Of a DNA stretch of 64,000 nucleotides, positions 1-64,000 are shown one piece after another. Source of the stretch: Terriglobia bacterium (GTDB taxonomy: Bacteria > Acidobacteriota > UBA6911). The notes beneath the pieces were generated by a model. That model made no database searches and had not been told where the DNA came from. It worked only from the letters and a program-made list of their open reading frames with translations. Every line of letters begins with the position of its first letter. Position 1 is the first letter of the stretch. The translations under genes were made by a program, and so were the position numbers. The stretch lies in assembly GCA_963824985.1 (NCBI GenBank), contig CAWGRQ010000042.1, positions 9,764 through 73,763 of the forward strand, in the 5' to 3' direction.

Positions 1-8
1 CGGATTGG

Positions 9-1271
9 ATGGCCAATCGAATTTACTCACTCCGCATCAGCGATGGGAAAATGACCGAAATCGCGGCCCCCCGCGGGCCTTTTGGCGGTATCAGGATATC
101 GCCTGACGGCAAGAGTATTGCCTACACGGGATCGCGGGGCGACGGCCCGGACCCGCATGATCTTCTGCTGATGCCGATCGCCGGCGGGGAACCGGCCAAT
201 CTGACTTCCGCATCGATCGACCGTCCCATCGGCGCTTTCACCTGGCGGCGCGACGGCAGTCTGCTTGCCGGCGTCACCACCGGATTCACTCGAGTCTTCT
301 ATGCCATCACCACAGACGGAAAAGCTCAGAGAATGCGCGAGGTTCCGGTCCCGCTCTCCGGTGCGTTCGTGGCCGGGCCGGAGGTGCTGGCATACCTGGC
401 TGAGAGCACGACCGTTGCCCCCGAGCTTTGGCTGTCGCGCAAAGGCGGCATGGCCGAAAAGGTTACTCAGTTCAACAAGGAATGGGAGGCCATTCCACTC
501 AGCAAACTCGATATCGTACGCTACCGCAGCTTTGATGGTAAGGAAATCGAGGCTGGAATTCTCAAACCGGCGGGCTATCGGGCGGGGGCGAAAGCGCCGT
601 TCATCGTGATGGTCCACGGCGGACCTACGGGATCCTGGGCCGATCGGTTCGACCGGTGGGGCCAGCTGTTGGCATCCCGGGGCTATGTTATTTTGTATCC
701 AAACATCCGGGGCTCGCTCGGCTATGGACACGAATTCGTGATCAGCAACCGCTATGACTGGGGCGGAGGCGACTGGAAAGACGTGATGGCGGCCGTGGAT
801 TACGCCATCAGCCAGGGCCTCGCCGATCCGGAACGACTGGGCATCGGCGGCTGGTCTTACGGCGGCTATATGGCGGCATGGGCGGTCACGCAGACTACTC
901 GTTTCAAGGCGTCCGTATCGGGCGCGCCGATGACTGATCTCGCAAGCGAATTCGGCACCGAAAGCGCCGGGGTCAACATCGGCGACACCTGGGCGCTTGG
1001 GACTCCTTACGAGAACCAGGAACTCTTCATCAGGCAATCTCCCGTCACCTTTGTTAAAAACGTAAAAACGCCCACACTGCTCCTTAACGGCGTGGAAGAC
1101 ACTACCGATCCTATCGGCCAGGTCGAACAGTTCTACCGGGGTCTGAAACGATACCAGGTCGAATGTGAATTGGTGGTGTATCCGCGCGAGGGCCACGGCA
1201 TTCGTGAAGAAAAACACCAGCTCGACGTGCTCAATCGCGTCATCGGCTGGTATGAAAAATACCTGAAGTAG
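9..1271 (+). CDS. S9 family serine peptidase (prolyl oligopeptidase / acylaminoacyl-peptidase type); 5' end probably outside the window
   Basis: 420-aa ORF whose frame stays open to position 1. GGWSYGGYM nucleophile elbow (GxSxGG), VMVHGGP block and C-terminal EGHG His motif, typical of the S9 alpha/beta-hydrolase domain. Confidence 0.85.
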   Translation: MANRIYSLRISDGKMTEIAAPRGPFGGIRISPDGKSIAYTGSRGDGPDPHDLLLMPIAGGEPANLTSASIDRPIGAFTWRRDGSLLAGVTTGFTRVFYAITTDGKAQRMREVPVPLSGAFVAGPEVLAYLAESTTVAPELWLSRKGGMAEKVTQFNKEWEAIPLSKLDIVRYRSFDGKEIEAGILKPAGYRAGAKAPFIVMVHGGPTGSWADRFDRWGQLLASRGYVILYPNIRGSLGYGHEFVISNRYDWGGGDWKDVMAAVDYAISQGLADPERLGIGGWSYGGYMAAWAVTQTTRFKASVSGAPMTDLASEFGTESAGVNIGDTWALGTPYENQELFIRQSPVTFVKNVKTPTLLLNGVEDTTDPIGQVEQFYRGLKRYQVECELVVYPREGHGIREEKHQLDVLNRVIGWYEKYLK

Positions 1272-1507
1272 TCCCAGGGCGCAGTCCGGCTAACCAAACC
1301 TGATCGTGGCGCGGCCTGCAGAGAGTATGGCGATGCCGTTGCCTCGGATTGCGCCAGAGGGCTTCGCTGATGTGCTCCGCCAGACGGGAGACAAACGTCA
1401 GTCTCAAAGACCGCTTGAACGGGCTCTTGCGGAACTCGGGGAGATGGACATCCCCAGAGTGTCGTCAATCTTTACTTCATGTCAAGCATGCGATCGGATC
1501 AGCCGGC

Positions 1508-1921
1508 TCAGGCGCCGGGGATCCTGAGCACCTGGCCGACCTGGATCTTGTTCGGGTCGCTGAGCTTGTCTTTATTAGCCTCAAAAATCTTCATGTAGGA
1601 GTTGGCGTTGCCATAGAATTGCTTCGCGATCTTCGACAGAGTGTCGCCCGACTGCACCGTGTAGGTCTTCGGCTCCGGTGGGGATGGTTTGGGGGACGCC
1701 ATGCTCGGATCGATCCCGATGTCGCAGGTCAAGTCACCGAAACTCGGGTCAACGAGCTTGACCTGGTTCCAGATTTCGTTCTTCAGCTCTTGTGTGCTCG
1801 CAGAGGCTTTGATGAACAACTTGTTATCCTGCACGTGGAGGTTGTGCATCCGCAGACCCTTCTGTTCGATCAGCCGCAGCACTGACTGATACTTAGACTT
1901 GAGCTCCTCTAAGCGATCCAT
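1508..1921 (-). CDS. LysM peptidoglycan-binding protein with BON-like N-terminal half (Kbp/YgaU-like)
   Basis: C-terminal LysM motif YTVQSGDTLSKIAKQFYG...IQVGQVLRIP. Start moved to the ATG at 1921 (MDRLEEL), which has AGGAGA upstream; the ORF-track start at 2092 would overlap the next gene. Confidence 0.8.
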   Translation of the reverse strand: MDRLEELKSKYQSVLRLIEQKGLRMHNLHVQDNKLFIKASASTQELKNEIWNQVKLVDPSFGDLTCDIGIDPSMASPKPSPPEPKTYTVQSGDTLSKIAKQFYGNANSYMKIFEANKDKLSDPNKIQVGQVLRIPGA

Positions 1922-2021
1922 AATCTCTCCTTTCGAATACTCAGATGTTTCGATGATAGACAACCACCCCTCGGCCCCAAGTGCCGATGTCTGGGGAAAA
2001 CGACAGTCTGTAACGGGGCGG

Positions 2022-2576
2022 TTACCTGCCGAACAACTTTGATGCCATGCCGAGGACGTTGTCGACCACGGAGCCGTCCTTGTTGGTGTCAAGAAACTGG
2101 CTGAGAATTCCCATCAGCCCGCCCGGCGCCGGAGCGTTGCCGGCCGCCTGGGCGGCGGGGCCGGAGCGCTGCTTGCTCAACGCACCCATGGCCATGGCGG
2201 CAACCAGGGGCAACATCTTCTTGAGCACATCTTCTCCGATCCCTGTCTGTGCGGCAGCGTTGCGGGCGACCTGGCGGCTGACATCCTTGCTTCCCAAAAT
2301 GTGTCCGAGTATGCCGTTGCCGTCCTGGATAGTCCTTTCGCTCCCCAGGGTCTCAGGGCTGTCGATGTAGCGTTCATGCCCTCCTGCTGAAAGCGCGCCT
2401 ATCAGACTCTCGATCCCTCCCGGGGTTGCGGCATTGCGGGCCAAGCCCTGGCCAAGAGCAGGCAGCAGATTGGTAACCGCTGATGAAGTTTGATTCTCGT
2501 CCAGACCGAAGTTCCGGGCAAGCCCCCGGACAGCGTCTCCGCCGCCGGCGTTCAACACCAACGTCAATAGATCCAT
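2022..2576 (-). CDS. DUF937-like Gly/Ala-rich protein
   Basis: MDLLTLVLNAGGGDAVRGLARNFGLDENQ...GILGHILGSKD...LKKMLPLVAAMAMGAL matches the DUF937 layout as I recall it. Start moved to the ATG at 2576. Confidence 0.6.
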   Translation of the reverse strand: MDLLTLVLNAGGGDAVRGLARNFGLDENQTSSAVTNLLPALGQGLARNAATPGGIESLIGALSAGGHERYIDSPETLGSERTIQDGNGILGHILGSKDVSRQVARNAAAQTGIGEDVLKKMLPLVAAMAMGALSKQRSGPAAQAAGNAPAPGGLMGILSQFLDTNKDGSVVDNVLGMASKLFGR

Positions 2577-2689
2577 TTCCCCTACCAATTCAACTGATTC
2601 GTTCCCTGATGGCAGGGCACGCCGTGTGACTGTTCGGGACGCCCCCAATAAGCCGGGACTCAGCGCAGGCTTTGTTCAAGAATGGCAGC

Positions 2690-2950
2690 TTACGAAGTTG
2701 CCTGCTTTTTCCTGATCAGGCGGTAGGCTGCCAGCAGGATGATGGCACCCACGACGGCAGCGATGAAGCCCCCCGACTCCCCTTCCTGATACCAGCCGAT
2801 GAGTCGTCCCAGGTATGTTGCAATCAGCGCTCCGACCACACCCAATGCAGTCGTGATCAGGAATCCTCCCGGATCCTTCCCAGGCATCAGGAACTTCGCG
2901 ACAGCGCCGGCGATAAACCCGATGATGATGATCCAGAGTAGATGTAGCAT
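2690..2950 (-). CDS. GlsB/YeaQ/YmgE family (transglycosylase-associated) small stress membrane protein
   Basis: 86-aa three-TM protein: WIIIIGFIAGAVAKFLMPGKDPGGFLITTALGVVGALIATYLG, the typical YeaQ/GlsB signature. Confidence 0.8.
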   Translation of the reverse strand: MLHLLWIIIIGFIAGAVAKFLMPGKDPGGFLITTALGVVGALIATYLGRLIGWYQEGESGGFIAAVVGAIILLAAYRLIRKKQATS

Positions 2951-3153
2951 ATTGCCCTCTCAGTTGGGGAACCGCTTCGCCCAGCATACTCTATTGTACC
3001 GACACGTCAAGTGCCCGAGGAGTAACGGACGTCGATGCCGCCGGGAAATATCCCCAGTTTTCATGCGGCTGCAACTTTTCCCAAGCCAGAGGATCAATTC
3101 ATACAGTTATGGTGAATTGCAGAAACGCGAATACGCGTTGATAGGGGGTACAT

Positions 3154-3723
3154 ATGGCGGCAAGGAGCTGGAGAACAAGATCTCTGTCCACGATATTTTT
3201 GCCGGTCGTTTTGTGCGGCATGTTTCAATTCGGATCGGCGTTTGCCGGAGAGATTCCAGGCGCCCGATTGAGCCAGCCATTGACGAAGGTGGCGGATACC
3301 GTGCGGCAAAATCTGGCAAGGCTTCCATACTATGATGTTTTTGATTATGTCAGATTCGACTTAGTGGAGCCCGGCACCGTGTTACTCACGGGAGAGGTCA
3401 CGCGGCCCGCCCTGAAGTCGGATGCCGAGACCGCCGTGAGCAGGGTCGCCGGCGTGCAGAAGGTGGTGAACAGAATCGAGGTCCTGCCGGCCTCGCCCGG
3501 TGATGAAGCCATCCGTTGGGCCGCTTTCAAAGCGATTTTTGAGAAACCCAGTCTGCAGGGTTATGCCGTTCAAAATGTTTCACCGCTCAGAATCGTCGTT
3601 GAGAACGGCACGATAACACTTGATGGCAGGGTCGCAAGCAAGTTTGACAGGACTTTGATCGAAGATACGGCCCGATCTGTTCCAGGCATTGCGGGTGTGA
3701 TTGACAACCTGACGGTTCGATAG
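3154..3723 (+). CDS. Secreted double BON-domain protein (OsmY-like)
   Basis: N-terminal signal-like segment. Two BON-type blocks (LLTGEVTRPALKSDAETAVSRVAGVQKVVNRIEV and ITLDGRVASKFDRTLIEDTARSVPGIAGVIDNLTV). AGGGGG before the ATG. Confidence 0.8.
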   Translation: MAARSWRTRSLSTIFLPVVLCGMFQFGSAFAGEIPGARLSQPLTKVADTVRQNLARLPYYDVFDYVRFDLVEPGTVLLTGEVTRPALKSDAETAVSRVAGVQKVVNRIEVLPASPGDEAIRWAAFKAIFEKPSLQGYAVQNVSPLRIVVENGTITLDGRVASKFDRTLIEDTARSVPGIAGVIDNLTVR

Positions 3724-3748
3724 TTCCGGATAAGGACGAGCAGCGTTT

Positions 3749-6159
3749 TCAGACTGAACGGAGAAGGGCTATCCCATGGCCGCGCGGGGTCAGCGCAGAT
3801 TCAGCCGGTCGAAAAGCCACACCTTGACCCAGTCGAGGCAGGCGAAGTAAACGATTCCAGCGCATGCCACGCCTAAGAAAAATGACGCGCGGATCGCCGG
3901 CATGAGAATGCCGCCGAGCGCAAGAATTGCGGCTGACGCCAAGCCAAACACGCGAGCTGCCTACGAGAAAACGGCTGGGCCGCGACTGCCAGAAGTGCCC
4001 CCGCTCCCGCAGGAGATAGACGCCGGCCTGCGAGCTGAGGATCAAAGTCGCAAACATCAAGGTTTGAAGATGCGGCATGTCCAGGCGGAGCACATTGATA
4101 GCCGTACAGGAAGACACCGAGTGAGAAGACCAGCTTGCAAGCCGGCGAGGACGGTGGCGGCCAAAAGAATGCCGCGGGTGTTCCATCGGTTCGGGCGCCG
4201 TGAGTACTGCCATCCGGTCGGTTGAGAGGGACATCGTAAGGAAGTCATTGAGGAAAAGGAACAGCACCATCAGCAGCGGCGTGATCGGCTTCGTGCCTGG
4301 TTACCAGAAATCCGATTACCAACAGCGCCATGATCTCGATCTTCTTGATCAGCATGTTGAGGGTGTAGGTGATGATGCGCTGGAATACAAGCCGGCTCGT
4401 TTCGATCGCGGGCACCACACCGCCCAGTCCCGGGCGGGTCAACACCATGGCTGCGGCGGCTTTCGCCACGTCGGTCGCGTTGGCTACCGCGATCCCCGCT
4501 TCGGCCTGACGCAGCGCAGGGGCATCGTTGACTCCGTCCCCGCTCATCCCAACCACCTCGCCACGACGCTGGAAAGCCCCGGACCAGCCGGAATTTGTCT
4601 TCGGGAAACACGCCGGCGAACACACCGCAGTCGAGCGCGTCTCCGCACAGGTCGCCGTGCGAGCTTTTCGGGCGAACAAACGTTGCCTGAAATCCCCACC
4701 TGTTCGGCCACACTGCGTGCCGTGATGGCATTGTCGCCGGTGACCATGACGATGCGGACGCCCGCGTCGCGGATCGCACTCACGACGGATTTCGAATCCT
4801 CGCGCACGGCGTCCTCAAGCCCCAGCAGACCGACAAGGCGCATTTGGCCCGCCGTTCCTTCGGCCACCCCAAGCACACGTTGCCCGCGTCCGACGATGAT
4901 TTCAGCCTGAGGTTGCCAGACCGTGTCCGCGGCGCCGGTCAGTTTCGCGACAACTGCGGGCGCACCTTTCATGAAACGGCGAGAGCCTTCTTTGATCACG
5001 ATACACAGCCTCAGCGCGCTTGGTGGCCGGGTCGAAAGGCTTGAACTCAATTCGCTCCATTTCGCCGTCCTGCCAGCCGCGGTCGGTGGCGGCCTTGATG
5101 ATGGCGCCATCCACGGGATCCTGACCGGCCGGGTCGCTGGCCAACGCCGCGGCACGCAGGAGATCCTCTTCGGATGCGCCAGGGGCGGCCCAGAGGGCGC
5201 TTACCGTGGCCTGGTTGCGAGTCAGGGTTCCAGTTTTGTCGCTGCACAACACGGTCATGGAGGCGATGTCGTGCAGGGCGCTCAGGCGTGTGATGAGGAC
5301 ACCGTGTTTGGAAAGTTCCACCGAGCCCAGCGCTGCCGCGAGCGTGAAGGTGGCGGGCAACGCGACTGGAATGGAGGCGAGCAAAATGGTCAGCAACAAC
5401 GGCAGAATGAAGCCGAGGGACATGCCGACGTGGTGGGCGTAGCCGATCACGATCACGACCATCGCCGCGTTTACGACGAAGAGGTTTTTGACTACACCCA
5501 CAATCTCGTGCTCCTGCCGGTTGGCCGAGCCTGCAGTACGAACGAGTTCGGCGGTCTTCCCGAAGAAAGTGCGTGCGCCCGTGGCGGCAACTTCACCCGT
5601 GGCCTCGCCGCCGCGCACCATGGACCCCGCGTAGGCCGTGCTTGCCGGACTCGACGGAAGCGGCAGCGGATTCGCCCGTGAGCGCCGATTGGTCCACGAG
5701 CAACGATCCGTCCTCCAGCTTGACGTCCGCCGGCACGATGGTGCCCTGTCGCAGATGAATGACATCGCCCGGCACCAGGTCCTCGGCCGGCAACGTGGTC
5801 CACACACCGTCGCGCCGAACGCGGGCCAGCACACTCGCAGTTGTTGACGCAGGAGCGCCAGTGCCTTTTGCGCGCGGCCTTCCTGCAGCAGGCTCAGCGT
5901 CAGCATTCAAAACGAGGAGTCCGCCGATCACGGCTGCCTCCACCCTCTCTCCGAGAAAGAGCTGGATGATGATCGTGGCTTCCAGCAGCCAGGGGATGGG
6001 CGCCCAGAACCGCTTGACGAAGGCCTTCAGCGGGTGGGCCTTTTCCTCCACGACGGCATTAGGGCCGTATTGCTTGAGCCGCGCCTGAGCTTCGGCAGTA
6101 GTCAGGCCCTGCTGGTTAGGAGATCGGACGATACTCGAAGCCGGGTTTTGCTCTGACAT
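3749..6159 (-). pseudogene. P-type ATPase (plasma-membrane H+/cation-efflux, P3-like) broken by multiple frame changes
   Basis: Homologous blocks lie in different frames. N-terminus: GLTTAEAQARLKQYGPN. Then LLQEGRAQKALALL, RVRRDGVWTTLPAEDLVPGDV...SALTGES, CSDKTGTLT (phosphorylation motif), VMVTGDNAITA, GDGVNDAPAL, and the C-terminal TM region. ORF-track pieces end at 6159, 5906, 5155, 4679 and 4270 in three frames, and the frame toggles within pieces. Confidence 0.8.
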
Positions 6160-6279
6160 GGTATCAGAATAGCGTGCCAGGCCTGGAGATTAAACCTTAT
6201 TCAAGAATGCAAAGGCGCCCGGTAAGCTCAAAGGCAAAAAACCGAATTCTCCAGGCCTGACACCGCGCCCGGGTTCGGC

Positions 6280-8421
6280 TTATTTTCCCAGCAGTACCAC
6301 CGTGGTCCTTGGATCGACGACATGTCGGTCCGCCGGATCCGGCAGGGGTTCCGCATCGTCGTCCAGAATATCTTCTCCCGCGGGGCGGCTTGTGTCGATC
6401 GCGCGCCGCCAGCGGACTCCCGGTGGAAGCGGCGGCACCATAACCTCGCGCTGCCGGTAATCCGCGTTCAGGATGAGGAAAAGGAAGTACGATCCCGCTT
6501 CCGACGGTTCTTCGTTCCCGTCGAGGAGGTAGCACAGCAGCCGGCCCTCCGGATCGTCCCAACGGGGCGGGTTGAGATCCACCCCGAACCACTGGATGTC
6601 GGGGACCGCGTTCTCGTCCAGGTCCGTGTCCTTGCCGGTGAAGAACTTGCGCCGCTGGAGGATCGTGTATTTCTTCGTGAATGCGATCGCCTTCTGAAAA
6701 AAGGCGACCATGTCCGCGTTTCGCCGGGCCTCCCCCCAGTCGAACCAGGAGATCGGGTTGTCCTGGCAGTAGGCGTTGTTGTTCCCCCCCTGCGTGCGGA
6801 GGAATTCGTCGCCTCCAAGAATCATCGGGGTGCCGGAGGAGAAGAGCAGCATGCAGGCGTGGTTCTTTGCCAGCTGCCGCCGCAGCCGTGCGATCTCGGG
6901 GTCGTCCGTAGCGCCTTCTGCCCCGCAGTTCCATGAACTGTTGTCGTTCGTGCCATCCCGGTTCCCCTCGAGGTTCGCCTCGTTGTGTTTTTCGTTGTAG
7001 GAAACGAGGTCCCCAAGAGTGAAGCCGTCGTGGCAGGTAACGAAGTTGACGCTGTTGTAGGCGGAGCGTCCGTCGTCGGCGTACAGGTCGGCCGATCCCG
7101 TCAGCCGGAATCCGAGGTCCCGAAGCTGCCCGCCATCCCCCTTCACGAAACGGCGCACCGTGTCGCGGAACCGGCCGTTCCACTCCGACCAGTCCACGGG
7201 GAAGTTCCCCACCTCGTAAGTTCCCAGGTCCCACGGTTCGGCGATGAGCTTGGCCCTCTGCAGCACCGGGTCCTGTGAAACAGCATCGAAGAAGGAGGCG
7301 CACCTCTGGTACATCCCGCCTTCGCGCCCCAACACGGAGGCAAGATCGAACCGGAACCCGTCGACGTGCATCGTTTCGACCCAGTACCGCATCGAGTCCA
7401 TCACCAGCCGGATCGTCGGAGCGGTCGACGGGTTGAAGGTGTTGCCGCATCCCGTCCAGTTAATGTAATAGCGCGCCGGCTCGTGAGGCCCTCCGGTCAG
7501 TACATAGTAGGAGGGATTATCTATCCCCTTGAAGGAGAAGGTGGGGCCCAGTTCGTTCCCCTCCCCCGTATGGTTGTAAACCACGTCAAGGAATACCTCG
7601 ATCCCCGCGCGGTGCAGCTCCCGCACCAGCGTCTTGAACTCTTCCACCTGGCACCCGGGGCGGCGACCGGTGCCGTAGGAGACTTCCGGAGCGAAGAAGG
7701 CGGCCGTGTTGTATCCCCAGTAGTTCGTAAGCCCCTTCGCCCGGAGGAAGTCTTCGACATAGAACTGCTGCACCGGGAGCAGCTCGACGGCGTTCACGCC
7801 GAGGGACTGAAGGTACGGAATCTTCTCGACGAAGCCCAGGTACGTCCCCGGGTGGGCCACCATCGAGGAGGGGTGGGCGGTGAATCCCTTCAGGTGGGTT
7901 TCGTAGATCACGATCCGCTCGAACGGGATGGACGGCGGCGTGTCCCCCCTCCAGTCGAACCGGTCGTCCACCACGATCGCCTTTGGGATGATGGCCTGGT
8001 TTTCGCGGCAGTCGGAGGAGAGGTCCCGCGCCGCGTCGCCTGGTCCGTAGGCCAGCAGCAGGTTGTCCTCGTTGACGATCTTGCCGGTGAGCGCTTTCGC
8101 GTACGGGTCGATCAGCAGCTTCCGGTCGTTGAACCGAAGGCCGCGGGCCGGGTTGAAGGGACCGCGAACCTTGTACCCGTAAAGCTGGCCGGCGCCGGCG
8201 CCATGGACGAAGACGTGCCAGGCGAACCGGTCCCGGTCCTGGACGCGGATAACGTCGGTGGGATCGCCGTCGGCGTGTTCGAAGAGGAGGAGCCATACCT
8301 CTTCCGCGGTCGTGGAGTAGAGGGAGAAATTGACCCCTTCCGGCTCCGGGGTGGCGCCCAGGGGGTAGTGACATCCCGATGAGAGCTTCCGGTTCGTGCG
8401 GTGCGACAGGTCGTTCGTCAC
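6280..8421 (-). CDS. glgX: Glycogen debranching enzyme (isoamylase type, GH13)
   Basis: YPLGATPEPEGVNFSLYS N-terminus, DVVYNHT, GFRFDLASVLGR, EPWD and FVTCHDGFTL blocks. Start placed at the GTG at 8421, which follows GAGGAGG and removes the overlap with the upstream transporter. Confidence 0.85.
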   Translation of the reverse strand: MTNDLSHRTNRKLSSGCHYPLGATPEPEGVNFSLYSTTAEEVWLLLFEHADGDPTDVIRVQDRDRFAWHVFVHGAGAGQLYGYKVRGPFNPARGLRFNDRKLLIDPYAKALTGKIVNEDNLLLAYGPGDAARDLSSDCRENQAIIPKAIVVDDRFDWRGDTPPSIPFERIVIYETHLKGFTAHPSSMVAHPGTYLGFVEKIPYLQSLGVNAVELLPVQQFYVEDFLRAKGLTNYWGYNTAAFFAPEVSYGTGRRPGCQVEEFKTLVRELHRAGIEVFLDVVYNHTGEGNELGPTFSFKGIDNPSYYVLTGGPHEPARYYINWTGCGNTFNPSTAPTIRLVMDSMRYWVETMHVDGFRFDLASVLGREGGMYQRCASFFDAVSQDPVLQRAKLIAEPWDLGTYEVGNFPVDWSEWNGRFRDTVRRFVKGDGGQLRDLGFRLTGSADLYADDGRSAYNSVNFVTCHDGFTLGDLVSYNEKHNEANLEGNRDGTNDNSSWNCGAEGATDDPEIARLRRQLAKNHACMLLFSSGTPMILGGDEFLRTQGGNNNAYCQDNPISWFDWGEARRNADMVAFFQKAIAFTKKYTILQRRKFFTGKDTDLDENAVPDIQWFGVDLNPPRWDDPEGRLLCYLLDGNEEPSEAGSYFLFLILNADYRQREVMVPPLPPGVRWRRAIDTSRPAGEDILDDDAEPLPDPADRHVVDPRTTVVLLGK

Positions 8422-8483
8422 CGTTTCCACCTCCTCGCGAATCCAGGGTCTGCCGAATATGACCTTCCACAGGCTATCCTGAA

Positions 8484-10325
8484 TTATCGGCTGCTTTCCG
8501 GTGTGCGGCTCTCGATGTTCCTGCCGGCGTCGGCCCACACGCGATTGATGACGCGCAGCAGAACGGCGCCGCTCACGACGAATACAGGCAGAAGCATCAG
8601 CGCGTAGGTTATGCGTCCATATAGGAAATTGCCGATCGTAAACAGCGCCGACCAGATCACCATGCAGCCGGCCACCCAGCCCATCAGCCCCAAGGGAATG
8701 TTCTGGCCCGAGGTCTGGGCTTCAGCCGGGGAAACTCCCGCTTGCTCGCGGATCACGGTCCAGCCCGGCCCAAAGGGCCTGACTTTGCGGTAAAACTCGA
8801 TCAGGATTTTCCTGTCTGTTTCCGGGCCCAGGAAGGCGGTCACATACCAGCAGACCGTAGTGATTCCGATCGTGATCATCAGCCCCATATGGGTGCTGAC
8901 CCCCCGGCCATTATGATGGAGAATCAGCAGCCCGATCGAAACCAGGAACGAACTGATCATCGCCACCACCTCGCACCATGCGTTCACGCGCCACCAGAAC
9001 CAGCGCACCAGGTACAGCAACCCCGTGCCGGCGCCCACCTGGAGGATGATGTCGAACGCGTCCTTGGCAGTGTCCAGCAGGTAAACCATCCCGGATGAGC
9101 AGAAAAACAGCATGACCGTCACGAGGCGCCCGGCAAACACATAGTGCTTCTCGCTCTGATTCTTGCGCAAGAAACGCTGATACAAATCGTGAACCAGGTA
9201 GGAAGCGCCCCAGTTGAGATGAGTCAGAATAGTCGAGGAGTTGGCTGCAATCAAGCCTCCTACCATGAGTCCGATAAAGCCGACGGGCAGGAACTTCAGC
9301 ATCGCAGGATAGGCCGTATCGTGACCGATCAGGCTCGGATCGAGATGCGGAAATGCCGCCTGAATGTCCGATAACTGCGGATAGACGATCAGGGACGCGA
9401 GCGCCACCAGGATCCACGGCCATGGACGCAACACGTAATGCGCCAGATTGAAGAAGAGCACGGCGCCCAGCGAGTCTTTCTCGGATTTGGAAGCCAGCAT
9501 GCGCTGCGCGATGTAGCTGCCGCCGCCCGGTTCCGCTCCCGGATACCAGACCGCCCACCACTGCACGGCGATCGGCATAATGAAAACGGCGACCGCCATA
9601 TCCCAATTGTTGGTGAAATCGGGGAGCATATTCAGGAAGTTGAGGCCGTTCGGGCCTTTCAGGACCGAGAGCTTCTCGACCAGGCCGTGCAGGCCGCCGA
9701 CCTGCGGCAACTGGACGGCAAAGTAGGCCGCAGCAATGACGGCGGTCATCTTGATGAAGAACTGGATCATGTCGATGACAAGCACGCCCCACAATCCCGA
9801 GTGGGCCGCAAAAACAACGTTGAGCACCCCGCAGATCAGCAGCGTCTCCCAGCGCGGCAACCCGAACAGGACGCCGGCGATTTTACAGGCCGCGAGATTC
9901 ACGGTGGCCATGATCATGCAATTGAAGAACAGGCCGAGATAAACCGAGCGAAAGCCGCGCACAAAACCGGCTGCCTTGCCCGAGTATCTGATTTCGTAAA
10001 ACTCGAGGTCGGTCATGACTCCCGAGCGCCGCCACAGCTGGGCATAAAAGAAAACGGTGGAGACGCCGGTCAGCACAAAAGCCCACCACACCCAGTTGCC
10101 GGCCACGCCGTTGCGGCGCACGATGTCCGTGACCAGATTGGGAGTGTCGCTGCTGAACGTCGTCGCCACCATGGACAGCCCGGCCAGCCACCACGGCACG
10201 GAGCGGCCCGAAACGAAAAACTCCGAGGTGCTGGCTCCGGCGCGCTTGCCGAAAAACAGTGCGGGAATGAAGCAGATGCCCAGGGACAACGCAACAATGA
10301 CCCAATCAATGAAGTGTAGATGCAT
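8484..10325 (-). CDS. Sodium:solute symporter (SSS) family transporter
   Basis: 613-aa polytopic protein. N-terminus IDWVIVALSLGICF...SEFFVSGRSVPWWLAGLSMVATTFSSDTP is typical of the SSS family. Confidence 0.8.
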   Translation of the reverse strand: MHLHFIDWVIVALSLGICFIPALFFGKRAGASTSEFFVSGRSVPWWLAGLSMVATTFSSDTPNLVTDIVRRNGVAGNWVWWAFVLTGVSTVFFYAQLWRRSGVMTDLEFYEIRYSGKAAGFVRGFRSVYLGLFFNCMIMATVNLAACKIAGVLFGLPRWETLLICGVLNVVFAAHSGLWGVLVIDMIQFFIKMTAVIAAAYFAVQLPQVGGLHGLVEKLSVLKGPNGLNFLNMLPDFTNNWDMAVAVFIMPIAVQWWAVWYPGAEPGGGSYIAQRMLASKSEKDSLGAVLFFNLAHYVLRPWPWILVALASLIVYPQLSDIQAAFPHLDPSLIGHDTAYPAMLKFLPVGFIGLMVGGLIAANSSTILTHLNWGASYLVHDLYQRFLRKNQSEKHYVFAGRLVTVMLFFCSSGMVYLLDTAKDAFDIILQVGAGTGLLYLVRWFWWRVNAWCEVVAMISSFLVSIGLLILHHNGRGVSTHMGLMITIGITTVCWYVTAFLGPETDRKILIEFYRKVRPFGPGWTVIREQAGVSPAEAQTSGQNIPLGLMGWVAGCMVIWSALFTIGNFLYGRITYALMLLPVFVVSGAVLLRVINRVWADAGRNIESRTPESSR

Positions 10326-10400
10326 CCCCGGTATCCTTATGAGTGGGGCTGCCCGCGCCTCCAGCCGAAGGCCCGACCGATCATGCCGTTCCCAATCCCG

Positions 10401-11699
10401 TCAATCCTCGAGACTTCGCTGGTTCGTTTCCTTCATGGGCAGCATGAGGGCAAGCCCGATAATCCCATACACCATGACGTAAAAGGCCGGCGCCAGCGGT
10501 TGCCCCAGGCGATCGATCAGCCATGTGGAAACAAATGGGGCCGATCCGCCTGCCAGGGCGAGCGTGATGCTATACGCAAAGCTCATCGAGGTCACCCGGG
10601 TGCGCAGAGGGAAGATCTCGACCACCATCGCGCCTTGAAGGCCCAAGGCCATGCCCAGAGGGATTGCCATGAAGATCTGGCCGTATGCGAATTGGGCGAG
10701 CGAGCCGAAGAGCATCAGCTTGACTGCAATGTACAGGAGCGACATCGTGACGACGGTCAAGATCAGCATCAGCTTGCGCCGGCCCACGTGATCGGACAGC
10801 CATCCACCAAGCGGTTTCGCCATCAGCACGAGTACGAGAACCAGCGTGTTTACCAACTGGAAGGCTTCACCTCCTTCCAGGATCACGCTCCTGCGACGTT
10901 CCACAGCAAATGTGAAGGTCAGGTAGTAGGCGGCGTTCGTCAACCCTACGATGCCGAACGTTTGAATGATTGGGATCCAATCGGCCTTCAAGGATGGAAA
11001 CAACGGCGGCCGTGCAGCCGCCGCCTTGAGACCTGCTTCCGTTTCGGAGATTCCACGCCGCAGGAAATAGCCGGCGACGCAAAACAGCACGCTGCCCACA
11101 AACGGGATCCGCCAGCCCCACGCCGCCACGTCGGCGGCCCCAAGCCAGGAATTCACGAGCCATGCGGAACCGGAGCCGAGGATGAATCCCAGCGTGGTTC
11201 CGGCAGCCGTGGAACTGCTGATCAGGCCCCGCATCCTGGGCGACGATTTCTCCGTGGTATAGACCATCGACCCGGTAAATTCTCCGCCGAGGGAGAAGCC
11301 CTGGATCAACCGCATGAGCACCAGCAGGAGGGGCGCGGCGACGCCAATCTGCGCATAGGTGGGGAGTAAGCCCAGAAGCAAGGTGGCCCCGCCCATGAGC
11401 GCGATGGATAGAGTCAGCAGGGCACGTCGTCCGATCCGGTCCCCTACCAGTCCCAGGACGAGTCCGCCGAAGGGACGCGCCAGAAATCCGATCCCGAACA
11501 CGGCGAAGGTATTCAGTTGCTGGGCAACATGATCCGATTGCGGGAAAAACTGCTGCCCGATATCACTGGCAAAATAGCCGAATACGGCAAAATCAAACCA
11601 CTCGAGCACATTCCCGATCAGGCCCGCCAGTGCGGTGCGAAGTGCGGATTGCCGTGCGATCGGTGGTTCAACCGGAGCTGTTTTGGAAATTTCGGCCAT
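10401..11699 (-). CDS. MFS transporter, metabolite:H+ symporter (MHS, ProP/KgtP-like) family
   Basis: 432 aa. LEWFDFAVFGYFA motif, GDRIGRR loop, 12 predicted hydrophobic segments. Confidence 0.8.
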   Translation of the reverse strand: MAEISKTAPVEPPIARQSALRTALAGLIGNVLEWFDFAVFGYFASDIGQQFFPQSDHVAQQLNTFAVFGIGFLARPFGGLVLGLVGDRIGRRALLTLSIALMGGATLLLGLLPTYAQIGVAAPLLLVLMRLIQGFSLGGEFTGSMVYTTEKSSPRMRGLISSSTAAGTTLGFILGSGSAWLVNSWLGAADVAAWGWRIPFVGSVLFCVAGYFLRRGISETEAGLKAAAARPPLFPSLKADWIPIIQTFGIVGLTNAAYYLTFTFAVERRRSVILEGGEAFQLVNTLVLVLVLMAKPLGGWLSDHVGRRKLMLILTVVTMSLLYIAVKLMLFGSLAQFAYGQIFMAIPLGMALGLQGAMVVEIFPLRTRVTSMSFAYSITLALAGGSAPFVSTWLIDRLGQPLAPAFYVMVYGIIGLALMLPMKETNQRSLED

Positions 11700-11798
11700 T
11701 CAGTGCACCCCCTGGAAAATAACGCGCATTGTAGCCCAGGAGGCGAGCGATCAACTACACAAAACGAGGACATACCGGAATGGGGATGCCAGCGCATC
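11569..11798. repeat. Copy 1 of a 230-bp direct repeat (first ~130 nt of the MFS CDS plus ~100 nt upstream)
   Basis: Hand alignment with 33519-33748 gives about 15 mismatches and no indels (about 93% identity). Confidence 0.9.
11728..11754 (-). promoter_or_regulatory. Candidate sigma70-type promoter of the MFS gene (-10 TACAAT, -35 TTGATC, short 15-nt spacer)
   Basis: Minus-strand reading TTGATCgctcgcctcctgggcTACAAT about 30 nt upstream of the ATG. Both hexamers are retained in the second repeat copy near 33.68 kb. The spacing is suboptimal. Confidence 0.3.
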
Positions 11799-12102
11799 AT
11801 CTCGAAAATGATAAACTCGTTCTTGACCCGTCTGAAGCTTCACACTTTAGAATTACTCCCGGATGCTTTTCATTGCCTTATCCATAAATTGGTTTACCAT
11901 CGGCATCACGGTCATGACTCGATGCTGCTAACGGGATCGTCAACCTACCCGAACCATGGATCGAATGCGGAGAGGATCCGACTATGTCATCCAATGGCAA
12001 GCCCTCATCTCACCGCTCCTCCGGCATCAGAACTCATCCGATCTCTGCTCAGGCCTTGTTTTCATGCCCGGGCTTGCGATCAGCGACTCGTCCCGTGCCG
12101 CT

Positions 12103-12194
12103 CCCGGGACCGCGGGCGTCCCGCCCGCATCGTAGGCACGACATAAGGCCTTGAATATCAGCGGCTTGGCGGGCGGGACGCCCGCGTTCCCGGG
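12103..12194. repeat. 26-bp inverted repeat (25/26 complementary) around a 40-nt loop
   Basis: cccgggaccgcgggcgtcccgcccgc (12103-12128) versus gcgggcgggacgcccgcgttcccggg (12169-12194). Each arm also contains its own gcggg-N3-cccgc mini-hairpin. Confidence 0.85.
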
Positions 12195-12650
12195 CGCTCG
12201 CAGACCAACCTCGTCCGGCGGCAAAATCAACCGTTGAACAGCCTCCAAAGCCCGCCAGCACTTTAAGCGGATGGCTTCCCAGAAGGATCCCCGACCTGCA
12301 AGACAACTATATCTAACATGATTTCAATGATATACGGGACCAATGATTGACAAAAACCTGCGCCGGTGCCATTTATTATGGTGTATTCGCGTCGCCAAAG
12401 TTGCTGCCCATTCCCGGGAAGCAACGCGGGGAAACCAAATTCCTCGAAGCATTCGAGGACGGGGCGCACGGGGGCGGGTAACCGTCACCGGGGTCACTTC
12501 CTGGACCCAGCCCGTCAGCTAACCTCGCCGGCATTGGGAAGGGCGGTCCTCTAGGTCCGAAAAACCCAAGATCTCCCGACAGTTAAACTTGTTCGGCCCA
12601 GGATGCCGGAAGTGCATTCCTGTGCCTGAACCTTTGGTAAGAAGGTGCAC

Positions 12651-14609
12651 ATGTTCGTCCCATGGTCTTTGGAGTTGATCGTAACGGTTGCAGTACTTGT
12701 TCTTGCGGTCGTTGTGGCGTTGGTTTCAGTGCGGAAAATCGGCCCTACGGAAGTCGGCCTCGTGGTCAAGCGGTTCTCCGCCCGAAGACTCTGCGATGAC
12801 AATCCGATTGCGTTGCTCGGTGAAGCCGGATACCAGGCGGACCTGCTCATGCCCGGCTTGCGCTGGAAGTTATGGCCTCTGTACCGCGTGGAAAAATTCC
12901 CGTGGGTCCAGGTACCTGCCGGCGAAGTCGGAGTCGTAATCGCACAAGCGGGGGATCCGCTGCCGATCGGCGCCAAATCGGCAGTCTATAAAAAGGAATT
13001 CGGAGATTTCTCGAATCTCAGGAGCTTTCTCGCCAACGGCGGGCAGAAAGGCGTGCAGCGACCAGTCCTGAGTCCCGGTACGCTCGTGCCGACTCATCCG
13101 GTGGGATTTCTGGTGATCACCAAGGAGAAGGTCTATGGCCTGCCCGTTTCCCCCGAGCTCCGTCACAAAGCCGGGGCGAAATTGACGCCGGAATTATTCG
13201 GCCTGAGGCCTGAACAACTCGAACTGGTTCGAATAGCGCCGCAACCACGCGGCTCGGGCCAGGGAGTTGTCGATATGATCGGCCTTGTGACCACGTTCGA
13301 AGGAGACCCGCTTCCTTCCGGAGCCATCGCCGGCCGTCTTGGCGAATTCTCCGACGTCGAGCAAATGGAAAAGACCGGGGTAGACGACGCCCCGATGATC
13401 GAGAGGTTGCTTGGCAACAAGAACTCGCTGCACAACAATTACCAGGACTTCCAGGCGTTCCTGGAGAGTGGCGGCAGAATCGGTCTCCAGCATGATCCGC
13501 TGCTGTACGGCGCTTTTGCTCTCAACCCTTTCCTGGTAAGCGTGGAACTCGTGCCGATGCTTGTGGTCAAGCAGGGAGAGGTCGCGGTCATCAAGGCGTA
13601 TGTAGGCCTTGTGACCCAGGACACCTCGGGCGCCGAATTCAAGTTCGGCTCGCTGGTAAGAGCCGGACACCGCGGCATCTGGCAGGAAGCGTTGCGTACG
13701 GGGAAGTACCCGATCAATCCCCGCTGCTATGAAGCGGAAATCGTACCGACGGCGATCCTCACACTCAACTGGGCGGACGCCGTCTCACAGGCGCACAACC
13801 TGGATTCCCAGTTAAAGCAGATACGAGCGAAGAGCGAGGAGGGCTTCGTTTTCGACATCGATCTCCAGGTCCAGATTCACGTACCGGATACCAAGGCACC
13901 GAAAGTGATCTCGATGGTAGGAACGATGAGGAACCTCGTCAACGAGGTTCTCCAGGCTGCCGTCGGCAATCACTTCCGTGACAAGCTGCAGAGCATGCCG
14001 GCGATCCGGTTCATTGAAACTCGAAAGGAAGTGCAGGTGCAAGCCTTCGAGCATATCAGGACGGAGCTCGAGCAATACCAGGTGGAGACGCGTGGCGTCT
14101 ATATCCAGGATGTCATCCTTCCCGTGGATCTGGTCAATGTCCTGACGGAACGCGAGATCGCCAACCAGGAGATCGAGACCTTCAAGCGGCAGCGCGAGGC
14201 GCAGGACCAGAGGATCGACATGGAACAAGCTCGCGGCACCGCAGATATGCAGTCCCAGCTGGCCAAATCGGCGGTAGGGGTGCAGATCGAAAAGAATAAT
14301 GCGAGCGCCCGCATAGCGCAGGCGGAAGGCGAATCCGTGTTCATCCGCGAGACCGGCGCGGCCCGCGGCGCGGAAGTCGAGGCGGTCGGTCTTGCGAGGG
14401 CGAAAGGGTACGAGTCGCAGGTGAGAGCCCTGGGGCCTGCCTCCACAGCGCTCGTCAATGCGCTTAACGCCTTGGCCGAAAGCAAGGTGAGGTTTGTGCC
14501 CGAAGTCCTGGTGAGCGGAGGAACCGGTTCGGGTGCGCTGGAGGCTCTGGCCGGAGTGCTCACCCGCTACTTCCACGAACCGGGAGTGGGGAATACCCAG
14601 GCCAATTAG
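12651..14609 (+). CDS. SPFH/band-7 (flotillin-like) membrane protein
   Basis: N-terminal TM helix, then GPTEVGLVVKRF (start of an SPFH fold). C-terminal Ala/Glu/Gln-rich coiled region (QREAQDQRIDMEQARGTADMQSQLAKSAVGVQIEKNNASARIAQAEGE) as in flotillins. ATG at 12651 is preceded by AGAAGG; the GTG at 12645 is also possible. Confidence 0.7.
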   Translation: MFVPWSLELIVTVAVLVLAVVVALVSVRKIGPTEVGLVVKRFSARRLCDDNPIALLGEAGYQADLLMPGLRWKLWPLYRVEKFPWVQVPAGEVGVVIAQAGDPLPIGAKSAVYKKEFGDFSNLRSFLANGGQKGVQRPVLSPGTLVPTHPVGFLVITKEKVYGLPVSPELRHKAGAKLTPELFGLRPEQLELVRIAPQPRGSGQGVVDMIGLVTTFEGDPLPSGAIAGRLGEFSDVEQMEKTGVDDAPMIERLLGNKNSLHNNYQDFQAFLESGGRIGLQHDPLLYGAFALNPFLVSVELVPMLVVKQGEVAVIKAYVGLVTQDTSGAEFKFGSLVRAGHRGIWQEALRTGKYPINPRCYEAEIVPTAILTLNWADAVSQAHNLDSQLKQIRAKSEEGFVFDIDLQVQIHVPDTKAPKVISMVGTMRNLVNEVLQAAVGNHFRDKLQSMPAIRFIETRKEVQVQAFEHIRTELEQYQVETRGVYIQDVILPVDLVNVLTEREIANQEIETFKRQREAQDQRIDMEQARGTADMQSQLAKSAVGVQIEKNNASARIAQAEGESVFIRETGAARGAEVEAVGLARAKGYESQVRALGPASTALVNALNALAESKVRFVPEVLVSGGTGSGALEALAGVLTRYFHEPGVGNTQAN

Positions 14610-14636
14610 CAGCTGGTTCCTTGAGAGGTAACGGTA

Positions 14637-14675
14637 GAGCGGGGGCGCGCTGATACGCGCTCCCGCTTCTTTCTA
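14637..14675 (+). terminator. Rho-independent terminator candidate after the SPFH gene
   Basis: 12-13 bp GC-rich stem (gagcgggggcgcg / cgcgctcccgctt) with a 6-nt loop, followed by ttctttct. Lies 28 nt after the stop codon. Confidence 0.6.
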
Positions 14676-14818
14676 CGGCTAGGCCCGGGCCAGCAGTTTT
14701 CCCAATTCGGCGGCCTTGGCCATCAATTCGCTGTAGAATTGGGACACCCATTTTGTTGTGATTATTTCCTGGCACTTTCCATGGGTTCGCCAGGGCTGGT
14801 TGCCTGGCTGTTCATGAT

Positions 14819-14863
14819 CCCAGGGCTCACGCCCTGGGCTTTGCTGCTCCGCCCCTTCGGGGC
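14819..14863 (+). repeat. 45-nt double-hairpin element, copy 1
   Basis: cccagggc-tcac-gccctggg, 12-nt spacer, gcccc-ttc-ggggc. Second copy at 24373-24417. Confidence 0.8.
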
Positions 14864-14965
14864 TCACATATTTGATCTGGCGGCATTGCCAAGCGATTAC
14901 GGCCAATCCTGATAAAGCGCCATTCGGGACAAGCACCCAAACTCGAAAAAATAGTGTGGCTGCAA

Positions 14966-15835
14966 CTATTGCGTGAGATACACAAGAAGAGGCTCTTTTT
15001 GCTCGACCGGAAAATCCAGCGTCAGAAGAAGCCCTGCGAACGACATGAGATACGCGTTTTCCCGCCCGTAGCTCGCCATGTATTCGGCAGGCACATCAAA
15101 GTTGAAAAAAACGGAATCAATCCAAGGTCGTTTCAAATATCCTTCGAACTCGGACAAAGGGGGGACATTGCGTACGAATGGAAGTCTGGGAAGAGCTTGC
15201 CGTCTCATGTTCCTCGATAGATAAATCCTGGTGGAGCCTTGGGCGTAAGAAGGACGAAACGCGTCCAACGGCTGGGGTGCTGCCAGGCTAGTGAGAATGG
15301 AGACGGAAGCGACGGGACTTACTGAAGTGTCGTAGGGGCGCATCACACAAGGCGGATTGGAGCTTGCGACACTGCGGGAAGAGACCAGCTTGTTTCCCGG
15401 AGTCAATGTGATCGGAGGGTACACGCGCAAGCTCGGGTCGTACCGGCTGGCCTGAATGCGGCTGTCGAATCCGCTGCGTTGAACATTGGGCCGGACATTC
15501 AACATGGTTCCATGTAGCCCGTTGGCCGGTGTCGGGAGAGGTTGAATATCGACGATTGTGATCGTGCCCACCACGTAATAATCGCCGTTCACAAACTGGC
15601 CTACGCGAGTGGGCGCGGCAAAGGTCCAGGTGATGCCGTCCTTGGTAATACTGCTCATCAAGGGAAGCTCTTCGAGGGTGGGAGTGGGCGGGGGATTGCC
15701 GGTCGTAAAGACCGGGACCTGGGCCAGTGCAACCGATGCGTACATGCCCCAGATGATTGGCAGCAGCGCTCCGAGCCCCGGTCTTCCCGGCCCTGATGCA
15801 AGTCGGGATTTGATGAACATGCGGCACCCGCCCAA
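14966..15835 (-). CDS. Secreted hypothetical protein (possibly 3'-truncated)
   Basis: 289-aa ORF with an N-terminal signal-like segment (LGALLPIIWGMYASVALAQ). No motif I recognise. Ends abruptly next to a repeat-containing spacer. Confidence 0.5.
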   Translation of the reverse strand: MGGCRMFIKSRLASGPGRPGLGALLPIIWGMYASVALAQVPVFTTGNPPPTPTLEELPLMSSITKDGITWTFAAPTRVGQFVNGDYYVVGTITIVDIQPLPTPANGLHGTMLNVRPNVQRSGFDSRIQASRYDPSLRVYPPITLTPGNKLVSSRSVASSNPPCVMRPYDTSVSPVASVSILTSLAAPQPLDAFRPSYAQGSTRIYLSRNMRRQALPRLPFVRNVPPLSEFEGYLKRPWIDSVFFNFDVPAEYMASYGRENAYLMSFAGLLLTLDFPVEQKEPLLVYLTQ

Positions 15836-16601
15836 ATGGAGCAGACTTACCTGTCCTGCTGCGCGTGCTCCTGCTGCACAGCCGGCAGATTCTCTTTCAT
15901 TTCATTATCCCTTTAGCACCGTGCCTGCCGATGTGCGACATGTCACAAACGCAAACCTCTGAAGAATCTCGGCGACAGGCGGCTCGACCTCAAAAATGCC
16001 ACTGTTTAGCCGGATCAAAAACTGAACCACGAATCTCAAAGACCTCCTGGAGCTCGATATCCATCGAAGGGCCGTGCGGTGTGGTTACAACTCCACCGTT
16101 GCGCGGTCTGATTTCAAGGGTGATCAGTCTATAAGCCCCAGGCAGTTCGGCCCGACGATCCGGAACGTCCTCAGTGCATGATTGGAAAGGCGGAGGAAAA
16201 AACACCGCTCCATTTCCATTTTTTGGCCCCTTTTTCAGCGTTCAAGCCGGCTTTCCGTGTAGGACCCGGAGTGAAAAGAACCTCGTGGAGGGGGCCGGCC
16301 TCGGGCGGTGCCACGATGCGGGCAGCGTTTCTCTTCTTCCGGGCCGGATTGACGGCATCTTCATTGGCAGGTATATTGTTTTTATTTGCCGGCGACGGAA
16401 GTTGATGCCGCCGGACTCTCAATTCCATGGTCGCCCTGAGAGGTGGTTTAATCATCAATAGGGAGTTGACCGCCTATGCGCATCCCGGGCCGTCAAACAG
16501 CAGCGGCAGCAGATCGAAGGAGAACGGCCGGTCTTCGCCGGGATCTTCCCGGCGGGAGTCTGCAGTCGGGGGGTCTCACAGCGGAGGAGAGGGACACCGG
16601 C

Positions 16602-18236
16602 ATGTCGGATCCAATGACACTCCCGGGAGGCACGACACCGTGGCAGGCTTCGCGCCCCGTCACGGGGCTGGAACCCTATCAGGGACCCTGGAATCGCAAG
16701 ACCGCGGGACATCTCCTGCGGCGCATGATGATCGGGCCCACGGCGAAGGAAATCTCTGAAGCAGCCTCGAGTTCCCTCGATCTCCTGCTCCCCGAGCTGA
16801 TTCAGGAACTTGCCGCACCACCGGCACCCATCGATCCCGCCACCGGGCAGACGTGGATCGGCAGCGTATTCGACACGAGTCTGGACTCCAGATACCAGGG
16901 CTATCTCAAGGCATGGTGGTTGGGTTTGATGGTGACCCAGGGGATCTCGATCCTCGAAAAGATGGTCCTGTTCTGGCACAACCACTACGTTTCCGAGTAC
17001 TCGACCGTGCTGGACTCGCGCTATATGTACCGGCAGAATGCCCTCTTCCGCGGGTATGCCCTAGGCAATATCAAGGAGCTGGTCAAGGCGGTCACGCTCG
17101 ATCCCGCCATGCTCATCTACTTGAATGGCTACCGGAACCGCGGCGACGGCAGCAACACACCCGACGAAAACTACGCGCGCGAGCTTCAGGAATTGTTCAC
17201 CATCGGCAAGGGCCCCCAGATCGGCCCCGGGGATTACACAAACTACACCGAGCAGGATGTCAGGGCCGCCGCCCACGTCCTGACAGGTTGGCGCACAAAC
17301 GGATACCGGAGCACGACCAGCACGGCGATCGACCCCTACTTCGACGCCCTTCGCCATGATCCCAGGGATAAGCAGTTTTCCGCAACCTACCAGGGGACGC
17401 GCATCACCGGGGGCAGCGACGGCGCCCGCGAATTGAACGACCTGGTCGAAATGATATTCCGTCAACAGGAGACGGCCAGGTTTCTTTGCCGCAAGCTGTA
17501 CCGCTGGTTCGTTTACTACGACATCGACGCCGCGGCCGAACAGAACGTGATCGAACCTCTCGCCGATGTCATGCGCAGCTACAATTATGAAATCAAACCC
17601 GTGCTCACGACGCTGTTCCGCAGTGCCCATTTTTTTGACGAGGGCAACATCGGCTGCCTGATCAAAAATCCGGTGGATCTGACCGCCGGCGCTTTGCGCG
17701 GCCTGGAAGCTTCCCTGCCTTCCCCGGCATCCCAGACCGTCGCCTACTATGCCTTGATGGCTTCCCTGGGTACCACGGCAGGAAACATCCAGATGGCGCT
17801 GATGGGCGCTCCGAACGTAGCCGGGTGGCCAGCGTACTATCAAAGCCCGGATTTCCACCGGCTCTGGATCAATACCCTGACCCTGCCGGCAAGATGGGCA
17901 TTCACCGATTCACTGGTGAGCGGCATACGGGCAGGCGGCACGACCACCGCCCTTGACCTGCTCTCCATGGCGAATCGCACCTCGGCTCCCGCGGATCCCC
18001 GGGTGCTGGTCGGGGAAATCGCCGATGCGATGTTTGCGATCGAGCTGACCGCGAATCAGAAGGATTACCTGGTGGCCAGTGTGCTGATTCCAGGGCTCCC
18101 GGACTATGAGTGGACCGTTTACTGGAGCCAGTTTATCGGGGATCCGAACAATACTCAGAAACGCAATGCGGTTGTCACCCGGCTGAACGCACTCATGAAG
18201 TTCATGATGAGAATGGCTGAATTTCAACTTTCCTAG
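16602..18236 (+). CDS. DUF1800 domain protein
   Basis: LVLFWHNHYVSEY, MYRQNALFR, DPAMLIYLNG and NYARELQELFTIGKG blocks are typical of DUF1800. Start moved to the ATG at 16602, preceded by GGAGGAGAGGG. Confidence 0.8.
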   Translation: MSDPMTLPGGTTPWQASRPVTGLEPYQGPWNRKTAGHLLRRMMIGPTAKEISEAASSSLDLLLPELIQELAAPPAPIDPATGQTWIGSVFDTSLDSRYQGYLKAWWLGLMVTQGISILEKMVLFWHNHYVSEYSTVLDSRYMYRQNALFRGYALGNIKELVKAVTLDPAMLIYLNGYRNRGDGSNTPDENYARELQELFTIGKGPQIGPGDYTNYTEQDVRAAAHVLTGWRTNGYRSTTSTAIDPYFDALRHDPRDKQFSATYQGTRITGGSDGARELNDLVEMIFRQQETARFLCRKLYRWFVYYDIDAAAEQNVIEPLADVMRSYNYEIKPVLTTLFRSAHFFDEGNIGCLIKNPVDLTAGALRGLEASLPSPASQTVAYYALMASLGTTAGNIQMALMGAPNVAGWPAYYQSPDFHRLWINTLTLPARWAFTDSLVSGIRAGGTTTALDLLSMANRTSAPADPRVLVGEIADAMFAIELTANQKDYLVASVLIPGLPDYEWTVYWSQFIGDPNNTQKRNAVVTRLNALMKFMMRMAEFQLS

Positions 18237-18257
18237 GCAACCCGGAGGAAGAAGGGA

Positions 18258-19607
18258 TTGCAGGTTTCGAGAAAGCGTATGAATAGAAGAGAGTTCGTCA
18301 AAAAGCTCGGCCCGCTAGGCGCTGTGCCCTTCTGCGTGAGCGGACTTGCGATAACCGGCTTCGATCGCTCGCCTCTGTTGGCCGCTCTGACGGGCCCGTC
18401 GGCGGCCCTGGACCGGGTGCTGGTTGTGGTGCAGCTGGTAGGCGGCAACGACGGGATCAATACCGTCATTCCCCTGGATCAGTACCCCGCCTACCTGAGC
18501 CTCCGCGCGAACATCGCCATCCCCGCCGACCGCGCACTGCGGCTCACCGACGCCGCCGGCCTGCACCCGGCGATGACCGGGATGAAAACGCTGTATGACA
18601 ATGGGAAACTCTGCCTGGTCCAGGGGGTTTCTTACCCTAATCCGAACTTTTCCCACTTCCGCGCCACGGACATCTGGCTGACGGCAGCCGATTACAACCA
18701 GGACCTCTCCAGCGGATGGCTGGGACGGTATCTGGCCTATGAGTTTGACGGTTACCCCAGCGGGTACCCGAATCCGCAGATGCCGGACCCGCCGGCGTTG
18801 CAGATCGGTTCCGTTGTTTCCCTGGGCTTTCAGGGGCCGAGCCAATCAACCGCGATCACAATTCAGGACCCGAATACTTTTTATCAGCTGGTCAGCGGGT
18901 CCAGCAGCGGCGGGCAGGACGAAACCCCGCCCACGACCGCGGGCCAGGAATTGGCGTACATCCGGCAGGTGGCGACACAGTCGACCGCATTTGCCGCCAG
19001 GGTCAAGGCGGCCGCCGACCGGGCCCAGAACCGATCCATCCTTTATCCGGCCGCCGGTCAGAACTCGCTGGCCGATCAGCTGAAGATTGTCGCACGCCTG
19101 ATCGCGGGGGGGTTGCACACCAGGATCTACATGGTGAACCTCGGAGGATTCGACACGCACTCGAACCAGGTGGCCGACGATACGACCACGGGGACCCACG
19201 CAAATCTTTTGGGCAAACTCGCCACGGCCGCGCGCGCTTTCGTGGACGACCTGGAACTCCTGGGGTGCGACCACCGGGTGATCGGAATGACCTTCTCGGA
19301 ATTCGGCAGGCGGGCGGCATCGAATGCCAGCCTGGGCACGGATCATGGAACCGCTGAACCCGTGTTCCTGTTTGGAAGCATGGTCCGGCCGGGAATTATG
19401 GGGAATACCCCCAGCCTGTCCGATCTATCCAACGGCAATCTGATGGCGCAGTTCGACTTTCGATCCGTGTACGCTTCGATTCTGGCCGTGTGGCTGGGTG
19501 TGGATCTCAACGAGTTGGATGCCGTGCTGTTGAGAAGTTTCCCGGTCCTCGATCTGATCCAGCCTCCGCGCGTACTTTCCCGGCGGCGGCCGGTGATTCG
19601 GGGCTGA
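18258..19607 (+). CDS. DUF1501 domain protein (sulfatase-fold, Tat-type signal)
   Basis: NRREFVKKLG twin-arginine-like N-terminus; LGGFDTHSNQ and GTDHG blocks are typical of DUF1501. Lies 22 nt after DUF1800. Start is TTG 18258 (GGAGGA upstream) or ATG 18279. Confidence 0.8.
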   Translation: MQVSRKRMNRREFVKKLGPLGAVPFCVSGLAITGFDRSPLLAALTGPSAALDRVLVVVQLVGGNDGINTVIPLDQYPAYLSLRANIAIPADRALRLTDAAGLHPAMTGMKTLYDNGKLCLVQGVSYPNPNFSHFRATDIWLTAADYNQDLSSGWLGRYLAYEFDGYPSGYPNPQMPDPPALQIGSVVSLGFQGPSQSTAITIQDPNTFYQLVSGSSSGGQDETPPTTAGQELAYIRQVATQSTAFAARVKAAADRAQNRSILYPAAGQNSLADQLKIVARLIAGGLHTRIYMVNLGGFDTHSNQVADDTTTGTHANLLGKLATAARAFVDDLELLGCDHRVIGMTFSEFGRRAASNASLGTDHGTAEPVFLFGSMVRPGIMGNTPSLSDLSNGNLMAQFDFRSVYASILAVWLGVDLNELDAVLLRSFPVLDLIQPPRVLSRRRPVIRG

Positions 19608-19778
19608 AAGAGCCATTCAATGCGAAAGATATTGGGAAAGACAGGGCCTCTTCAACCGGGCGACCCGGCAATCGCAAAAAAGGCCGACTGTCGGATCCTT
19701 ATGGAGGTGAAATTGCCATTACGGCCTGGTTGGCCGGGATCATCCCGATGCGCGCCGGAAGCGCCGAGGAGATAGCTT

Positions 19779-20903
19779 ATGCGACTTTCCCATGCCATCC
19801 TGCTGGTGTTGGTTCTGGCTGCCCCCCTGCACGCGCAATCCGATCTCGCCTTCCCCCAGATAGCGGTCGGGGGGATTCCGGCCTACGAAACCGTACTCCA
19901 GATCACCAACGAAGTCGAAACCAGCAATCCGATCCTGATCCGCGTCTATCAGGGATGGCTGGCGGGCTCGGCCAATGGGACAGCGCTGCCGGTCCGGTTT
20001 GACGGCGGGGCTCCGACGGCAACGAGCAGCGTGACCCTGGCCCCGTTTCAGGAGTACACCACCATCCTGACCGGCACCGGCGCCGGCATGATGAACGGGT
20101 GGGTGCGGGTACAGTCCACGATCACGGGAGGAAAGATATCGGGAAATGTCATTTTCCGGCAACGCAGCGGAGCCGCGCTGGTCGATACGGTGGGGAGCAC
20201 GACTCCGCAGCGTTTCCGCCTGGCCATCGTTCAGCTGGACACCCGCGAAGCCGGCAGCGACGCGGGACTGGCTTTTGTCAACGCGGACAATTCCCCGATC
20301 GTGGTCACGCTGGATCTCTTCAAAGGACAGGATCCGGCGGCATCATCTCTGCCGGTCATGCTGCAGCCGAACCAGCATTATGCCAGGCTCCTGTCGGAGA
20401 TGTTCCCGACTTTCGGGAATCAGCAAGGCACGCTGGTGATCGAGGCCGCGCCCAACCGCGCCCTATCCTGCCTGGCCTTGCGCATCGACGGGGGCCACCT
20501 TACCAGCATTCCCGTGCGACCGCTCGGTTTCAGCTTCGCCTATTCCGTGACCAGCGACGCGGGCGCGACCCTGGAGACCGGATCCTGGATGTTCGATCTG
20601 GTCGGCTTCAACCTGATCGGCTCCGGAAAGATAGAATCCCCTGCGGCCGCTGAATTGTCCGAGGTCACGGGCAGCTGGGTCGGCACGAACTTTCAATTCC
20701 GTTATCGCAAGGGTTTTCAGGATGGAACCGTCGGGATGGTGGTGTTCAACGGCACCAGCGCGGGCCAGGAGTCTACGGTCGGCGCCGACGGCAAGGGCAA
20801 AGCGGTTACCGGCAAAGTGACCACGCTCTCCGCCGACGGCCGCATCCTATCGGTCAATAATTTCACCGCCTATCACAAATTCGGCGCCCCGCCGCCGCAG
20901 TGA
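19779..20903 (+). CDS. Secreted protein with an N-terminal FPQ-type beta-sandwich module
   Basis: Signal peptide MRLSHAILLVLVLAAPLHAQ, then LAFPQIAVGGIPAYETVLQITN. This module recurs at 35.8-36.5 kb and in the C-terminus of the FG-GAP protein. GGAGGAG before the ATG. Confidence 0.65.
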   Translation: MRLSHAILLVLVLAAPLHAQSDLAFPQIAVGGIPAYETVLQITNEVETSNPILIRVYQGWLAGSANGTALPVRFDGGAPTATSSVTLAPFQEYTTILTGTGAGMMNGWVRVQSTITGGKISGNVIFRQRSGAALVDTVGSTTPQRFRLAIVQLDTREAGSDAGLAFVNADNSPIVVTLDLFKGQDPAASSLPVMLQPNQHYARLLSEMFPTFGNQQGTLVIEAAPNRALSCLALRIDGGHLTSIPVRPLGFSFAYSVTSDAGATLETGSWMFDLVGFNLIGSGKIESPAAAELSEVTGSWVGTNFQFRYRKGFQDGTVGMVVFNGTSAGQESTVGADGKGKAVTGKVTTLSADGRILSVNNFTAYHKFGAPPPQ

Positions 20904-20927
20904 ATACCCTATTTCGGAGTTTTTGCT

Positions 20928-20974
20928 CATACTACCGTTGAATTTTCCGCCCGAATCGTGTCGCCGGATTCCGC
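20928..20974 (+). repeat. 47-nt dispersed repeat, copy 1
   Basis: catactaccgttgaattttccgcccgaatcgtgtcgccggattccgc versus 30495-30541 (41/47 identical, same orientation). Confidence 0.8.
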
Positions 20975-21143
20975 TTTTTGACAAACCTTCACCTTATTGC
21001 AGTGATCGAGCGGCATTAAGTGGAGAATCCCGTCGGAACGGGGACTGCGGGACGGAGACTGACGACGGCAACAGCTTGAAACGGGTAAACCGGATAAAAC
21101 CAACTTATCGAGCGACCGCTTGTCACCGTACTTGAGTAATACG

Positions 21144-21584
21144 TCATCTGATGGCAGCGATAATCGCTGCTGGAATGCGAGGATTCTGTATTTTGGGCAA
21201 CCTTTCCCGCAGAATTCCGCGAGCATACGCGGCAGCTGCCGCATCTTTCTTGCTCTTCGTGCCCGAGATCATCGCCTCAAAGGCCTCGTCCGTGCCGATT
21301 CTCTTCAATCCATCAGTTGCTTCAAGATCTTGCTCTTCGTAATAGAGGCCTTGAATGCAAGAAATACATGCAGGATCGGCAAAGAAGGTCATTACGTATG
21401 CTGTCTCGGTTGGGAAAAAACCACGTTTACGAGTATCCCGAGCCTGCCGCAACAATCCTTCACAACGGCGCATTAACTCCGGAGCGTTGCGAGGGAGAAT
21501 GTCGAAAGTGCGGAGCGCATCCTTTTTGGTATGGATAACCTTCCCCGAGAGCGTCGTGACATCTCTGCCGATCCCAATTTTCAC
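21144..21584 (-). CDS. Hypothetical protein (146 aa), no recognisable family
   Basis: ORF in a visibly lower-GC stretch. GTG start without a clear RBS, 30 nt downstream of the preceding gene. Confidence 0.4.
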   Translation of the reverse strand: MKIGIGRDVTTLSGKVIHTKKDALRTFDILPRNAPELMRRCEGLLRQARDTRKRGFFPTETAYVMTFFADPACISCIQGLYYEEQDLEATDGLKRIGTDEAFEAMISGTKSKKDAAAAAYARGILRERLPKIQNPRIPAAIIAAIR

Positions 21585-21614
21585 CTTGTAATGGCCTGAA
21601 TCCCCCGAACCATG

Positions 21615-22364
21615 CTAGTTGTTACTTGGGATATGCCGCAAATTCACCAGGCGGTTGCGGCCGAAGGGGTTGTACATGGGAGTGCCGGCCATTCTCGGGT
21701 CGCCGTCCTCTGCGCAGCAGCTGAACCACGGCCCGTTCACGTCGGCCGGAATATGGCCATCCCCTACCGGCTTGTCGTCCTGGACCAGATAGCGGATTAC
21801 CTCGACTATATCAAAGCCTTTCTCGACGTCTGCTCGCTTCAGCACGATGTCGCGCAAGCCCAACACGTGCATCCCGACCGTCCAGATGTCTGTGTTGCCT
21901 TGGACGATGCCGACAATCGCGAAACTCAAAGCGTCGGCGCCGCCATCTTCGGTCATCTTGATCCAAAGCTCGCCGCCATGAGCCAGCGCGCTGTTATCGA
22001 TGAATACACCCGCCCCGCCAGCCCGCACCATGGCCGCTCCGGCTTTCATGATCGTCCGCGCAGCTTCCATCGATCCTCCATTGCCGCTGAGCGTCACGTT
22101 AACCGTATAGTGGTCCGCCGTGGCCAGTTCTTCCTCGGTCGGCGGCCGCCGGCAGGCGGAACGGAAGATTCCGGGAAACCGGTCATCGGGCGGCAAGAAC
22201 CCCAAGTCGAACCGCGCACCATCCGGCAAGATCAGCGCCTCCGTCGTCACACGCCAGCCATCCGGCAATCGCTCGATCAGATCCCTCGGATGCGACCACC
22301 GGCCGGGAATCCGGAGGTCGACGATGATTGAATGGGCGTGTTCGTTCATCTGAAATTTTGGCAT
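21615..22364 (-). CDS. Hypothetical protein (249 aa); weak recollection of a DUF4261-like layout, unverified
   Basis: Long ORF with good coding appearance (GGAGVFIDNSALAHGGELW, VGMHVLGLRDIVL). No catalytic motif recognised. Confidence 0.5.
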   Translation of the reverse strand: MPKFQMNEHAHSIIVDLRIPGRWSHPRDLIERLPDGWRVTTEALILPDGARFDLGFLPPDDRFPGIFRSACRRPPTEEELATADHYTVNVTLSGNGGSMEAARTIMKAGAAMVRAGGAGVFIDNSALAHGGELWIKMTEDGGADALSFAIVGIVQGNTDIWTVGMHVLGLRDIVLKRADVEKGFDIVEVIRYLVQDDKPVGDGHIPADVNGPWFSCCAEDGDPRMAGTPMYNPFGRNRLVNLRHIPSNN

Positions 22365-22909
22365 GCGGATTCGTTTCCCTCTCCTGCGCTTCGGATTTCG
22401 GATTGGTTCAGTCTTTCAAATAGACCTCGCTGTCGCGGCGCAAACGCATGCCCCAGTCAACCGGCCGTTGGCAGGCCGACGGAAAGCACCGTCGCTTCTC
22501 CCTCGCCAGTGAGCCGGACGACACCGCGGCCATCTTCTTGAGCAGCTTGACCCGTAGACGTCGGTTTCCACATCTATATTGTTTCGCGAGGCGTGGATTG
22601 ATTTCAGGGAAAATTCGCGCAGGGGAAACGGATATCGATGGCAAAGGTGCTGCGAGCAGCGGGCTGCGGCCACCTGAAGCCAAATCAGGCTGCCAACTAC
22701 AGTGACTTTCGCAACGGCGAATGGCGAGTTGACAAAGACGTCGTCGCGAAGCGCCTCGGCGAGGGCGTCGTCTCTCGTCATCAGGAAAGCGATTACGAAC
22801 AGGACCGCGAAGAAGAGCCAGGTCTGGACGCGGCGCAGCGGGTAGCCGAGCTCGAAAACACAGTCTGCGTTAACAGGAAAGTGTTATTTTCATCCTCTAT
22901 GCGACGACT

Positions 22910-23392
22910 ATGGACACCCACGAATTCGAAAAGCTCTACAAGAATCAGTTCGATTGCGTTTATCGCTACTCGCTGGCGCTCACGGGGAATCCCGCCTCCG
23001 CTGAGGAAATCACTCAGGAAGCGTTCGCCCGGTTGCTGCGCAACGGGTTTCAGGCGAAAACGATCGACCGCCCGGAAGCATGGCTAATGCGGGTTGCCAG
23101 AAACCTGGCGATCGAGACCTTTCGGGAGCGCGCGAGGGACACTGGCGAGCATTCAGCAGCGAATTCCAAGACTCCCGAACAGCTGCTCCTGGGTAATGAG
23201 ATCCTGCGGCGGATCCTGCATTCTCTATCGAAACCTGCCGTATCCCAGCGGGAATGCATAGCCCTGCGCGAATTCGGCGGTCTCAGCTATCTGGAGATTG
23301 CCGGAATCCTGGACACGAACATCGACCAGGTAAGAGTTCATTTGTTCCGCGCACGCCAGCATCTCAAGCAGGAGTTGGAGGATCTAACATGA
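22910..23392 (+). CDS. ECF-type RNA polymerase sigma-70 family factor
   Basis: Region 2 (FDCVYRYSLALTGNPASAEEITQEAFARLL) and region 4 (ECIALREFGGLSYLEIAGILDTNIDQVRVHLFRARQHLK). Confidence 0.85.
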   Translation: MDTHEFEKLYKNQFDCVYRYSLALTGNPASAEEITQEAFARLLRNGFQAKTIDRPEAWLMRVARNLAIETFRERARDTGEHSAANSKTPEQLLLGNEILRRILHSLSKPAVSQRECIALREFGGLSYLEIAGILDTNIDQVRVHLFRARQHLKQELEDLT

Positions 23393-23450
23393 ATATGGAC
23401 TGCCCGCATCACTCGCAGCCAACTGCGGGCGCCCGGAGGCGGCGCAGAAC
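23389..23450 (+). pseudogene. 5' stub of the cognate anti-sigma factor gene
   Basis: ATGA start/stop overlap with the sigma gene (MNMDCPHH...). After about 17 codons the frame runs into the antisense of an unrelated gene remnant. Confidence 0.4.
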
Positions 23451-23453
23451 GAT

Positions 23454-24211
23454 TTATTCAACCTTGAACCTGCCAGTCAGGCCGAGATCCTCCAGGATCC
23501 GGCGTAGCTCAGTCTCCAGGGCCTGAGCTGTGCCTGTTTTGACCGTCACCGAGAAATCCACGCCGGTGTTCAGTTTGGCGCCAGATCGTAGCTTCGGCAG
23601 GATCTTCGTGCCCAGGCGATTCCAAAGTTCCGGCGGCAGCGTTCCAAGAATCCTTACGGTTCGCGTTTGCTTGATCACAGAAGGTGTGATTTCGGGCGGC
23701 GGTTCATCGGGAGATTTTGTTTGTTGCTCTACGACAGGGGGCGTTGGGGTTGGCATCACCGGAGCGTTACGGTCAGGCCCTGCTTCAGAGCCTCAGCCCG
23801 TCGCTTCTTCAAGAGCACAACGCCGGTCTCGAACGTCACCTCGTCCGGGGAAAGCAGCTCACAGTGCCAAACGCGCTCATAGCTCCCATCCGGCTTCGGT
23901 CCTGAACCGAGGCCAAAATCGCCCTTTGTGACCATCTCAGCGATCCTCCCGCGCAGGATCGAATCCGGGTCCAGGCGCCTCGTCAGCATCCCGTTCAGGA
24001 AGCTTTGCCGGAGGCTTGTCAGGGACCATGCTCCCGATTCCGCGAATGCCGTCGGCCATTTCGGCTCGATATAGGCCGCGCCTCCGGTTTGAGCAGCCGG
24101 GATGGAGATTCCCCCGGATTTCCGCCGTGGCCTCTTGGCTCTCCAGCACTCCCGCAAATTTTTCCCAAGGAAACAGGATTGACGGTTTATAATGCCCCTG
24201 CCATCCGTCAT
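23454..24211 (-). pseudogene. C-terminal remnant (about 250 aa, two frames) of a large protein; tentatively DUF499-type ATPase C-terminus
   Basis: FAESGAWSLTSLRQSFLNG...KGDFGLGSGPKPDGSYERVWH, then a Pro-rich linker, then LWNRLGTKILPKLRSGAKLNTGVDFSVTV...LEDLGLTGRFKVE. The two ORFs meet at a TGATG overlap in different frames. No N-terminal ATPase part is present. Confidence 0.35.
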
Positions 24212-24240
24212 TTCATGCTGATGTCATATCGGAGGGCCAA

Positions 24241-24369
24241 ATGCCCGGGATCGGCCGGAAGGTTTCAAACTACCAAATTATTGAGTAGCCGGGACAGGAA
24301 GGAATGGGCGAGATCTATCGTGCCCATGGCGCGAGACTGGATCGGGAAGTTCCCGTCAAGGTTCTACCC
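24241..24369 (+). pseudogene. 5' stub of a Ser/Thr protein kinase gene with an in-frame TAG
   Basis: GGAGGG RBS, then MPGIGRKVSNYQIIE*PGQEGMGEIYRAHGARLDREVPVKVLP. Compare the Hanks kinase N-terminus YxIxxxLGxGGMGxVYxAxDxxLxRxVAxKVL. Ends at the hairpin repeat. Confidence 0.6.
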
Positions 24370-24372
24370 TAA

Positions 24373-24417
24373 CCCCGGGCTCACGCCCGGGGCTATCCTC
24401 TTCCGGCCCTTCGGGCC
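24373..24417 (+). repeat. 45-nt double-hairpin element, copy 2
   Basis: ccccgggc-tcac-gcccgggg, 12-nt spacer, ggccc-ttc-gggcc. Confidence 0.8.
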
Positions 24418-24556
24418 TGGATTGGAGTTTCGCGACAGAAACCAGCTAATTCCAATGTGGCGACGTCCGACCGTTTTTGCGATGAAACTGGAAAAAGGTT
24501 GGTGTCCTCGTATTTCCCGGGGACCTCTCATTCCCCGCTGAAGGAGACGCAAGGCC

Positions 24557-27470
24557 ATGCCAAGAATCCGAACGCTCATCCTCATGGCCTTTTCGCTTGT
24601 GCTCACGCTGCAGGCGGCGCCCTTCCGTGCGGCACCCGAGGACAAGCGCCCGATCGAACTGGCGGACATCATGGCCTGGCGCCACGTGAATGCGTGGGCG
24701 CTGTCGGACGACGGCGTCTGGTTCGCGTATCACATCGGTCCAACCGAAGGAGACGGAGAGTTCGTCTTCCGGCAGACGCAGTCCGACAGGGAGTTCAGGT
24801 TCCCGGCCGGCGAGGTCGCCGGGAGGCCCGCCGCCCCGACGTTCTCGCGGGAGGCGAAGTTCGGCGCCTTCACAATTTACCCGACGCACGCCGAAGCCGC
24901 GCAGCTGAGACGACAGCGCCGTCCGCTCCAGAACAGGGTCGGCGTCGTAAACCTCGATACGGGGGACAAGGTTGAAGTGCCGAGGATTCGGAGGTTCGTT
25001 CTGGCGCCCGGCAACGGCGGCTGGATCGCGATGCACAAGTACGCCGATGCACCGGGTGGGGCCGCTCCCACGGCGGCGGCAAGGCCCCCGGCCCAGGGCA
25101 CCGACCTGCTGCTGCGCGAGCTGGCGACGGGTCAGCAGATCGTCATCGGGAATGTCTCAGATTTTGCCTTCGACAAGAACGGGCGGTTTCTCGCCTGGAC
25201 AGTCGGCACGGTGGACAAGGCCGGCAACGGACTGCAGGTGCGCGACATGGGCACCGGTGCAATCCGGTCGCTCGAATCGGACGACCGTGCGACGTATTCG
25301 CGAATGTCGTGGAGCGAGGACGGCGAGAGCCTGTCGCTGCTGAAAGCCCTCGAGGATCGAACGCCGGGCACGTTCCGATACTTCGTGATGGGCTTGACGG
25401 GATTCGGGGCCGCCACCCCGCAGAAGACCGTGTTCAATCCCGCGACCTCGCCCGACTTTCCTGCCGGCATGATGGTGAGCCCGAACCGGAATCCCACGTG
25501 GTCCGCCGACCGCTCGGCGCTCCTGTTCGGCATCCAGAGTTCGACCCGAGCCTCGCAGTTGCCTGCGGCGTCGCAGACGCGCGACCGCAGCGCGGGAGCG
25601 GATCCCAGGAGCGCCTCGGCGGCGCCCGCTGTCGGGGCCGACGACACGCCCGCAGAGGAGAAGGTCGATCTCGTGCTTTGGCATTGGCAGGACAAGCGGC
25701 TGCAATCGCAGCAACAGGTGCAGGAATCGACCGACCGGAACTTCAGCTACCTCGCCGAGTACCGGCCGGCCGACCGGAAGTTCATCCGCCTCGCCGACGA
25801 GCGCATGACCGACGTGGCGCCGGCACCCGGCAATCGATTCGCGATCGGACGCGACGACGATCCGTACGAGCTGATGGCCAATCTCGACGGCAAGCGTTTC
25901 CAGGACATCTACCTAGTCGATTTGGCCACTGGCAAGCGGACGCTCGCCCTCAGGAAATCGCGCTGGACCTACGGGCCCTCACCCACCGGCACACATTTTC
26001 TCTACTACGAAGACGGCAACTTCCACACGTATGACATGACGACGGGTCAGGCGACCAATATCACGAAAAACGTCCCGACTTCGTTCGTCGACGTCGAGGA
26101 CGATCATGCCGTCGTCAAGCCGCCGACGCAGTCGTTCGGGTGGTCCTCGGACGGGAAGGTTCGTTCTCCTCTCGGACGACTGGGACATCTGGCAAGTCCC
26201 GGTGGACGGGGGTACGGCGACAAACCTTACTCTGACCGGCAGGAAAGAGCAGATTCGATGCCGGCGGCCGCTCCTTCTCGACCCTGATCAGCGGGGCTTC
26301 GACCTGTCGAAACCGATCTATTTCGAGCTGTACGGCGAGTGGACGAAGAAGGGCGGCATCGGCCTCATCGAGCCCGGCACGCCCGGTGCAAGACGGCTTG
26401 TATGGGACGACGCCACCTACGCGGTGCCTGCGTTGATGAAGGCCAGAAAGGCGGACGTGTACATCCATTCGCGCCAGACCTCGACGGATCCTCCCGATTT
26501 CTACGTGACCGATGCGAAACTGACCGCCTCCAGGCGGATCACAAACCTGTCCGCGGGGACCGAACCCTTCCTCTGGTCGAGCGGGTCGATCCTCGTCGAC
26601 TATGTGAGCACGAAAGGGGACAAATTGCAGGGCGCCCTTTTCCTGCCCGCCAACTATGAAGAGGGCAGGTCTTACCCGACGGTCGTGAACATCTACGAGA
26701 AGATGTCGGCGAACCTGCATGCCTACACGCGACTCACGCAGCCGAACCCGACGAACCTCAACAAGGCGCTCTATACGAGTCGGGGATACGCCGTGTTCCT
26801 CCCGGACATCACATACAAGCTCGACGACCCGGGAATGTCGGCCGTTTGGTCGGTCGTGCCGGCCGTCAAGGCAGCGATCGCGACCGGCGTCGTCGATCCC
26901 CGACGCATTGGCATCATGGGGCACTCGTGGGGGGGCTACCAGACCGCGTTCCTCGTCACCCAGACGGATCTCTTCGCAGCCGCCGTGGCAAGCGCTCCGA
27001 TCACTGACTTCATCAGCATGTACTCGCTGATCTACAAGGCAACCGGAACCGCCAATAGCGTCGTTGCCGAGAGCACCCAGGGACGCTTCACCGCCTCCCC
27101 TTGGGAGAACCTGGAGCCGTACCTGCGCAACTCCCCGGTGCTCTTCGCGAAGAACGTGAAGACGCCGCTCCTGATGCTGCACAACGACAAGGACGGCGCC
27201 GTCGATTTCACACAGGGCGTCGAGTTCTACAACGCGCTCAGGCGGCTCCAGAAGCCCGTGGTGATGCTCGAGTACCCGGGCGAAACGCACGGCCTTGCAA
27301 AGCGCCCTAACGGAAAGGACTTCATGGCACGCGTGCAGGAGTTCTTCGATCACTACCTGCAGGGCAAGCCCATGCCGGACTGGTACAAGAACGGCGTGCC
27401 GTGGCTTGAGATGGAGGACCACCTGAAGTCGCGACAGGCGAAGAAGGCCACCGACCCGGCCGGACGATAA
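24557..27470 (+). CDS. Secreted S9 family peptidase (about 970 aa) interrupted by one frame change near 26160
   Basis: Signal peptide and propeller region are in ORF 24557-26287; the catalytic domain (GHSWGGYQTAF, GETHG) is in ORF 26106-27470 in another frame. The join ...FGWSSDGK/FVLLSDDWDIWQV implies a 1-nt insertion at gggaaggttcg. Confidence 0.8.
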
Positions 27471-27728
27471 GCGGTCGAGAACCGCGTCCGCCGTCCGCTT
27501 GCTCCATTGACTGACGGAGTGCCGCGGATCCGGCTTCCTCTTATCCCCAGGTTCAGCGCGCCTCGTCGTTATCGTTTGTGAACAATCCGGATTAGGCATG
27601 CGCAGTGTAGCGCGCGGAATCTGGGAACGACCGGCTTCCAATCTTCTATCCCGCATGATCGTTTTTGGTTATGATTGCATCCATAAGAGAGAAAGATCTT
27701 ATCTGCAGCAGGCTGGAGGAACATCCAG

Positions 27729-30374
27729 GTGCGGATCATTACCAAAACGGCAGCTTATGCCGGCCATCCGCTTTTCGCGGGCCTTGCAGTTCTGATCGGC
27801 TGCGGATGGATGATTTCATTGGGCACTGCTTCAGCCCGATCCCAATCTTACATAAACCGACAGCCCACCACAGCCGCCGCCTTTTCCAGGGATGGGACGC
27901 TCGCAGCGTTTTCACGTTTAGGCACCCTCACTGCGATTGATCTGCCCGGCTGGAAGTCAAGATGGAATGCCGCCGCTCGAGGCGGCTCCATTGCCGCGCT
28001 CGCATTCTCTCACGACGGCAGCCGGCTCGCCGCGGCGATCGGCAACTACGACTCGCGGGGCCAGCCCCTCGATCATTTTGTAAATGTCCAGATTTTTGAC
28101 GCAGTCACAGGTCGCCTGCAAATGGAACGGGTCGATCCCAAGGCGACGATGATCATGGATCTCTCGTTCACATCCGATGGATCGGTTCTGGCCGTCGTAG
28201 GCCACGGCCGGAATGAAATTCTGCTTTGGGATATTACCCGGGACTGGACGACCGTTCTCTCCCGCAGGGAGGAGATCGAGTTCTGCACAGCGATCTTTGA
28301 TCCCTCCGGCGGCTCGTTGGCCTGGGCCATCACTATTCCGGGCACGCCCTCCCGTGAATTTGAGATCCGACTCTTCGATGTCACCAGGCGCACGATGACA
28401 GGAAACGTGGCGCGAGGATCGTCGCCGACCTTGGCTGTTCCGCTCGCCTTTTCGCCGGATGGGGCCAGCCTCGCTTTTGCGATCGAAGATTGGAATCCGC
28501 TTGACACGCAACCTTTGCAGATCGGATTGTTCAGCCTGGCATCTCAAAAGGTCACCCGCAGGATCAGGACTGCGGAGATTGCCGTGGACAGCCTGACGTT
28601 TTCTGCGGATGGCAGGACAATCATGGGGAGCGGATCCGATCTCATTCATGACCGGGTCCGGCCCGCGTCCCGGGTCAGCTACCTGTGTCTCTGGGATGCC
28701 GCCACAGGGAAGCTCCAGAGAAAACTGGAAAGGAAGGACGGGGTTCTGGAGTCCCGGGATCCCTATATAAGACCTGTGCGTGTTCCAGGGCAGGACCTTT
28801 ATGTTTTCCTGGGTTGGATGGGTAATCTGTATTTCTATGACTCCGGCTCGCTCGAGCTGGAAGGGGTGCTATCCGGGTCCTATCACGATGCGAACAATCG
28901 CTTGACTCCAGGGTTCTACCCCAGCGTGAACAGCCGCACCGGCTCTCCAATGACGTCGGAGCTGCGGGACCTGCGGCATGCGGTTTCGGCGCAGCGCGTA
29001 CTGGCGTTTTCCTTCGCTTCCAGGAATCGTATCCTGGCAGCCAACAGCGATGGTGCTCTGTACTCTTGGGATCTGCCGCCGGAGAAGGCGCTCGCCGGGC
29101 CGCGGCTCGATCCCGAATCCGAAGTGATGGCCATTTCCACGGATGCCCGAACGATCGCGGTTTCGCTCAAAGCCAAAGCCGGCATCGCCATCGTCGATGC
29201 GGTCTCGGGGACGACATCCCGGGAGTTGCCGGCGTTTTCTGATCCGGCACGGGCTCTGGCCTTTGCTCCGGACGGAGAGTGGCTGGCCGGGGCGGCCGCG
29301 GACGGCACGATCCGGCTCTGGAGCACGAGGAACTGGCAGGCACACGCCGCGTTGACTGCACACCAGGGTGCAGTCAAAACATTGGCATTTTCGCGCGACA
29401 GCTCGCTGCTGGCAAGCGGTGGCGATGATCACGCCATCCGTGTATGGGAGGTTAAGTCTGGTTCATTGGTTTCGACTCTCCCGGGGCACGAGCAGGCGGT
29501 GAGTACCGTGGTTTTTGGAGCCCAAAACAGCACTCTGGCCAGCGCATCTGCGTCTGATTCCTCTGTCATTTTATGGAAGCTGGGTTTTCCTGCGAACCGG
29601 ATCAACATGCGCGGGCATTCGGGTTCGATGCGCGGCCTGGCCTTCTCCCCGGATGGCTCGAGCCTGGTCGGAGTTGGCGACGAGATGATTTGCCTGTGGG
29701 ATCCTGCCTCCGGAAAGTTGACCCGGCGGCTGGCGGAACGGGGTGCGCCAGGCCCGGTTGATTCTCTGCGCAGCAACGTTGTCCGCTTTGAAGATACCAT
29801 GACCCTGGTTGCCTATTCGTCCGATGGGGCTTCTGTAATCTGCGGCGGCTTCAACAACACCCTCCTCCTCTGGGATGTCGCAAACTGGACGAATCCGTTT
29901 CGCATGACGATTCCGATTCAACAAACGTCATCTTCTGGGAGCGGCCCCGGCCCCAGCACGGCAACAAAGGGTGAAATGCAGAAGCTTGATTTCAGCGGCT
30001 CGTGGTTGCTTAACACGGACAGATCAGGCAGCGCTCTTGAACCCAGGCTCCCCTTCATGGCCAACGAACCTATCGTCATCCGGTTGACTGAAACCGAGAT
30101 CGAAGTTTTTCAACCCATGGCGCCGCCGGATCTTAGGGAGGGAAAGTACATCCTCGACGGCAACGTCCATGTGCGCGCGGTAAGGGGTGTTGAACTGCCG
30201 TACAAAGCATACAGGAAAAATGAAGGCCTGATAATTGAAGATAGTCTGCAGGACGGCGCGCAAAGAACGAGGCAATATACTCTGTCCGCGGACGGAATGA
30301 CCTTAACCATGGTCTATACGATCCGCAACCAGAATGGTGAATCGACGCTGACGAAGGTATACGACAGAAAGTAG
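27729..30374 (+). CDS. WD40-repeat protein with N-terminal signal/anchor and a small C-terminal beta-barrel-like domain
   Basis: Many WD40 units (e.g. GHQGAVKTLAFSRDSSLLASGGDDHAIRVWEV, GHEQAVSTVVF...). GTG start preceded by GGAGGA. Confidence 0.8.
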   Translation: MRIITKTAAYAGHPLFAGLAVLIGCGWMISLGTASARSQSYINRQPTTAAAFSRDGTLAAFSRLGTLTAIDLPGWKSRWNAAARGGSIAALAFSHDGSRLAAAIGNYDSRGQPLDHFVNVQIFDAVTGRLQMERVDPKATMIMDLSFTSDGSVLAVVGHGRNEILLWDITRDWTTVLSRREEIEFCTAIFDPSGGSLAWAITIPGTPSREFEIRLFDVTRRTMTGNVARGSSPTLAVPLAFSPDGASLAFAIEDWNPLDTQPLQIGLFSLASQKVTRRIRTAEIAVDSLTFSADGRTIMGSGSDLIHDRVRPASRVSYLCLWDAATGKLQRKLERKDGVLESRDPYIRPVRVPGQDLYVFLGWMGNLYFYDSGSLELEGVLSGSYHDANNRLTPGFYPSVNSRTGSPMTSELRDLRHAVSAQRVLAFSFASRNRILAANSDGALYSWDLPPEKALAGPRLDPESEVMAISTDARTIAVSLKAKAGIAIVDAVSGTTSRELPAFSDPARALAFAPDGEWLAGAAADGTIRLWSTRNWQAHAALTAHQGAVKTLAFSRDSSLLASGGDDHAIRVWEVKSGSLVSTLPGHEQAVSTVVFGAQNSTLASASASDSSVILWKLGFPANRINMRGHSGSMRGLAFSPDGSSLVGVGDEMICLWDPASGKLTRRLAERGAPGPVDSLRSNVVRFEDTMTLVAYSSDGASVICGGFNNTLLLWDVANWTNPFRMTIPIQQTSSSGSGPGPSTATKGEMQKLDFSGSWLLNTDRSGSALEPRLPFMANEPIVIRLTETEIEVFQPMAPPDLREGKYILDGNVHVRAVRGVELPYKAYRKNEGLIIEDSLQDGAQRTRQYTLSADGMTLTMVYTIRNQNGESTLTKVYDRK

Positions 30375-30494
30375 TAAATTCGTGGCCACCTGTCAAAAGG
30401 AAGAATGAGCTGCCGGTTGGCAGCTGCCCCACTGCGTGATAGCATTCCCTCCGGCTTCTGACAAGGAGCAATCTGTCAACTTCCCGGCTTATGC

Positions 30495-30541
30495 CAGACT
30501 ACCGTTGAATTTTACGCCTGAATCGCGTCGCCGGGGTCCGC
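30495..30541 (+). repeat. 47-nt dispersed repeat, copy 2
   Basis: cagactaccgttgaattttacgcctgaatcgcgtcgccggggtccgc; see 20928-20974. Confidence 0.8.
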
Positions 30542-30605
30542 CTGCTGATTCATCGCCGTCCGGGAGAGTCCCCTGCCTCCGGCAGAACCGGTTATGGGAT
30601 GAGGT

Positions 30606-33317
30606 TCAATCCAGGCCGGGCATGCGCCGGATGCTTGCCCGCTTGGTCCATTTTTTATCGCCGATCTCGAGCATAACGACGTAGTCGCCCGGCGGAACCG
30701 ACCGCGCCGCCCCTCGTCCTCCCGCTCCTCCGCGGCCCTGAGCCTGAGGCGCGGCATTCTGCCCCTGGGTGCGCCGCATGTCCCAAAGGGTCGAATTCAA
30801 GCCCGCGGCACCCTTGCCCTCGATCAGGGCCATCTCCTCGCCGTAGGGATCCGTAATGCGGATCGTGACTTTACCCGCTGCCGGTTTTTTCAGGAAGTAA
30901 TGGATCATGAGCCCGTTGGGCTCGTTGGGGGCGGCGAACTGCCTCTCCCCCTGGTTGCCGGTCATTCCCGTGCGCCGCACGGCCCACTGAATCTTGCTCT
31001 CGATGTCGAAGAGGTACGTCTCCTCCTGCCAGAATTTGTCCCTCATCTCCTGGAGGGGCGTGATGTCGGCGATGAAGATCCCGCGGCCGTGCGTCGCCAC
31101 CACCAGATCGTTGTCCCGCGGATGGATCAGGAGGTCCGTGACGAGGGCGTTGGCAGGCAGGTTCGAACCGAACGGCGACCAGGTCTTGCCGCCGTCAAGG
31201 GTGACAAAGACGCCCATCTCGGTGCCGGCAAACAGCAAGTCGGGGTTCTTGCGGTCCTCGGCAATGACATAGACGAGGCCTTCGGGAAGATCGCCGGTGA
31301 CCGAAACCCAGGTCTTGCCGAAATCTTCGGTCCGGAATACGTAGGGCTTGTACACATCACGATGCCATCCGGCCTTGGTCACGTAGGCCGTGCCCTCCTT
31401 GTGAGGGGAGGCGAACACGCGTGTCACGTAGTAGTCCGCGGGTGCGCCCGCCGCCGCGAGGCTCGCCGTCGTGTCGGTCCACGCTGCACTCCCGTTCCGC
31501 GTCACCTGGACCTTGCCGTCGTCGTTCCCGCCCAGATGATGCCGGGCGTGACCGGCGACTCTGCGATGGTGGTCAGCGTGCAGAACTCGATGTTGCCCTT
31601 GAGCTTCACCGGGTCGTTCGTCGTGAGGTCGGGGCTGATCTCCTGCCAGGTGTCGCCGCGATTCACCGAACGGAGAAGCACCTGCGCGCCGATAGAAAGT
31701 GTACGGCTGTTGTGCGGCGAGAGCACAATCGGCGCCGTCCAGTTGAAGCGCAGGGCCGGCTCCCGGCGGGCCGGGTCGGCCGGATGCTCCGGCAGGTGCC
31801 GGTCCTCTGGTCGACGCGCTGGATCGAGCCGTTCTGGGACTCGTTGTACAGCCAGCGGCAGTCCTCGGGATCGACGACGTTGACCATGCCGTCGCCGCCG
31901 CCCACCATCGTCCAGTCGTCGCGGGTGATTTCGCCGGACGGACCGTTCGACGGGATCTTCACCGAGCCGTTGTCCTGGAGGCCGCCGTAGATGTTGTAGG
32001 GCTCGTCCATGTCGACGCCGATCGCGTAGTACTGCGCGAGCGGCAGGTGGTCGAACACGTCCCAGGTCTCGCCGAAATCGTACGACACGGCCAGGCCGCC
32101 GTCGCTGCCGAGGATCAGGTGGTTCGAGTTGCGCGGGTCGATCCAGAAGGCGTGGTAGTCGACATGAAAGGAACCGGCGATGTTGCCGGGCCCGTTCTGG
32201 CCCCACGTCTTCCCGCCGTCGAGCGAGCGGTAGAAGCTGACGTTCGGCACGTAGACGATCTTGTCGTTGTTCGGATCGACGTAGATCCAGCCGTACCACT
32301 TGCCGCCGCCGATGCTGTCCTCGGTCCGAGTTCATCTTCGTCCAGGTCTCGCCGCCGTCCTCGGACCGGTAGACCTCGCCGCCGATCGGCCCGGCCCCGG
32401 GCCGCACCCTGGCGCCCGCGCCGGCGCCTGCGCGGCTTCGCCGGCCGCGGCCGGCCGCACGTTCTGGTTGTCGATCACCGCGTACACGATGCGCGGGTTC
32501 TTCGGATAAATAGCCAACCCAAGCGCGCGAGCTTGCCGGAGGGCAGACCGCCCGCGAGCCGTTTCCACGTCTTGCCGGCGTCTTTGGACCGGTAGATGGC
32601 GGTTTCAGGGCCGCCCTCGTCGAAGTTCCAGGGGATGCGCTGCTTGTCGTAGGTGACGGCGAACACGGTGTCGGGATTCTGCGGGTCGATGACGACATCC
32701 ACCACGCCGATCTTGTCGCGATATGAACAGGACCTTCGCCCAGTTCTTGCCGCCGTCGACCGTCTTGTAGAGCCCGCGCTCGGGCCGTTGAAAGAGAAAT
32801 GATAGCCGACGGCCGCCACGTAGACGATGTTCGGATTCCGCGGGTCGATGGCAATCGCGGCCGATGTGGCGCGTCTCGGTCAGGCCCATGTGCGTCCAGG
32901 TCTTGCCGGCATCGGTGGACTTCCAGACGCCGAACCCGCGCAGGGAATGCGTCCCGACGCGGCGTCGCCGGTGCCGACCCAGAGCACATTCGGGATCGGA
33001 CGGCGCCAGCGCGGCATGCCCGATCGACACCATGCTCTTGTCGGGCAGCACCGAGTCGAAGGTCGTCCCGTTGTTCGTCGTCTTCCACAGACCGCCGGTG
33101 GATGGCACTATGTAGAAGGTGTAGGGATCCTTTCGTTCACCACCACGTGCAGGACGCGGCCGTTCTGCCGGGCCGGCCCGAGCGCGCGGAATGAAAAGGA
33201 CTTCATGATGTCTGTAATGCCGGTATCCTGAGGCTCTGCAGCAGGCGCGATCGCAAATGCGGTCGCGATCAGCAGGGCAATTCCAAGAGTGCGGATTGAT
33301 TTCAGGTTGATGGACAT
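30606..33317 (-). pseudogene. BNR/Asp-box repeat VPS10/sortilin-like secreted protein, heavily frameshifted
   Basis: Signal peptide MSINLKSIRTLGIALLIATAFA. At least 9 Asp-boxes (STDAGKTW, TVDGGKNW, SKDAGKTW, SEDGGETW, SLDGGKTW, SYDFGETW, SVNRGDTW, TEDFGKTW, TLDGGKTW) are spread over all three minus frames. Confidence 0.8.
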
Positions 33318-33518
33318 GTTCCCTCGCAAAATGAGCCCGTGTGCGGGCCAGGCAAGAAATGCGGACGATCGACGGCACCTCCGGCGGCATGATAAATTCA
33401 AGCGGTCAGATAGCCGGTGCGGCGCCACCGGGTACGGTTCATATCACAAAAGCCGCAAGTGTCACAATAGGGCCGTGATCTGCAAAGAGTGAAGTGCAGG
33501 GTACATTCCGGATTGCAT

Positions 33519-33748
33519 CCAAAATAGCCGTATACAGCAAAATCAAACCACTCGAGCGCATTCCCGGTCAGGCCCGCCAATGCGGTGCGAAGTGCGGATT
33601 GCCGCGTAATCGGCAGGTCAACCGGAGCTGTTTTGGAAATCTCGGCCATTCAGTGCACCCCCTGGAAAATAACGCGCATTGTAGCCCATGAGGTGAGCGA
33701 TCAACTGCACAAAACGAGGACATACCGGAATGGGGATGCCAGCGCATC
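33519..33748. repeat. Copy 2 of the 230-bp direct repeat
   Basis: See 11569-11798. Confidence 0.9.
33520..33649 (-). pseudogene. 5' stub (about 43 codons) of an MFS/MHS transporter gene
   Basis: MAEISKTAPVDLPITRQSALRTALAGLTGNALEWFDFAVYGYF parallels the N-terminus of the gene at 10401-11699, then diverges. Confidence 0.85.
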
Positions 33749-33954
33749 GGCGACGTGCTGGCCGGGGCTGGAGGCAAGCGCCGGGGCGGTGGCCCGGGTG
33801 TTGCACGAGGCCGACTCCGAACTGGCGATGGCTGCCGGCCAGGACGGCAATCCTTCACGCCGATGTTTCGCAGGTGATATCCTCACCTTCTTCCCCTATC
33901 ATGTAGGGAATCAGTCCGTGCAACAGCTCTTTTCTTTTGCACGCGGAGGGAACC

Positions 33955-35640
33955 ATGTCGGGGAAAGCTACGTCTTGTTTCGGCGCGGTGGTTTTGGCAT
34001 TTCTGGCATCGGTTTGGCTGATGGCGTGTGAGTCGCGCCCTCGCGCCGAACGGATCTATGCTAATGGACATATCGTCACCATGGACGACTCACTTCCGGC
34101 AGCCGAAGCGTTCGCAGTTGGTGAAGGGAAGATTGCCGCCATCGGCACCAGCGACGAGCTACGACGCGCATATCCCAATGTCGGTCTGGAGGACCTGCGG
34201 GGCCGGACCGTAATGCCCGGAATCGTTGAATCCCACGTCCACCTGCTCAGCCTGGGCCAGAGCTTCCTCGAGCTGAACATCGAGGCAATCAAGACTCCGG
34301 AAGCCGTGGTGCAACGCGTGAAGGAACGCGCCTCCCAGACGCCGGCTGGCGAATGGATTACCGGGTGGGGATGGGATGAAGGCGCATGGGCCAAGGAGTA
34401 TCCCACCAATGAACAGCTCAGCCGTGCAGCGCCGGACAATCCCGTCTGGCTCAGAGGACTGCATGGTTTTGCCGGTTGGGCGAATGCCAAAGCGCTGGAG
34501 ATCGCCGGGATTTCCCGTGACACGCCGAATCCGCCCAACGGGGAGATCCTCAAGAATTCCAAGACAGGCAAGCCGACTGGCATCCTGAGGGGCGATGCCC
34601 AGCAACTGCTTACGCGGCACATTGCGCCGCTTTCCCCCTCTATGATGGAAAAAGCGCTTGCCCTGGCCGGAGAAGAGTGCCTGAAGTACGGCTTGACGAC
34701 CGTCCATGAAGCGAATGTGACGAGGCCGATGCTGCAGGCGCTCCGATCGCTGGCAGCCAGTCGGCAGCTCAAGACCCGAGTCTATGCCATGCTCGACGCC
34801 ACGGATTCCGAGCTAATCGAGCCCTTCCTGCAGCGCGGACCGGAACTGGATCCGGCACATTGGCTGACGATCCGTTGCATCAAGATTTTCGCGGACGGCG
34901 CCCTCGGCTCGCGCGGCGCAGCGCTTTTTGAACCATATTCGGATGCGCCCGGGAGTCGCGGGCAACTGACCACTTCCCAGGAGGATATCTATCGTCTGAC
35001 ATCCAGGGCGTTGAAGGCGGGCCTCCAGGTGGCGGTGCACGCGATTGGCGACCGCGCCAACCGGATCACGCTCGACGCCTATCAGGCTGCTCTCAAGGAA
35101 TCGCCTCAGCTCAAAGATCATCGGCTGCGGATCGAACACGCCCAGGTCGTGGCAATCCAGGACATCGCGAGGTTTGCCGCGCTCGGGATTATTTCCAGCA
35201 TGCAGCCGCCGCATTGCACCTCAGACATGCCGTGGGCGGAGGACCGTGTAGGCCCCGAACGCATCAAAGGCGCTTATGCCTGGCGTTCCTTCCTGAATGC
35301 AGGCGTCCGGGTGCCCCTCAACTCCGATTTTCCGGGAGAAACCCCGAACCCGTTCTGGGGGATGTACGCCGCGGAGACGCGGCAATCTCCTGAGGGCAAA
35401 CCCGACGGCGGCTGGCACCCGGAGCAGCGCCTCGCCAGGCAGGAAACCCTGCGCGGTTACACGACCGCTTCCGCCTACGCGGGATTCGAGGAAAGTTTCC
35501 TGGGCCGCATTGCTCCCGGCATGCTGGCTGATTTCATTGTCATTTCCGACGATATTCTGAGCGTGCCGCCACAATCCCTCCTGACCCTCAAAGTGGAAGA
35601 AACCTATATCGGCGGCCAGCGGGTCTTCCGCAGGCAGTAG
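33955..35640 (+). CDS. Amidohydrolase family (Amidohydro_3-type metal-dependent hydrolase), lipoprotein-like signal
   Basis: MPGIVESHVHLL metal-binding HxH block, VAVHAIGDRA, IEHAQV, NSDFP. N-terminus ...FLASVWLMAC has a lipobox-like Cys. ATG 33955 is preceded by GGAGGG. Confidence 0.8.
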   Translation: MSGKATSCFGAVVLAFLASVWLMACESRPRAERIYANGHIVTMDDSLPAAEAFAVGEGKIAAIGTSDELRRAYPNVGLEDLRGRTVMPGIVESHVHLLSLGQSFLELNIEAIKTPEAVVQRVKERASQTPAGEWITGWGWDEGAWAKEYPTNEQLSRAAPDNPVWLRGLHGFAGWANAKALEIAGISRDTPNPPNGEILKNSKTGKPTGILRGDAQQLLTRHIAPLSPSMMEKALALAGEECLKYGLTTVHEANVTRPMLQALRSLAASRQLKTRVYAMLDATDSELIEPFLQRGPELDPAHWLTIRCIKIFADGALGSRGAALFEPYSDAPGSRGQLTTSQEDIYRLTSRALKAGLQVAVHAIGDRANRITLDAYQAALKESPQLKDHRLRIEHAQVVAIQDIARFAALGIISSMQPPHCTSDMPWAEDRVGPERIKGAYAWRSFLNAGVRVPLNSDFPGETPNPFWGMYAAETRQSPEGKPDGGWHPEQRLARQETLRGYTTASAYAGFEESFLGRIAPGMLADFIVISDDILSVPPQSLLTLKVEETYIGGQRVFRRQ

Positions 35641-35797
35641 GGAACTCTGATTTACGGCAGTGTGAGTTAAGAAACAGGATGGGGTCGGACCACGCTTATT
35701 CTTGAACTTGTCGAGTTTATGTTGCCCTGGACTCCTTAACCTGGGGCTTGTCCGCCCTCAAGCCGGAATTCAACTCCGGTCTGGGGCGGAACTCTGG

Positions 35798-36470
35798 CTA
35801 CTTCTGGCGCCACGCGTAGGGGAAGTATTCCGGCAGCGCCTGGATGCCATCAAGCATCTGGCCATCGCCGGATGCACTCACGGTGAAGCCAAGCAGTTTT
35901 TTATCGGAACGAAACTTGAAATATTTCGCTCTGCCGATATCGGTTTGAAACACCTGATTCACCATGCCGACAATCTTCTTTCCGGCAGGAACGGTTATGG
36001 ACTGACTGGCAACTTCGCTGCCATTGTCGTCATATGCTTTCAGGATCACATGAGCGCTCTCCGAGTCGACATTCACAAATGCGATGCCGGTCCATCCGTC
36101 CTGCTCGATCTTCGGGAACCATCCTTCTCTGCCGCCCGCTGCGGCCGGCAAGGTGGCGCGATATGCCGGCTGTGAAAAACGGGTGTAGCCGCTGATGAAA
36201 CCTGAATCACAATGAAACGCGAGATAGGCGACGTCCTGCGGATGCGCAAAAAAACTGCTGGCACGAATTTCCCGGCGTCCTCCCGGGGGCAAGGTAATAA
36301 CGAAACTCTCCAGGCCGGGCCGCCTTCCGCGCTGAAGGCCTGCAGGATACCTTGAACCGCGATTGCGTCGGAGCTGTTCAGCAGCGCGATTTCGGTTTCC
36401 CAGCCCGCATAGGCGGCGACATGCGGGAAGTAGAGCGTGAAAGCCGCGGGCTTGGGGAGCGGCGGCGGGG
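35798..36470 (-). pseudogene. Secreted FPQ/FPHV-module protein with at least one frame change (N-terminal region 36470-36980 unresolved)
   Basis: LYFPHVAAYAGWETEIALLNSSD... is in one frame; LESFVITLPPGG...GWTGIAFVNVDSESAHVILKAYDDNGSEV...GFTVSASGDGQMLDGIQALP is in another. The switch is near 36320. Confidence 0.55.
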
Positions 36471-36982
36471 GCGGGGTTGCTCGATTGCGTTCGAAAAACT
36501 CCTTCTAACCAAGGCGCATGCCGGCGGGGCGCAGGTCGCCGGCAGTGTTCCCACGCCCGGCGCGCCCAATAAATATTTCAGGAAGGGGCCAAGCGCGAAG
36601 AAGTAGCCGCGCGCGGCTCGATGCTCAGCTGGCGCGCATCGCCGACCATGACGGCAATGGTGCGCCAGGGCTGCACGGGGCCAGTGGACCAGCTGCCAGG
36701 CCAAAGGCTCTGTCCTTTTCGGAGAAAAACTCACCTCAGAGAACCTGGCCCCCGTCCCGCATCGCCGCTCTCACTTTTCCCATCGCCCGCGTCCTGCGTG
36801 GTCTGATCGAAGGCGACCGCAAGCTGCTCGGCCTGCTGTCCCAAACCGCCGGCGCGGCGATTTCGGCGTGCGGCAAAACCGCGCGCGGATCAATAAAGGC
36901 ATGAGACAGGTCAACCAAAGGCATCGCGTGTCTTTCTGCGAGCGCTTTGGAGAACAGGAATAGAGAAATTAGCATCGCATGA

Positions 36983-39900
36983 CTACCTGCGATCCAACCG
37001 CAGGGGCTGGCCGTTGTCGCCGAAGTAATTCAGTGTGACGAAGACTGCCCCCCCGGCCGCGATAAATATAAACTCCGTCTGGTACCCGCTGCCGTCGGCG
37101 GCCTGGGGGAATATAACCGGGAACGGTGCCGGCCGGGTAAGGTCGGCGATGGGAAATGTAGTGACGAGAAAGTCGCTCCGGGCGTTAAGCAGAGAGCGGA
37201 GCGTGAGCGCCACGAACGGCGTGTCGGAGGAAATCTCGAGCGACTCCGCGGAATCCGGGTGGTAAACCCGGGATTCTCTGGCCTACGAACTCGGCTTTGT
37301 GCCCATTGCCGTTCAGTAGCAAGGTTCCGTCACCGGTTCCAGCCGGAGTCGAGCCGTTCAGTTCGAACGCCTTCATCGTTATCGTACCGCCCGCCCCTCC
37401 GGGGTTGCCGATCGCCAGGCCGGTGTCGTGCGCTCCGGATTTGTCGACGAAGATCCGGGCCCGTGTTGTCGGCATCGACGAGGGGACTCCCGCCTCCATC
37501 ACCAGAATTCCGCCTGTGCTCAATTGAAAAATCCCGGCGCCTGCCGGGGTGGTTGTGCCCGCATTCGGAGCAACACGAACCCAGCCGATAGCGGCTGCCT
37601 GTGGGGCTCCGTCCGTCTGTAAAATAAACACTCCTGCCGGCGGGATCGAATAGTTTATCGAAGAAGCGGTCGTGCCGCCGACTGCTCCGACCGGCAGGGG
37701 ATTTCCTCCGTCGTCCGTGACCTGCAGTGTTCCCGTCTCGGTCGCGCCGGTCGTGTTGATGAGGATCACCGTCGTGGCATAACCCCCTCCATTGACCAGT
37801 TGGGGAAAGTAAATCGTGCCGCCGGAATCCGCCTGCATGAGGTCCGCAATCGGGATCGTGGTCAGCAGAGTCTCGCCGCGCTGGTTGACGGTCAGTCGCA
37901 GGGCGAGGATCGAGATCGGCTGGTCACTCGAGATTTCAAGGGATCCGAACCGGATCGTCGCGGGGAAACCGGCCGGCAAGGCAAAATTCGGCGCAATCTG
38001 ATTCAGTTGGTCGATGAATCTCGCTATGTGGGCGCCGGCATCGAGCGTGCCGTTTCCATTGGCAAGGGTGGTCCCCGCGCTGTCCCGCAAGCGGAAGGCC
38101 AGATGCGCGGTCGCACTTCCCAGGTTGACGATGGCGATTCCGGTGTTAATCTCCACGGTGCCTGCACCCAGCAGCCCGGGCAGGGACACTTGCGTTCGAT
38201 AGTCAATGAAAATGCGGGCAGATCTCGTGGGCGGCGATGCCGGGACTCCAGCCTCGCTCACCACGACTCCGTTTTGCATCAGGCTGAAAGCAGCCGTCGC
38301 ATACGAGGCTATGCCAAAGACGGGAGTGGCCGTCGCATACCCCACCTGGATGGGATTCGAGTCCCCCGGCGTGATAAGCCCTGCTACGCCACCGCTCCCG
38401 GCGGCCAGGTTGGTATTGGTTACCGGGCGGCCGCTCAAATTGAAGAGGATCGTCAGGGTGGAATTGCGGCCGTTTGGGATGGCGACGTCAGGCTTCCTGT
38501 CCAGATCAAGGTCGGCGATCGCCATGGATCCGAAACCAGTTCCGGCATCGAAATTGCGGGGGCTCTGGAATGAACCATCGCCATTTCCCGGGAAGAGGAT
38601 CAGAGCACCTTCTCCTGTGCTGGCGACCAGAATGTCGCGAAATCCGTCGCCGTCAAAATCGACAATTGCCGTGGATCCCACCCCGGAAAATCTGTAAAGC
38701 GTCGCCGGCAGATTTGCTGCCGCCCTGAAGGTCCCGTCCCCGTTGCCTGCCAAAAAAGCAAAATTGTATGTGAACTGGGGATTCTCGATGGCCGCGGCCA
38801 GGTCAAGAATGCCGTCGTGGTCAACATCGCCCAGGGCGAGCCGCCGGACCGCCGCACCGCTGAGAACATTGACTGCAGCTCGGAAGGTGCCGTCGCCATT
38901 GCCTAACATCACGGCCAGACTCCCGTTGATGCTGCCGGGCGTTCCGATACTCGCAATCGCCAGGTCCGTGCGGCCGTCGCGATTCAGGTCACCCGCGGTC
39001 AGCGTCAGTGACTGCTCCGCCGTCTGAAATGGCAGCCCTGCCTGAAAGGTGCCGTCCCCGTTGCCCAGGTAAACCACTCCCGCATTGCTCCTGGTGTCCA
39101 GCAAAACCAGATCCGGCAGTTCGTCATTGTTCACGCTCAGCGCCATCATAGGACCAATCTCGAAACTGTTGTTTCCGATTAGGATCTGTTGAGACTGAGT
39201 GAAGCCGCCGGCGCCGTTGCCCAGCAACACGAAGACATTCGGCCTGATGAAGCCCTGAGAGTCATTCCGCCTGTTTCCGGCCACATCCGCGTTGCCGTCC
39301 CGGTTGAAATCGGCAATTGCCAGAATCCCCTCCCGACCAAGGTCGATGCGCTGCTGGAATACCCTGCCCTTCTCACCAAGAAGAATGGCGCTGTTTGCCA
39401 GGTTGTTGCTGGCCGCCAGATCCGGATAGCCGTCATTATTGAAGTCTGCCACATCGACTTGGGAGGTGCCTCCATCACGGTCTGCGGTCAGGAAGGCGCG
39501 TCCCGCGAGGAAAGTGCCGTCACCGTTGTTGAGGAGTATCGAATCGTGGTCCGCATTGAAGTTATTGACATGGAGATCGAGGATCTGGTCTCCGTCCACA
39601 TCAATGACCGAGATGCGGAGCGGATAGTCGCTGACCACATAATGTTGCGGGGTTCTAAAAGTGCCGTCACCCTTGCCCAAAAGCACCGAGATGGAGGCGC
39701 TGAGGTAGTTTGCCGTGACCAAGTCCAGGTTGCCGTCACGATTCAGGTCGCCGGTCTCAATCGTTGCGGTGCTGTTACGGGGGAGGACGGGCACCTGGCG
39801 CGCCGGCTGGAAGGAGCCGTTGCCGTTGCCGAGCAGAATGGATAACGCGTCGAAAATACTGACGATAATGTCGGGGTTGCCGTCACGGTTCAGATCGCCG

Positions 39901-40709
39901 GCAGCTACCTTGTCGGATCCGCCGGCCTCCACCAGAACCGGCGCCTGAAAGGTCGCGTCCCCGTTGCCGAGCAGGACTGAGACCGTTGTCCGGTTGAGTC
40001 CCGGGCGTACCAGGTCGAGCCGGCCGTCCTTGTTGAAATCCCCAATGGCCACCGAGGCGGCGCCGGCACCGGGATCAAGGTTTATGGCCGCTTGGAAACT
40101 TCCGTCGCCTTTCCCCAGCAATAATGAGAGGCTTCCGTCGGATGCGCTGCGACCCTGGTTCGCCGTCACCAGATCGATCTTGCCGTCATTATTCAGGTCG
40201 GCGGCCAGGATTTTGACCGGAGCCTTTCCAACCGTAACGTTGGTTGCCACTCCATAAGACAAAGGAGCAGTCGCCGGTACGATCGAGACATCGTCGGAAT
40301 CCTGGTTAACAACTGCCAGATCCTCCAATCCGTCGCCGTTGAAATCAGCTAACACCATATCAATGGGAAACCGCCCCACCGCGATCTCCCGCCGGAGAGG
40401 GAATCCGCCCGCAGCCTTTGTTGAAAAAAGGTTAGGCAGATCCTTGAGGATCTCACAGGCGCCCTTCATGTCAAACAACCACTCCAACGCGTTCTTGTGT
40501 TCCGGCATGGGTTTGACCTGTAGCCCGGATCCGAGATCGCTCATGGAAAAATATGCAAGCCCTGCCAGAGTGTACTGCAAGTGGGTTACACCGTAGGGTG
40601 CTTTGCTTGTGGTACATGACGATTTGGCACCGGATTGCGCCCAGAGCTCCTGGCTGCCCAATGCCTGGTAGCCTGCCACGATAGCAAACGCCAAAATGCA
40701 ATTCACCAC
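36983..40709 (-). CDS. FG-GAP/VCBS-repeat giant secreted protein with four C-terminal beta-sandwich modules; one frame change near 37240
   Basis: At least 12 FG-GAP calcium-binding units (DFNGDGLEDLAVVN, DLNNDGKIDLVTAN, DLNRDGNPDIIVS ...). The last about 75 aa (LEISSDTPFVALTLRSLLN...VIFPQAADGSGYQTEFIF) continue in ORF 36983-37213 in another frame. Confidence 0.8.
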
Positions 40710-41508
40710 TATCCCGGTTGCGCGCCGATTTCATCTGTCCATATGGATTCTCCCTTCTCTAAGGTCTGTCAGATCATTGCAAATCTCCATTCTTCGGGGT
40801 GACGTTGAATTTGGAAAAGAGTGCACGATTGCAGCTTGAGGAGAAATTTGGCCGGATCGCTGGGCGCGTCAGCATTACGGATTTCAGCAGCAATTCTATG
40901 GGTGCATCTTGAAGGTTTGAGGTGCAAGCCGGTGGTTGACTTGGAGGCAAAAAGACAATGCTCGAAAGCATCCTTCCCACCCTTCCATCTGTTCGATGGC
41001 CATGCATCGGCGGATTCCCCGAGCGGATCCGACGACACCTTTGAATGATAGCATCCGGTTTTGAATAATCCAAGCGCCTGCGGTTCTTGAGTATTGGATC
41101 ATGGACAGCCATTATGTCTGAACATGCAGAGAGGAAACTGGCAGTAAGTCCGCTGAAAACCGGAACGCGCCGCAGATATGGGTATCATGGGCAAGTCACC
41201 AGGAACTCCCTGACTGGACCAAAGACCCATCGCTTGCTGCAGGAGATAAATAGCACGCGGCAAATAATGAGAATCTCCCACTCAAAATCGCAAGAGATAT
41301 GGTTGCGCCATTCCCCTTACTTATGGGAGATTAATCGAAGGGAAGGAACATGAATCTCTTGAAATATACCATCTGCGCGACTCTGCGAATCCGGCTGCAC
41401 GAAATGAGAATGCTCGTCGTCATCTTCCTGATACTGGAGGACGATCATGGATTCAAAATCACAGCGCCCACGGAGCCTTAAGCCGGCTATGAGCCGGGGA
41501 TCCCTCGG

Positions 41509-41601
41509 GCGGCTTCAGCCGCAACCCGACTTTCAGTCGGAAAAGGAACCTACCGGCTTTAGCCGGTAGTGGTTCAGCCAACGGTTAGGAGGGATTGGCT
41601 G
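41509..41601. repeat. Array of four consecutive short hairpins
   Basis: gcggc-ttca-gccgc; ccgact-ttc-agtcgg; ctaccggc-ttta-gccggtag; cagccaa-N13-ttggctg. Confidence 0.7.
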
Positions 41602-41924
41602 CCTATTTCCGCGGTTGCTCCGTGGGGCAGGCCGGCTTGGTTCCCCCTCTCCAACTTCCGATAAAAAAGCAATTATGTTAACTTCGGGGCTTCGACCCCT
41701 CCCAGGCGGCATGCTACATCGAAATCGGGTCCCGGGATCCGGTTTTTTAGGCACCCGCGCCTTATTGCGCTGAGGACAGAGGAGCGGCCTTTTTTGTTGC
41801 AGGCGGTTGGCTGGAAGTTCTGGTAGGGAGCTGCATAAGGAAAGCTCTTTCTGACCGTCCTGTTCTCTGCAACATGGGAACTTCCTGGGGACCGATGCAT
41901 CTGGGCAGGACAAACTATGCCGAA

Positions 41925-42238
41925 AGCGACGTCTCGTCCGTGAAGAACAACCATCTTCACATTGTTTCCTGCAAAGGTGTTTACTTCGTCACGCGGCTGA
42001 AAGACAACGCTGCCTTCTTAGTGGTCGAAAATCGGGCGATTCCAGCCGGAACGAATGTCCGCAGGGATCAGGTCGTCTACTTTCACAGCCAAGCCGTCCC
42101 CGACCGCGAGCACTTTTCAGGATCGTTGAAGTCTGGGACGAGGAAAAGCAGAGGTCGTTCACGTTCCTGACAAATCACCTTGAGTTTGCGGCGACAACGA
42201 TGGCGGCGCTCTACAAGGATCGCTGGGCCGTCGAGCTA
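41925..42238 (+). mobile_element. Internal fragment of an IS4-family (DDE) transposase gene, frameshifted and truncated at both ends
   Basis: GVYFVTRLKDNAAF...DQVVYF in one frame and RIVEVWDEEKQRSFTFLTNHLEFAATTMAALYKDRWAVELF in another (YxxRWxIExxF motif). No inverted repeats identified. Confidence 0.7.
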
Positions 42239-42242
42239 TTTA

Positions 42243-42375
42243 TTTTTGCCGGCGGAAAAGATCCTCGTGACCGGTGACATCATGCTGAATCCCTATCCGT
42301 TCGCAATCGGCGGATCCTATCCTGCGGAATGGCTGAAGACGATGGAGTTGTTTGCCGCGCTGCATCCAGCAGAGG
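42243..42375 (+). pseudogene. Short fragment resembling an MBL-fold hydrolase
   Basis: LPAEKILVTGDIMLNPYPFAIGGSYPAEWLKTMELFAALHP abuts the transposase fragment. Homology is lost on both sides. Confidence 0.3.
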
Positions 42376-42596
42376 ACGACCGGCATAGCGGCAGAGACGC
42401 TCCAGCAGCATGCGGTCTCGAGGATAAACGCGGACCACGGACGCTGAAGCCGGCAGCCGACGCACAGCAGCGGCCCGACGGCACGGCCGCATCCCCGAAA
42501 TCCGCACCGTCGCCGACTCGCGCGATGCGCCTGCCGGCGACGAACCTATGATGGCGGTCGCAAATGGCACAGGGTGAGAGGTGCCGCGGCTCCCTG

Positions 42597-44480
42597 TTAC
42601 CAGATTTTTATGGGCAGTCCTTTGATGTCGAAATACATGAAGTAGGGGACGGCTTCCTCAACCGCGTAGAAGGGCCAGAACCGCGAAGCCACCCGGCTTC
42701 CCCAGTAATTGACCTTCAGACCGACTGTCTCCGGGGGCTCGACCCGGAATACGCCAGGAATGGTATCCGGAATCAACCATTTAGCCAGGTCATCTTCTCG
42801 TTCTGGAAGCCGGAACGCCGGCTCGTGGTAGTGTGCCTCCAAGGCATAAACAACCGGCCCTCGAGCGACCGCTACCCGGTCAGGATGCTGCTTATCGATC
42901 GGCTCATAGCGGAATCGGAGTGGAAACCTCACCTCCACCTGATCTCCCGGTTTCCAGGTGCGTTTTATCGTGGCCCAGGTCCCGGGTGCACACGCGACAT
43001 TTACCTCCGCACCATTCAGCTTCACCGCGACATCCTGAGACCATCCCGGAACGCGGAACTTGAGCTCGAAATCCATCTCACGCTTCATTTGCAGGGTCAG
43101 TGTGGTCGTCTCCGATTCGGGGAATCCGGTATTCTGAACCAGACTGACCTCACCCTCCGGTCTGCTCCAGGCGACTTCCGAAGGGAGGAACAGATTGACG
43201 GCCAGGCCGGCCGCATCCTTGAAATAGATCAGGTTGTGGTAGTCGGCCACGCCCTGGATCAGGGTACCCGAACAGCAGGTGAACTTGTCCCAGCGATACA
43301 CTTTCATCCCGCCGCCGATTCGGTAATCGGAATAGTAGAAGTTTTTGCCTCCCGGACCTAACGGAAGTGCCGCACCGATTCCGTTGTACAGCAGCCGCTC
43401 GATCCAATCGCCGTAGCGAGCGTCCCCGGTGAACTGCATCAGGTAGCGCGACAATTTGAATGCCGCCCAGGACCCGCAAATGGTCTCAAAGCTATCGAAC
43501 CGGAACTCCAGGGTTTTTCCGAGATTTCCGTTGGGGGTCATGAATCGCTCGTGGGGGCCGAATCCGCCCGTGGCGTAACACTGCGTACTCTGAAGGAAGT
43601 CATAGGCGTTCTTGATGATCTGCAGATAGACCGGATCTCCGGTGACGGCGTAGGTCATGGCCGCGCTGCTGAACGTGTTGACATGGCTGTAGGCATGCAG
43701 CCCATATACATCCGTCGGCGATGCCGTTTCGGCAAATCTGTTCCAGTACGCGTGGTAAAGCCAGACTTCGGCGAAGTCTTTGAATTTTTGATTTCCCGAT
43801 AGTTGGTATGCACGCCAGAGATTCTCCGATAACGTGTACCATTCTGACGGATTGCCCATGTACTGGTTCGGCGTGGCCGGTGTGCGCGCCCGGTTAAAAG
43901 TCTTGCTTGCCCAATCCGTAACTTTTTCAAGCAATCCCAACGCCTCTGGATGAGCGGCGTATTCGTGCATATCAACCAGCCCACATACCAGCTTTTCAAA
44001 GGGATAATGCTGCATGCCACAGTTGCCGTCGGGCTTGATTGTCTTGCCCCACTCGGTCATGAGGCGCGCCGCCTTATCTCGAATGGCTGCATCCCCGGTG
44101 GCCCGGCCCATCCGAGCCATGCCGCTCAGCCATTGGCCGAGCACCGTCGAGCTGTTGGTCTGACACCAACTGGCCCGGCCCATGCGGGACGACCACTCGC
44201 TGCCCAGCGGTTTCCCCGGAGCGGGCAGACCGGCTGCCGCGCGAAAGCCCTGCAGGATATCGTCATCCGGAATGCCGAAGTAGTAATCCCTGGCCGTCTG
44301 GTATTGTGCCTGCCACCGGCTTTCGCGGAGCCGCACCCCATGATAGTTCATCGGTTCAAGCCGGATTCCGGAAGAAGAGCCCGAGGTTTGAAGCGGCGGG
44401 ATTTTCGCGCCCCGAGCTAAAACCCATGCCCCTGCCGGAGCGGATTTCAAAAAGTCACGGCGATCCATGTCACGCTTCAT
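42597..44480 (-). CDS. Glycoside hydrolase family 127 (DUF1680, beta-L-arabinofuranosidase-like) with Tat-type signal
   Basis: MKRDMDRRDFLK N-terminus with AAGGGAGA RBS. FETICGSW (ExxC) and FTCCSGT (CC) match the Cys/Glu Zn-site pattern of GH127. Confidence 0.8.
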   Translation of the reverse strand: MKRDMDRRDFLKSAPAGAWVLARGAKIPPLQTSGSSSGIRLEPMNYHGVRLRESRWQAQYQTARDYYFGIPDDDILQGFRAAAGLPAPGKPLGSEWSSRMGRASWCQTNSSTVLGQWLSGMARMGRATGDAAIRDKAARLMTEWGKTIKPDGNCGMQHYPFEKLVCGLVDMHEYAAHPEALGLLEKVTDWASKTFNRARTPATPNQYMGNPSEWYTLSENLWRAYQLSGNQKFKDFAEVWLYHAYWNRFAETASPTDVYGLHAYSHVNTFSSAAMTYAVTGDPVYLQIIKNAYDFLQSTQCYATGGFGPHERFMTPNGNLGKTLEFRFDSFETICGSWAAFKLSRYLMQFTGDARYGDWIERLLYNGIGAALPLGPGGKNFYYSDYRIGGGMKVYRWDKFTCCSGTLIQGVADYHNLIYFKDAAGLAVNLFLPSEVAWSRPEGEVSLVQNTGFPESETTTLTLQMKREMDFELKFRVPGWSQDVAVKLNGAEVNVACAPGTWATIKRTWKPGDQVEVRFPLRFRYEPIDKQHPDRVAVARGPVVYALEAHYHEPAFRLPEREDDLAKWLIPDTIPGVFRVEPPETVGLKVNYWGSRVASRFWPFYAVEEAVPYFMYFDIKGLPIKIW

Positions 44481-44560
44481 CTCATCTCCCTTCGGGTGCG
44501 CGATTGCGCGATTCGCAGGCGCCCTTTTCGCATCCATAGCCAGCCATCCCGCCGGAAATT

Positions 44561-46033
44561 CTATCTCCTGATACCAATTCTCGTGTGCGCCAGGCCGATT
44601 GCGTCGATGTATTGTCCAGCCCTGCCGATAAAACCGACCGCCTGGCTGCCGGTCGGGACCTCTATCCGAAAATACGTGCCGCCTCCGGGTCCGCCGAATA
44701 TTGGCGAGATTTTCTTGTTGGTTTGAATCTGAAGCGAATCAACGATGGTGCCGTACCGGCCGGAGATGCCGGTGATGTACTCGTCCGCATCGAGCCGGAA
44801 AATTCTCTGGCGTCCGCCCGAACCGCCAGCCCGTTCGCCTTCCACAGTGCGGCCGTCGGGCAAGACATAGATCATCTGCACCGAATCGACACGATCACTC
44901 GAGGCAACGCGGATCTCGGTGATCCGGGCGCCGGCAGGAATATCCTGGGAAGGAAAGGAATTGCCGCCGTTGCCTCCGTAGAGCGGGCTTTGTTGATACG
45001 GTACCGCGCCCGCCTGGCCAACTTGCCTGCCGATATTCCGTTCGCCGTACCGGCCGCCAAACCGCCGGTCCACCTGAGCGTAAGTCAAACCGATGGCATC
45101 CACGAGGGCACCCGACCGGCCGGCAAACCCGACCACCCGGCTGCCGGTCGGAACCTCTATCAGAAAAACATCGCCGCCTCCGGGTCCGCCATATAACGGC
45201 GAAGTCTTCTTGTTGGTTTGAATCTGGAGCGAATTAATGACATTGCCGTACCGACCGGAAATGCGGGTGATGTACTCGTCCGCATCGAGCCGGAAAATTC
45301 TCTGGCGTCCAACCGAGCCACCATATCGTGTCCCTTCAACCGTTCGACCGTCAGTCAAGACATAGACGGTCTGCAGGGATTCGACGAGGTCACTTGCGGA
45401 AATCCGGAGCTCGGCAATCCGGGCGCCGGATGGAATATCCTGGGCTGAGAAGGGATTGCCGCCGTTGCCTCCATAGAGCTGCGTTTGTGGATACTGTCCC
45501 TGGCCAGAGGTTCCGAGGCCGAGACGCAGGTTCAGCGGAGCGAAGGTCAAACCGATGGCATCCACGCGCTCACCTGATCGGCCTGTGAAGCCTGTCGCTT
45601 CGGTGCCATTCGGGACCTCGATCCGATAATCCCTGCTGCCTCCGGATCCGCCATATATCGGCGAGGTTTTCTTGTTGGTGCGAATCTGCAGCGAATCAAT
45701 GATGTCGCCACATCGGCCGGAAATGCCGGTGATGTACTCGTCTGCATCGAGCCTGAATACGTTCAGCCGGCCTCCCGAGCCGCCGTGCTGGCCGGCAACA
45801 GCGCTGCTCCCCGAAACAGACACATAGACCAGCTGAATCGCATCGATCATTTCACCCGACCTGATGCGGACCTCAGTGACCCTTGTCCCTGCCGCCGGCT
45901 GCGGGTCGGAAAATGGATTGCCGCCTCGTCCGCCGGCGATATTGGTAGATCCTGACTGCTGGGATAGCACGAGCGGGCTTCCCAAAACAATCGCCAGGGC
46001 CGCCACTATAATAATCGACATAATCTTGTGCAT
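44561..46033 (-). CDS. Secreted protein with three tandem jacalin-like lectin domains
   Basis: Signal peptide MHKIMSIIIVAALAIVLG (AAGGAGG RBS). Three modules of about 135 aa (DNA 45539-45937, 45074-45478, 44585-44983), each with GGxGGxxF, FRLDADEYITxISGR, LQIxTNKK and VDAIGL blocks. Confidence 0.75.
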   Translation of the reverse strand: MHKIMSIIIVAALAIVLGSPLVLSQQSGSTNIAGGRGGNPFSDPQPAAGTRVTEVRIRSGEMIDAIQLVYVSVSGSSAVAGQHGGSGGRLNVFRLDADEYITGISGRCGDIIDSLQIRTNKKTSPIYGGSGGSRDYRIEVPNGTEATGFTGRSGERVDAIGLTFAPLNLRLGLGTSGQGQYPQTQLYGGNGGNPFSAQDIPSGARIAELRISASDLVESLQTVYVLTDGRTVEGTRYGGSVGRQRIFRLDADEYITRISGRYGNVINSLQIQTNKKTSPLYGGPGGGDVFLIEVPTGSRVVGFAGRSGALVDAIGLTYAQVDRRFGGRYGERNIGRQVGQAGAVPYQQSPLYGGNGGNSFPSQDIPAGARITEIRVASSDRVDSVQMIYVLPDGRTVEGERAGGSGGRQRIFRLDADEYITGISGRYGTIVDSLQIQTNKKISPIFGGPGGGTYFRIEVPTGSQAVGFIGRAGQYIDAIGLAHTRIGIRR

Positions 46034-46327
46034 AAGTCCTCCTTGCATGTGGGAGATACCATTACGAGGATTCTATCTGTTGCGCAGCGAATTGTTCAAT
46101 CATTTCGAAAGGCTCGAAAATCATGAACCCGGTTGAGCTTCAAGTCTGGCACGCATTGCTGCCGGACATCAATACGGTCATCTAACACTAACAAAAACAC
46201 GATCTTGTCCGAAGAGCAGAAAAGAGGGCCTCTATTAGCGTTCTCCATCCGTAATGGAACCGGAGTGCGAGCGGGATTGAGGTCCGGCCCAGTGAAATCG
46301 AAATGTAGACAGACACGGAGGCTTTAC

Positions 46328-47112
46328 AGCGACGTGGACCGAAATGAGCTGGCCGCACACGGAGAGAATGGCGGGCTTTGGGATTGGAATCTGACATCCA
46401 GTTGGGTTCATTTTTCGCCCCGGTGGATCTCGATGGTGGGTTGCGAGGACCACGAGGTCGGGACCAAACCCGAAGAGTGGTTCCAGAGAATTCATCCCGA
46501 GGACCTGGAACAAGCACAGCGCGACATCGACGCCCACCTGGCAGGGAACTCCCGACAATTTGAAATTCACCACCGGCTGCTCCACAAGGACGGGACATAC
46601 CGTTGGATGTCCTGCCACGGCGTGATTGAGCGGAATGAAAACGGGCAGGCGGTCCGAATCGCAGGCTCCCACTCGGATATCACCGGGGAGAAGGTCGACG
46701 ATGCGCTGACCGGACTTCCAAACCGCCTGTTGCTGATGGACCGCCTGACGCGCTCCATTGCGCGTGCCAAACGGCGCGCTGACCACATTTTCGCCTTGCC
46801 GAGAGAACCGGGCTGATTGTGCCCTGGGCCGATGGGTTTTGCATGAGGCCTGCCGGCAGCTCAAGTCCTGGCAGGAGCGCATGCTGGCCCCGAACGACCT
46901 CTGGGTTTCTGTGAATATATCCGGCCCACAATTCGCTCAGTCCTCCCTGGTTGAACAGATTCGCGAGGTTTTGCATGACATCCAGCTGGCGCCGTATTGC
47001 CTGATGCTGGAGCTCACGGAAGGCGTGGTGATGCAAAATCCGGAAGCCGCCAGCAGTCAGCTCATGCAACTGCGTGTCATGGGAGTGCAAATCGGACTCG
47101 ATGGTTTCTCTA
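46328..47112 (+). pseudogene. PAS-GGDEF-EAL signalling protein remnant (internal deletion, frameshift, 3' truncation)
   Basis: A PAS block (GLWDWNL...FSPRWISMVG...YRWMSCHGV) runs into the GGDEF start (LTGLPNRLLLMDRL...RRADH). It then jumps directly to EAL blocks (LAERTGLIVP, LGRWVLHEACRQL, LELTE, IGLDGF) in other frames. Confidence 0.75.
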
Positions 47113-47146
47113 TCCATGACTTCTTTGCCTTTGTGCGGCAGGTGGA

Positions 47147-47881
47147 CATGATGTCGATGATGTGGCCCGGCTGACGGCGCAGTTCGCCGCGGCGCTCGAT
47201 GCCGGCCGGCCAGTGCATGATGATGGGAGTAGCGATGCCTCCCTCATGCGTCCAGTGCTTGAAGAGCCGGAACGGCGTGTTGGAGACGTTGGCCCACGGA
47301 TACCCGTAGCTCTGATAGGTGTCGGCGGGGCCGGGCATCACGCCGGGATCGTTGAAGAACCGCACGGGTTTTCCGTCCCGGGTGGTTTTGCGGGCCACCC
47401 GCTCCTTGCCCTCGAGGAGGTAGTTTCCCCAGCTCGGGGTCAACTCCTCGTGGCAGCCCCCGTTGTCTGAAAGGAAGAAGACGAGGGTGTTTTCGCGCGC
47501 TCCCGTCTTTTCGAGCGCGGCGAGGATCCGGCCGATGCCCTGATCGAGATGGTCGATCTGGGCCGCATAGACTTCCATGCGACGGAGCTGCCAGGCCTTC
47601 TCGGGGGCGTTCTCCCATGCGGGTACGTTGGCGTCCCGCGGGCTCAGCCGCCATACCTCGGGAACGATTCCCATTTCGATCATGCGGCGATGGCGTTCCG
47701 AACGCAGAACATCCCACCCCTGGTCGAAACGGCCGCGATAGCGGGCGATGTCCTCCTCGAGGGCGTGAAGAGGCCAGTGAGGTGCGGTGAAGGCGGCATA
47801 CAGGAAGAAGGGCTTGTCGGGCTTGTCGCGGCGATGGTCGTGGATGTAGCTGACCGCATGGTCGGCAATTGCGTCGCTCAC
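47147..47881 (-). pseudogene. Arylsulfatase fragment lacking the N-terminal catalytic (CxPxR) region and the C-terminus
   Basis: KPFFLYAAFTAPHWPLHA, LVFFLSDNGG, HEGGIATPIIMHWP and GHIIDIM blocks. A stop codon lies immediately upstream of the first aligned residue. Confidence 0.75.
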
Positions 47882-47998
47882 ACCTTACATCTTATTAAAT
47901 GCAAAAAAGGGCCCCGAAAAATCATTCCAGGGACCTTCTCGGGCGCCTTATTGGGGCCTTTCTATTGTTAATGCACAATTTCCCTTGGTCCGACCCCG

Positions 47999-49057
47999 AT
48001 GACAAAGCCGTTGAGTTCCATCCTCATCAAGCCAGCGGGGCCGGACTGCAACATGGACTGCACTTACTGTTTCTATCGCAAGAAGGCTGATCTATTCCCG
48101 GACGATCCGACTCATCGGATGACGGATGAGATCCTGGAAGAGACGGTGAAACAGGCCATGGAGCAGGCCGGTGCCTCCATCTCCTTCGGCTGGCAGGGAG
48201 GCGAGCCCACCCTTATGGGACTGGAGTTCTTCCGGAAGGCCGTTTCGTATCAGCAGCGCTACGGCCGCGGCCAGACGGTCGGGAACGGGCTTCAAACCAA
48301 CGGAATCCTTCTTGACCGGGAATGGGCCGCCTTTCTCCGTGAATACAACTTCCTGGTCGGCCTATCGCTGGACGGACCGGAGCATGTCCATGACCGCTAC
48401 CGTCTCGATTGCGGGGACAAGGGCACTTGGGCGCACGTCGTCAACCGGGCTGCACTGCTCCTCGATGCCGGCGTGGCCGTCAACGCCCTCGTCGTCGTCA
48501 ACGACCATGCCGTGCGCTTTCCGGATGAGATCTACAACTACCACAAAGAAATCGGCCTGACCCATCTGCAGTTCATTCCGTGCCTGGAGCCCGATCCCCG
48601 GCTGCCGGATGCGCGGGCTTCCTTCTCAACCCCCGTTCAGGAGTACGGGCGGTTTCTGGCCAGGGTGTTCGATCTGTGGCTGGCGGATTTCCGGGGCGGG
48701 AAACCGGCCACCTACATCCGTTTTTTCGATTCCGTGTTCTACTCCTATGTCGGACTCACTCCGCCGGACTGCACCCTGCTCCCCGAGTGCGGGGTCTACG
48801 TCGTGGTCGAACATAACGGAGACGTGTATTCATGCGATTTTTTCGTCGAGCCGCAATGGAGATTGGGGAACGTCCTTGAAGGCAGGCTCGCCGGCATGCT
48901 GAACTCGGAACGGCAGGATTCATTCGGCAGGCTCAAGTCCTCGCTGGCCGCGGACTGCCTGCAGTGTCGCTGGTTGTCTTACTGCCGGGGGGGCTGTCCG
49001 AAAGACCGCAGGTTCAATGCCAGGGATCCGAAACTCGATCATTTCTGCACATCCTAA
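47999..49057 (+). CDS. Anaerobic sulfatase-maturating enzyme-like radical SAM/SPASM protein; in-frame TAA at 49055 precedes a 60-codon tail ending at 49240
   Basis: CNMDCTYC (CxxxCxxC), GGEPTL, and SPASM cysteines (CDFF..., CLQCRWLSYCRGGCPKDR). The same frame continues after the TAA as [12 protein letters not shown]...[18 protein letters not shown]. Confidence 0.8.
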   Translation: MTKPLSSILIKPAGPDCNMDCTYCFYRKKADLFPDDPTHRMTDEILEETVKQAMEQAGASISFGWQGGEPTLMGLEFFRKAVSYQQRYGRGQTVGNGLQTNGILLDREWAAFLREYNFLVGLSLDGPEHVHDRYRLDCGDKGTWAHVVNRAALLLDAGVAVNALVVVNDHAVRFPDEIYNYHKEIGLTHLQFIPCLEPDPRLPDARASFSTPVQEYGRFLARVFDLWLADFRGGKPATYIRFFDSVFYSYVGLTPPDCTLLPECGVYVVVEHNGDVYSCDFFVEPQWRLGNVLEGRLAGMLNSERQDSFGRLKSSLAADCLQCRWLSYCRGGCPKDRRFNARDPKLDHFCTS

Positions 49058-49509
49058 AGGATCTTTTTCGCGCACGCGCACGAACGGCTGCAGGATTCTG
49101 GCCGAGGAGTGGAAGCAGGCGCAGATAAGGACCGCCGGGCTGCCTCGGAGGTTTTACAGCCGATTCCTCGCAGAAGGCCCGGCCGGAATGATTCCTGCCC
49201 GTGTGGGAGCGGCCTGAAATACAAGAAGTGCTGCGGCTGAGCGGGATGACTGAGCGCACCATAGTATCATTACGGGAAATAGGCGCAGGTTGTCCGGCAG
49301 CCGTAGAATAGCGGTCAGGAGACAGGGAGCGTAGTGGTGATTTCAGGATCGGTATCGCATCCGGTATCGGCCCTTATTCAGCAGCGCTGCGGTCGAATCC
49401 TGACTGCGATCCCGATGCCGCTTCCTGATTGCAGCCCCGATTCCGATCGTTGGGCAATCGGCGTCGTCAGTCCGCGATCGATCTGCCACCATGGAAGGGA
49501 GGATGTGAC

Positions 49510-49611
49510 ATGCGAACAATACCATCGCGGCGTGATTTTCTCGTGACCGCCTCCGCAAGATCATCACCGTGGAACGGTAGCCCTGGACGCAGACATCTGC
49601 ATGAACTCTGA
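49510..49611 (+). pseudogene. 5' stub encoding only a twin-arginine signal peptide
   Basis: GGGAGG RBS, MRTIPSRRDFLVTASA..., stop after 33 codons. Confidence 0.45.
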
Positions 49612-49682
49612 ATCCGGCAACCACCGCACAGCGCGGGACGGATGGACCGGCGAGATGGTTCCCAGATCAACGCCTGCGCAGC

Positions 49683-49902
49683 TTATTTCGACCTGCCTGG
49701 AGCAAAGTGATAGCAGTAAAACGCACCCAGGGCCAGGAGCAACCCGCCCCACCAGATCGCGGGGCGCAGACTGGCCATGACAACCGGTTGCTCGGGCGGC
49801 ACAAAAATCTCATACAGGCCGGTGCCAAAAAGAAATCCCATAGATGAACAGCAGGATTCCGATGAAAAACCAGATGGATATGAAATGTGACCGATCACTC
49901 AT
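49683..49902 (-). CDS. Small two-TM membrane protein downstream of the SSS transporter (frame change near 49830, or two short ORFs)
   Basis: ATG 9 nt after the transporter stop gives MSDRSHFISIWFFIGILLFIYGI. The hydrophobic continuation FLFGTGLYEIF...IWWGGLLLALGAFYCY is in the ORF-track frame 49683-49898. Confidence 0.45.
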
Positions 49903-49910
49903 GGCGAACC

Positions 49911-51635
49911 CTACCAGAAGATGATTTGCAGCAGTACGAACACGCCGGCTATCACAGTCGCCCAGAAAATGGGACGCTTGTAAAGAGGCAGGTGCGCGGA
50001 TGACGGCATTTTCGTCAGGCCGTAGACCAGGCCTTCCATTTCTTTGTCAGGCTTCGGCTTGGTCAGGAGGCTGACCACCACGGTCACGATCACGCAGACG
50101 ATCCACGACCATAGGGCGCGATACATGTTCTCGGCCATGTCTTTGGCGTTGGCGGAGAGGGCGATGTATTTGAGCGCAGTGGGATCAATCTTCACCCACG
50201 CCCACATTCCGATCGAGGAAGCAGTTCCAGCCAGCAGTCCCCAGAATCCGCCCTTCGGCGTCGCGCGCTTCCAGAGCATGCCCAGCAGGACCGTGCCGAA
50301 CAGCGGGGCGATGAAGAAGCTGAAGAGCGCCTGGACGTAATCCATAATGCTCTTAAACTGCATGACCATGTAGGCGGTACCGATGCTGACGAGCACACCC
50401 AGGATCGTGCACCAGCGTCCGACCTTCACGAAGTGCTCGTCGGTCTTTATTTTTTTGAGCATTGGCCTGTAAATATCGTAGGTCCAGACAGTCGCGAACG
50501 CGCTCACGTTGCCCGCCATTCCGGACATAAATCCGGCGATCAGCGCAGTAATACCCAGTCCGAGGAGTCCCGGACCGCAGTAACGTGCGAGCATGATCGG
50601 CAGGACCTCATTGTAGCTGTGCCCGCCCGTGGCCACCGCCTCGGCTTCAGGAAGCAGTTTCATCGGCAGCACAGCCAGGCCGAGGAGCCCGGGCAGAATC
50701 ACGATGAAGGGAACCATCATTTTGAAGGCGGAGCCGATAATCGGTGCCAACTGAGCGGAGCGCATGTCTTTCGCCGACAGCACGCGCTGCACGACCAGGA
50801 AGTCGGTGGTCCAGTAACCAAAAGAAATCACCCAGCCCAAACCCAGGACAATCCCGGTCCAATGGATTCCCATGGGATTGTCGGTGAAGGAGCCCATCGT
50901 GCTCCAGAGGTGGGTGTAGTCCGTACGGGCGAGATTTTGGGAGATGCGCTTGACCATCCCATCCCAACCGCCGGCTTCGATCAGGCCGATAATGGGAATC
51001 AACAGCGCCCCGGCCCAAATCAGGATAAACTGCAGCACCTCGTTCAGGATGGCAGACAGCAGACCGCCGAGGCACACATAAATAGCCACGGTCAGCGAAG
51101 AAACCCAGATGCTGAAGTTGATATCCCAGCCGAGCACCACCTTCATAACGAGCGCCATGGAATACATGTTGATGCCGCTCATCAAGACGGTCATGAACCC
51201 GAAAGAGACCGCGGACAAAGCTCGCGAGGATTCGCCGAAACGCAGCTTCAGGTATCCCGGCACCGAATGGGTCTTCGAAATGTAATAGAAAGGCATCATG
51301 ACGATGCCCAGGAAGAGCATGGCGGGGATGGCGCCAATCCAATACCAGTGCGTGGCCAGGATGCCGTACTGATAGGCAGCTGCCGCCCAACCCATCAGTT
51401 CCAGCGAACCCAGGTTCGCCGATAGGAAACTGAGCCCGGCGATCCATGCCGTCATCTCGCGGCCGGCCATGAAGAAATCTTCCCCCGTGCGAGTGAATTT
51501 CTTCAGGTAAAACCCGATACCGAGCACAAAAACGAAGTACAAGACGATGATGATCAAGTCGATGGTGCTGAGGGACAAGAGCCGCGTTGGCACAGCGGCT
51601 AACAACAGCGGGTGTTGGAAACAGTAGCTTAACAT
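49911..51635 (-). CDS. Sodium:solute symporter (SGLT-like SSS family)
   Basis: 574 aa. FFMAGREMTAWIAGLSFLSANLGSLELMGWAAAAYQYG and further SSS blocks. Confidence 0.8.
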   Translation of the reverse strand: MLSYCFQHPLLLAAVPTRLLSLSTIDLIIIVLYFVFVLGIGFYLKKFTRTGEDFFMAGREMTAWIAGLSFLSANLGSLELMGWAAAAYQYGILATHWYWIGAIPAMLFLGIVMMPFYYISKTHSVPGYLKLRFGESSRALSAVSFGFMTVLMSGINMYSMALVMKVVLGWDINFSIWVSSLTVAIYVCLGGLLSAILNEVLQFILIWAGALLIPIIGLIEAGGWDGMVKRISQNLARTDYTHLWSTMGSFTDNPMGIHWTGIVLGLGWVISFGYWTTDFLVVQRVLSAKDMRSAQLAPIIGSAFKMMVPFIVILPGLLGLAVLPMKLLPEAEAVATGGHSYNEVLPIMLARYCGPGLLGLGITALIAGFMSGMAGNVSAFATVWTYDIYRPMLKKIKTDEHFVKVGRWCTILGVLVSIGTAYMVMQFKSIMDYVQALFSFFIAPLFGTVLLGMLWKRATPKGGFWGLLAGTASSIGMWAWVKIDPTALKYIALSANAKDMAENMYRALWSWIVCVIVTVVVSLLTKPKPDKEMEGLVYGLTKMPSSAHLPLYKRPIFWATVIAGVFVLLQIIFW

Positions 51636-51736
51636 GCGCCTCCTAGGTAAAGCGGGTGTCAGCAGATGTACCCGTGCATTTTACACATATCCGGCGCAAG
51701 CAAGGAGCAAAAATGATGGATAATCGCGACAGTAAT

Positions 51737-52010
51737 TGTTTAGCCAAATCAATGGATGAAGAAGCAAAACGCAAAGACGCAAAGGCGCAAGGACGCAAAG
51801 ACCGACGCCGAGCAACAGGCGTGGGCGCAGCGCTTCGCGCTGGCGCATCCTTGGGCGAGCCGCGGGAGAAAGCGCGGGCAGCGGCCACTCAGGAGGATTG
51901 CGCTTTCTCGCGCGGCTCGCCCAAGGATGCGGCCGTAGGCCGCCCACGCCCGCGAACCGGAAGGAATCTCTTTGCGTCTTTGCGTTCTGCTGTTCAGAAT
52001 CGGCTAAACA
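51737..52010. repeat. 274-bp imperfect palindrome
   Basis: Inner arms 51845-51875 / 51900-51930 (30/31 complementary) around a 24-nt loop. Outer perfect blocks 51768-51784 / 51970-51986 and 51737-51745 / 52002-52010. Confidence 0.85.
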
Positions 52011-52546
52011 GTTGCTCGCGACAAGCTGCCGTTTTGGAGTTCAGATCTCCCGGCAGACGTACACTCCAGGTTTCGATATCGGGAATTATGTCAAACTGGC
52101 AGAAGCACATGCCGTCCGGCAGCAGGTTGGCGGCGACGCTCATCACTCCGGCAAAACCCTTGATGAACATGTCCATGTCGCCGGTCTGCTCAAAACCGTC
52201 CAGCAAAGCCATGCCGTTCAGTGATTCGGAATACCACGTCGACCACCAGTTGCGCCGGTCGTTGCCATACCGAAACCACAGCGGCTCATTGCCGCCGCGG
52301 AGCGCCTTAATGACCCGCATGGTCTTGGCATTCTTCTCGGTCTCGCCAAAGTATTTGGTAAAAAAGTAGACTTGTTCGTGGGCGGTCTGATCGATCGTCA
52401 GCTCCGAGCTGTAGGGGTATGGATCGCGCACCATGACCTTGAGGCATTCCTCCATCCTGGTCCGGAGGTGGGAGGATCAGGCATCTTTCATAGGCACGTT
52501 GCACTGCGGCTATGGCAATGTCAGCCGCTTCGATACTGCGGGACAA
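51994..52546 (-). pseudogene. Fragment of an uncharacterised protein (two frames, truncated at both ends)
   Basis: Protein-like stretch DPYPYSSELTIDQTAHEQVYFFTKYFGETEKNAKTMRVIKALRGGNEPLWFRYGN...; the upstream part is in another frame. The 3' end runs into the palindrome and the 5' end abuts the RND gene. Confidence 0.4.
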
Positions 52547-52574
52547 GAGGGAAAGCTTCAGGATGGGAATTCGG

Positions 52575-54690
52575 TCAGTGGCAGGGGAGCAGGGCTTTCG
52601 AGGCCGGGCGCTTCCGTGACACGAGATAGTAGAGCACCGGCATGGCCACCAGGGCGAGCACGAGCGTCGACAGCAGGCCCCCCACGATTACCGTTGCCAT
52701 GGGGCGCTGAATATCGGAACCGATCCCGGTCGCCGTTGCGGCCGGGATCATGCCGAGGAGAGCGACCAGAATAAGCAGGAAGTTGGGGGCCAGCCGGGCT
52801 CGTGCGGCCCGAAGAGTGGCGTCCTTCACGGGTATTTCCGATTGAGCGCGGAGCCGGTTGACCTCAGCAATGAAGAGAACCCCGGTCATGATGGCGACAC
52901 CGAAGACCGATATGAAGCCGACGCCGGCTGACACGCTCAGAGGGATGTCGCGCGCCAGGAGCGCCAGGATTCCGCCTACCAAAGAAAAGGGCACGTTTAA
53001 GAGCACCAGGAATGCATCGAGGGCGGATTCGAATGCGAAAAACAGCAGTCCGAACATCAACACAATGGTAAGCGGGATGATGATCGCGAAGCGGTGACGC
53101 GCGCGCGCCAGGTTTTCGAACTGCCCGCCCCACTGGATATGATAACCCGCCGGCAGCTGCACCTCATCCGCCAGGCTCCGTTGGGCTTCTGCCACAAAGC
53201 TCCCCTGATCACGTCCGCGAATATTAGTGCGCACGCTGATCTGTCGCCGATTCTCGCGCCGGGTAATGATGCTTGCCCCGTCCGTCACAGAAATCGCCGC
53301 GAGCTGCGCCAGGGGCAACCGCCCGCCTTCCGGCGTCATGACCAGGAGGTTGCGGATTGACGAGAGATCGCTGCGCGCTTCGGGGACATAGCGCACGGTG
53401 ATTTCAAACCGGCGGTCGCCTTCGAACATCGTGGAGACGGCCTGTCCGCCGATCGCCAGTTCGATCACCTGTTGCACATCGGCGATATTCAAACCATAAC
53501 GGGCTACCGCCTGGCGATCGATTTCGATCCGCAGTTGCGCCTGATCGGCATCCTGTTCAATAGAGCTGTCGGCTGCGCCGCGGATGTTCTGCACGAGGTT
53601 GAGGGTCTTGGCCGCGAGGGCGCGCAGCACGGACAACTCCGGACCGGTGAAAATTACGGCCAGATCGGCCGAAGAGCCGGTTACAGCTTCCGTTACCATG
53701 TCGATGATCGGCTGGGTAAAATTCAGCTTGATCCCGGGCAGATCTTTCCGGAGCCGGGCCTCCATTTCATTGACAAGCATGGGTTTCGTCCGGCCTCGCT
53801 CCCAGGTCCGGTACGGGGTGAGCGCGACCAGTAACTCGGTGCGGTTCGGACCGAACGGTTCCGTATTCGAGTCCTGGCGCCCGGTTTGCGAGCTGACAAG
53901 ATCCACTTCAGGCGTCAGCCGGATGAACTCCCGGATGCGGGTGGCAACTCGCGCCGATTCCTCGATCGCGGTTCCTGGAGGCAGAGTGGCCTTGATCCAG
54001 ATCATGCCCTCGTCCAATTGGGGCAGGAATTCGGTGCCGAGGCCTCGTCCGGCCATGAAGGCGCCGATGGTCAGAGCGACAGTGACTGCGGCGACCGCGT
54101 AAGGCCTGCGCAATAGCCGGCGCAAGAGGCGATCATAAGGGAGTATGCTCCAGGCAATCAGCCGGTTGGGCCGGGAGCGAAAGCCCTTGCCAAAAAAGAG
54201 AGTGGCGAGCGACGGGACCAGACTGGTCGTCAGCAGCAGTGAACCAAGCAGGGCATAACAGATCGTATATGCCATGGGAGTGAACAGGCGCCTTTCGACG
54301 CTTTCCAGGCCGAACAGGGGAATGTAGGCCGAGATGATGATCATAAGGGATACAACCACCGGCAGCTCCATGTCACAGGCGGCGGCTTTGACTGTGTCGA
54401 CTGGGTTTTCGACCTGCCCATTCGTCTGCCGGTCCGAAAGCGATCGGAGGATGTTGACCACCATCACCAGCGTCCCGTCCACGATGATGCCGAAGTCAAG
54501 TGCCCCCAGGCTGAATAAATTGGCGGGAATGCCCGAAACGTACATGCAGAGAAAGGCGAAGAGCAGGGAAAGCGGAATGGTCAAGGCCGTCAGGAGTGCC
54601 GCGCGCGCGGAGCCAAGAAACAGGAGTAAAACCCCTATGACAATGACCAGCCCCTCGAAGCGCGCGTCTTCGACCGGCCCTCCGAAGCTT
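52575..54690 (-). pseudogene. RND efflux pump, CusA/CzcA (heavy-metal efflux) type, lacking about 340 N-terminal codons
   Basis: The frame opens at a TAG near 54690 with ...FEGLVIVIGVLLLFLGSARAALLTALTIPLSLLFAF, and the protein is colinear with CusA/CzcA from there to the C-terminus. No start region, membrane-fusion gene or outer-membrane-factor gene is adjacent. Confidence 0.75.
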
Positions 54691-54948
54691 TTGGGCTAGT
54701 AATTCGCCGATCCGCCGCCGTTGCCGTCGAGGCGCATCGAGCCGTCCCTGTGATATGTTGCCACCGGACATCGGGGATTATTCACCGGTAGACTCTCGTA
54801 GTTGACCCCCAGGCGATACCGGTGCGCGTCCCATAGGAGACGATGCGGATGTCTGGAAAGTTTGAGGAGTCACAAATTCGAGCGATTCCATGGAAACTCG
54901 GGGGCACGGATCTGCCGTGCCCCCGGGAGGGAAAAGGGGAAACGGGCC

Positions 54949-55335
54949 CTAGAAGAGCCAGTTAAGGCGCAGGATAAAGCCCAGATTTTTCCCCGTCATA
55001 TCCACGAGATAGGGCTGTTTGTCCTGGTAGTTTTGATAGGTCATGGCATATTCCATGATGAATTGCTGGCGCAGCATTTGGCGCACACCCGCCTCGGGGT
55101 ACCACCAGCGCACCCGGAGCCGAGAATAGTTCTCCAGGTCTGATAAGGCCACGTAGTCGAATCCGGGAGGAGTTCCGCGTACTTTTGTTGGATCCAGTGT
55201 TAGACCGGAAAGAGCCGCCGAGGCTTCCGTGCAGGTCGTCTGGCTATAGGCAGTGATTTTATCCGTAAACCGGAGATTCAAGGCCGCCCAGGCGGTGCGT
55301 TCGAGGTTGTTGTTCTCGTAGATTAGACACGCGTG
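54949..55335 (-). pseudogene. C-terminal fragment (about 125 aa) of an outer-membrane beta-barrel protein
   Basis: Alternating beta-strand pattern ending ...GFILRLNWLF with a terminal Phe. The frame is closed by a TAG at 55336. Confidence 0.45.
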
Positions 55336-55382
55336 CTATCATCGAGCTGAAAGCTCCTTGGCATGAATCTGGTGAGATCAAG

Positions 55383-55847
55383 ATGAAATATACATTCCTA
55401 AGAGTGCTTTCATTGATTGGATGCCTGGTGATTGCGGTTCCGCCCGTTCAAGGAAGAGATCAAACCATTGACGAGACTGCCCGGCGGATCGAAGGCAAGC
55501 TGATGGCTCCCTGCTGTTGGGCTGAGCCTGTTTCGCAGCATCTTTCCCCAGTGGCAGAGGAAATGAGACGGGAGATCCGCAAGATGCTGGGCGAGGGCAG
55601 GTCGGAGCAGGAAATTCTCGACACCTATGTGGCCAGATATGGAGTGCGGATCCTGACCAGCCCGCCTGCCCGCGGTTTCAACCTCGTCCTTTACATCCTG
55701 CCATGGTTGTTTGGAATTACCGCCATTCTGGGGCTTTCACTGATCATCAGGCGCTGGCTGGGGTCGAGGCCGGCTGCAGCAACATCCCCTCCCTTCAATG
55801 CGCGTGATGAAGAGAGGATCGAGCAGGAACTGCGCGATTTGGAGTAG
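55383..55847 (+). CDS. ccmH: Cytochrome c-type biogenesis protein CcmH/NrfF-like
   Basis: Signal peptide, LMAPCCWAEPVSQHLSPVAEEMRREIRKMLGEGRSEQEILDTYVARYGVRILTSPP, then a C-terminal TM helix: the overall CcmH layout. Confidence 0.65.
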   Translation: MKYTFLRVLSLIGCLVIAVPPVQGRDQTIDETARRIEGKLMAPCCWAEPVSQHLSPVAEEMRREIRKMLGEGRSEQEILDTYVARYGVRILTSPPARGFNLVLYILPWLFGITAILGLSLIIRRWLGSRPAAATSPPFNARDEERIEQELRDLE

Positions 55848-56047
55848 CAGGCAGACCCCCGAAGGGTTTCGGTTTTCCATCAGCCGGCAGGCAATTGTTG
55901 CGGATGCTCGCGGCTCATGACATTCGGGTTCGCAAACTGGTGCCTGCGCGCGTTCGGAGGCGGCCGGGTGTTCGTATGGATAGAATTGGCGTGGAAGTCG
56001 CCTGACGCTGATTTCAGCCCGGGTTCCACCAGACCGAGGAGGAGAGC

Positions 56048-56494
56048 ATGGGTGAGAGGATACGCATCGGAATCATCATATGTCACAGGTATCACACCTG
56101 CGCGGGGGGCAAATGCTTCCGTGCCCTGCGCAATCGCGAAGGAGCATTTGAAGTGTATCGTGATCAGGAGATCGAACTCGTCGGGTATACGACTTGCGCG
56201 GGCTGTCCGGGCGGCAACATCGAATATGCGCCCGAAGAAATGCAAAAGAACGGCGCAGAGGTCGTGCACCTGGCTACAGGGCTGGTGGTCGGGTACCCAC
56301 CCTGTCCCTACATCAGTTTCTTCAAGGAGTTCATTGAGTCGCGGTACGGATTGAAGACGGTAATCGGCACACACCCGATTCCGGAGAAATACTACCGCAT
56401 CCATTCCGATCTTGGGACCTGGGCGGATCCTGTATGGAATGAAATCCTGAAGCCAACGCTAACGGACGAGAAAACCCGCCTCGACTATAATTAG
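56048..56494 (+). CDS. CGGC domain protein
   Basis: IICHRYHTCAGGKCF...GYTTCAGCPGGNI...VHLATGLVVGYPPCPY, a Cys pattern typical of the CGGC domain. GAGGAGGAG RBS. Confidence 0.75.
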   Translation: MGERIRIGIIICHRYHTCAGGKCFRALRNREGAFEVYRDQEIELVGYTTCAGCPGGNIEYAPEEMQKNGAEVVHLATGLVVGYPPCPYISFFKEFIESRYGLKTVIGTHPIPEKYYRIHSDLGTWADPVWNEILKPTLTDEKTRLDYN

Positions 56495-56687
56495 AGGATG
56501 GGTCGATCACCGCCACCTGTTTCATGACGCGGATCTGGGGCCCGGCCAAGCCTACACCCTCGTGAAAATACATGGTCTCAAACAGGTCTGCCACGAGCTG
56601 GTGCAGGCCGGAATTGTCGAACTCCGTGACCCGATCGCAGGGTGTCTCCAGGCAACGGTCCGGACAGAGAATGACGTCGCGAATCAT
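56495..56687 (-). pseudogene. def: 5' stub (about 64 codons) of peptide deformylase
   Basis: MIRDVILCPDRCLETPCDRVTEFDNSGLHQLVADLFETMYFHEGVGLAGPQIRVMKQVAVIDPS. The GxGLAAPQ motif is present; the EGCLS and HExxH motifs are absent. Homology ends where the convergent CGGC gene stops. Confidence 0.7.
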
Positions 56688-56776
56688 CAGTGCTGCCTCA
56701 CGGCGAGTTGACTGTCCACCCGGTCTTCAACAACAGTCCCGGTCACACGAGCACATCCTTGCGGCTGATCAGCCAT
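56687..56776 (-). CDS. 29-codon ORF translationally coupled (TGATG) to the def stub
   Basis: AAAGGAG RBS 5 nt before the ATG; MADQPQGCARVTGTVVEDRVDSQLAVRQH. May itself be a 5' remnant. Confidence 0.25.
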   Translation of the reverse strand: MADQPQGCARVTGTVVEDRVDSQLAVRQH

Positions 56777-56885
56777 CGTGACTCCTTTCTATATTCGGGG
56801 CACCGTCCGTGCCCGTTTTATCGCCGCGGCGGCATCGCATGCGGGGCGCCCGCCTCCGCCGAAGCCGTGTCCAGACAGGTGGCGG

Positions 56886-57254
56886 TCATTCCGCCGCGGT
56901 TTCGGCCTCGATTTTGGCAAGGCGCTTTTTGACGGAGTCGAGTTCCGATTGAAGGGCCTCGGCTTCGTTCTCGAGCGCCTGTTTCTCCAGGTTGGGATCG
57001 GGCTTCTGATAAGGCGCGGCATACCGGCCGAAACGCATCCACCCCGGCTTCCCGGTTGCGTGGAACATGTGTCGCCCTCCACGGCCACCCCCACCACGGC
57101 CGCCAAATCCCCGGTCCCGTCCGGAACCCATCCCGAATCCTCTGTCCGGAGCGGGATTCGCATACCCGGGCATCTCAAAACCCGCGCAGTATCCGGCTGC
57201 GCGACCGCTTCTGGGAAACATTCCCCTCGGACCTGTTCTGTCTCCTGCTGGCAT
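56886..57254 (-). CDS. DUF5320 family protein
   Basis: MPAGDRTGPRGMFPRSGRAAGYCAG... Gly/Arg-rich middle and a C-terminal coiled coil (EKQALENEAEALQSELDSVKKRLAKIE), which matches the DUF5320 layout. Confidence 0.75.
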   Translation of the reverse strand: MPAGDRTGPRGMFPRSGRAAGYCAGFEMPGYANPAPDRGFGMGSGRDRGFGGRGGGGRGGRHMFHATGKPGWMRFGRYAAPYQKPDPNLEKQALENEAEALQSELDSVKKRLAKIEAETAAE

Positions 57255-57279
57255 AGTGATAGCCTCCTTTCGGTTTTTA

Positions 57280-57887
57280 TTATTCCCTTGTCATTGCAGT
57301 ACCGCACTTCGGGCACTGCTTCTGTACGCAGGGCACTCCCTGTTCATGCGATTCACGATGCCCGCATTTCGGACACAGGCAAGCGCCGGCAGCGCCCCCC
57401 GCAAGGGGACCGCCCATGCGACCTCGACCCTGTCCGCCTTGACCTCGGCTCCGTCCGCCTTGACCCATTCCGCCACGTTTTCTTCCATTCATCAGGAATT
57501 CTTCCTCGTTCACGCCGCGCATTCCCCGTCGCCGGTCTCGACCGCGCCCGCAGCAACCGGGCATGGCAAAGGTGTCGTGCTCCAATTTGTCACCGAGCCA
57601 GGCCTGAATGACCTCGCTGAGGTCGCCGGCCACGAACGGGATCACCTCGATGCCGTGAGCGGCGACCATCTCGTGCAAAGGCCTGGAAATCGCGCCGCAA
57701 ACCAGCGTGCCGACATCAAGCTCCGCGAGGCGGATCAGCCTTCTGAACCGGCAGGTCGTCCGCCAGGACTCCTTTGTTTCGTTGCAATGATTCGTCCCGA
57801 CTCGGCTTCGACGACATGAATCTGCCGGGCGATGTCGATAACCGGCGCGATTCGATTGTCCCAATATGCAAAAGCCGTCTTCATCAT
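57280..57887 (-). pseudogene. NifX/NifB-type (dinitrogenase FeMo-cofactor-binding fold) protein with RGG-rich linker and C-terminal Cys4 zinc-ribbon; needs two frame changes
   Basis: MMKTAFAYWDNRIAPVIDIARQIHVVEAESGRIIATKQ (frame 1), LADDLPVQKA (frame 2), LIRLAELDVGTLVCGAISRPLHEMVAAHGIEVIPFVAGDLSEVIQAWL...CLCPKCGH...CPKCGTAM (frame 3). Confidence 0.6.
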
Positions 57888-58030
57888 CCAAGGCCCCGGC
57901 CGTCATTCACGTATGGCATAAAAGCAATCGCGGCACCAATCGCATCCGCGCCTCACAAAATACAATCATCCCTTGTAATTAAATGAGTTAAGGTGAATTT
58001 CGAGGAGAGGGCGGCAAGCCAAAGAGTAGC

Positions 58031-58047
58031 GTTATAGCTACTATAAC
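58031..58047. promoter_or_regulatory. Perfect 7-3-7 palindrome GTTATAG-cta-CTATAAC, candidate operator
   Basis: Located in the AT-richer part of the divergent intergenic region, 5 nt upstream of a TATGAT -10-like hexamer (58052-58057). Confidence 0.35.
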
Positions 58048-58179
58048 TGTATATGATAGGCGCAATCGCGCTACTACTTCCGTTCGTGACGGGAACGGCC
58101 GTCCGGCTCGGGCAGGGGGATGCCCAGTTTCTTTATTCTGCGGAGACGACAAACAACTTGACTCTCGAAGCCGCGCAAT

Positions 58180-58214
58180 CTTAGTATTACGATTTCAATG
58201 GACGTAATACTGAG
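58180..58214 (+). promoter_or_regulatory. 12-bp AT-rich stem-loop immediately upstream of the TonB-receptor RBS
   Basis: cttagtattacg-N11-cgtaatactgag (one G-U pair). GGGAGGA RBS at 58218-58224, ATG at 58231. Confidence 0.5.
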
Positions 58215-58230
58215 ATCGGGAGGATAGGTC

Positions 58231-60246
58231 ATGAAGCGCCTGGATCTTCTTCTTGTGATATTCAGCCTCGGCGCGCTGCCCGCCTGGGCCGAGGAAATCA
58301 GGATTCGCGTGGTGGACCCGCAGGAAAAGGTCATTGTCGGCGCCGCCGTTACGATTCGCAGCCAGGGCAAGCTCATCTCAAAGCAGACCGATGAAAAAGG
58401 CGAGTTGGTTGCACAAGTCGTGATGCCGGCAGACATCCGCGTGACCGCAGCCGGTTTTGATCCTTGCGATCTGAAGCTGGATGTCGTACCCGGCAGGGAG
58501 CTGACCGTGCGGCTGAGGCCGGCGACGGTGCACACCATCATTGAGGTGGTCGTACGTGAGGAGGGTGCGGCAACGGGCACGACCGAACGGACGGCCCTCG
58601 AGATCGACCGCGGCGGCGCGCGCACCGTCTTCGATGCCGTGGACAAGCTTGTCCCCTGCGCCTATGTCACCCGGCGCGGCGTCATGGGCTACGGGCTCAA
58701 CAGCCCATCCGGCGCGGTATCGATTCGTGGCATGGGGGGTTCCCCCAACACTCAGGTGCTCGTCGTAGTCGATGGGCGGCCCGACTACATGGGATTGATG
58801 GGTCATCCGATTCCGGACTTCTATACACTGTCCGATGTGGGAAGTTTGTCTGTTACCCAGGGGCCCGCTTCCGTTCGTTATGGTAGCGGAGCGATGGGCG
58901 GGGCCATAGAGATAAAACCGGCGCCGGTCAGGGAAGGCACCCTTACCGAATTCACGACCAGTTTCGGGTCTTTCAATACGGGCCAGCACCGACTCTCTCA
59001 CGGCTCCCGAATCGGGCGCGGCTTCTATCATCTCACGGCAGGAATCGAGCATACTTCCGGGGACCGCCCCAACTCGGCTTTCCACAACCAGCATGGCACT
59101 CTCGCGCTCGGATACGACCTGTCGTCGATCTGGAGAATTTCACTCCAGGGCCGCTACGGCCACTTCAACGTCGAGGATCCCGGGCCGGTCAGCGCGCTCA
59201 CGTCTGGCCGCTTTGCCAATGTCGGTCGCGGCGGGTTCAACGTAGCGCTGGAAAACTCGGGCGCGCGCACATGGGGTTCGGCTAGCTTCTACTCCAGTTA
59301 TGGTCATCACATGCTCTGGGACGGATTCCGTTCTGTAGATGCAACCCAGGGTTTCCGGCTCGAACAAAATTATCTGATCACGCCAAGGCTCACGGTCGAG
59401 GCCGGGACGGATGTCATTCGATATGGCGGACGGGCCCGGAACATCAAAACCTCTCTGGATTACGGTGAACACCACGTATCAGAAGGGGGCGTTTTTTCGC
59501 GGGCGCACTTCGCCGTTTCATCTGCGCTGATTCTGAACGCAGGCTTTCGTTACGATCACAACTCGCTTTACGGCGGAGTGGCTGTCCCGGAGTTCGGCGC
59601 GATCTACAAGTTCGGCGAAAAGTATTCGCTGTCGACCGCCATGAGCAAAGGTTTTCGGAACCCTACCATCCGGGAACTCTACCTTTTTCCGGCGCCCAAT
59701 CCCGCTCTGAAGCCCGAGCGCCTGTGGAACTACCAGGCTACGTTCCAGATGCGTCCCACCCAGTCCCTTCTGGCTTGGATCACCGGCTATTACGCCGATG
59801 CGAGTAATTTGATCATTACGACCGGCAGATTTCCGAATCTGAAACTGGAGAACGGAGGCCAGGCCCTCAATCGTGGGATGGAAATCAATGGCCGCTGGCA
59901 GCCACTGCGCAGATTGAGTCTCACCTCCGGGTACGCATACCTCCGTTCTACGAATCTCGCGCCCTATGTCCCGGCCCACAAGCTGAACTACTCGCTGGAT
60001 CTCGACGCCGGGCGGATCTTCCTGAACCTCGGTGGAACCTCGGTGGGCCGCACCTGGGCCGACGCGGCCAGAACGCAGCCACTGGGGGAATATACCGTTA
60101 TCACATTAAAGTGCACGGCGCCGTTGGGAAGAAAAGTGAGTGCTTTCATCACGCTGGATAACCTTTTCAATCGCAGTTACCAGGTTGTTGCGGGCTATCC
60201 AATGCCCGGCATCAACGCGATCGGTGGATTCAACTTCAGGTTCTGA
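58231..60246 (+). CDS. TonB-dependent outer-membrane receptor with N-terminal carboxypeptidase-regulatory-like domain
   Basis: Signal peptide; IRIRVVDPQEKVIVGAAVTIRS...; plug-like region (VSIRGMGGSPNTQVLVVVDGRP); beta-barrel ending ...GGFNFRF. Confidence 0.8.
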   Translation: MKRLDLLLVIFSLGALPAWAEEIRIRVVDPQEKVIVGAAVTIRSQGKLISKQTDEKGELVAQVVMPADIRVTAAGFDPCDLKLDVVPGRELTVRLRPATVHTIIEVVVREEGAATGTTERTALEIDRGGARTVFDAVDKLVPCAYVTRRGVMGYGLNSPSGAVSIRGMGGSPNTQVLVVVDGRPDYMGLMGHPIPDFYTLSDVGSLSVTQGPASVRYGSGAMGGAIEIKPAPVREGTLTEFTTSFGSFNTGQHRLSHGSRIGRGFYHLTAGIEHTSGDRPNSAFHNQHGTLALGYDLSSIWRISLQGRYGHFNVEDPGPVSALTSGRFANVGRGGFNVALENSGARTWGSASFYSSYGHHMLWDGFRSVDATQGFRLEQNYLITPRLTVEAGTDVIRYGGRARNIKTSLDYGEHHVSEGGVFSRAHFAVSSALILNAGFRYDHNSLYGGVAVPEFGAIYKFGEKYSLSTAMSKGFRNPTIRELYLFPAPNPALKPERLWNYQATFQMRPTQSLLAWITGYYADASNLIITTGRFPNLKLENGGQALNRGMEINGRWQPLRRLSLTSGYAYLRSTNLAPYVPAHKLNYSLDLDAGRIFLNLGGTSVGRTWADAARTQPLGEYTVITLKCTAPLGRKVSAFITLDNLFNRSYQVVAGYPMPGINAIGGFNFRF

Positions 60247-60254
60247 CCATTACT

Positions 60255-60788
60255 ATGAAAGCGGAAGCACTGCGGTCCATGGTCATGAGCGCCGTCATGG
60301 CGGCATTCGGCATCACGCTGCCGATGGTTTTTCACATGGCGGGCCTGGGAAGCAAATTCCTTCCCATGCTGCTCCCGATCCTGCTCAACGGTTTTCTCTC
60401 GCTTCTTCCCTGGGCGGCGCTGACCGGCGCGCTCGTGCCTGTGGCAAGCGGATTGTTGACCGGCATGCCGCCGTTCTATCCTCCGATCGCCCTGGTGATG
60501 TCGATCGAAGGCGCGCTCATGGCCGCGGCCGCAGCCGTGATCTATCGTCTCAGCAAGCCCCGGATCTGGCCCGCCCTGGTTGTCGCTGTGGGCTTGGATC
60601 GCATGGTCTCGGCCGGATTGATGTGGCTGATGGCTGGAAATTTTGGCCTGCCACCCGCAGTGATATCGACCGCGAGCCTCATTCAGGGATTTCCGGGTGT
60701 GGCATTGCAGCTTGTGGTTGTCCCGCTGGTCGTGCGCGGAATAAGAGCAAGGAAAGGAATACTCCTTCCAGATGAAGACAGATCCTAG
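60255..60788 (+). CDS. Small polytopic membrane protein, putative ECF-transporter S (substrate-capture) component of unknown specificity
   Basis: 177 aa with 5-6 hydrophobic helices. Assignment rests on position directly between the receptor and the T/A genes; no family signature recognised. Confidence 0.45.
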   Translation: MKAEALRSMVMSAVMAAFGITLPMVFHMAGLGSKFLPMLLPILLNGFLSLLPWAALTGALVPVASGLLTGMPPFYPPIALVMSIEGALMAAAAAVIYRLSKPRIWPALVVAVGLDRMVSAGLMWLMAGNFGLPPAVISTASLIQGFPGVALQLVVVPLVVRGIRARKGILLPDEDRS

Positions 60789-61377
60789 ACGTCCTTATTT
60801 CAACAGCCTTGCCACCGAATGGGATTGCATCCCCGCCGCACCGAATTCTGCCGGCAGGATCTCGACATTTTTGAAGCGGTCCCATAGAGCCGGAGTTCGA
60901 CGCGTCCTCGATGTCGGCTGCGGCACCGGCATTCTCGTGCCTGAATTGCTGAACCTCTATGGCTCTGCAACCCGCCTGGTGGAATTTGATCTGGCGGAAG
61001 ATATGCTTAGGGTCAATTCGACCAAGTTCCCGAGCACCAGCATCGGCCGTGTCTGTGCAGATGCGCAGGCCATGCCCTTTTCTGACGCATGCTTTGATCT
61101 GGCTGTTTGCTTCAGCGTGCTTCCTCACATGCCCGACAAGTCTGCCGCCCTGCGCCAGATAATTCGGATTCTGCGTCCTGGTGGTGTTTTTTGTGTGGGG
61201 CACCTGATGGGCAGCCGCGAATTGAATGCGTTTCACGGCAGCCTCGAAGGCCCTGTGAAGGTCGATTTTCTTCCCCCTGCGGCAGTCCTGGCTCAAATGT
61301 TGAAGGACCTGGGGGCGGTGGCGATCGAGGCAGAGGAGAATTCCGATTGGTATTTCGTGCGTGCAGAGAAATCCTGA
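60772..61377 (+). CDS. Class I SAM-dependent methyltransferase
   Basis: VLDVGCGTGIL (motif I), DLAVCFSVLPHM, LRPGGVF. Overlaps the preceding gene by 17 nt. Confidence 0.8.
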   Translation: MKTDPRRPYFNSLATEWDCIPAAPNSAGRISTFLKRSHRAGVRRVLDVGCGTGILVPELLNLYGSATRLVEFDLAEDMLRVNSTKFPSTSIGRVCADAQAMPFSDACFDLAVCFSVLPHMPDKSAALRQIIRILRPGGVFCVGHLMGSRELNAFHGSLEGPVKVDFLPPAAVLAQMLKDLGAVAIEAEENSDWYFVRAEKS

Positions 61378-61378
61378 A

Positions 61379-61930
61379 ATGAAGCCCATATCCTTCATGC
61401 CTGCGCTGCTGGTACTGTCGGCTGCCGTTGCGGTGGCGTTCATGCGCGATATTGGGTGGGTGATCGCTGCGCTGCCTGTAAGCCTTGTGCTCAACATCGG
61501 GTCATGGCGAAGCCTTTCCAAAGCGATGCGCGCGATGCTACCGGTCGCGCTGTTTGTCCTGACCCTGATCTTGCTTCAGTGGCTCTATCGCCGGCCCGAG
61601 CCTATGGTTGCCGCAAAGACCCTGGCCGTCTTCTGGCTCACCACGGCGGCATTCCGTTGGGTGCCTTGGTCTGGGCTTGCAGGCGCGATCCGCCCGGAAT
61701 CGCGGGCCTCGGCCTTTATCTTCTATTTACTGTTCGTCCGTCATTTTGCATCGATCCTGGTTGTGGAAGCAGGCCGTCTGCTCCACGCGAGATCGCGCGC
61801 GGTCCCGCAGACTTGCGGCCACTGGGCTTTCCGGTCTCTCACGGCTGCGCTGGTCTCGTTGTTTGGGCGCGCCGGGATCCGAGCCGAGCGCTTCTATGCG
61901 GCCCTTTTGTTGAAAGGACTTGTAGAGTGA
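61379..61930 (+). CDS. Short CbiQ/EcfT-like transmembrane (T) component
   Basis: 183 aa, hydrophobic. C-terminal EAGRLLHARSRAV and RAERFYAALLLKG resemble degenerate Ala-Arg-Gly coupling motifs. Start lies 2 nt after the methyltransferase stop. Confidence 0.5.
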   Translation: MKPISFMPALLVLSAAVAVAFMRDIGWVIAALPVSLVLNIGSWRSLSKAMRAMLPVALFVLTLILLQWLYRRPEPMVAAKTLAVFWLTTAAFRWVPWSGLAGAIRPESRASAFIFYLLFVRHFASILVVEAGRLLHARSRAVPQTCGHWAFRSLTAALVSLFGRAGIRAERFYAALLLKGLVE

Positions 61931-62620
61931 AGTCTGTCCTTGAGGTGGCAGGGTTGAATTTCAGCTTCGAGCGGAGCCGGCCGGTTCCTGCAAAACATCG
62001 ATTTCCGCGTACCGGAAGGCGAATACCTGGGGATCGTCGGCGGAAATGGAGCCGGAAAGAGCACACTCCTCTGGTGCCTTTTGGGATTGCTCAAAGCCAG
62101 CGGGTCTATCCGCTTTTTTGGGGAAGAAATCAGCAAGAGAGCACTGGAGCGGATTGCCATGGTTTTTCAGAATCCGGAGGACCAGCTGTTCATGCCCGCG
62201 CTCTTGGACGATGTGGCTCTTCCACTGGTCAATCGTGGTGTAGGGATAACCGAGGCGCGGCGCATGGCTCTGGATAAGCTGGATAAGCTCGGCCTAGGTG
62301 ATTTAGCGGGCCGTCCGGCAACCAGGCTGAGCATCGGCGAGCAGAAACGCGCCTCGATTGCCGCAGCCTTGAGCACGTCGCCGGAGCTTCTGCTGTTGGA
62401 TGAGCCCACGGCTGAACTGGATGGGCGGTCGGTGCGTCAGCTTGCTGGTTTATTGGCAAAGCTCGCCGTTACAACGATAGTGACCAGCCATCACCTCGAT
62501 TTCCTGCGCATGATCACTTCCCGCACGCTTGTGCTTAGCAAGGGTAGAATCATCGCGGACGGCCCCATGCCGGATATCCTCGGTAATCAGACCCTGCTCC
62601 AGGCTGCGGACCTGATATAA
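61927..62620 (+). CDS. ECF/CbiO-type ABC ATPase (A component) with one frame change near 61987
   Basis: GTGA overlap with the T gene. VKSVLEVAGLNFSFERSRPV (frame 1), then LQNIDFRVPEGEYLGIVGGNGAGKST (Walker A), VFQNPEDQLF (ECF-type Q-loop), LSIGEQKR, LLLLDEPTAELD (frame 2). The extra c is in ggttcctg. Confidence 0.75.
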
Positions 62621-62668
62621 AGGAGGAAAGCGAATAGACATCTGAGATGGTCTGAAATGCATGAGAAA

Positions 62669-62698
62669 AAAGGGAAAGCCCTTTATCGCTTTTCATTT
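62669..62698 (+). terminator. Weak terminator candidate after the ATPase gene
   Basis: aaaggg-aaag-cccttt followed by atcgcttttcattt. Confidence 0.3.
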
Positions 62699-62807
62699 GG
62701 CATGATCGAGGTCGCCGCAGGAGGCACGGATCGCGGCCGTCCCACCCGCATGGTCTCTGTGGACGGGACACCCGCGATCCGTCGGTTGAAGGCTTGCCCC
62801 CAGGCGT

Positions 62808-63340
62808 TCAGACCACGTTCTGAGCCTCGAGGGAACTGAGCTTGTCGTGAGCGTAGTTGAGCCGGGCCGTCAGACGGTGCGCGGCAGAGGCCTCGTGGTC
62901 CAGACGCAGCATGTAATAGCCAGTCCTCTGGCTTATCGGATAAACTCCCCCGAGACCTTCGAGCGGAGTGGCCTTGTAAGCAGGAGGGGCGTGGGTATCG
63001 GGATCGAGCCCGGTCCGGGCGATGGCGGAGCCGCGAATAGCGGCGCGGACGGCGGGATGGGAGGGTTGGCCGGCCGCGAGTGCCTGCTGTTGCGGCGTCA
63101 AGCCCAGAACCCCGGGATTCATGCCAATTCGGGTGAATCCGCTCTCCTGGCGTCGCAATTGTTCAAACGAGGCGAAAAAAAACGTGCGGTTGACCCGCAA
63201 TGGCCCCCCGAAGCCGCCGAGAGAATCAGCCAGAGCAACAGTGACAGGGGCCTGCTTACCGGATCAGCCACCCGCCCGCCGACGTTGCCCTCAGAAAAGA
63301 CCCGTAGGGCGACAAAGCCAAGCACGTTCGCGGATCGCAT
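62808..63340 (-). pseudogene. Internal fragment of a large TonB-dependent receptor-like protein
   Basis: RVNRTFFFASFEQLRRQES... and ...RLDHEASAAHRLTARLNYAHDKLS are typical barrel segments. No plug or C-terminus. The upstream part is in another frame. Confidence 0.5.
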
Positions 63341-63441
63341 GATCCTTCTCTCCGTTTCTTCTGATGGAGTGCTATTTACATCTTCATATACTTACACCTT
63401 GTGATGTGAGACAGCGGCAATGGCGATGCTGGTCTTGCCGG

Positions 63442-63837
63442 CTAATCCATGAGTACCACCTCAAATTCCGGGGGAGTGACGATATGCTTTTTGACCGTGC
63501 ACAGGTTGACGGTCTTGAGGACGGCCCCTTTGAGTTCTTCGGGAAAGTCCCGCGGACACGTGACCTCGATGCGAATCGGGGTGAACAGCTTCTTTTCGGG
63601 ATCGCGTTCCGCTTGAAGGCGAACCCCCAGGCCCTCGGTGTTCAGCTTCCGGGCATTGCAGAATTCCAGTGCGTAGATCCCGACACAGGTGGCCATGGAC
63701 ACGAAAAACAGGTCGAACGGTTCGGGGGCTGATCCCTCACCGCCGTTCTTCACGGATTGGTCCGTCTGGACCGTGCGCCCGTCATAGTGCGCGTCGACCC
63801 GTTTTCCGCCGGGAAACGTAACGGTAATGCTCTTCAT
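63442..63837 (-). CDS. OsmC/Ohr family protein
   Basis: APEPFDLFFVSMATCVGIYAL and LCTVKK blocks (two conserved Cys). ATG 63837 is preceded by GGAGGG. Confidence 0.75.
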   Translation of the reverse strand: MKSITVTFPGGKRVDAHYDGRTVQTDQSVKNGGEGSAPEPFDLFFVSMATCVGIYALEFCNARKLNTEGLGVRLQAERDPEKKLFTPIRIEVTCPRDFPEELKGAVLKTVNLCTVKKHIVTPPEFEVVLMD

Positions 63838-64000
63838 CGATACACCCTCCAACAGATCATAGTAATGGAACGATCTTTCTTTGTGCGCGCAATCGTCAAG
63901 CGCATTCTCGCACGCCTCCCGCCATTGCGCAGCGCTGTCGCTGAGATTGGGCCAGCCGGAGGATCTGACGGCGAAGGATTTCCCAAGCAGCCGCGAGCCT

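Follow-up and report, generated by a model that had tools for sequence, protein, structure and literature searches.

Gene disruptions clustered in a stretch of an acidobacterial MAG probably combine patchy consensus indel errors with gene remnants

The disrupted genes in a 64,000-nt stretch of a draft MAG of the Terriglobia (contig CAWGRQ010000042.1 of assembly GCA_963824985.1; the whole stretch is called the window in the following) are probably best explained by two processes. The small lesions would be patchy indel errors of the consensus sequence, and the gene stubs are probably real remnants. Assembly error is proposed for the small lesions because essential genes are hit genome-wide, the breaks cluster at contig ends, a signature of decay is lacking, and at least one of the lesions seems to be missing from an independent contig. 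Indel noise cannot generate the stubs, which are regarded as probably real. The preliminary description of the window had left the choice between gene decay with rearrangement and a bad assembly; the assembly is now supported as the source of the frameshifts and single lesions, and real deletions and duplications are the best explanation for the stubs.

Results

The MAG consists of 52 contigs, with an estimated completeness of 85% and an estimated contamination of 0.64%. Our own recount yielded about 16-17 disrupted loci among about 47 in the window, which replaces the earlier tally of about 23 among about 52. The clustering of the damage was found again: about 23 of the about 29 small lesions fall in two genes, encoding a P-type ATPase and a BNR/sortilin protein, and the stubs gather at 46-57 kb. 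The long open reading frames that had been called clean (GlgX, both SSS transporters, WD40, GH127, and the TonB receptor) are indeed uninterrupted. Synteny with congeners is poor, collinearity with G005, G001, and G004 being limited to the SSS and MFS genes, and many dispersed repeats are present. The idea that all stretches classified as "non-coding" by a codon model are junk was dropped, as they harbor BON, CcmH, CGGC, and DUF5320 genes with atypical codon usage, and also a riboswitch and two sRNAs.

For the P-type (H+/Mg-type) ATPase gene (3790..6159, minus strand) at least six frame switches had been reported. A frame-followed alignment over the full length with the intact orthologue of G006 raised this to 11 frame-breaking insertions, at about 5901, 5836 (2 nt), 5640, 4994, 4660, 4576, 4288, 4211, 4143, 4096, and 3951, and revealed not a single deletion. 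Most of the insertions are located outside of homopolymers. Nucleotide identity to the orthologue is 86.6%, and amino acid identity is 88% when the frame is followed. The divergence at the three codon positions is 0.076/0.055/0.253, i.e., strongest at the third position, and the frame-followed gene does not contain an in-frame stop over its full length. The damage stays inside the limits of the gene, and true pseudogene decay would look alike, which counts against an artefact.

The second gene with repeated frame switching, encoding the BNR/sortilin-VPS10 protein (30609..33318, minus strand), was compared with an intact orthologue of 922 aa on contig C11 of G005, and 12 frame-breaking indels were found, six insertions and six deletions. 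All of them are located within 31523-33133, and the 3' 0.9 kb are free of them; the restriction to 1.87 of 2.79 kb has a p value of about 0.008. The frame-followed 5' part is 77% identical to the orthologue at the amino acid level, with a divergence of 0.164/0.125/0.435 at the three codon positions, and the frame-followed gene is free of in-frame stops over its full length. A JGI contig that clustered with the 3' end of the gene was rejected, as it stems from another species (87% nucleotide identity). In both genes together, 20 of the 23 indels comprise 1 nt, and none of the 23 indel-bearing segments contains an in-frame stop. Neither relaxed selection nor the deletion-biased indels of varied size that characterize pseudogenes were found in the two genes.

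Further small lesions affect single sites. Single lesions had been described, and were found to be one-nucleotide shifts, in the second S9 peptidase gene (24557..27470, plus strand; an extra G in GGGAAGGTTC at about 26160), in the gene for an FG-GAP/VCBS repeat protein (36987..40709, minus strand; at about 37276), and in the gene for an ECF-type (EcfA-like) ATPase (61926..62620, plus strand; at about 61973, near codon 16). A lesion missing from the earlier list affects a gene of 720 bp (35786..36504, minus strand), which has lost 1 nt at 36314 in comparison with its 99.2% identical copy on contig C24. The reported in-frame TAA in the anSME gene (47999..49237, plus strand) was located at 49055-49057; the N-terminus with its CxxxCxxC motif is intact, and the stop cuts off the SEC-C tail. 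The orthologue of G005 is continuous through this point to the end of the tail (...KYKKCCG), and the TAA may be a substitution error of the assembly or else a real nonsense mutation. The lesion in the small membrane protein was not confirmed: its 86-aa Transgly_assoc reading frame spans the whole profile, and an independent contig encodes an 86-aa Transgly_assoc protein at the matching position.

An independent k-mer (Logan) contig of ERR12037368 carries a partial gene of 97 residues, which ends at the stop of the ATPase gene and continues without interruption as far as the edge of the contig. Its frame is thus open across the insertion site at about 3951, which is incompatible with the extra base of the window near 3951; in this way one of about 30 small lesions was checked, by gene-call geometry and not by sequence. 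The contig could represent a co-occurring strain that carries an intact ATPase gene. The predicted 97-residue product was not found in the clustered protein collection, but the BON protein, which is demonstrably encoded on that contig, is absent from it as well, so that this negative carries no weight. A homologue search with the C-terminus of the ATPase did not yield a near-identical intact copy. What it did return were numerous short C-terminal fragments, located on long contigs in other public assemblies. Among the proteins looked up there by exact match, two intact ones were found on short Logan contigs of ERR12037368, while four other intact small proteins and five fragment or stub reading frames remained unmatched, numbers that are too small for a comparison of the classes.

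The breaks are not confined to the window. Genome-wide, 899 frameshift-like junctions were found, which equals 15.5 per 100 kb, and the same method yielded none in 120 kb of the high-quality congener G005, three in 60 kb of G001, and five in 60 kb of G004. The frame breaks at about C38:132640 in the essential gene rpoC and at about C43:150900 in dnaK, atpD passes through the frames 2>0>2, and lon contains at least two shifts, confirmed with Pfam. Single Pfam stretches cross the joints (HSP70 1-597/599, RNA_pol_Rpb1_5, an AAA domain, and Lon_C). The junctions are over-dispersed, with a variance/mean ratio of 2.5 in 5-kb bins and 36 patches of at least four junctions, and the patches cross gene borders, e.g., at gnd and its neighbors, in the alternative complex III/oxidase cluster, and at selA-selB. 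Junctions are enriched near contig ends, with 82 of them no more than 3 kb away where 48 were expected (P = 7e-6). It had been argued that random indel errors would be spread more evenly; this does not hold here, and the conclusion that clustered damage must be biological is unsafe, because the assembly errors of this genome themselves cluster.

These results make it unlikely that the ATPase gene, the BNR gene, and the genes with single lesions have been inactivated by genuine recent pseudogenisation, i.e., by real indels during a mobile-element-driven genome erosion. Such a process would be in agreement with the poor synteny, with the observation that accessory genes take the damage next to long intact neighbors, and with the presence of true remnants, IS debris, and a MITE of more than 150 copies in the same window. 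However, rpoC, atpD, dnaK, and lon are broken alike, and a loss of rpoC or atpD is very unlikely in a living cell. The indel-bearing segments of the two multi-frameshift genes lack stops and have kept a third-position-biased divergence. Bacterial pseudogenes are deletion-biased, contrary to the insertion-only ATPase gene. In addition, the confinement of the BNR indels to a part of the gene, the enrichment of junctions at contig ends, and the open frame of the Logan contig at the 3951 site all speak against inactivation. Likewise improbable is a partly biological origin, in which the accessory genome of a soil Acidobacteriota lineage erodes with the help of the 285-bp MITE, the stubs and the diverged duplicates of promoters and 5'-ends are leftovers of that erosion, and some of the indel-riddled genes are truly dead in the sequenced population.

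The stubs were assessed by their coverage of Pfam profiles. A sulfatase remnant (47057..47881, minus strand; profile 147-291/301) has lost its 5' part including the region of the catalytic residues and its 3' end, and about 820 nt are absent between it and the anSME gene in comparison to G005. A PAS-GGDEF-EAL remnant (46133..47174, plus strand; GGDEF 4-33, EAL 47-154) has lost about 620 nt internally and is cut short at the 3' end. Only an internal fragment of a DUF5695 gene is left (52031..52453, minus strand; profile 587-718/857), and the orthologues of relatives are long open frames that are 91-95% identical. The gene for an RND (AcrB-type) transporter (52575..54690, minus strand; profile 334-1020/1021) lacks the N-terminal third, without an ACR_tran match upstream of it in any frame, and is abutted by a 44-residue catalase fragment (54699..54869, minus strand; profile 333-376/383). 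Further truncated genes are a 5' stub of the peptide deformylase gene def (56331..56687, minus strand; profile 2-65/156) and a fragment of an outer-membrane beta-barrel protein similar to TonB receptors (62811..63263, minus strand; profile 46-183/838). The 5' stub of an MFS gene (33398..33649, minus strand) is part of a 229-bp duplication: 33520-33748 is copied, with 93.5% identity, from 11570-11798, and this source contains the promoter of the intact MFS gene (10401-11699) together with its first codons. The stretch at 41958..42241 (plus strand, two frames), which, from its motif, we take to be the remnant of an IS4-like transposase, did not yield a match in the Pfam search; an intact copy is absent from the genome, and one weak relative is located on contig C40. 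A 285-bp nested palindrome similar to a MITE (51731..52016), which occurs more than 150 times in the genome, flanks the DUF5695 remnant and directly adjoins this stub only; at the other stub junctions, neither target-site duplications nor element ends were found.

The list of stubs that had been proposed therefore stands for RND, sulfatase, PAS-EAL, def, the outer-membrane barrel, the MFS 5' end, and IS4. It was not confirmed for the kinase, MBL, Tat-signal, and TonB fragments, which lacked a significant family match, nor for the anti-sigma stub, in place of which two minus-strand reading frames downstream of the sigma gene were found, both of them also present on an independent contig. We agree that the stubs are beyond the reach of indel errors. 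A real evolutionary history of the stubs is indicated by the Pfam profiles, which are covered only in part, by the intact orthologues of relatives, and by duplicates that diverged by substitutions only. The large truncations typical of true pseudogenes are thus found in the stubs, and the congeners have intact orthologues of the sulfatase, anSME, and DUF5695 genes.

A chimera of a mixed population, in which the consensus was formed from different strains or paralogues and the patches and stub junctions are haplotype switches or mis-joins at repeats, is decidedly unlikely. The small contig C10 might be taken as a hint, as it repeats 55057-56725 including the def stub with 96.8% identity and ends there, and numerous dispersed repeats, the damage in patches, and an estimated completeness of 85% although the contigs are long, which suggests assembly trouble, point in the same direction. 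Nevertheless, the stub junctions examined are located in unique sequence and not in repeats. The stub duplicates differ from their copies by 53 substitutions and no indel over 1669 nt, and in CcmH and CGGC 15 of 22 substitutions (own count) are at the third codon position; such a coding-like divergence is expected for real paralogues or alleles. Moreover, the estimated contamination is low, and the ATPase gene has no close paralogue that could have been mixed in, the best one being only 36% identical at the amino acid level.

A restoration of the frames by programmed frameshifting or by editing of the transcripts is extremely improbable: the indels add up to 0 mod 3 in the ATPase gene as well as in the BNR gene and the first eight shifts of the latter alternate between two frames, but a common sequence motif is absent across the 23 shift sites, the congener orthologues are single open frames, one shift is missing from the independent contig, and genome-wide consecutive shifts return less often than expected by chance (98 return, 141 progress), so that a meaning of the compensating alternation in the BNR gene was dropped.

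Discussion

Patchy consensus errors together with stub remnants would account for the window as follows. The consensus would carry patchy indel errors of 1-2 nt throughout the MAG, and both genes with many frameshifts, like the four genes with a single shift, are probably selectively constrained and functional. Low or mixed-strain coverage in an assembly of the long-read type would be the most likely cause of the local patches of poor consensus. Superimposed on this noise are probably about nine or ten true gene remnants, which might have been formed by large deletions and by segmental duplications that later diverged by substitution, within a poorly syntenic and repeat-rich accessory region. 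Indels that are mostly outside of homopolymers, and an ATPase gene with insertions only, are unlike the textbook consensus errors of nanopore or HiFi sequencing, and this counts against an artefact.

The value of the finding is mainly in quality control. The species-representative genome of a public taxonomy carries about 900 frameshift-like breaks, core genes included, and claims about pseudogenes, decayed operons, small novel reading frames, or lost functions in this genome need support at the level of reads. For a bacterial accessory region, neither the real remnants nor the high-copy MITE is out of the ordinary.

The small lesions resemble the indel-error "pseudo-pseudogenes" of long-read or low-coverage assemblies, which Watson and Warr are said to have described in Nat Biotechnol in 2019. 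The likeness extends to 1-nt indels that split conserved and even essential genes, to a genome-wide excess of truncated reading frames, to a lowered estimated completeness despite long contigs, and to a poorer consensus at contig ends. The differences are that most indels are located outside of homopolymers here, that one gene has insertions only, and that the lesions form hot patches of 1-3 kb instead of being evenly spread. With the reductive decay of Mycobacterium leprae and Sodalis-type symbionts the window shares disrupted genes beside intact ones, debris of mobile elements, and remnants that retain their starts. In true decay, however, essential genes stay intact and the lesions include stops and deletions, with relaxed selection, whereas here rpoC and atpD are broken, the repaired frames are free of stops, and signatures of purifying selection persist. 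The stubs (RND, sulfatase, DUF5695, def, and the MFS 5' end) are similar to remnants associated with MITEs and IS elements, as they are located in a non-syntenic region with the high-copy 285-bp MITE, the IS4-like remnant, and duplicates that diverged by substitution. They differ from such remnants in that only the DUF5695 fragment abuts the MITE, while neither element ends nor target-site duplications were found at the other junctions.

Disrupted loci in the window

The genome assembly, in which the window is C42:9764-73763, comprises 5.79 Mb in 52 contigs with 60% G+C, was rated by a genome service at 85.3% completeness and 0.64% contamination, and has congeners with about 80% nucleotide identity as its closest relatives. 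A codon model was trained on its own long ORFs, and a seven-state Viterbi procedure was used to assign coding frames along all contigs. In the window, multiple frame switches were found in two minus-strand loci, 4276-6115 and 30607-33318, and a few single switches in the remainder. About 15 kb were scored as non-coding; these stretches contain real genes (BON, CcmH, CGGC, and DUF5320) as well as one c-di-AMP riboswitch and two Acido-Lenti-1 RNAs. The riboswitch (ydaO-type, 12395-12548, plus strand) is above the Rfam gathering score, and directly downstream lies a 654-codon gene with an SPFH/Band-7 domain (12645-14609), which is not known to be among the cargo classes of this riboswitch. The Acido-Lenti-1 motifs are both full-length (14819-14864 and 24373-24418, plus strand; 56 and 53.5 bits) and lie in otherwise non-coding-looking stretches.

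The preliminary description, which had reported clustered disruption of about 23 of about 52 loci, was partly right. The disruption is real, but the count is lower, about 16-17 of about 47, i.e., six loci with small indels, one with a nonsense codon, and nine or ten remnants. Family searches gave no support for the proposed kinase, MBL, Tat-signal, TonB-fragment, and DUF499-like stubs.

Small lesions in the P-type ATPase, the BNR gene, and single loci

An intact orthologue of the P-type ATPase gene (3790-6159, minus strand) with an open frame of 857 codons was found in the congener G006 by read-through of the window gene. The DNA alignment (window 3739-6167, 86.6% identity) contains 11 lesions. 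At each of them the window has extra bases, 1 nt in ten cases and 2 nt in one, and there is not a single deletion. The neighbouring base is duplicated in only four of the 11, and runs of at least three identical bases are unaffected. When the frame is tracked across the insertions, the gene is complete, has the start and the stop of the orthologue and no internal stop, and encodes a protein that is 88% identical. The divergence at codon positions 1, 2, and 3 is 7.6%, 5.5%, and 25.3%. Homologues of the C-terminus in other public assemblies (P0012, P0013, P0019, P0023, P0029, and P0030) are orphan ORFs of 88-108 residues on contigs that range from 36 kb to 969 kb in length, which suggests that the gene is split there as well.

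A Logan contig of 1783 nt from run ERR12037368, compared by its gene calls, encodes a BON protein identical to that of the window (3154-3720). On the left side the calls match the window. On the right side the contig carries a partial gene of 97 residues (1490-1783, minus strand, corresponding to window 3790-4084). Its stop is the true ATPase stop (TGA, 3790-3792), and its frame stays open as far as the edge of the contig. In this frame the window has a TAG at 3961-3963 because of an extra base near 3951. Therefore, judged from the gene calls, the Logan contig is free of this frameshift. A second Logan contig, with the ECF sigma factor, matches the window and likewise has two minus-strand ORFs at the place of a presumed anti-sigma stub, for which family searches also gave no support. 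Exact look-ups of several other window proteins in public assemblies yielded no further useful match.

The second multiply shifted gene encodes a BNR/sortilin-VPS10 protein (30609-33318, minus strand), and its orthologue in the congener G005 is intact (922 aa). Its frame is broken by 12 indels, half of them insertions and half deletions, and ten of the 12 are 1 nt long. All lie within the 5'-most 1.87 kb of the gene, which is 2.79 kb long; the chance that the last 0.92 kb would be free of indels is about 0.008 if they were evenly spread. The frame-tracked 5' part is 77% identical to the orthologue, has no stop, diverges by 16.4%, 12.5%, and 43.5% at the three codon positions, and is, if anything, more conserved than the indel-free 3' part. 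The genome has over ten further paralogues in this family, and their frames are uninterrupted. Base substitutions are normally several-fold more common than indels. The ATPase and the BNR gene together show 23 indels but no stop and retain the signatures of purifying selection, and this is not the pattern of neutral decay, under which stop codons would also be expected.

Single shifts were found in the second S9 peptidase gene (near 26160, an extra G in GGGAAGGTTC), the gene of an FG-GAP protein (near 37276), and an EcfA-like ATPase gene (near 61973). A 720-bp gene (35786-36504) lacks one base, at 36314, that is present in a 99.2% identical copy on contig C24; the two copies also differ by five substitutions. 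The gene for an anaerobic sulfatase-maturating enzyme (anSME, 47999-49237) has a complete N-terminus with the CxxxCxxC motif, and an in-frame TAA at 49055 separates the SEC-C tail, which is still in the window. The orthologue in G005 is continuous through to its end in a SEC-C-type motif, and the TAA is either real, as a nonsense mutation, or an error of the assembly. A lesion had also been proposed for a small membrane protein; however, its 86-aa ORF covers the Transgly_assoc profile completely, and an independent contig has a Transgly_assoc gene of 86 aa called at the corresponding position.

Frameshifts throughout the assembly

Signature motifs of core proteins were sought in the six-frame translation of the assembly, and the surrounding open frames were inspected. 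The rpoC gene has 1073 open codons and then carries on in a different frame, dnaK is split between frames, atpD uses frames 2, 0, and 2 within 130 nt, and lon has at least three frame changes according to the codon model. Single Pfam domain matches span the joints, i.e., HSP70 (1-597 of 599), RNA_pol_Rpb1_5, and two joints of lon (AAA domain and Lon_C), and the N-terminal and nucleotide-binding domains of the ATP synthase beta subunit are in different frames. The joint in dnaK is the loss of a G from a G run; those in rpoC, lon, and atpD are single extra bases. It is very unlikely that a cell with a frameshifted beta' subunit of RNA polymerase is viable, and an aerobe would be crippled by a frameshift in its ATP synthase beta subunit.

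Frameshift-like junctions were counted wherever the coding frame changed on the same strand and the frame left behind was still open for at least 31 nt. The assembly contains 899 of them (15.5 per 100 kb) and the window 17 (27 per 100 kb). With the same code, 120 kb of G005, an assembly of 10 contigs with a completeness rating of 100%, gave no junction, 60 kb of G001 gave three, and 60 kb of G004 gave five. The raised number in the latter genome (loci L018-L020; 80% complete, 70 contigs) may reflect the same assembly problem.

The junctions are over-dispersed (variance/mean 2.5 in 5-kb bins), with 36 patches of at least four junctions, and they are enriched near contig ends (82 versus 48 expected within 3 kb, P = 7e-6; 34 versus 16 expected within 1 kb). 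The patches cross several neighbouring genes with housekeeping functions. The densest, with 8-11 junctions each, affect 6-phosphogluconate dehydrogenase (gnd) and its neighbours (C44:64.9-67.5 kb), an alternative complex III/oxidase cluster (C47:76.5-79.3 kb), an ABC-2 transporter (C27:49.5-52.1 kb), and selA/selB near the start of C7 (3.0-5.6 kb). The argument that random error would be spread more evenly thus fails, because the errors of this assembly are clustered everywhere. The alternating, self-compensating shifts in the BNR gene and atpD were considered as meaningful, but this idea was dropped because consecutive shifts return to the earlier frame more rarely than by chance throughout the genome (98 returns versus 141 progressions).

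Truncated genes

It had been argued that indel errors cannot produce stubs. This is right, and the stubs were confirmed. In the RND protein, the match to ACR_tran does not begin until position 334 of 1021, and the remainder was not found in any upstream frame. A sulfatase piece covers profile positions 147-291 of 301; in the same divergent sulfatase-anSME pair of G005 (88-90% identical), the sulfatase is full-length and the two matches are about 820 nt further apart. The PAS-EAL gene has retained PAS, 30 GGDEF positions, and the middle of EAL, and in all homologues the two matching parts are separated by an additional 620 nt or so. Further remnants are a catalase piece (44 residues), a def stub (65 codons), an outer-membrane barrel fragment, an IS4-like remnant in two frames, and 140 residues of the 857-position family DUF5695, for which relatives have long open frames 91-95% identical to the piece. 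The latter lies between the RND gene and a 285-bp MITE-like element (51731-52016). This element has nested inverted repeats, with 20-nt terminal arms, an inner 32-nt palindrome, and CGCAAAGA-type repeats, and more than 150 copies (about 80-97% identity) occur on almost all contigs.

Two segments are duplicated. The MFS promoter and first ~45 codons (11570-11798) are copied directly upstream of the BNR gene (33520-33748, 93.5% identical), and the block of CcmH, CGGC, and the def stub (55057-56725) recurs at C10:4940-6608 with 96.8% identity. C10 is a 6.6-kb contig that terminates exactly at the edge of the 1.67-kb block, which is either a paralogous copy or the allele of a second strain binned into the genome. 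Misassembly would yield identical copies. However, the two copies of this block differ by 53 substitutions and no indels in 1669 nt, and by our count 15 of the 22 substitutions in CcmH and CGGC are at third codon positions. Because the copies have diverged in this coding-like pattern, the stubs are regarded as remnants that are probably real, in an accessory region prone to rearrangement and with little synteny to the congeners.

Origin of the small lesions

Gene decay and rearrangement, one of the two alternatives proposed for the region, is a plausible though ordinary reading of the stubs; the frameshifts give it no support. For the small lesions, patchy consensus errors are the best explanation. 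The patches are probably low- or mixed-coverage stretches of a metagenome assembly of the long-read type. This is favoured because long contigs pass through the many copies of the 285-bp repeat, because the errors are mainly indels, and because the ATPase homologues in other public assemblies are short C-terminal fragments on very long contigs. The main value of the finding is caution about this genome. The contexts of the small lesions are mostly non-homopolymeric, and in this they differ from the classic error profile of current sequencing platforms.

Follow-up and report, generated by a model that had tools for sequence, protein, structure and literature searches.

We found that a two-hairpin DNA element that occurs twice in a 64,000-nt stretch of Terriglobia DNA (hereafter, the window) belongs to the Rfam family RF01687 (Acido-Lenti-1) and that, judging from sequence comparison, it is probably (with a probability of about 0.7) the hairpin-carrying terminus, recognised in the form of single-stranded DNA (ssDNA), of a very small transposon with a Y1 (HUH) transposase of subclass 1.2. 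With a little more reserve, we also consider it likely that Acido-Lenti-1 is the missing cognate DNA repeat of subclass 1.2, that is, that it marks phylum-spanning ssDNA transposons of ~0.65 kb with mirrored three-hairpin ends and ~100 gene-less, REP/REPIN-like copies per genome, and not an RNA gene. The two window copies themselves are best read as solo remnants or ends of such elements, beside rearrangements that truncated the neighbouring genes.

Both window copies are full-length Acido-Lenti-1 motifs

An earlier note, made from the sequence of the window, had described two 45-nt copies of a double hairpin, and its coordinates and letters were exact. Both copies lie on the + strand and have the same layout, i.e., hairpin H1, a 12-nt linker, and hairpin H2 (Table 1). 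Copy 1 reads CCCAGGGC-TCAC-GCCCTGGG, followed by CTTTGCTGCTCC and GCCCC-TTC-GGGGC-T, while copy 2 reads CCCCGGGC-TCAC-GCCCGGGG, followed by CTATCCTCTTCC and GGCCC-TTC-GGGCC-T. As had been pointed out, the copies differ at four stem positions, which make up two compensatory pairs (A-T versus C-G in H1 and C-G versus G-C in H2), and at 4 of the 12 linker positions; they belong to different subfamilies. An Rfam scan of the window, where RF01687 has a cut-off (gathering score) of 37 bits, matched both copies with whole-window E values of 3e-9 (copy 1) and 6e-10 (copy 2). Since both match the model over its full length and above the gathering score, the motif is one that was already catalogued. The earlier reading had missed this family identity and had no view of the associated transposase. 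The exact 12-mer core GGGCTCACGCCC occurs at just two places within the window, which are copies 1 and 2, and, when folded as ssDNA, both copies scored better than shuffled sequences on either strand (z of -3.2 to -4.5).

The unit that each copy has in common with its relatives is longer than 45 nt, spanning about 14791-14948 for copy 1 and about 24368-24447 for copy 2. Upstream of copy 1, DNA folding predicts a third hairpin, H0, which is the counterpart of the gene-proximal hairpin of the transposon end described below; the same order H0-H1-H2 recurs beside Y1 genes of this genome, on contigs C19 and C31. We found dozens of matches to the copy-1 unit, at 75-82% identity, in three genomes of the same genus (G003, G004, and G007), where an inverted second motif copy lies 85 nt away, a partner that is absent in the window.

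Table 1. Positions of the motif copies, their neighbours, and the associated transposase genes. Positions are those of the window unless a contig is named.
Feature	Position	Strand	Remarks
Copy 1 (Acido-Lenti-1)	14819-14864	+	RF01687 53.5 bits, model 1-46 of 46; R1 60 bits
Copy 1, hairpin H1	14819-14838	+	8-bp stem, loop TCAC
Copy 1, linker	14839-14850	+	12 nt
Copy 1, hairpin H2	14851-14863	+	5-bp stem, loop TTC; conserved T next
Copy 2 (Acido-Lenti-1, solo, CCCCGGGC... subfamily)	24373-24418	+	RF01687 56 bits, model 1-46 of 46; R1 60.6 bits
Copy 2, hairpins	H1 24373-24392, H2 24405-24417	+	
Third hairpin H0 (GCCAGG...CCTGGC)	14789-14808	+	DNA fold; 10 nt upstream of copy 1
Extended repeat unit, copy 1 (H0, H1, H2, ~85-nt tail)	14791-14948	+	many copies in same-genus genomes
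SPFH-like gene	12645-14609	+	behind c-di-AMP riboswitch; convergent with 14966-15835 (-)
3'-truncated gene, 289 aa	14966-15835	-	broken end faces copy 1; ends ...LLVYLTQ
Unrelated 61-nt dispersed repeat	14733-14793	.	abuts copy-1 unit; nine other copies on other contigs, 79-89% identity
Ser/Thr kinase pseudogene fragment, N-terminal ~43 residues	24229-24372	+	in-frame TAG; cut at 5' edge of copy 2
C19 Y1 gene	C19:11450-11914	-	intact, 154 aa; PF01797 79 and 70 bits for the C19/C31 pair
C31 Y1 gene	C31:189086-189541	+	intact, 151 aa; Pfam Y1_Tnp

The window copies adjoin truncated genes

Copy 1 is located between convergent genes, in a spacer that is a patchwork of repeats, as evidenced by the unrelated 61-nt repeat that abuts the copy-1 unit: a terminator-like hairpin, the 61-nt repeat, and the H0-H1-H2-tail unit make up the spacer. 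Both copies had been noted to sit next to gene truncation points, which we confirmed. The gene facing copy 1 is cut, as its orthologue in G003 (94% DNA identity) encodes at least 443 aa, i.e., at least 154 further codons, and the homology between the window and this orthologue ends at 14968. At copy 2, the translation of the kinase fragment, SEGQMPGIGRKVSNYQIIE*PGQEGMGEIYRAHGARLDREVPVKVLP*, ends with ...VKVLP immediately before the motif, and the homologue of the fragment in G001 is at least 556 aa long. It is these two neighbours, a truncated gene and a kinase pseudogene, that lead us to regard the window copies as solo ends beside rearrangement scars. Neither copy offered a clean comparison of a filled with an empty site: in the closest relative, the two flanks of copy 1 are split between contigs, while those of copy 2 have no nucleotide homologue within the genus except for the kinase fragment. 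For the annotation of the window, two unexplained hairpins become a catalogued repeat, two neighbouring ORFs become truncated genes, and the small ORFs over the repeat are most likely spurious; the latter include an 85-aa ORF at 14679-14936 (-), which is present and overlaps the repeat, and which the earlier note had already called spurious.

Motif copies are numerous, mostly extragenic, and compensated in their stems

In the 5.8-Mb assembly (52 contigs, with the window on contig C42), a genome-wide search yielded 99 RF01687 matches at E <= 1e-3, of which 77 scored above the gathering score. They were arranged as 25 inverted (+,-) doublets, three gene-less (-,+) doublets, tandem arrays, and 35 solos. 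The (+,-) doublets, the commonest type in this genome, are joined H2 to H2', a layout opposite to that of the copies flanking the transposase gene, and have inner gaps of 20, 88, 122, 156, or 326 nt, where the gap differences are due to a 34-nt internal tandem repeat. Such H2-to-H2' doublets could be integrated joined-end (circle-junction) forms, or they could be abutting elements. The orientation of the 35 solo copies showed no bias relative to the local GC skew (Fisher p = 0.5), but the skew itself is very weak, so that this comparison says little about a lagging-strand preference. Relative to genes, the copies lie mostly outside long ORFs: 22 of the 99 were inside ORFs of >= 150 aa with a GC3 of >= 0.62, whereas ORFs of this kind take up 81% of the total sequence (p about 1e-37, binomial test). 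Several subfamilies with paired stem changes can be distinguished (CCCAGGGC/GCCCTGGG; CCCCGCGC/GCGCGGGG; CCGGGGGC/GCCCCCGG; CCTGGGGC/GCCCCAGG; CCCCGGGC/GCCCGGGG), and most subfamilies in this genome have just the 46-nt core in common. Among 30 related genomes, the motif count ranged from 0 to at least 137 per genome; at most 138 candidates were scored in each, so that the high counts are minimum values.

The compensatory pattern seen between the two window copies extended to these wider sets. Among the 36 distinct copies of this genome, 96.8% of the alignment cells in stems were paired, as compared to 78% in shuffled controls and 23-58% in slid controls; 9 of the 13 pairs were changed on both sides. 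G-T and A-C occurred as equally rare mismatches (5/481 and 9/481 cells, respectively). A set of 145 distinct copies that flank Y1 genes in other phyla had 97.5% of cells paired, a value that is somewhat inflated by fitting the alignment to the model, and all 13 pairs were doubly changed. Non-compensatory stem changes were not common among the further copies. The copies of this genome are invariant at T9, C21, and T38, and their consensus has CCYNGSGC at the start and GGGGCT at the end, with no GTAG on either strand. The notion of a selected secondary structure of the REP/MITE type, as opposed to a decaying coding fragment, was thus well placed in the earlier note: the copy number, the compensation, the extragenic placing, and the doublets and transposase neighbour all support it. 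We rejected the possibility that the motif is part of a coding repeat, because the copies occur in both orientations and mostly outside ORFs, and because they vary by Watson-Crick compensation and not by codon position. An intrinsic terminator was likewise rejected, since H2 is not followed by a T-run.

The motif adjoins Y1 transposase genes

A search of the genome with the Pfam family Y1_Tnp (PF01797) returned two strong matches, both directly adjoining motif copies (C19 and C31; Table 1). The C19 protein is read here from an internal Met at 11914, within a 206-aa ORF at 11450-12070 (-). At the C19 locus, the ends form a full mirror, which reads H2'-H1'-H0', 5 nt, ATG ... stop, H0-H1-H2, with the downstream Rfam motif starting 60 nt past the stop codon. 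At the C31 locus, H0 is followed by four tandem motif copies, the first of which starts 56 nt past the stop, and the upstream end is recognisable but degenerate. From this layout of the flanks, we take the complete end to consist of three hairpins, of which the Rfam motif comprises the outer two. The C19 and C31 proteins share 53% identity, and their genes adjoin distinct motif subfamilies, of which that of C19 is confined to its own locus and that of C31 is the abundant one.

Both proteins carry the TnpA-Y1 subclass 1.2 signature. They contain DHVH, WQxGYGAF (WQGGYGAF), and Y(I/V)xxQxEHH (YIKGQVEHH or YVDNQEEHH), along with a C-terminal tail, RTFQEEYLxFLxxxxVxYDERYLW, that is conserved across 25 sequences. 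The published subclass is characterised by a length of ~148 aa, DH[IV]H, WQ, a Y---Q--HH of the YIKNQKEHH type, a conserved C-terminal tail, and a low copy number (PMC6006769, Table 1). Among solved structures, IS608 TnpA comes closest, and its HUH and catalytic Tyr align with those of the proteins. The NCBIfam model for IS200/IS605 TnpA (NF033573; cut-off 55 bits) gave the C19 protein 56.3 bits, just above the threshold, and the C31 protein 49.6 bits, while the model for canonical RAYTs (NF047646, REP_Tyr_transpos; cut-off 80) reached 17.6 bits for C31 and gave no match for C19.

The association between motif and transposase holds well beyond this genome. Homologues of the C31 protein were found in 21 of 31 related genomes, and their presence followed the motif count: none of the 6 genomes with <= 2 motif copies had the transposase, versus 21 of the 25 with >= 4 copies (Fisher p = 3e-4). 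Four genomes with 49-82 motif copies (G006, G011, G015, and G024) had no transposase homologue at E <= 1e-10, and others had many gene matches (12 in G019 and 18 in G029). For 15 of 30 homologous loci in these relatives, an RF01687 match was located within ~500 nt. A search across phyla, with one genome per species, produced at least 600 homologues, of which we analysed the best 80 loci. These derive from about ten phyla, with members in Bacteroidota, Ignavibacteria, Chlorobiaceae, Acidobacteriota, Planctomycetota, Verrucomicrobiota, Sumerlaeota, Hydrogenedentota, delta-proteobacteria, Binatia, Methylomirabilota, Zixibacteria, and Fimbriimonadaceae.

We scanned the DNA of these 80 loci (216 kb) with our own covariance model, built from 11 copies of this genome and 47 Rfam seed sequences, and obtained 152 matches at E <= 0.006. 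The motif was present within 250 nt of the gene at 61 of the best 80 loci, on both sides at 36, and as a mirrored (-) gene (+) pair at 30, while the remaining 19 loci had no motif match within that distance. Where a copy was present, its orientation was highly regular: upstream, the copy closest to the gene lay on the (-) strand (47 of 53 loci), and downstream, on the (+) strand (40 of 44), with median motif-gene gaps of 59 nt upstream and 56 nt downstream. The usual layout is, in other words, an inverted pair around the gene, at a distance of about 57 nt from either gene end. The official Rfam model, too, scored above its gathering score at 15 of the 20 flank loci tested with it. The presence of the motif beside 61 of 80 loci contradicts the published description of subclass 1.2 but not the classification of its proteins: the subclass was listed as 'REP: no', as lacking shared IS properties and the typical IS200 terminal structures, and as known chiefly from Cyanobacteria and Bacteroidetes (Quentin, Siguier, Chandler and Fichant 2018, PMC6006769), whereas we observed its genes flanked by mirrored three-hairpin ends, accompanied by dispersed copies, and in many more phyla. 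A search of the accessible literature returned no statement that links RF01687 to subclass 1.2.

Homology between cassettes ends at the motif

Comparison of closely related transposases located the termini of the cassette. Between G000 and two genomes of the same genus, G008 (protein 90% identical) and G004 (85%), the DNA homology around the gene covers ~640 nt only and breaks off precisely at the motif's 3' end (at 2057 of locus L036, 2056 of L037, and 1398 of L038); the neighbouring DNA of the three cassettes is unrelated and not syntenic. The same homology break was seen in a pair of C19-type loci (L057/L058). Because the homology breaks off at the motif end amid unrelated flanks, the cassette is a discrete unit that is bounded by H2 plus T and is differently placed in each species.

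These observations suggest the following scheme. A complete unit of ~0.65 kb would consist of H2'-H1'-H0', a tnpA gene of ~150 aa, and H0-H1-H2, with its outer terminus at the 3' end of the 46-nt Rfam motif (H1 plus H2), i.e., at H2 plus T. By analogy with IS608 TnpA and Escherichia coli TnpA-REP, a dimeric Y1 enzyme would bind the hairpins on ssDNA, for example at replication forks, and its HUH and tyrosine residues would cut beside the hairpin foot, after which the strands would be rejoined. Gene-less ends (solos, inverted doublets, and tandem arrays) may be mobilised and amplified in trans, like REP/REPIN or MITE sequences. Recognition and mobilisation of the ends in trans, as we propose, would account for the ~100 extragenic copies as well as for compensatory stems with conserved loops and linker bases. 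Recombination or aberrant processing of such gene-less ends could yield the truncated neighbour genes.

Weighing RNA, host-function, and cargo explanations

The motif is filed in Rfam under the type 'Gene; sRNA', and the hairpins might act in a transcript, either as a small non-coding RNA of a multi-copy family or as a cis-acting RNA element. The covariation, on which Weinberg et al. 2010 (PMC2864571) rated it as likely RNA, is strong here as well, and each transposase gene is followed by a copy in sense orientation, which would be part of its 3' UTR. Covariation, however, cannot tell RNA from ssDNA, and the scarcity of G-U pairs (7 of 1836 cells in the 145 flanking copies) suits DNA hairpins that have to fold on both strands better than it suits RNA. 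Moreover, copies are found on either strand, may be paired in inverted orientation, and lie antisense to the transposase gene on its upstream side, and H2 lacks a following T-run, while ~100 copies per genome, presence or absence between species, and the homology break at the motif end fit mobile DNA. On these sequence grounds, Acido-Lenti-1 is most likely not an RNA gene, and we regard a role at the RNA level as very improbable.

We think it unlikely, too, that the copies persist for the benefit of the host, be it in the stabilisation or attenuation of mRNA 3' ends or as sites for nucleoid or topology proteins, with the transposase as their historical origin only. Such functions have been proposed for enterobacterial REPs, and the strong extragenic bias, the position of copy 1 between convergent genes, the inserts in short spacers at gene ends, and the genomes with many copies and no detectable transposase would all suit this explanation, which is not mutually exclusive with the transposon-end reading. 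But no terminator-like T-run is present, both window copies lie in degraded DNA beside pseudogenes, and spacer content varies within the genus. We examined twelve other copies by joining their flanks, which yielded three informative sites, the rest having their flanks on different contigs or only one flank conserved. One informative site, C29:2515, contains in this genome a hairpin-rich insert of ~390 nt that includes a motif copy; in G005 the site has no insert, and in G003 it is occupied by a different one, with tandem repeats and a motif of another subfamily. The same spacer can hence be empty or hold one subfamily or another, which argues against a locus-specific function. A further alternative, to which we also assign a very low probability, is that the motif is mainly passive cargo of other miniature transposons, moved by unrelated transposases, with the Y1 gene as one carrier among several. 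Indeed, the commonest (+,-) doublet class, with about 15 copies, resides inside a composite repeat of ~388 nt that has different ends of its own (left ...CTYCTCATGCGCC..., right ...TATTTTCGGARCAG; direct, not inverted), and these ends are common to a second short-element family that does not match the composite (113 TTTTCGGARCAG sites). At C26:16968, a ~375-nt composite with a doublet is present in this genome, and the whole composite is absent from the orthologous site in G004 and G008. This one clean empty site, which concerns the composite only, is compatible with insertion after ...CAG, the element ending in ...GCAG. Since doublets lie inside the composite, part of the spread of the motif may be passive, within another element. 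Cargo status would nevertheless leave unexplained the fixed distance and orientation of the motif on both sides of subclass 1.2 genes in about ten phyla, as well as the end of homology between cassettes at the motif, and it does not fit with most subfamilies here having just the 46-nt core in common.

Relation to known repeats and transposons

RF01687 is filed as an sRNA of unknown function, and published remarks on it are limited to its occurrence in Acidobacteria and Lentisphaerae, sometimes near group II introns (Weinberg et al. 2010, PMC2864571). Its two hairpins, with conserved loops CU-N-ACG and UUC and a conserved GCU after hairpin 1, are like those of the window copies, whereas the family as seen here has the behaviour of a DNA repeat located at the ends of transposons, has the third hairpin H0, and extends to about ten phyla.

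The system resembles the REP/REPIN-RAYT systems of Proteobacteria in that tens to hundreds of short extragenic palindromes occur as singlets, inverted doublets, and clusters, in that the Y1 gene is flanked by inverted copies, and in that a subfamily pairs with an enzyme paralogue. It differs from them in its ends (two or three hairpins and no tag, versus a single hairpin with a GTAG or GT[AG]G tag) and in its enzyme (class 1, Y---Q--HH, versus class 2, Y---NP). In addition, the transposase gene of such systems (REPtrons) is single-copy, vertically inherited, and syntenic, while the cassette described here is non-syntenic and, in some genomes, multi-copy; it is therefore not clearly domesticated. 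With the IS200/IS605 elements (IS608, ISDra2, and the gene-less PATEs), it has in common a Y1 HUH enzyme of ~150 aa, subterminal hairpins, and gene-less derivatives. Those elements, however, have different left and right hairpins on one strand and no terminal inverted repeats, whereas here the two ends are inverted copies of one module, tnpB is absent, and the genome has two divergent gene copies rather than many identical ones.

The system matches the concept of the TIRtrons, in which tyrosine-transposase genes (TIRYTs) have terminal inverted repeats, some of them 'double palindromic' and some with dispersed families (PMC3733652). TIRtrons include a case from Acidobacteria, Koribacter versatilis ORF1552, and Acido-Lenti-1 is neither named nor connected by the authors (Di Nocera et al. 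2013, PMC3733652); TIRYTs were assigned to class 2, subclass 2.1, by Quentin et al. (PMC6006769). The link proposed here joins three literatures, namely, an Rfam 'sRNA', a Y1 subclass described as having no DNA partner, and the REP/RAYT paradigm. If it is true, RF01687 matches should be annotated as mobile-element ends and not as ncRNA genes, and subclass 1.2 would gain a testable substrate. There would also be a second, independently organised REP-like system, whose enzyme is of class 1, whose inverted ends have several hairpins, and whose phylogenetic range is wide. It could serve as a model for how ssDNA transposases seed populations of repeats throughout a genome and for how such repeats in turn bring about gene truncation and the turnover of spacers.

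The genome also encodes a third Y1-like gene, at C33:126593-127282, whose product is RAYT-like (NF047646, 57.7 bits). We rejected it as a partner of the motif, as no Acido-Lenti-1 copy is nearby; it is accompanied by inverted repeats of its own, GGGGACGCAACCC.

Doublets within a composite repeat

Inverted pairs of the Acido-Lenti-1 motif (RF01687; hairpins H1 and H2), here called doublets, were found inside a composite repeat of ~388 nt, present in about 15 copies on contigs of the window's own genome (G000). Within it, the hairpins follow the order H0 H1 H2 ... H2' H1' H0', where H0 is a third hairpin and primes mark the inverted copy. The repeat begins with ...CTYCTCATGCGCC..GGCGCATGAAAAT and ends with ...TATTTTCGGARCAG. 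In two related genomes (G004 and G008), we observed the orthologous site without the composite element, and this empty site fits an insertion after ...CAG, with the element ending in ...GCAG. The same ends also occur in another, second family, made up of short elements with no match to the composite (...GCGCAAAGAGCTATTTTCGGAGCAG); elements with these ends are frequently arranged in tandem, a right end being followed directly by a left end, and TTTTCGGARCAG occurs at 113 sites across the genome.

Variation in spacers and single copies

Doublet spacers in G000 contain a 34-nt tandem repeat (CCCTTCGGGATTGTTGCAGTCATAAACTGCCTGA-like), and because its copy number differs among loci, element lengths of 180, 214, 248, and 418 nt arise. 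The motif subfamily CCCCGCGCTGACGCGCGGGG, defined by stem sequence, has 17 copies in G000 (e.g., C1:49604 and C25:248571). The repeat in which these apparently single copies are embedded spans at least 250 nt; it has extra H2-like hairpins on either side and, ~110 nt downstream, a sequence resembling a degenerate inverted partner. At C1:49604, the insert exceeds the orthologous spacer of G001, G003, G004, and G008 by ~310-550 nt.

The short spacer between two conserved genes at C29:2100-2700 looks like a hot spot of repeat turnover: It measures about 20 nt in G005 (locus L162). In G000 it contains ~390 nt made up of a motif copy together with hairpins and microsatellite-like AATCTCGAA repeats. 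In G003 (locus L163) it holds another motif subfamily and ~48-nt tandem repeats, which are partly masked as N.

Other elements

A third HUH tyrosine transposase (Y1) gene is RAYT-like, its score falling below the 80-bit cut-off of the RAYT model. It is bordered by inverted repeats of its own (GGGGACGCAACCC / GGGTTGCGTCCCC), and no Acido-Lenti-1 copy was found in its vicinity. It is probably a TIRYT-type element (a Y1 gene with terminal inverted repeats), unrelated to the motif. A dispersed repeat in the window, likewise unrelated to the motif, has nine further copies on other contigs (79-89% identity). Separately, a c-di-AMP riboswitch (cut-off, 38 bits) lies immediately 5' of an SPFH/band-7-like ORF.

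Coordinates of features in the window and on other contigs of G000
Feature	Location	Strand	Details
Composite repeat	C5:5279-5666		
Composite repeat	C26:16860-17235		
Doublet, 34-nt repeat in spacer	C29:39068-39485		
Doublet, 34-nt repeat in spacer	C24:83460-83707		
Doublet, 34-nt repeat in spacer	C31:118541-118788		
Doublet, 34-nt repeat in spacer	C39:107023-107236		
Third Y1 gene	C33:126593-127282	+	229 aa; NF047646, 57.7 bits
Dispersed repeat	window 14733-14793		61 nt
c-di-AMP riboswitch, ydaO/yuaA type	window 12395-12548	+	RF00379, 42.6 bits
SPFH/band-7-like ORF	window 12645-14609		654 aa

Follow-up and report, generated by a model that had tools for sequence, protein, structure and literature searches.

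Nickel biology has yet to settle which ligands TonB-dependent nickel receptors carry and how the metal is released from them in the cytoplasm. Among ECF importers, NikMNQO/CbiMNQO systems are encoded in dedicated operons with a CbiQ-type T component and a single CbiO-type ATPase, without a periplasmic binding protein. Their control by NikR acts through a 7-N13-7 palindrome, and the NikR box has the consensus GTGTTAC-[N13/14]-GTAACAC, with a variant GTaTTAC-[N13]-GTAACAC (PMC545781). The known or predicted targets of NikR are mostly nickel uptake systems, TonB-dependent receptors included (PMC545781; PMC11247825). A further precedent is BtuM, an S-type protein that both transports its cargo and modifies it chemically (PMC6072759). 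Here we describe an operon, lying in a 64-kb stretch of DNA (hereafter the window), that joins a TonB-dependent receptor, an ECF importer and a SAM-dependent methyltransferase (MT), and for which we found no published description in the literature. It most likely constitutes an undescribed uptake route for nickel or a nickel chelate.

Results

A tightly packed operon conserved across phyla

ORF coordinates confirmed the five tightly packed plus-strand genes that an earlier note on this DNA had reported (Table 1). The receptor and S genes are separated by 8 nt, S and MT overlap by 17 nt and T and the ATPase by 4 nt (GTGA), all as previously given, whilst the gap between MT and T is 1 nt (base 61378) and not 2. 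Values of dN/dS between 0.12 and 0.23 indicate purifying selection on each of the five genes. Truncated genes for an AcrB-type pump and a sulfatase and an OMP fragment lie nearby.

Table 1 Features of the operon and its upstream region in the window.
Feature	Position	Strand	Product	Basis
552-nt deletion junction relative to the closest relatives	58141..58142	.		blastn + MAFFT against L087, L088
Sigma-70-like promoter, TTGACT, 18-nt spacer, TAGTAT	58158..58187	+		consensus scan
NikR-type operator (putative), perfect inverted repeat GTATTAC-N13-GTAATAC	58184..58210	.		palindrome scan
TonB-dependent receptor gene	58231..60246	+	671 aa	ORF + Pfam
ECF S component gene	60255..60788	+	177 aa	ORF + AlphaFold/Foldseek
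Class I SAM-dependent methyltransferase (MT) gene	60772..61377	+	201 aa	ORF + Pfam
T component gene, ATG start	61379..61930	+	183 aa	ORF + hhalign
CbiO/EcfA-like ABC ATPase (A) gene, GTG start	61927..62620	+	frameshifted; 230 aa once repaired	

About 70 of the 80 species-level genome loci that were compared have the genes in the order S-MT-T-A. Most belong to Acidobacteriota, and at least seven other phyla are represented as well; the loci span Acidobacteriota, Aminicenantes, Spirochaetota, Fibrobacterota, Kiritimatiellia, Verrucomicrobiota, Marinimicrobia and others. Their five largest ORF clusters are S (77), MT (74), A (67), the receptor (65) and T (54+), with receptor orthologues upstream of S in 65 of the 80. 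Recurrence of this gene order across phyla shows the packing to be more than chance, and the arrangement is not the fortuitous juxtaposition that the earlier note had allowed for. The operon is common in soil Acidobacteriota, and its family is unannotated, with members bearing only labels such as 'hypothetical protein', 'UbiE' or 'iron complex receptor'.

S and MT are invariably adjacent, and in some lineages they form one fused protein (P0273, P0286, P0302, P0307 and P0347). The order in locus L090 is nikR - S::MT - CbiQ - ABC. In L089 a NikR box is followed by the receptor, a DeoC-like gene and S::MT, and the Sumerlaeota loci hold S-MT without T, A or receptor. No biosynthetic neighbour recurs among the 80 loci; nor does an extracytoplasmic solute-binding protein, which is also absent from the operon.

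A NikR-type operator and a lost nikR gene

The main functional clues, both absent from the earlier note, are an operator upstream of the receptor and the loss of nikR. The putative operator (27 bp) shares bases with the -10 hexamer, and its end lies 20 nt upstream of the receptor ATG. Matches to the promoter consensus as good as that found here (9/12) arise about as often in shuffled sequence, yet the promoter is plausible because it lies directly upstream of the operon and overlaps the operator. The window contains a single GTNNNAC-N13-GTNNNAC palindrome, and the 918 kb of loci and window together contain 51, almost all at the operon promoter; about 2 would be expected in the 918 kb by our own base-frequency estimate. 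The operator occupies the same position in about 50 loci; in L087 and L088 its arms are identical to those of the window and 4 of the 13 spacer bases differ. The operon palindromes match the published NikR consensus, its reversed variant included (PMC545781). No NikR boxes of this type were found in the Sumerlaeota, Fibrobacterota and Kiritimatiellia loci.

Besides the operon genes, the only recurrent neighbour is nikR. It sits next to the operon in 13 loci out of 80 (Pfam NikR_C, E 1.7e-30), in many other phyla as well, and in all five closest-relative contigs (L087, L088, L094, L095 and L097). Alignment by blastn and MAFFT places window 56724-58141 on L087 801-2219 and window 58142-62637 on L087 2772-7258, and the 552-nt segment lost between them holds a divergently transcribed nikR (L087 2243-2734, encoding RHH_1 and NikR_C); tblastn detected no nikR in the 64-kb window. 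The L087 protein passes the NCBIfam NikR equivalog model (177 bits against a cut-off of 105), and 14 NikR copies all keep the H/H/H/C positions, which we take to be those of the E. coli nickel site.

An Rfam search upstream of the receptor had been advised previously; no riboswitch was found, and NikR boxes and nikR genes take the regulatory position instead. Cobalamin riboswitches were detected neither in window 54000-64000 (at E<=1) nor upstream of the operon in 12 other diverse loci, whilst in locus L071 two lie beside the operon.

The receptor and an S component of vitamin-type fold

The receptor carries an N-terminal CarboxypepD_reg domain (PF13620), a plug (PF07715, E 9e-13) and a barrel of the 22-strand type (PF00593, E 3e-34). 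It reaches no curated NCBIfam subfamily cut-off, its match to the BtuB-family model TIGR01779 (E 1e-21) being far below that model's cut-off, and it has no conserved His or Cys.

The 177-aa protein had been proposed as a candidate S component lacking the signature of a known class, and its predicted structure supports the S assignment. Its AlphaFold model (pLDDT 86.6) has six helices, and the top 19 Foldseek matches in the PDB are all S components (RibU, ThiT, FolT, BioY), with TM scores of 0.39-0.70, mostly 0.56-0.70, and probabilities of 0.75-1.0 (1.00 for the top ten). At the sequence level, the Pfam match to ECF_trnsprt scores 26.5 bits, under the cut-off of 30.7; no NCBIfam model and no PDB sequence-profile match was obtained. 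There is likewise no match to PF01891, and no CbiM structure among the top 50 fold matches. Judged by its predicted structure, S is an ECF S component of vitamin-type fold from an uncurated family. Comparison of 78 sequences yielded a signature of FH-x2-GLGSKFLPM, TGMPP-x-YPP and invariant E85 and R116; the predicted pocket contains the invariant Arg, and the invariant residues form no pattern that would prove metal binding.

A class I methyltransferase, a short T component and an interrupted ATPase

MT matches Pfam Methyltransf_11/25 (Methyltransf_11, E 8.5e-22), and its model (pLDDT 93) has a generic class I fold with more than 1000 class I fold matches. Its invariant residues comprise H119, H144, N152, H155 and D165 together with the SAM-binding motif D47-x-G49-x-G51, D73 and D109, the latter invariant in 76 sequences. 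Membership of the DVU_1556 family (the best NCBIfam match, 68.7 bits against a cut-off of 155), of BioC (63.9 against 185) and of UbiE (53 against 378) was rejected, all scores falling below curated cut-offs; as a class I enzyme, MT was also rejected as a corrin (class III) methylase.

The T protein of the window, with no direct Pfam or NCBIfam match, is short and has degenerate coupling motifs, as had been noted: HARS (ARS) and RAERFYAALLLKG (LKG) are present, and the protein ends right after the second, its C-terminal helix missing. When 26 short acidobacterial T proteins were compared by hhalign with 15 long ones, the latter being syntenic T proteins that match Pfam CbiQ (PF02361) and TIGR02454, they aligned over columns 18-206 of 247 (probability 97%, E 5e-11); the sole match in the PDB, to CbiQ 5x3x, is weak (E 0.44). 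T proteins of other phyla are 220-260 aa long with canonical motifs. By sequence comparison, T is a C-terminally truncated CbiQ/EcfT-type T component, with a lineage-specific truncation.

The ATPase is read from 61927 to about 61984 in one frame and then in the +1 frame to 62620. An extra base had been placed near 61987; alignment with the relatives L087 and L088 (about 90% identical), which have CCGG-TCCTG where the window has CCGGTTCCTG, puts one extra T at 61985/61986. This may be either a mutation or an assembly error, and the frameshift is absent in all relatives examined, which have an intact 230-aa gene. Once repaired, the protein carries MVFQNPEDQLF and resembles CbiO/EcfA ATPases: the best NCBIfam matches are ECF_ATPase_2, ECF_ATPase_1 and cbiO (E 8e-43 to 1e-40), with all scores below curated cut-offs (e.g. 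146.5 bits against 330). Its dN/dS against L094 is 0.23, like that of neighbouring genes.

Discussion

Taken together, this analysis suggests, with a probability that we put at roughly 55%, that the operon serves NikR-repressed nickel uptake, probably as a chelate, with methylation of the cargo in the cytoplasm. We infer both cargo and methylation target, nickel from the regulator alone. When nickel is scarce, apo-NikR would leave the operator and the operon would be transcribed; the TonB-dependent receptor would then carry a nickel complex, a small chelate and not the bare ion, across the outer membrane. S would capture this complex on the periplasmic side, in a pocket predicted to be lined by the invariant residues H27, M71, Y75, E85 and R116, and would topple on the T scaffold, powered by the single ATPase acting as a homodimer. 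Beside S, or tethered to its C-terminus, the methyltransferase would methylate the imported ligand at the cytoplasmic face, and the ligand's lower nickel affinity or inability to return would amount to metal release or metabolic trapping. Since the operon packages receptor, importer and enzyme under a nickel repressor, the substrate of the enzyme should be the transported ligand or derive from it. The S::MT fusions lend weight to the earlier proposal of uptake coupled to cargo modification, which stays a proposal; MT could instead act on a protein or an unrelated metabolite. We tentatively extend the proposal to the S-MT pair at large, which could represent an unrecognised form of metal acquisition, widespread in uncultured diderm phyla, in which a nickel chelate, or 'nickelophore', is imported by receptor and ECF transporter and methylation at the cytoplasmic face releases or traps the metal.

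With the adjacent nikR deleted and the ATPase frameshifted, the window copy itself looks disabled or deregulated, and there is a substantial chance, short of even, that the locus here is a pseudo-operon in decay that no longer functions; the truncated genes nearby would fit such decay. It is countered by five frames that are intact save for the extra T, by their low dN/dS and by the intact operator arms, and in a contig assembled from a metagenome a single-base indel may be erroneous. Decay would moreover concern the window copy only and leave the character of the system untouched.

The cargo may be something other than nickel, because NikR can also repress nickel-independent isozymes, as predicted in some bacteria (PMC545781). 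Counting against nickel uptake, too, are a receptor with no conserved His or Cys, an S unlike CbiM/NikM whose invariant residues do not prove metal binding, several phyla in which no such NikR boxes were found, and the Sumerlaeota loci with S-MT only. The importer could accordingly bring in another metal, such as cobalt, or an organic cofactor or precursor that is needed when nickel enzymes cannot be made, with MT finishing or trapping it. The resemblance of S to vitamin-type RibU, ThiT, FolT and BioY and not to CbiM/NikM, the invariant Arg of its predicted pocket and the closeness of T and A to the cobalt-type CbiQ/CbiO families are in keeping with this. We nevertheless consider it unlikely: nickel uptake predominates among NikR targets, receptors of this kind included, and neither a vitamin riboswitch nor a biosynthetic neighbour is recurrent.

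Less probable still is a transporter of bare Ni2+ in which MT acts on a protein of the system or is merely co-regulated. Homology names no substrate for MT, whose Foldseek and profile matches are generic class I and whose best NCBIfam match is below cut-off, but its strict position between S and T across phyla, the gene overlaps and the recurrent S::MT fusions speak for an enzyme working where S faces the cytoplasm, and bare Ni2+ is, in our judgement, hard to square with the invariant pocket Arg and the need for a TonB-dependent receptor.

Import of a corrinoid or cobalamin precursor, as by BtuB + BtuM or CbrT, with MT modifying the corrinoid or its lower ligand, is very improbable despite the weak BtuB-family similarity of the receptor, the riboswitches of L071 and the BtuM precedent, for the operon lacks cobalamin riboswitches where they were sought, those of L071 are encoded on the other strand and belong to another receptor, NikR boxes and nikR genes take the regulatory position, and MT is of the wrong class for a corrin methylase. 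Of the cargoes suggested earlier, the corrinoid is disfavoured and a metal chelate preferred.

If nickel-chelate uptake is correct, the operon would give access to the natural nickel ligands of TonB-dependent receptors, which have long been unknown. Since the family is common in soil Acidobacteriota, naming it correctly would sharpen predictions of metal metabolism made from metagenomes. To our knowledge, the operon would be only the second system built on an S component, after BtuM, in which import goes together with cargo modification, and the first to do so with a separate or fused SAM enzyme.

Among known systems, NikMNQO/CbiMNQO share with this operon the dedicated gene set, a CbiQ-type T, a single ATPase that is here CbiO-like, the lack of a periplasmic binding protein and NikR control through a 7-N13-7 palindrome. 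Identity with them was rejected, however: the CbiM/NikM subunit is missing, S having no PF01891 match, six helices and not seven, and no N-terminal metal-binding motif; CbiN/NikN, NikK, NikL and any extra small membrane genes are absent; the acidobacterial T lacks the C-terminal helix; and the present system includes a SAM methyltransferase and a TonB-dependent receptor as integral parts. Vitamin-type group I ECF importers (BioMNY, RibU/ThiT/FolT) resemble S in fold and size, but differ in regulation and in the absence of an embedded enzyme, and S has no sequence-level kinship to the solved S components. The receptor is comparable, by description, to H. pylori FrpB4/FecA3 and the predicted Bll6948 and Daro_3944, which are TonB-dependent, NikR-controlled and used to acquire nickel across the outer membrane (PMC11247825), and for which no operon shared with an ECF importer and a methyltransferase is described. 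As in BtuB + BtuM, an S-type inner-membrane protein is encoded beside a TonB-dependent receptor (PMC6072759), and the Sumerlaeota loci resemble BtuM in holding no T or A; in place of a B12 riboswitch the present operon has NikR control, and most members have their own T and A. Decyanation by BtuM is carried out by a Cys of the S protein, whereas here we propose that a separate or fused SAM enzyme modifies the cargo.

Operon layout and the ATPase reading frame

Five plus-strand genes encode a TonB-dependent receptor, an ECF S component (S), a SAM methyltransferase (MT), a T component (T) and an ABC ATPase (A). The ORF table and the sequence bear out the tightly packed operon described in the earlier note, including the GTGA overlap between the T and ATPase genes; the sole correction to that layout concerns the gap between MT and T, which measures 1 nt instead of the 2 nt claimed. 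The receptor carries Plug, barrel and CarboxypepD_reg domains (Pfam/NCBIfam). An extra base had been placed in the ATPase gene at about 61987, and alignment with two contigs about 90% identical to the window, L087 and L088, revealed a frame switch near 61985: the relatives read CCGG-TCCTG where the window reads CCGGTTCCTG, which places one surplus T at 61985/61986. A programmed frameshift was ruled out, since in relatives the ORF simply runs uninterrupted through this position. Once repaired, the ATPase finds its top matches among ECF/CbiO-type ATPases (E about 1e-43, under curated cut-offs; Pfam/NCBIfam).

Features of the operon and of neighbouring genes
Feature	Position	Strand	Remarks
Sulfatase, truncated	47057-47881	-	positions 147-294 of 301; beside radical-SAM/SPASM maturase 47999-49057
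AcrB-type pump, truncated	52575-54584	-	profile positions 364-1020 of 1021 only
CcmH	55383-55847		upstream cluster
CGGC-domain protein	56048-56494		upstream cluster
DUF5320	56886-57254	-	upstream cluster
NifX-like (Nitro_FeMo-Co) protein	57280-57906	-	upstream cluster; C-terminal tail with paired Cys-x2-Cys motifs (by eye)
Perfect palindrome GTATTAC-N13-GTAATAC	58184-58210		just upstream of receptor
TonB-dependent receptor, 671 aa	58231-60246	+	ORF table and sequence
S, membrane protein, 177 aa	60255-60788	+	ORF table and sequence
MT, methyltransferase, 201 aa	60772-61377	+	17-nt overlap with S gene
T, membrane protein, 183 aa	ATG 61379, stop 61928-61930	+	ORF table and sequence
A, ABC ATPase	start GTG 61927	+	start inside GTGA overlap; ORF table and sequence
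Fragment (129 aa) of large OMP_b-brl_4 protein	62808-63200	-	directly after operon
OsmC-like protein	63442-63852	-	best NCBIfam match TIGR03549, E 1e-22, far below cut-off

The gene order is conserved across phyla

A pattern scan with one genome per species found S relatives in 283 species, from which 80 loci were retrieved, chiefly from Acidobacteriota (Bryobacterales, Solibacteraceae). The other carriers belong to Aminicenantes, Sumerlaeota, Spirochaetota/Leptospira, Fibrobacterota, Kiritimatiellia, Verrucomicrobiota and Marinimicrobia, together with one deltaproteobacterium. Conservation was assessed by querying the loci with the five window proteins (tblastn) and by independent clustering of all ORFs, whose five largest clusters were S (77/80 loci), MT (74/80), ATPase (67/80), receptor (65/80) and T (at least 54/80). 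The same order recurs across these loci, which settles in the affirmative whether relatives share it; an apparent exception lacking MT, L004, proved to be a gene-calling error, and the MT gene is present. The flanking genes vary among loci, which marks the module as a self-contained unit. Counted by exhaustive profile search (E<=1e-10, sister clades included), the S family has 805 representatives at 50% identity. The receptor-S-MT-T-A module is thus a real, conserved variant of ECF uptake system. It is apparently undescribed so far: existing sources name its proteins only generically, and full-text literature searches yielded no description of the module, with some room left for an earlier mention.

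Among the neighbouring genes, those at 55383-57906 form a cluster typical of anaerobes. L087 and L088, but not another close relative, L094, share its NifX-like and DUF5320 genes in synteny, and these two genes are therefore probably outside the module. A NifX-like gene adjoins the operon in the window, L087 and L088, and locus L090 encodes, at 1899-3194, a CDF cation-efflux protein fused to a NifX-like Nitro_FeMo-Co domain near its nikR (nickel-repressor) and transporter genes; this co-occurrence may be non-accidental. Downstream, synteny with relatives stops at 62637, before the OsmC-like gene, whose best match models the OsmC domain of OsmC/YcaO fusion proteins.

S is a predicted S component and T a shortened CbiQ

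The 177-aa protein had been proposed as a candidate S component, and structure prediction upheld this. Its Pfam ECF_trnsprt match is sub-threshold (26.5 bits), and its sequence profile found no meaningful match in the PDB. The top 19 PDB matches of the AlphaFold model (pLDDT 86.6) were all ECF S components (TM-scores mostly 0.56-0.70), namely RibU, ThiT, FolT, BioY and S chains from complete ECF complexes, with CbiM/NikM absent among these fold matches. By its predicted fold, S is therefore an S component of the small organic-ligand type, though a divergent one. Across 78 sequences, residues H27, S65, T69-G-M71-P-P, Y75, P76-P77, E85, R116 and P147-G148 are invariant, and by the usual S-component topology they would lie toward the periplasmic side. 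The invariant Arg is easier to reconcile with a ligand that bears an anionic group than with a bare cation.

The window T protein has no match in Pfam or NCBIfam. Syntenic T proteins outside the Acidobacteriota are 220-260 aa long, match Pfam CbiQ and TIGR02454, and carry canonical ALRLRG and AMELRGY motifs. Profile-profile comparison aligned the short acidobacterial T (134-206 aa) to this long form with 97% probability (E 5e-11) over columns 18-206 of 247, which means that the last transmembrane helix is missing. The T-like identity first suggested for this protein therefore stands, and its unusual shortness, or "minimal T", represents a lineage-specific truncation of CbiQ, judging from the profile alignment.

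The operon is linked to NikR

The only other recurrent neighbour of the operon is a protein of about 140 aa, found at 13 loci in six or more phyla. Its domains (RHH_1 and NikR_C, E 1.7e-30) identify it as NikR, and it scores above the NCBIfam NikR equivalog cut-off (177 bits vs 105). Its His/His/His/Cys positions, which correspond to the high-affinity nickel site in E. coli, do not vary among 14 copies.

The sole promoter-like site upstream of the receptor has TAGTAT as its -10 hexamer, and the perfect palindrome in the window overlaps this hexamer. Palindromes of the form GTNNNAC-N13-GTNNNAC, arms complementary, number 51 in all loci and the window together (918 kb), against about 2 expected by our own base-frequency estimate. 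Almost all of them lie directly 5' of the operon's first gene, or of the receptor where it is on the other strand. In Acidobacteriota most read GTAGCAC-N13-GTGCTAC; in Aminicenantes and others they read GTGTTAC-N13-GTAACAC, in agreement with the NikR signal GTGTTAC-[N13/14]-GTAACAC of Rodionov et al. 2004, also known in the reversed arrangement GTAACAC-[N13]-GTGTTAC and with a GTaTTAC variant (PMC545781). The arms of the window and L087 palindromes are identical, and their spacers differ at 4/13 bases. In several non-acidobacterial phyla no GTNNNAC-type box was found 5' of the operon or nikR, except for one in L079. Locus L012 has an identical NikR-type palindrome at 1440-1466 and at 3916-3942, about 2.5 kb apart and each before a receptor-like stretch, which suggests tandem duplication of the receptor gene with its operator.

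The system is an ECF uptake variant, most likely for nickel. The alternative that a cargo other than nickel is taken up under NikR control would share this same regulation.

The methyltransferase is fused to S in some relatives

MT is a clear class I methyltransferase, with the best named family, DVU_1556, far under cut-off (Pfam/NCBIfam). All SAM-binding motifs are invariant, as are H119, H144, N152, H155 and D165. Fold and profile searches returned generic class I enzymes only and allowed no substrate to be assigned; the sole full-length PDB sequence match, to phosphoethanolamine N-methyltransferases (top match to plant enzymes, E 4e-18), is non-diagnostic.

Several S-family proteins among the best 150 representatives are 360-390 aa long, and the five checked (P0273, P0286, P0302, P0307 and P0347) are fusions with S at the N-terminus and MT at the C-terminus (S::MT), bearing both family signatures. 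Around the fusion, L090 reads nikR - S::MT - CbiQ - ABC, L089 reads NikR box - receptor - aldolase-like gene - S::MT, and L091 reads receptor - S::MT; Sumerlaeota loci have S-MT without T, A or receptor. The C-terminus of a six-helix S component is cytoplasmic, which puts MT on the inner side of the transporter. MT might instead act on a protein; against this reading, fusion and inner-face position provide the strongest evidence that MT would act on the cargo of S.

The aldolase-like gene of L089 (2027-2746, DeoC/LacD-type), 3' of the NikR-like box at 42-68, may encode an additional cargo-processing enzyme. A sister clade of S (P0334, P0378; L092 6001-6987, L093) has a TM1506/DUF1893 domain fused in place of MT, next to genes for an MFS transporter and an unannotated 206-aa protein, which suggests that cytoplasmic partner domains have joined this lineage of S repeatedly. 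Two further proteins, P0370 (449 aa) and P0346 (579 aa), join S directly to an ABC ATPase domain.

The window copy is degenerate or mis-assembled

The five nearest-relative contigs (L087, L088, L094, L095 and L097; MT 87-94% identical to the window) all have an intact ATPase of 230 aa and a divergent nikR between the upstream gene and the receptor. The 64-kb window contains no nikR: a 552-nt nikR-containing segment of L087 is absent, with both flanks aligning at junction 58141/58142. In this lineage or assembly the adjacent repressor is thus gone and the ATPase gene has gained one base, and the window copy is degenerate or mis-assembled. For this copy only, a decaying pseudo-operon is an alternative; all five genes, repaired ATPase included, have dN/dS values of 0.12-0.23 against L094, so either any inactivation is recent or the extra T arose in assembly. 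Metagenome contigs, scanned twice for exact patterns, gave no match to the frameshift site and promoter segment, an exact look-up gave no record of the window's own T protein, and no independent assembly of the same strain was found. The truncated pump, sulfatase and OMP_b-brl_4 genes near the operon suggest gene decay, rearrangement or chimeric assembly in this contig.

Proposed mechanism and relation to known systems

Gene order, folds and homologies, the operator, linkage to nikR and the fusions are all observed; as to cargo, direction of transport and methyl acceptor, we infer a NikR-repressed operon that would import nickel, probably as a small chelate. The receptor would carry the nickel ligand through the outer membrane, driven by TonB; S would then capture it and topple on the truncated CbiQ scaffold, powered by a homodimeric CbiO-like ATPase, and methylation of the ligand in the cytoplasm could release the metal or prevent back-flow.

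A corrinoid importer is disfavoured, because no riboswitch was found and the place of the regulator is taken by NikR. The proposed Rfam search of the leader found no RNA family at E<=1 in 54000-64000 (all families), and at gathering thresholds 12 diverse loci yielded only tRNAs and two cobalamin riboswitches, in L071, a deltaproteobacterial MAG. These lie in tandem on the minus strand (3763-3934 and 4457-4642; 115.7 and 79.7 bits), diverge from the S-MT-T-A operon and appear to serve a different TonB-dependent receptor; the riboswitch reading was dropped on these grounds.

The nickel importer proposed here would work like a group I ECF transporter. T and NikR control, and probably also A, are common to it and NikMNQO, but it lacks the defining NikM/NikN feature and therefore falls outside that family. 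TonB-dependent receptors under NikR control are listed in the literature (PMC11247825). BtuB and BtuM form a similar pair of receptor (TonB-dependent) and S-type protein, with modification of the cargo (PMC6072759), as the operon may also perform, but the operon differs from it by a separate SAM enzyme and other regulation.
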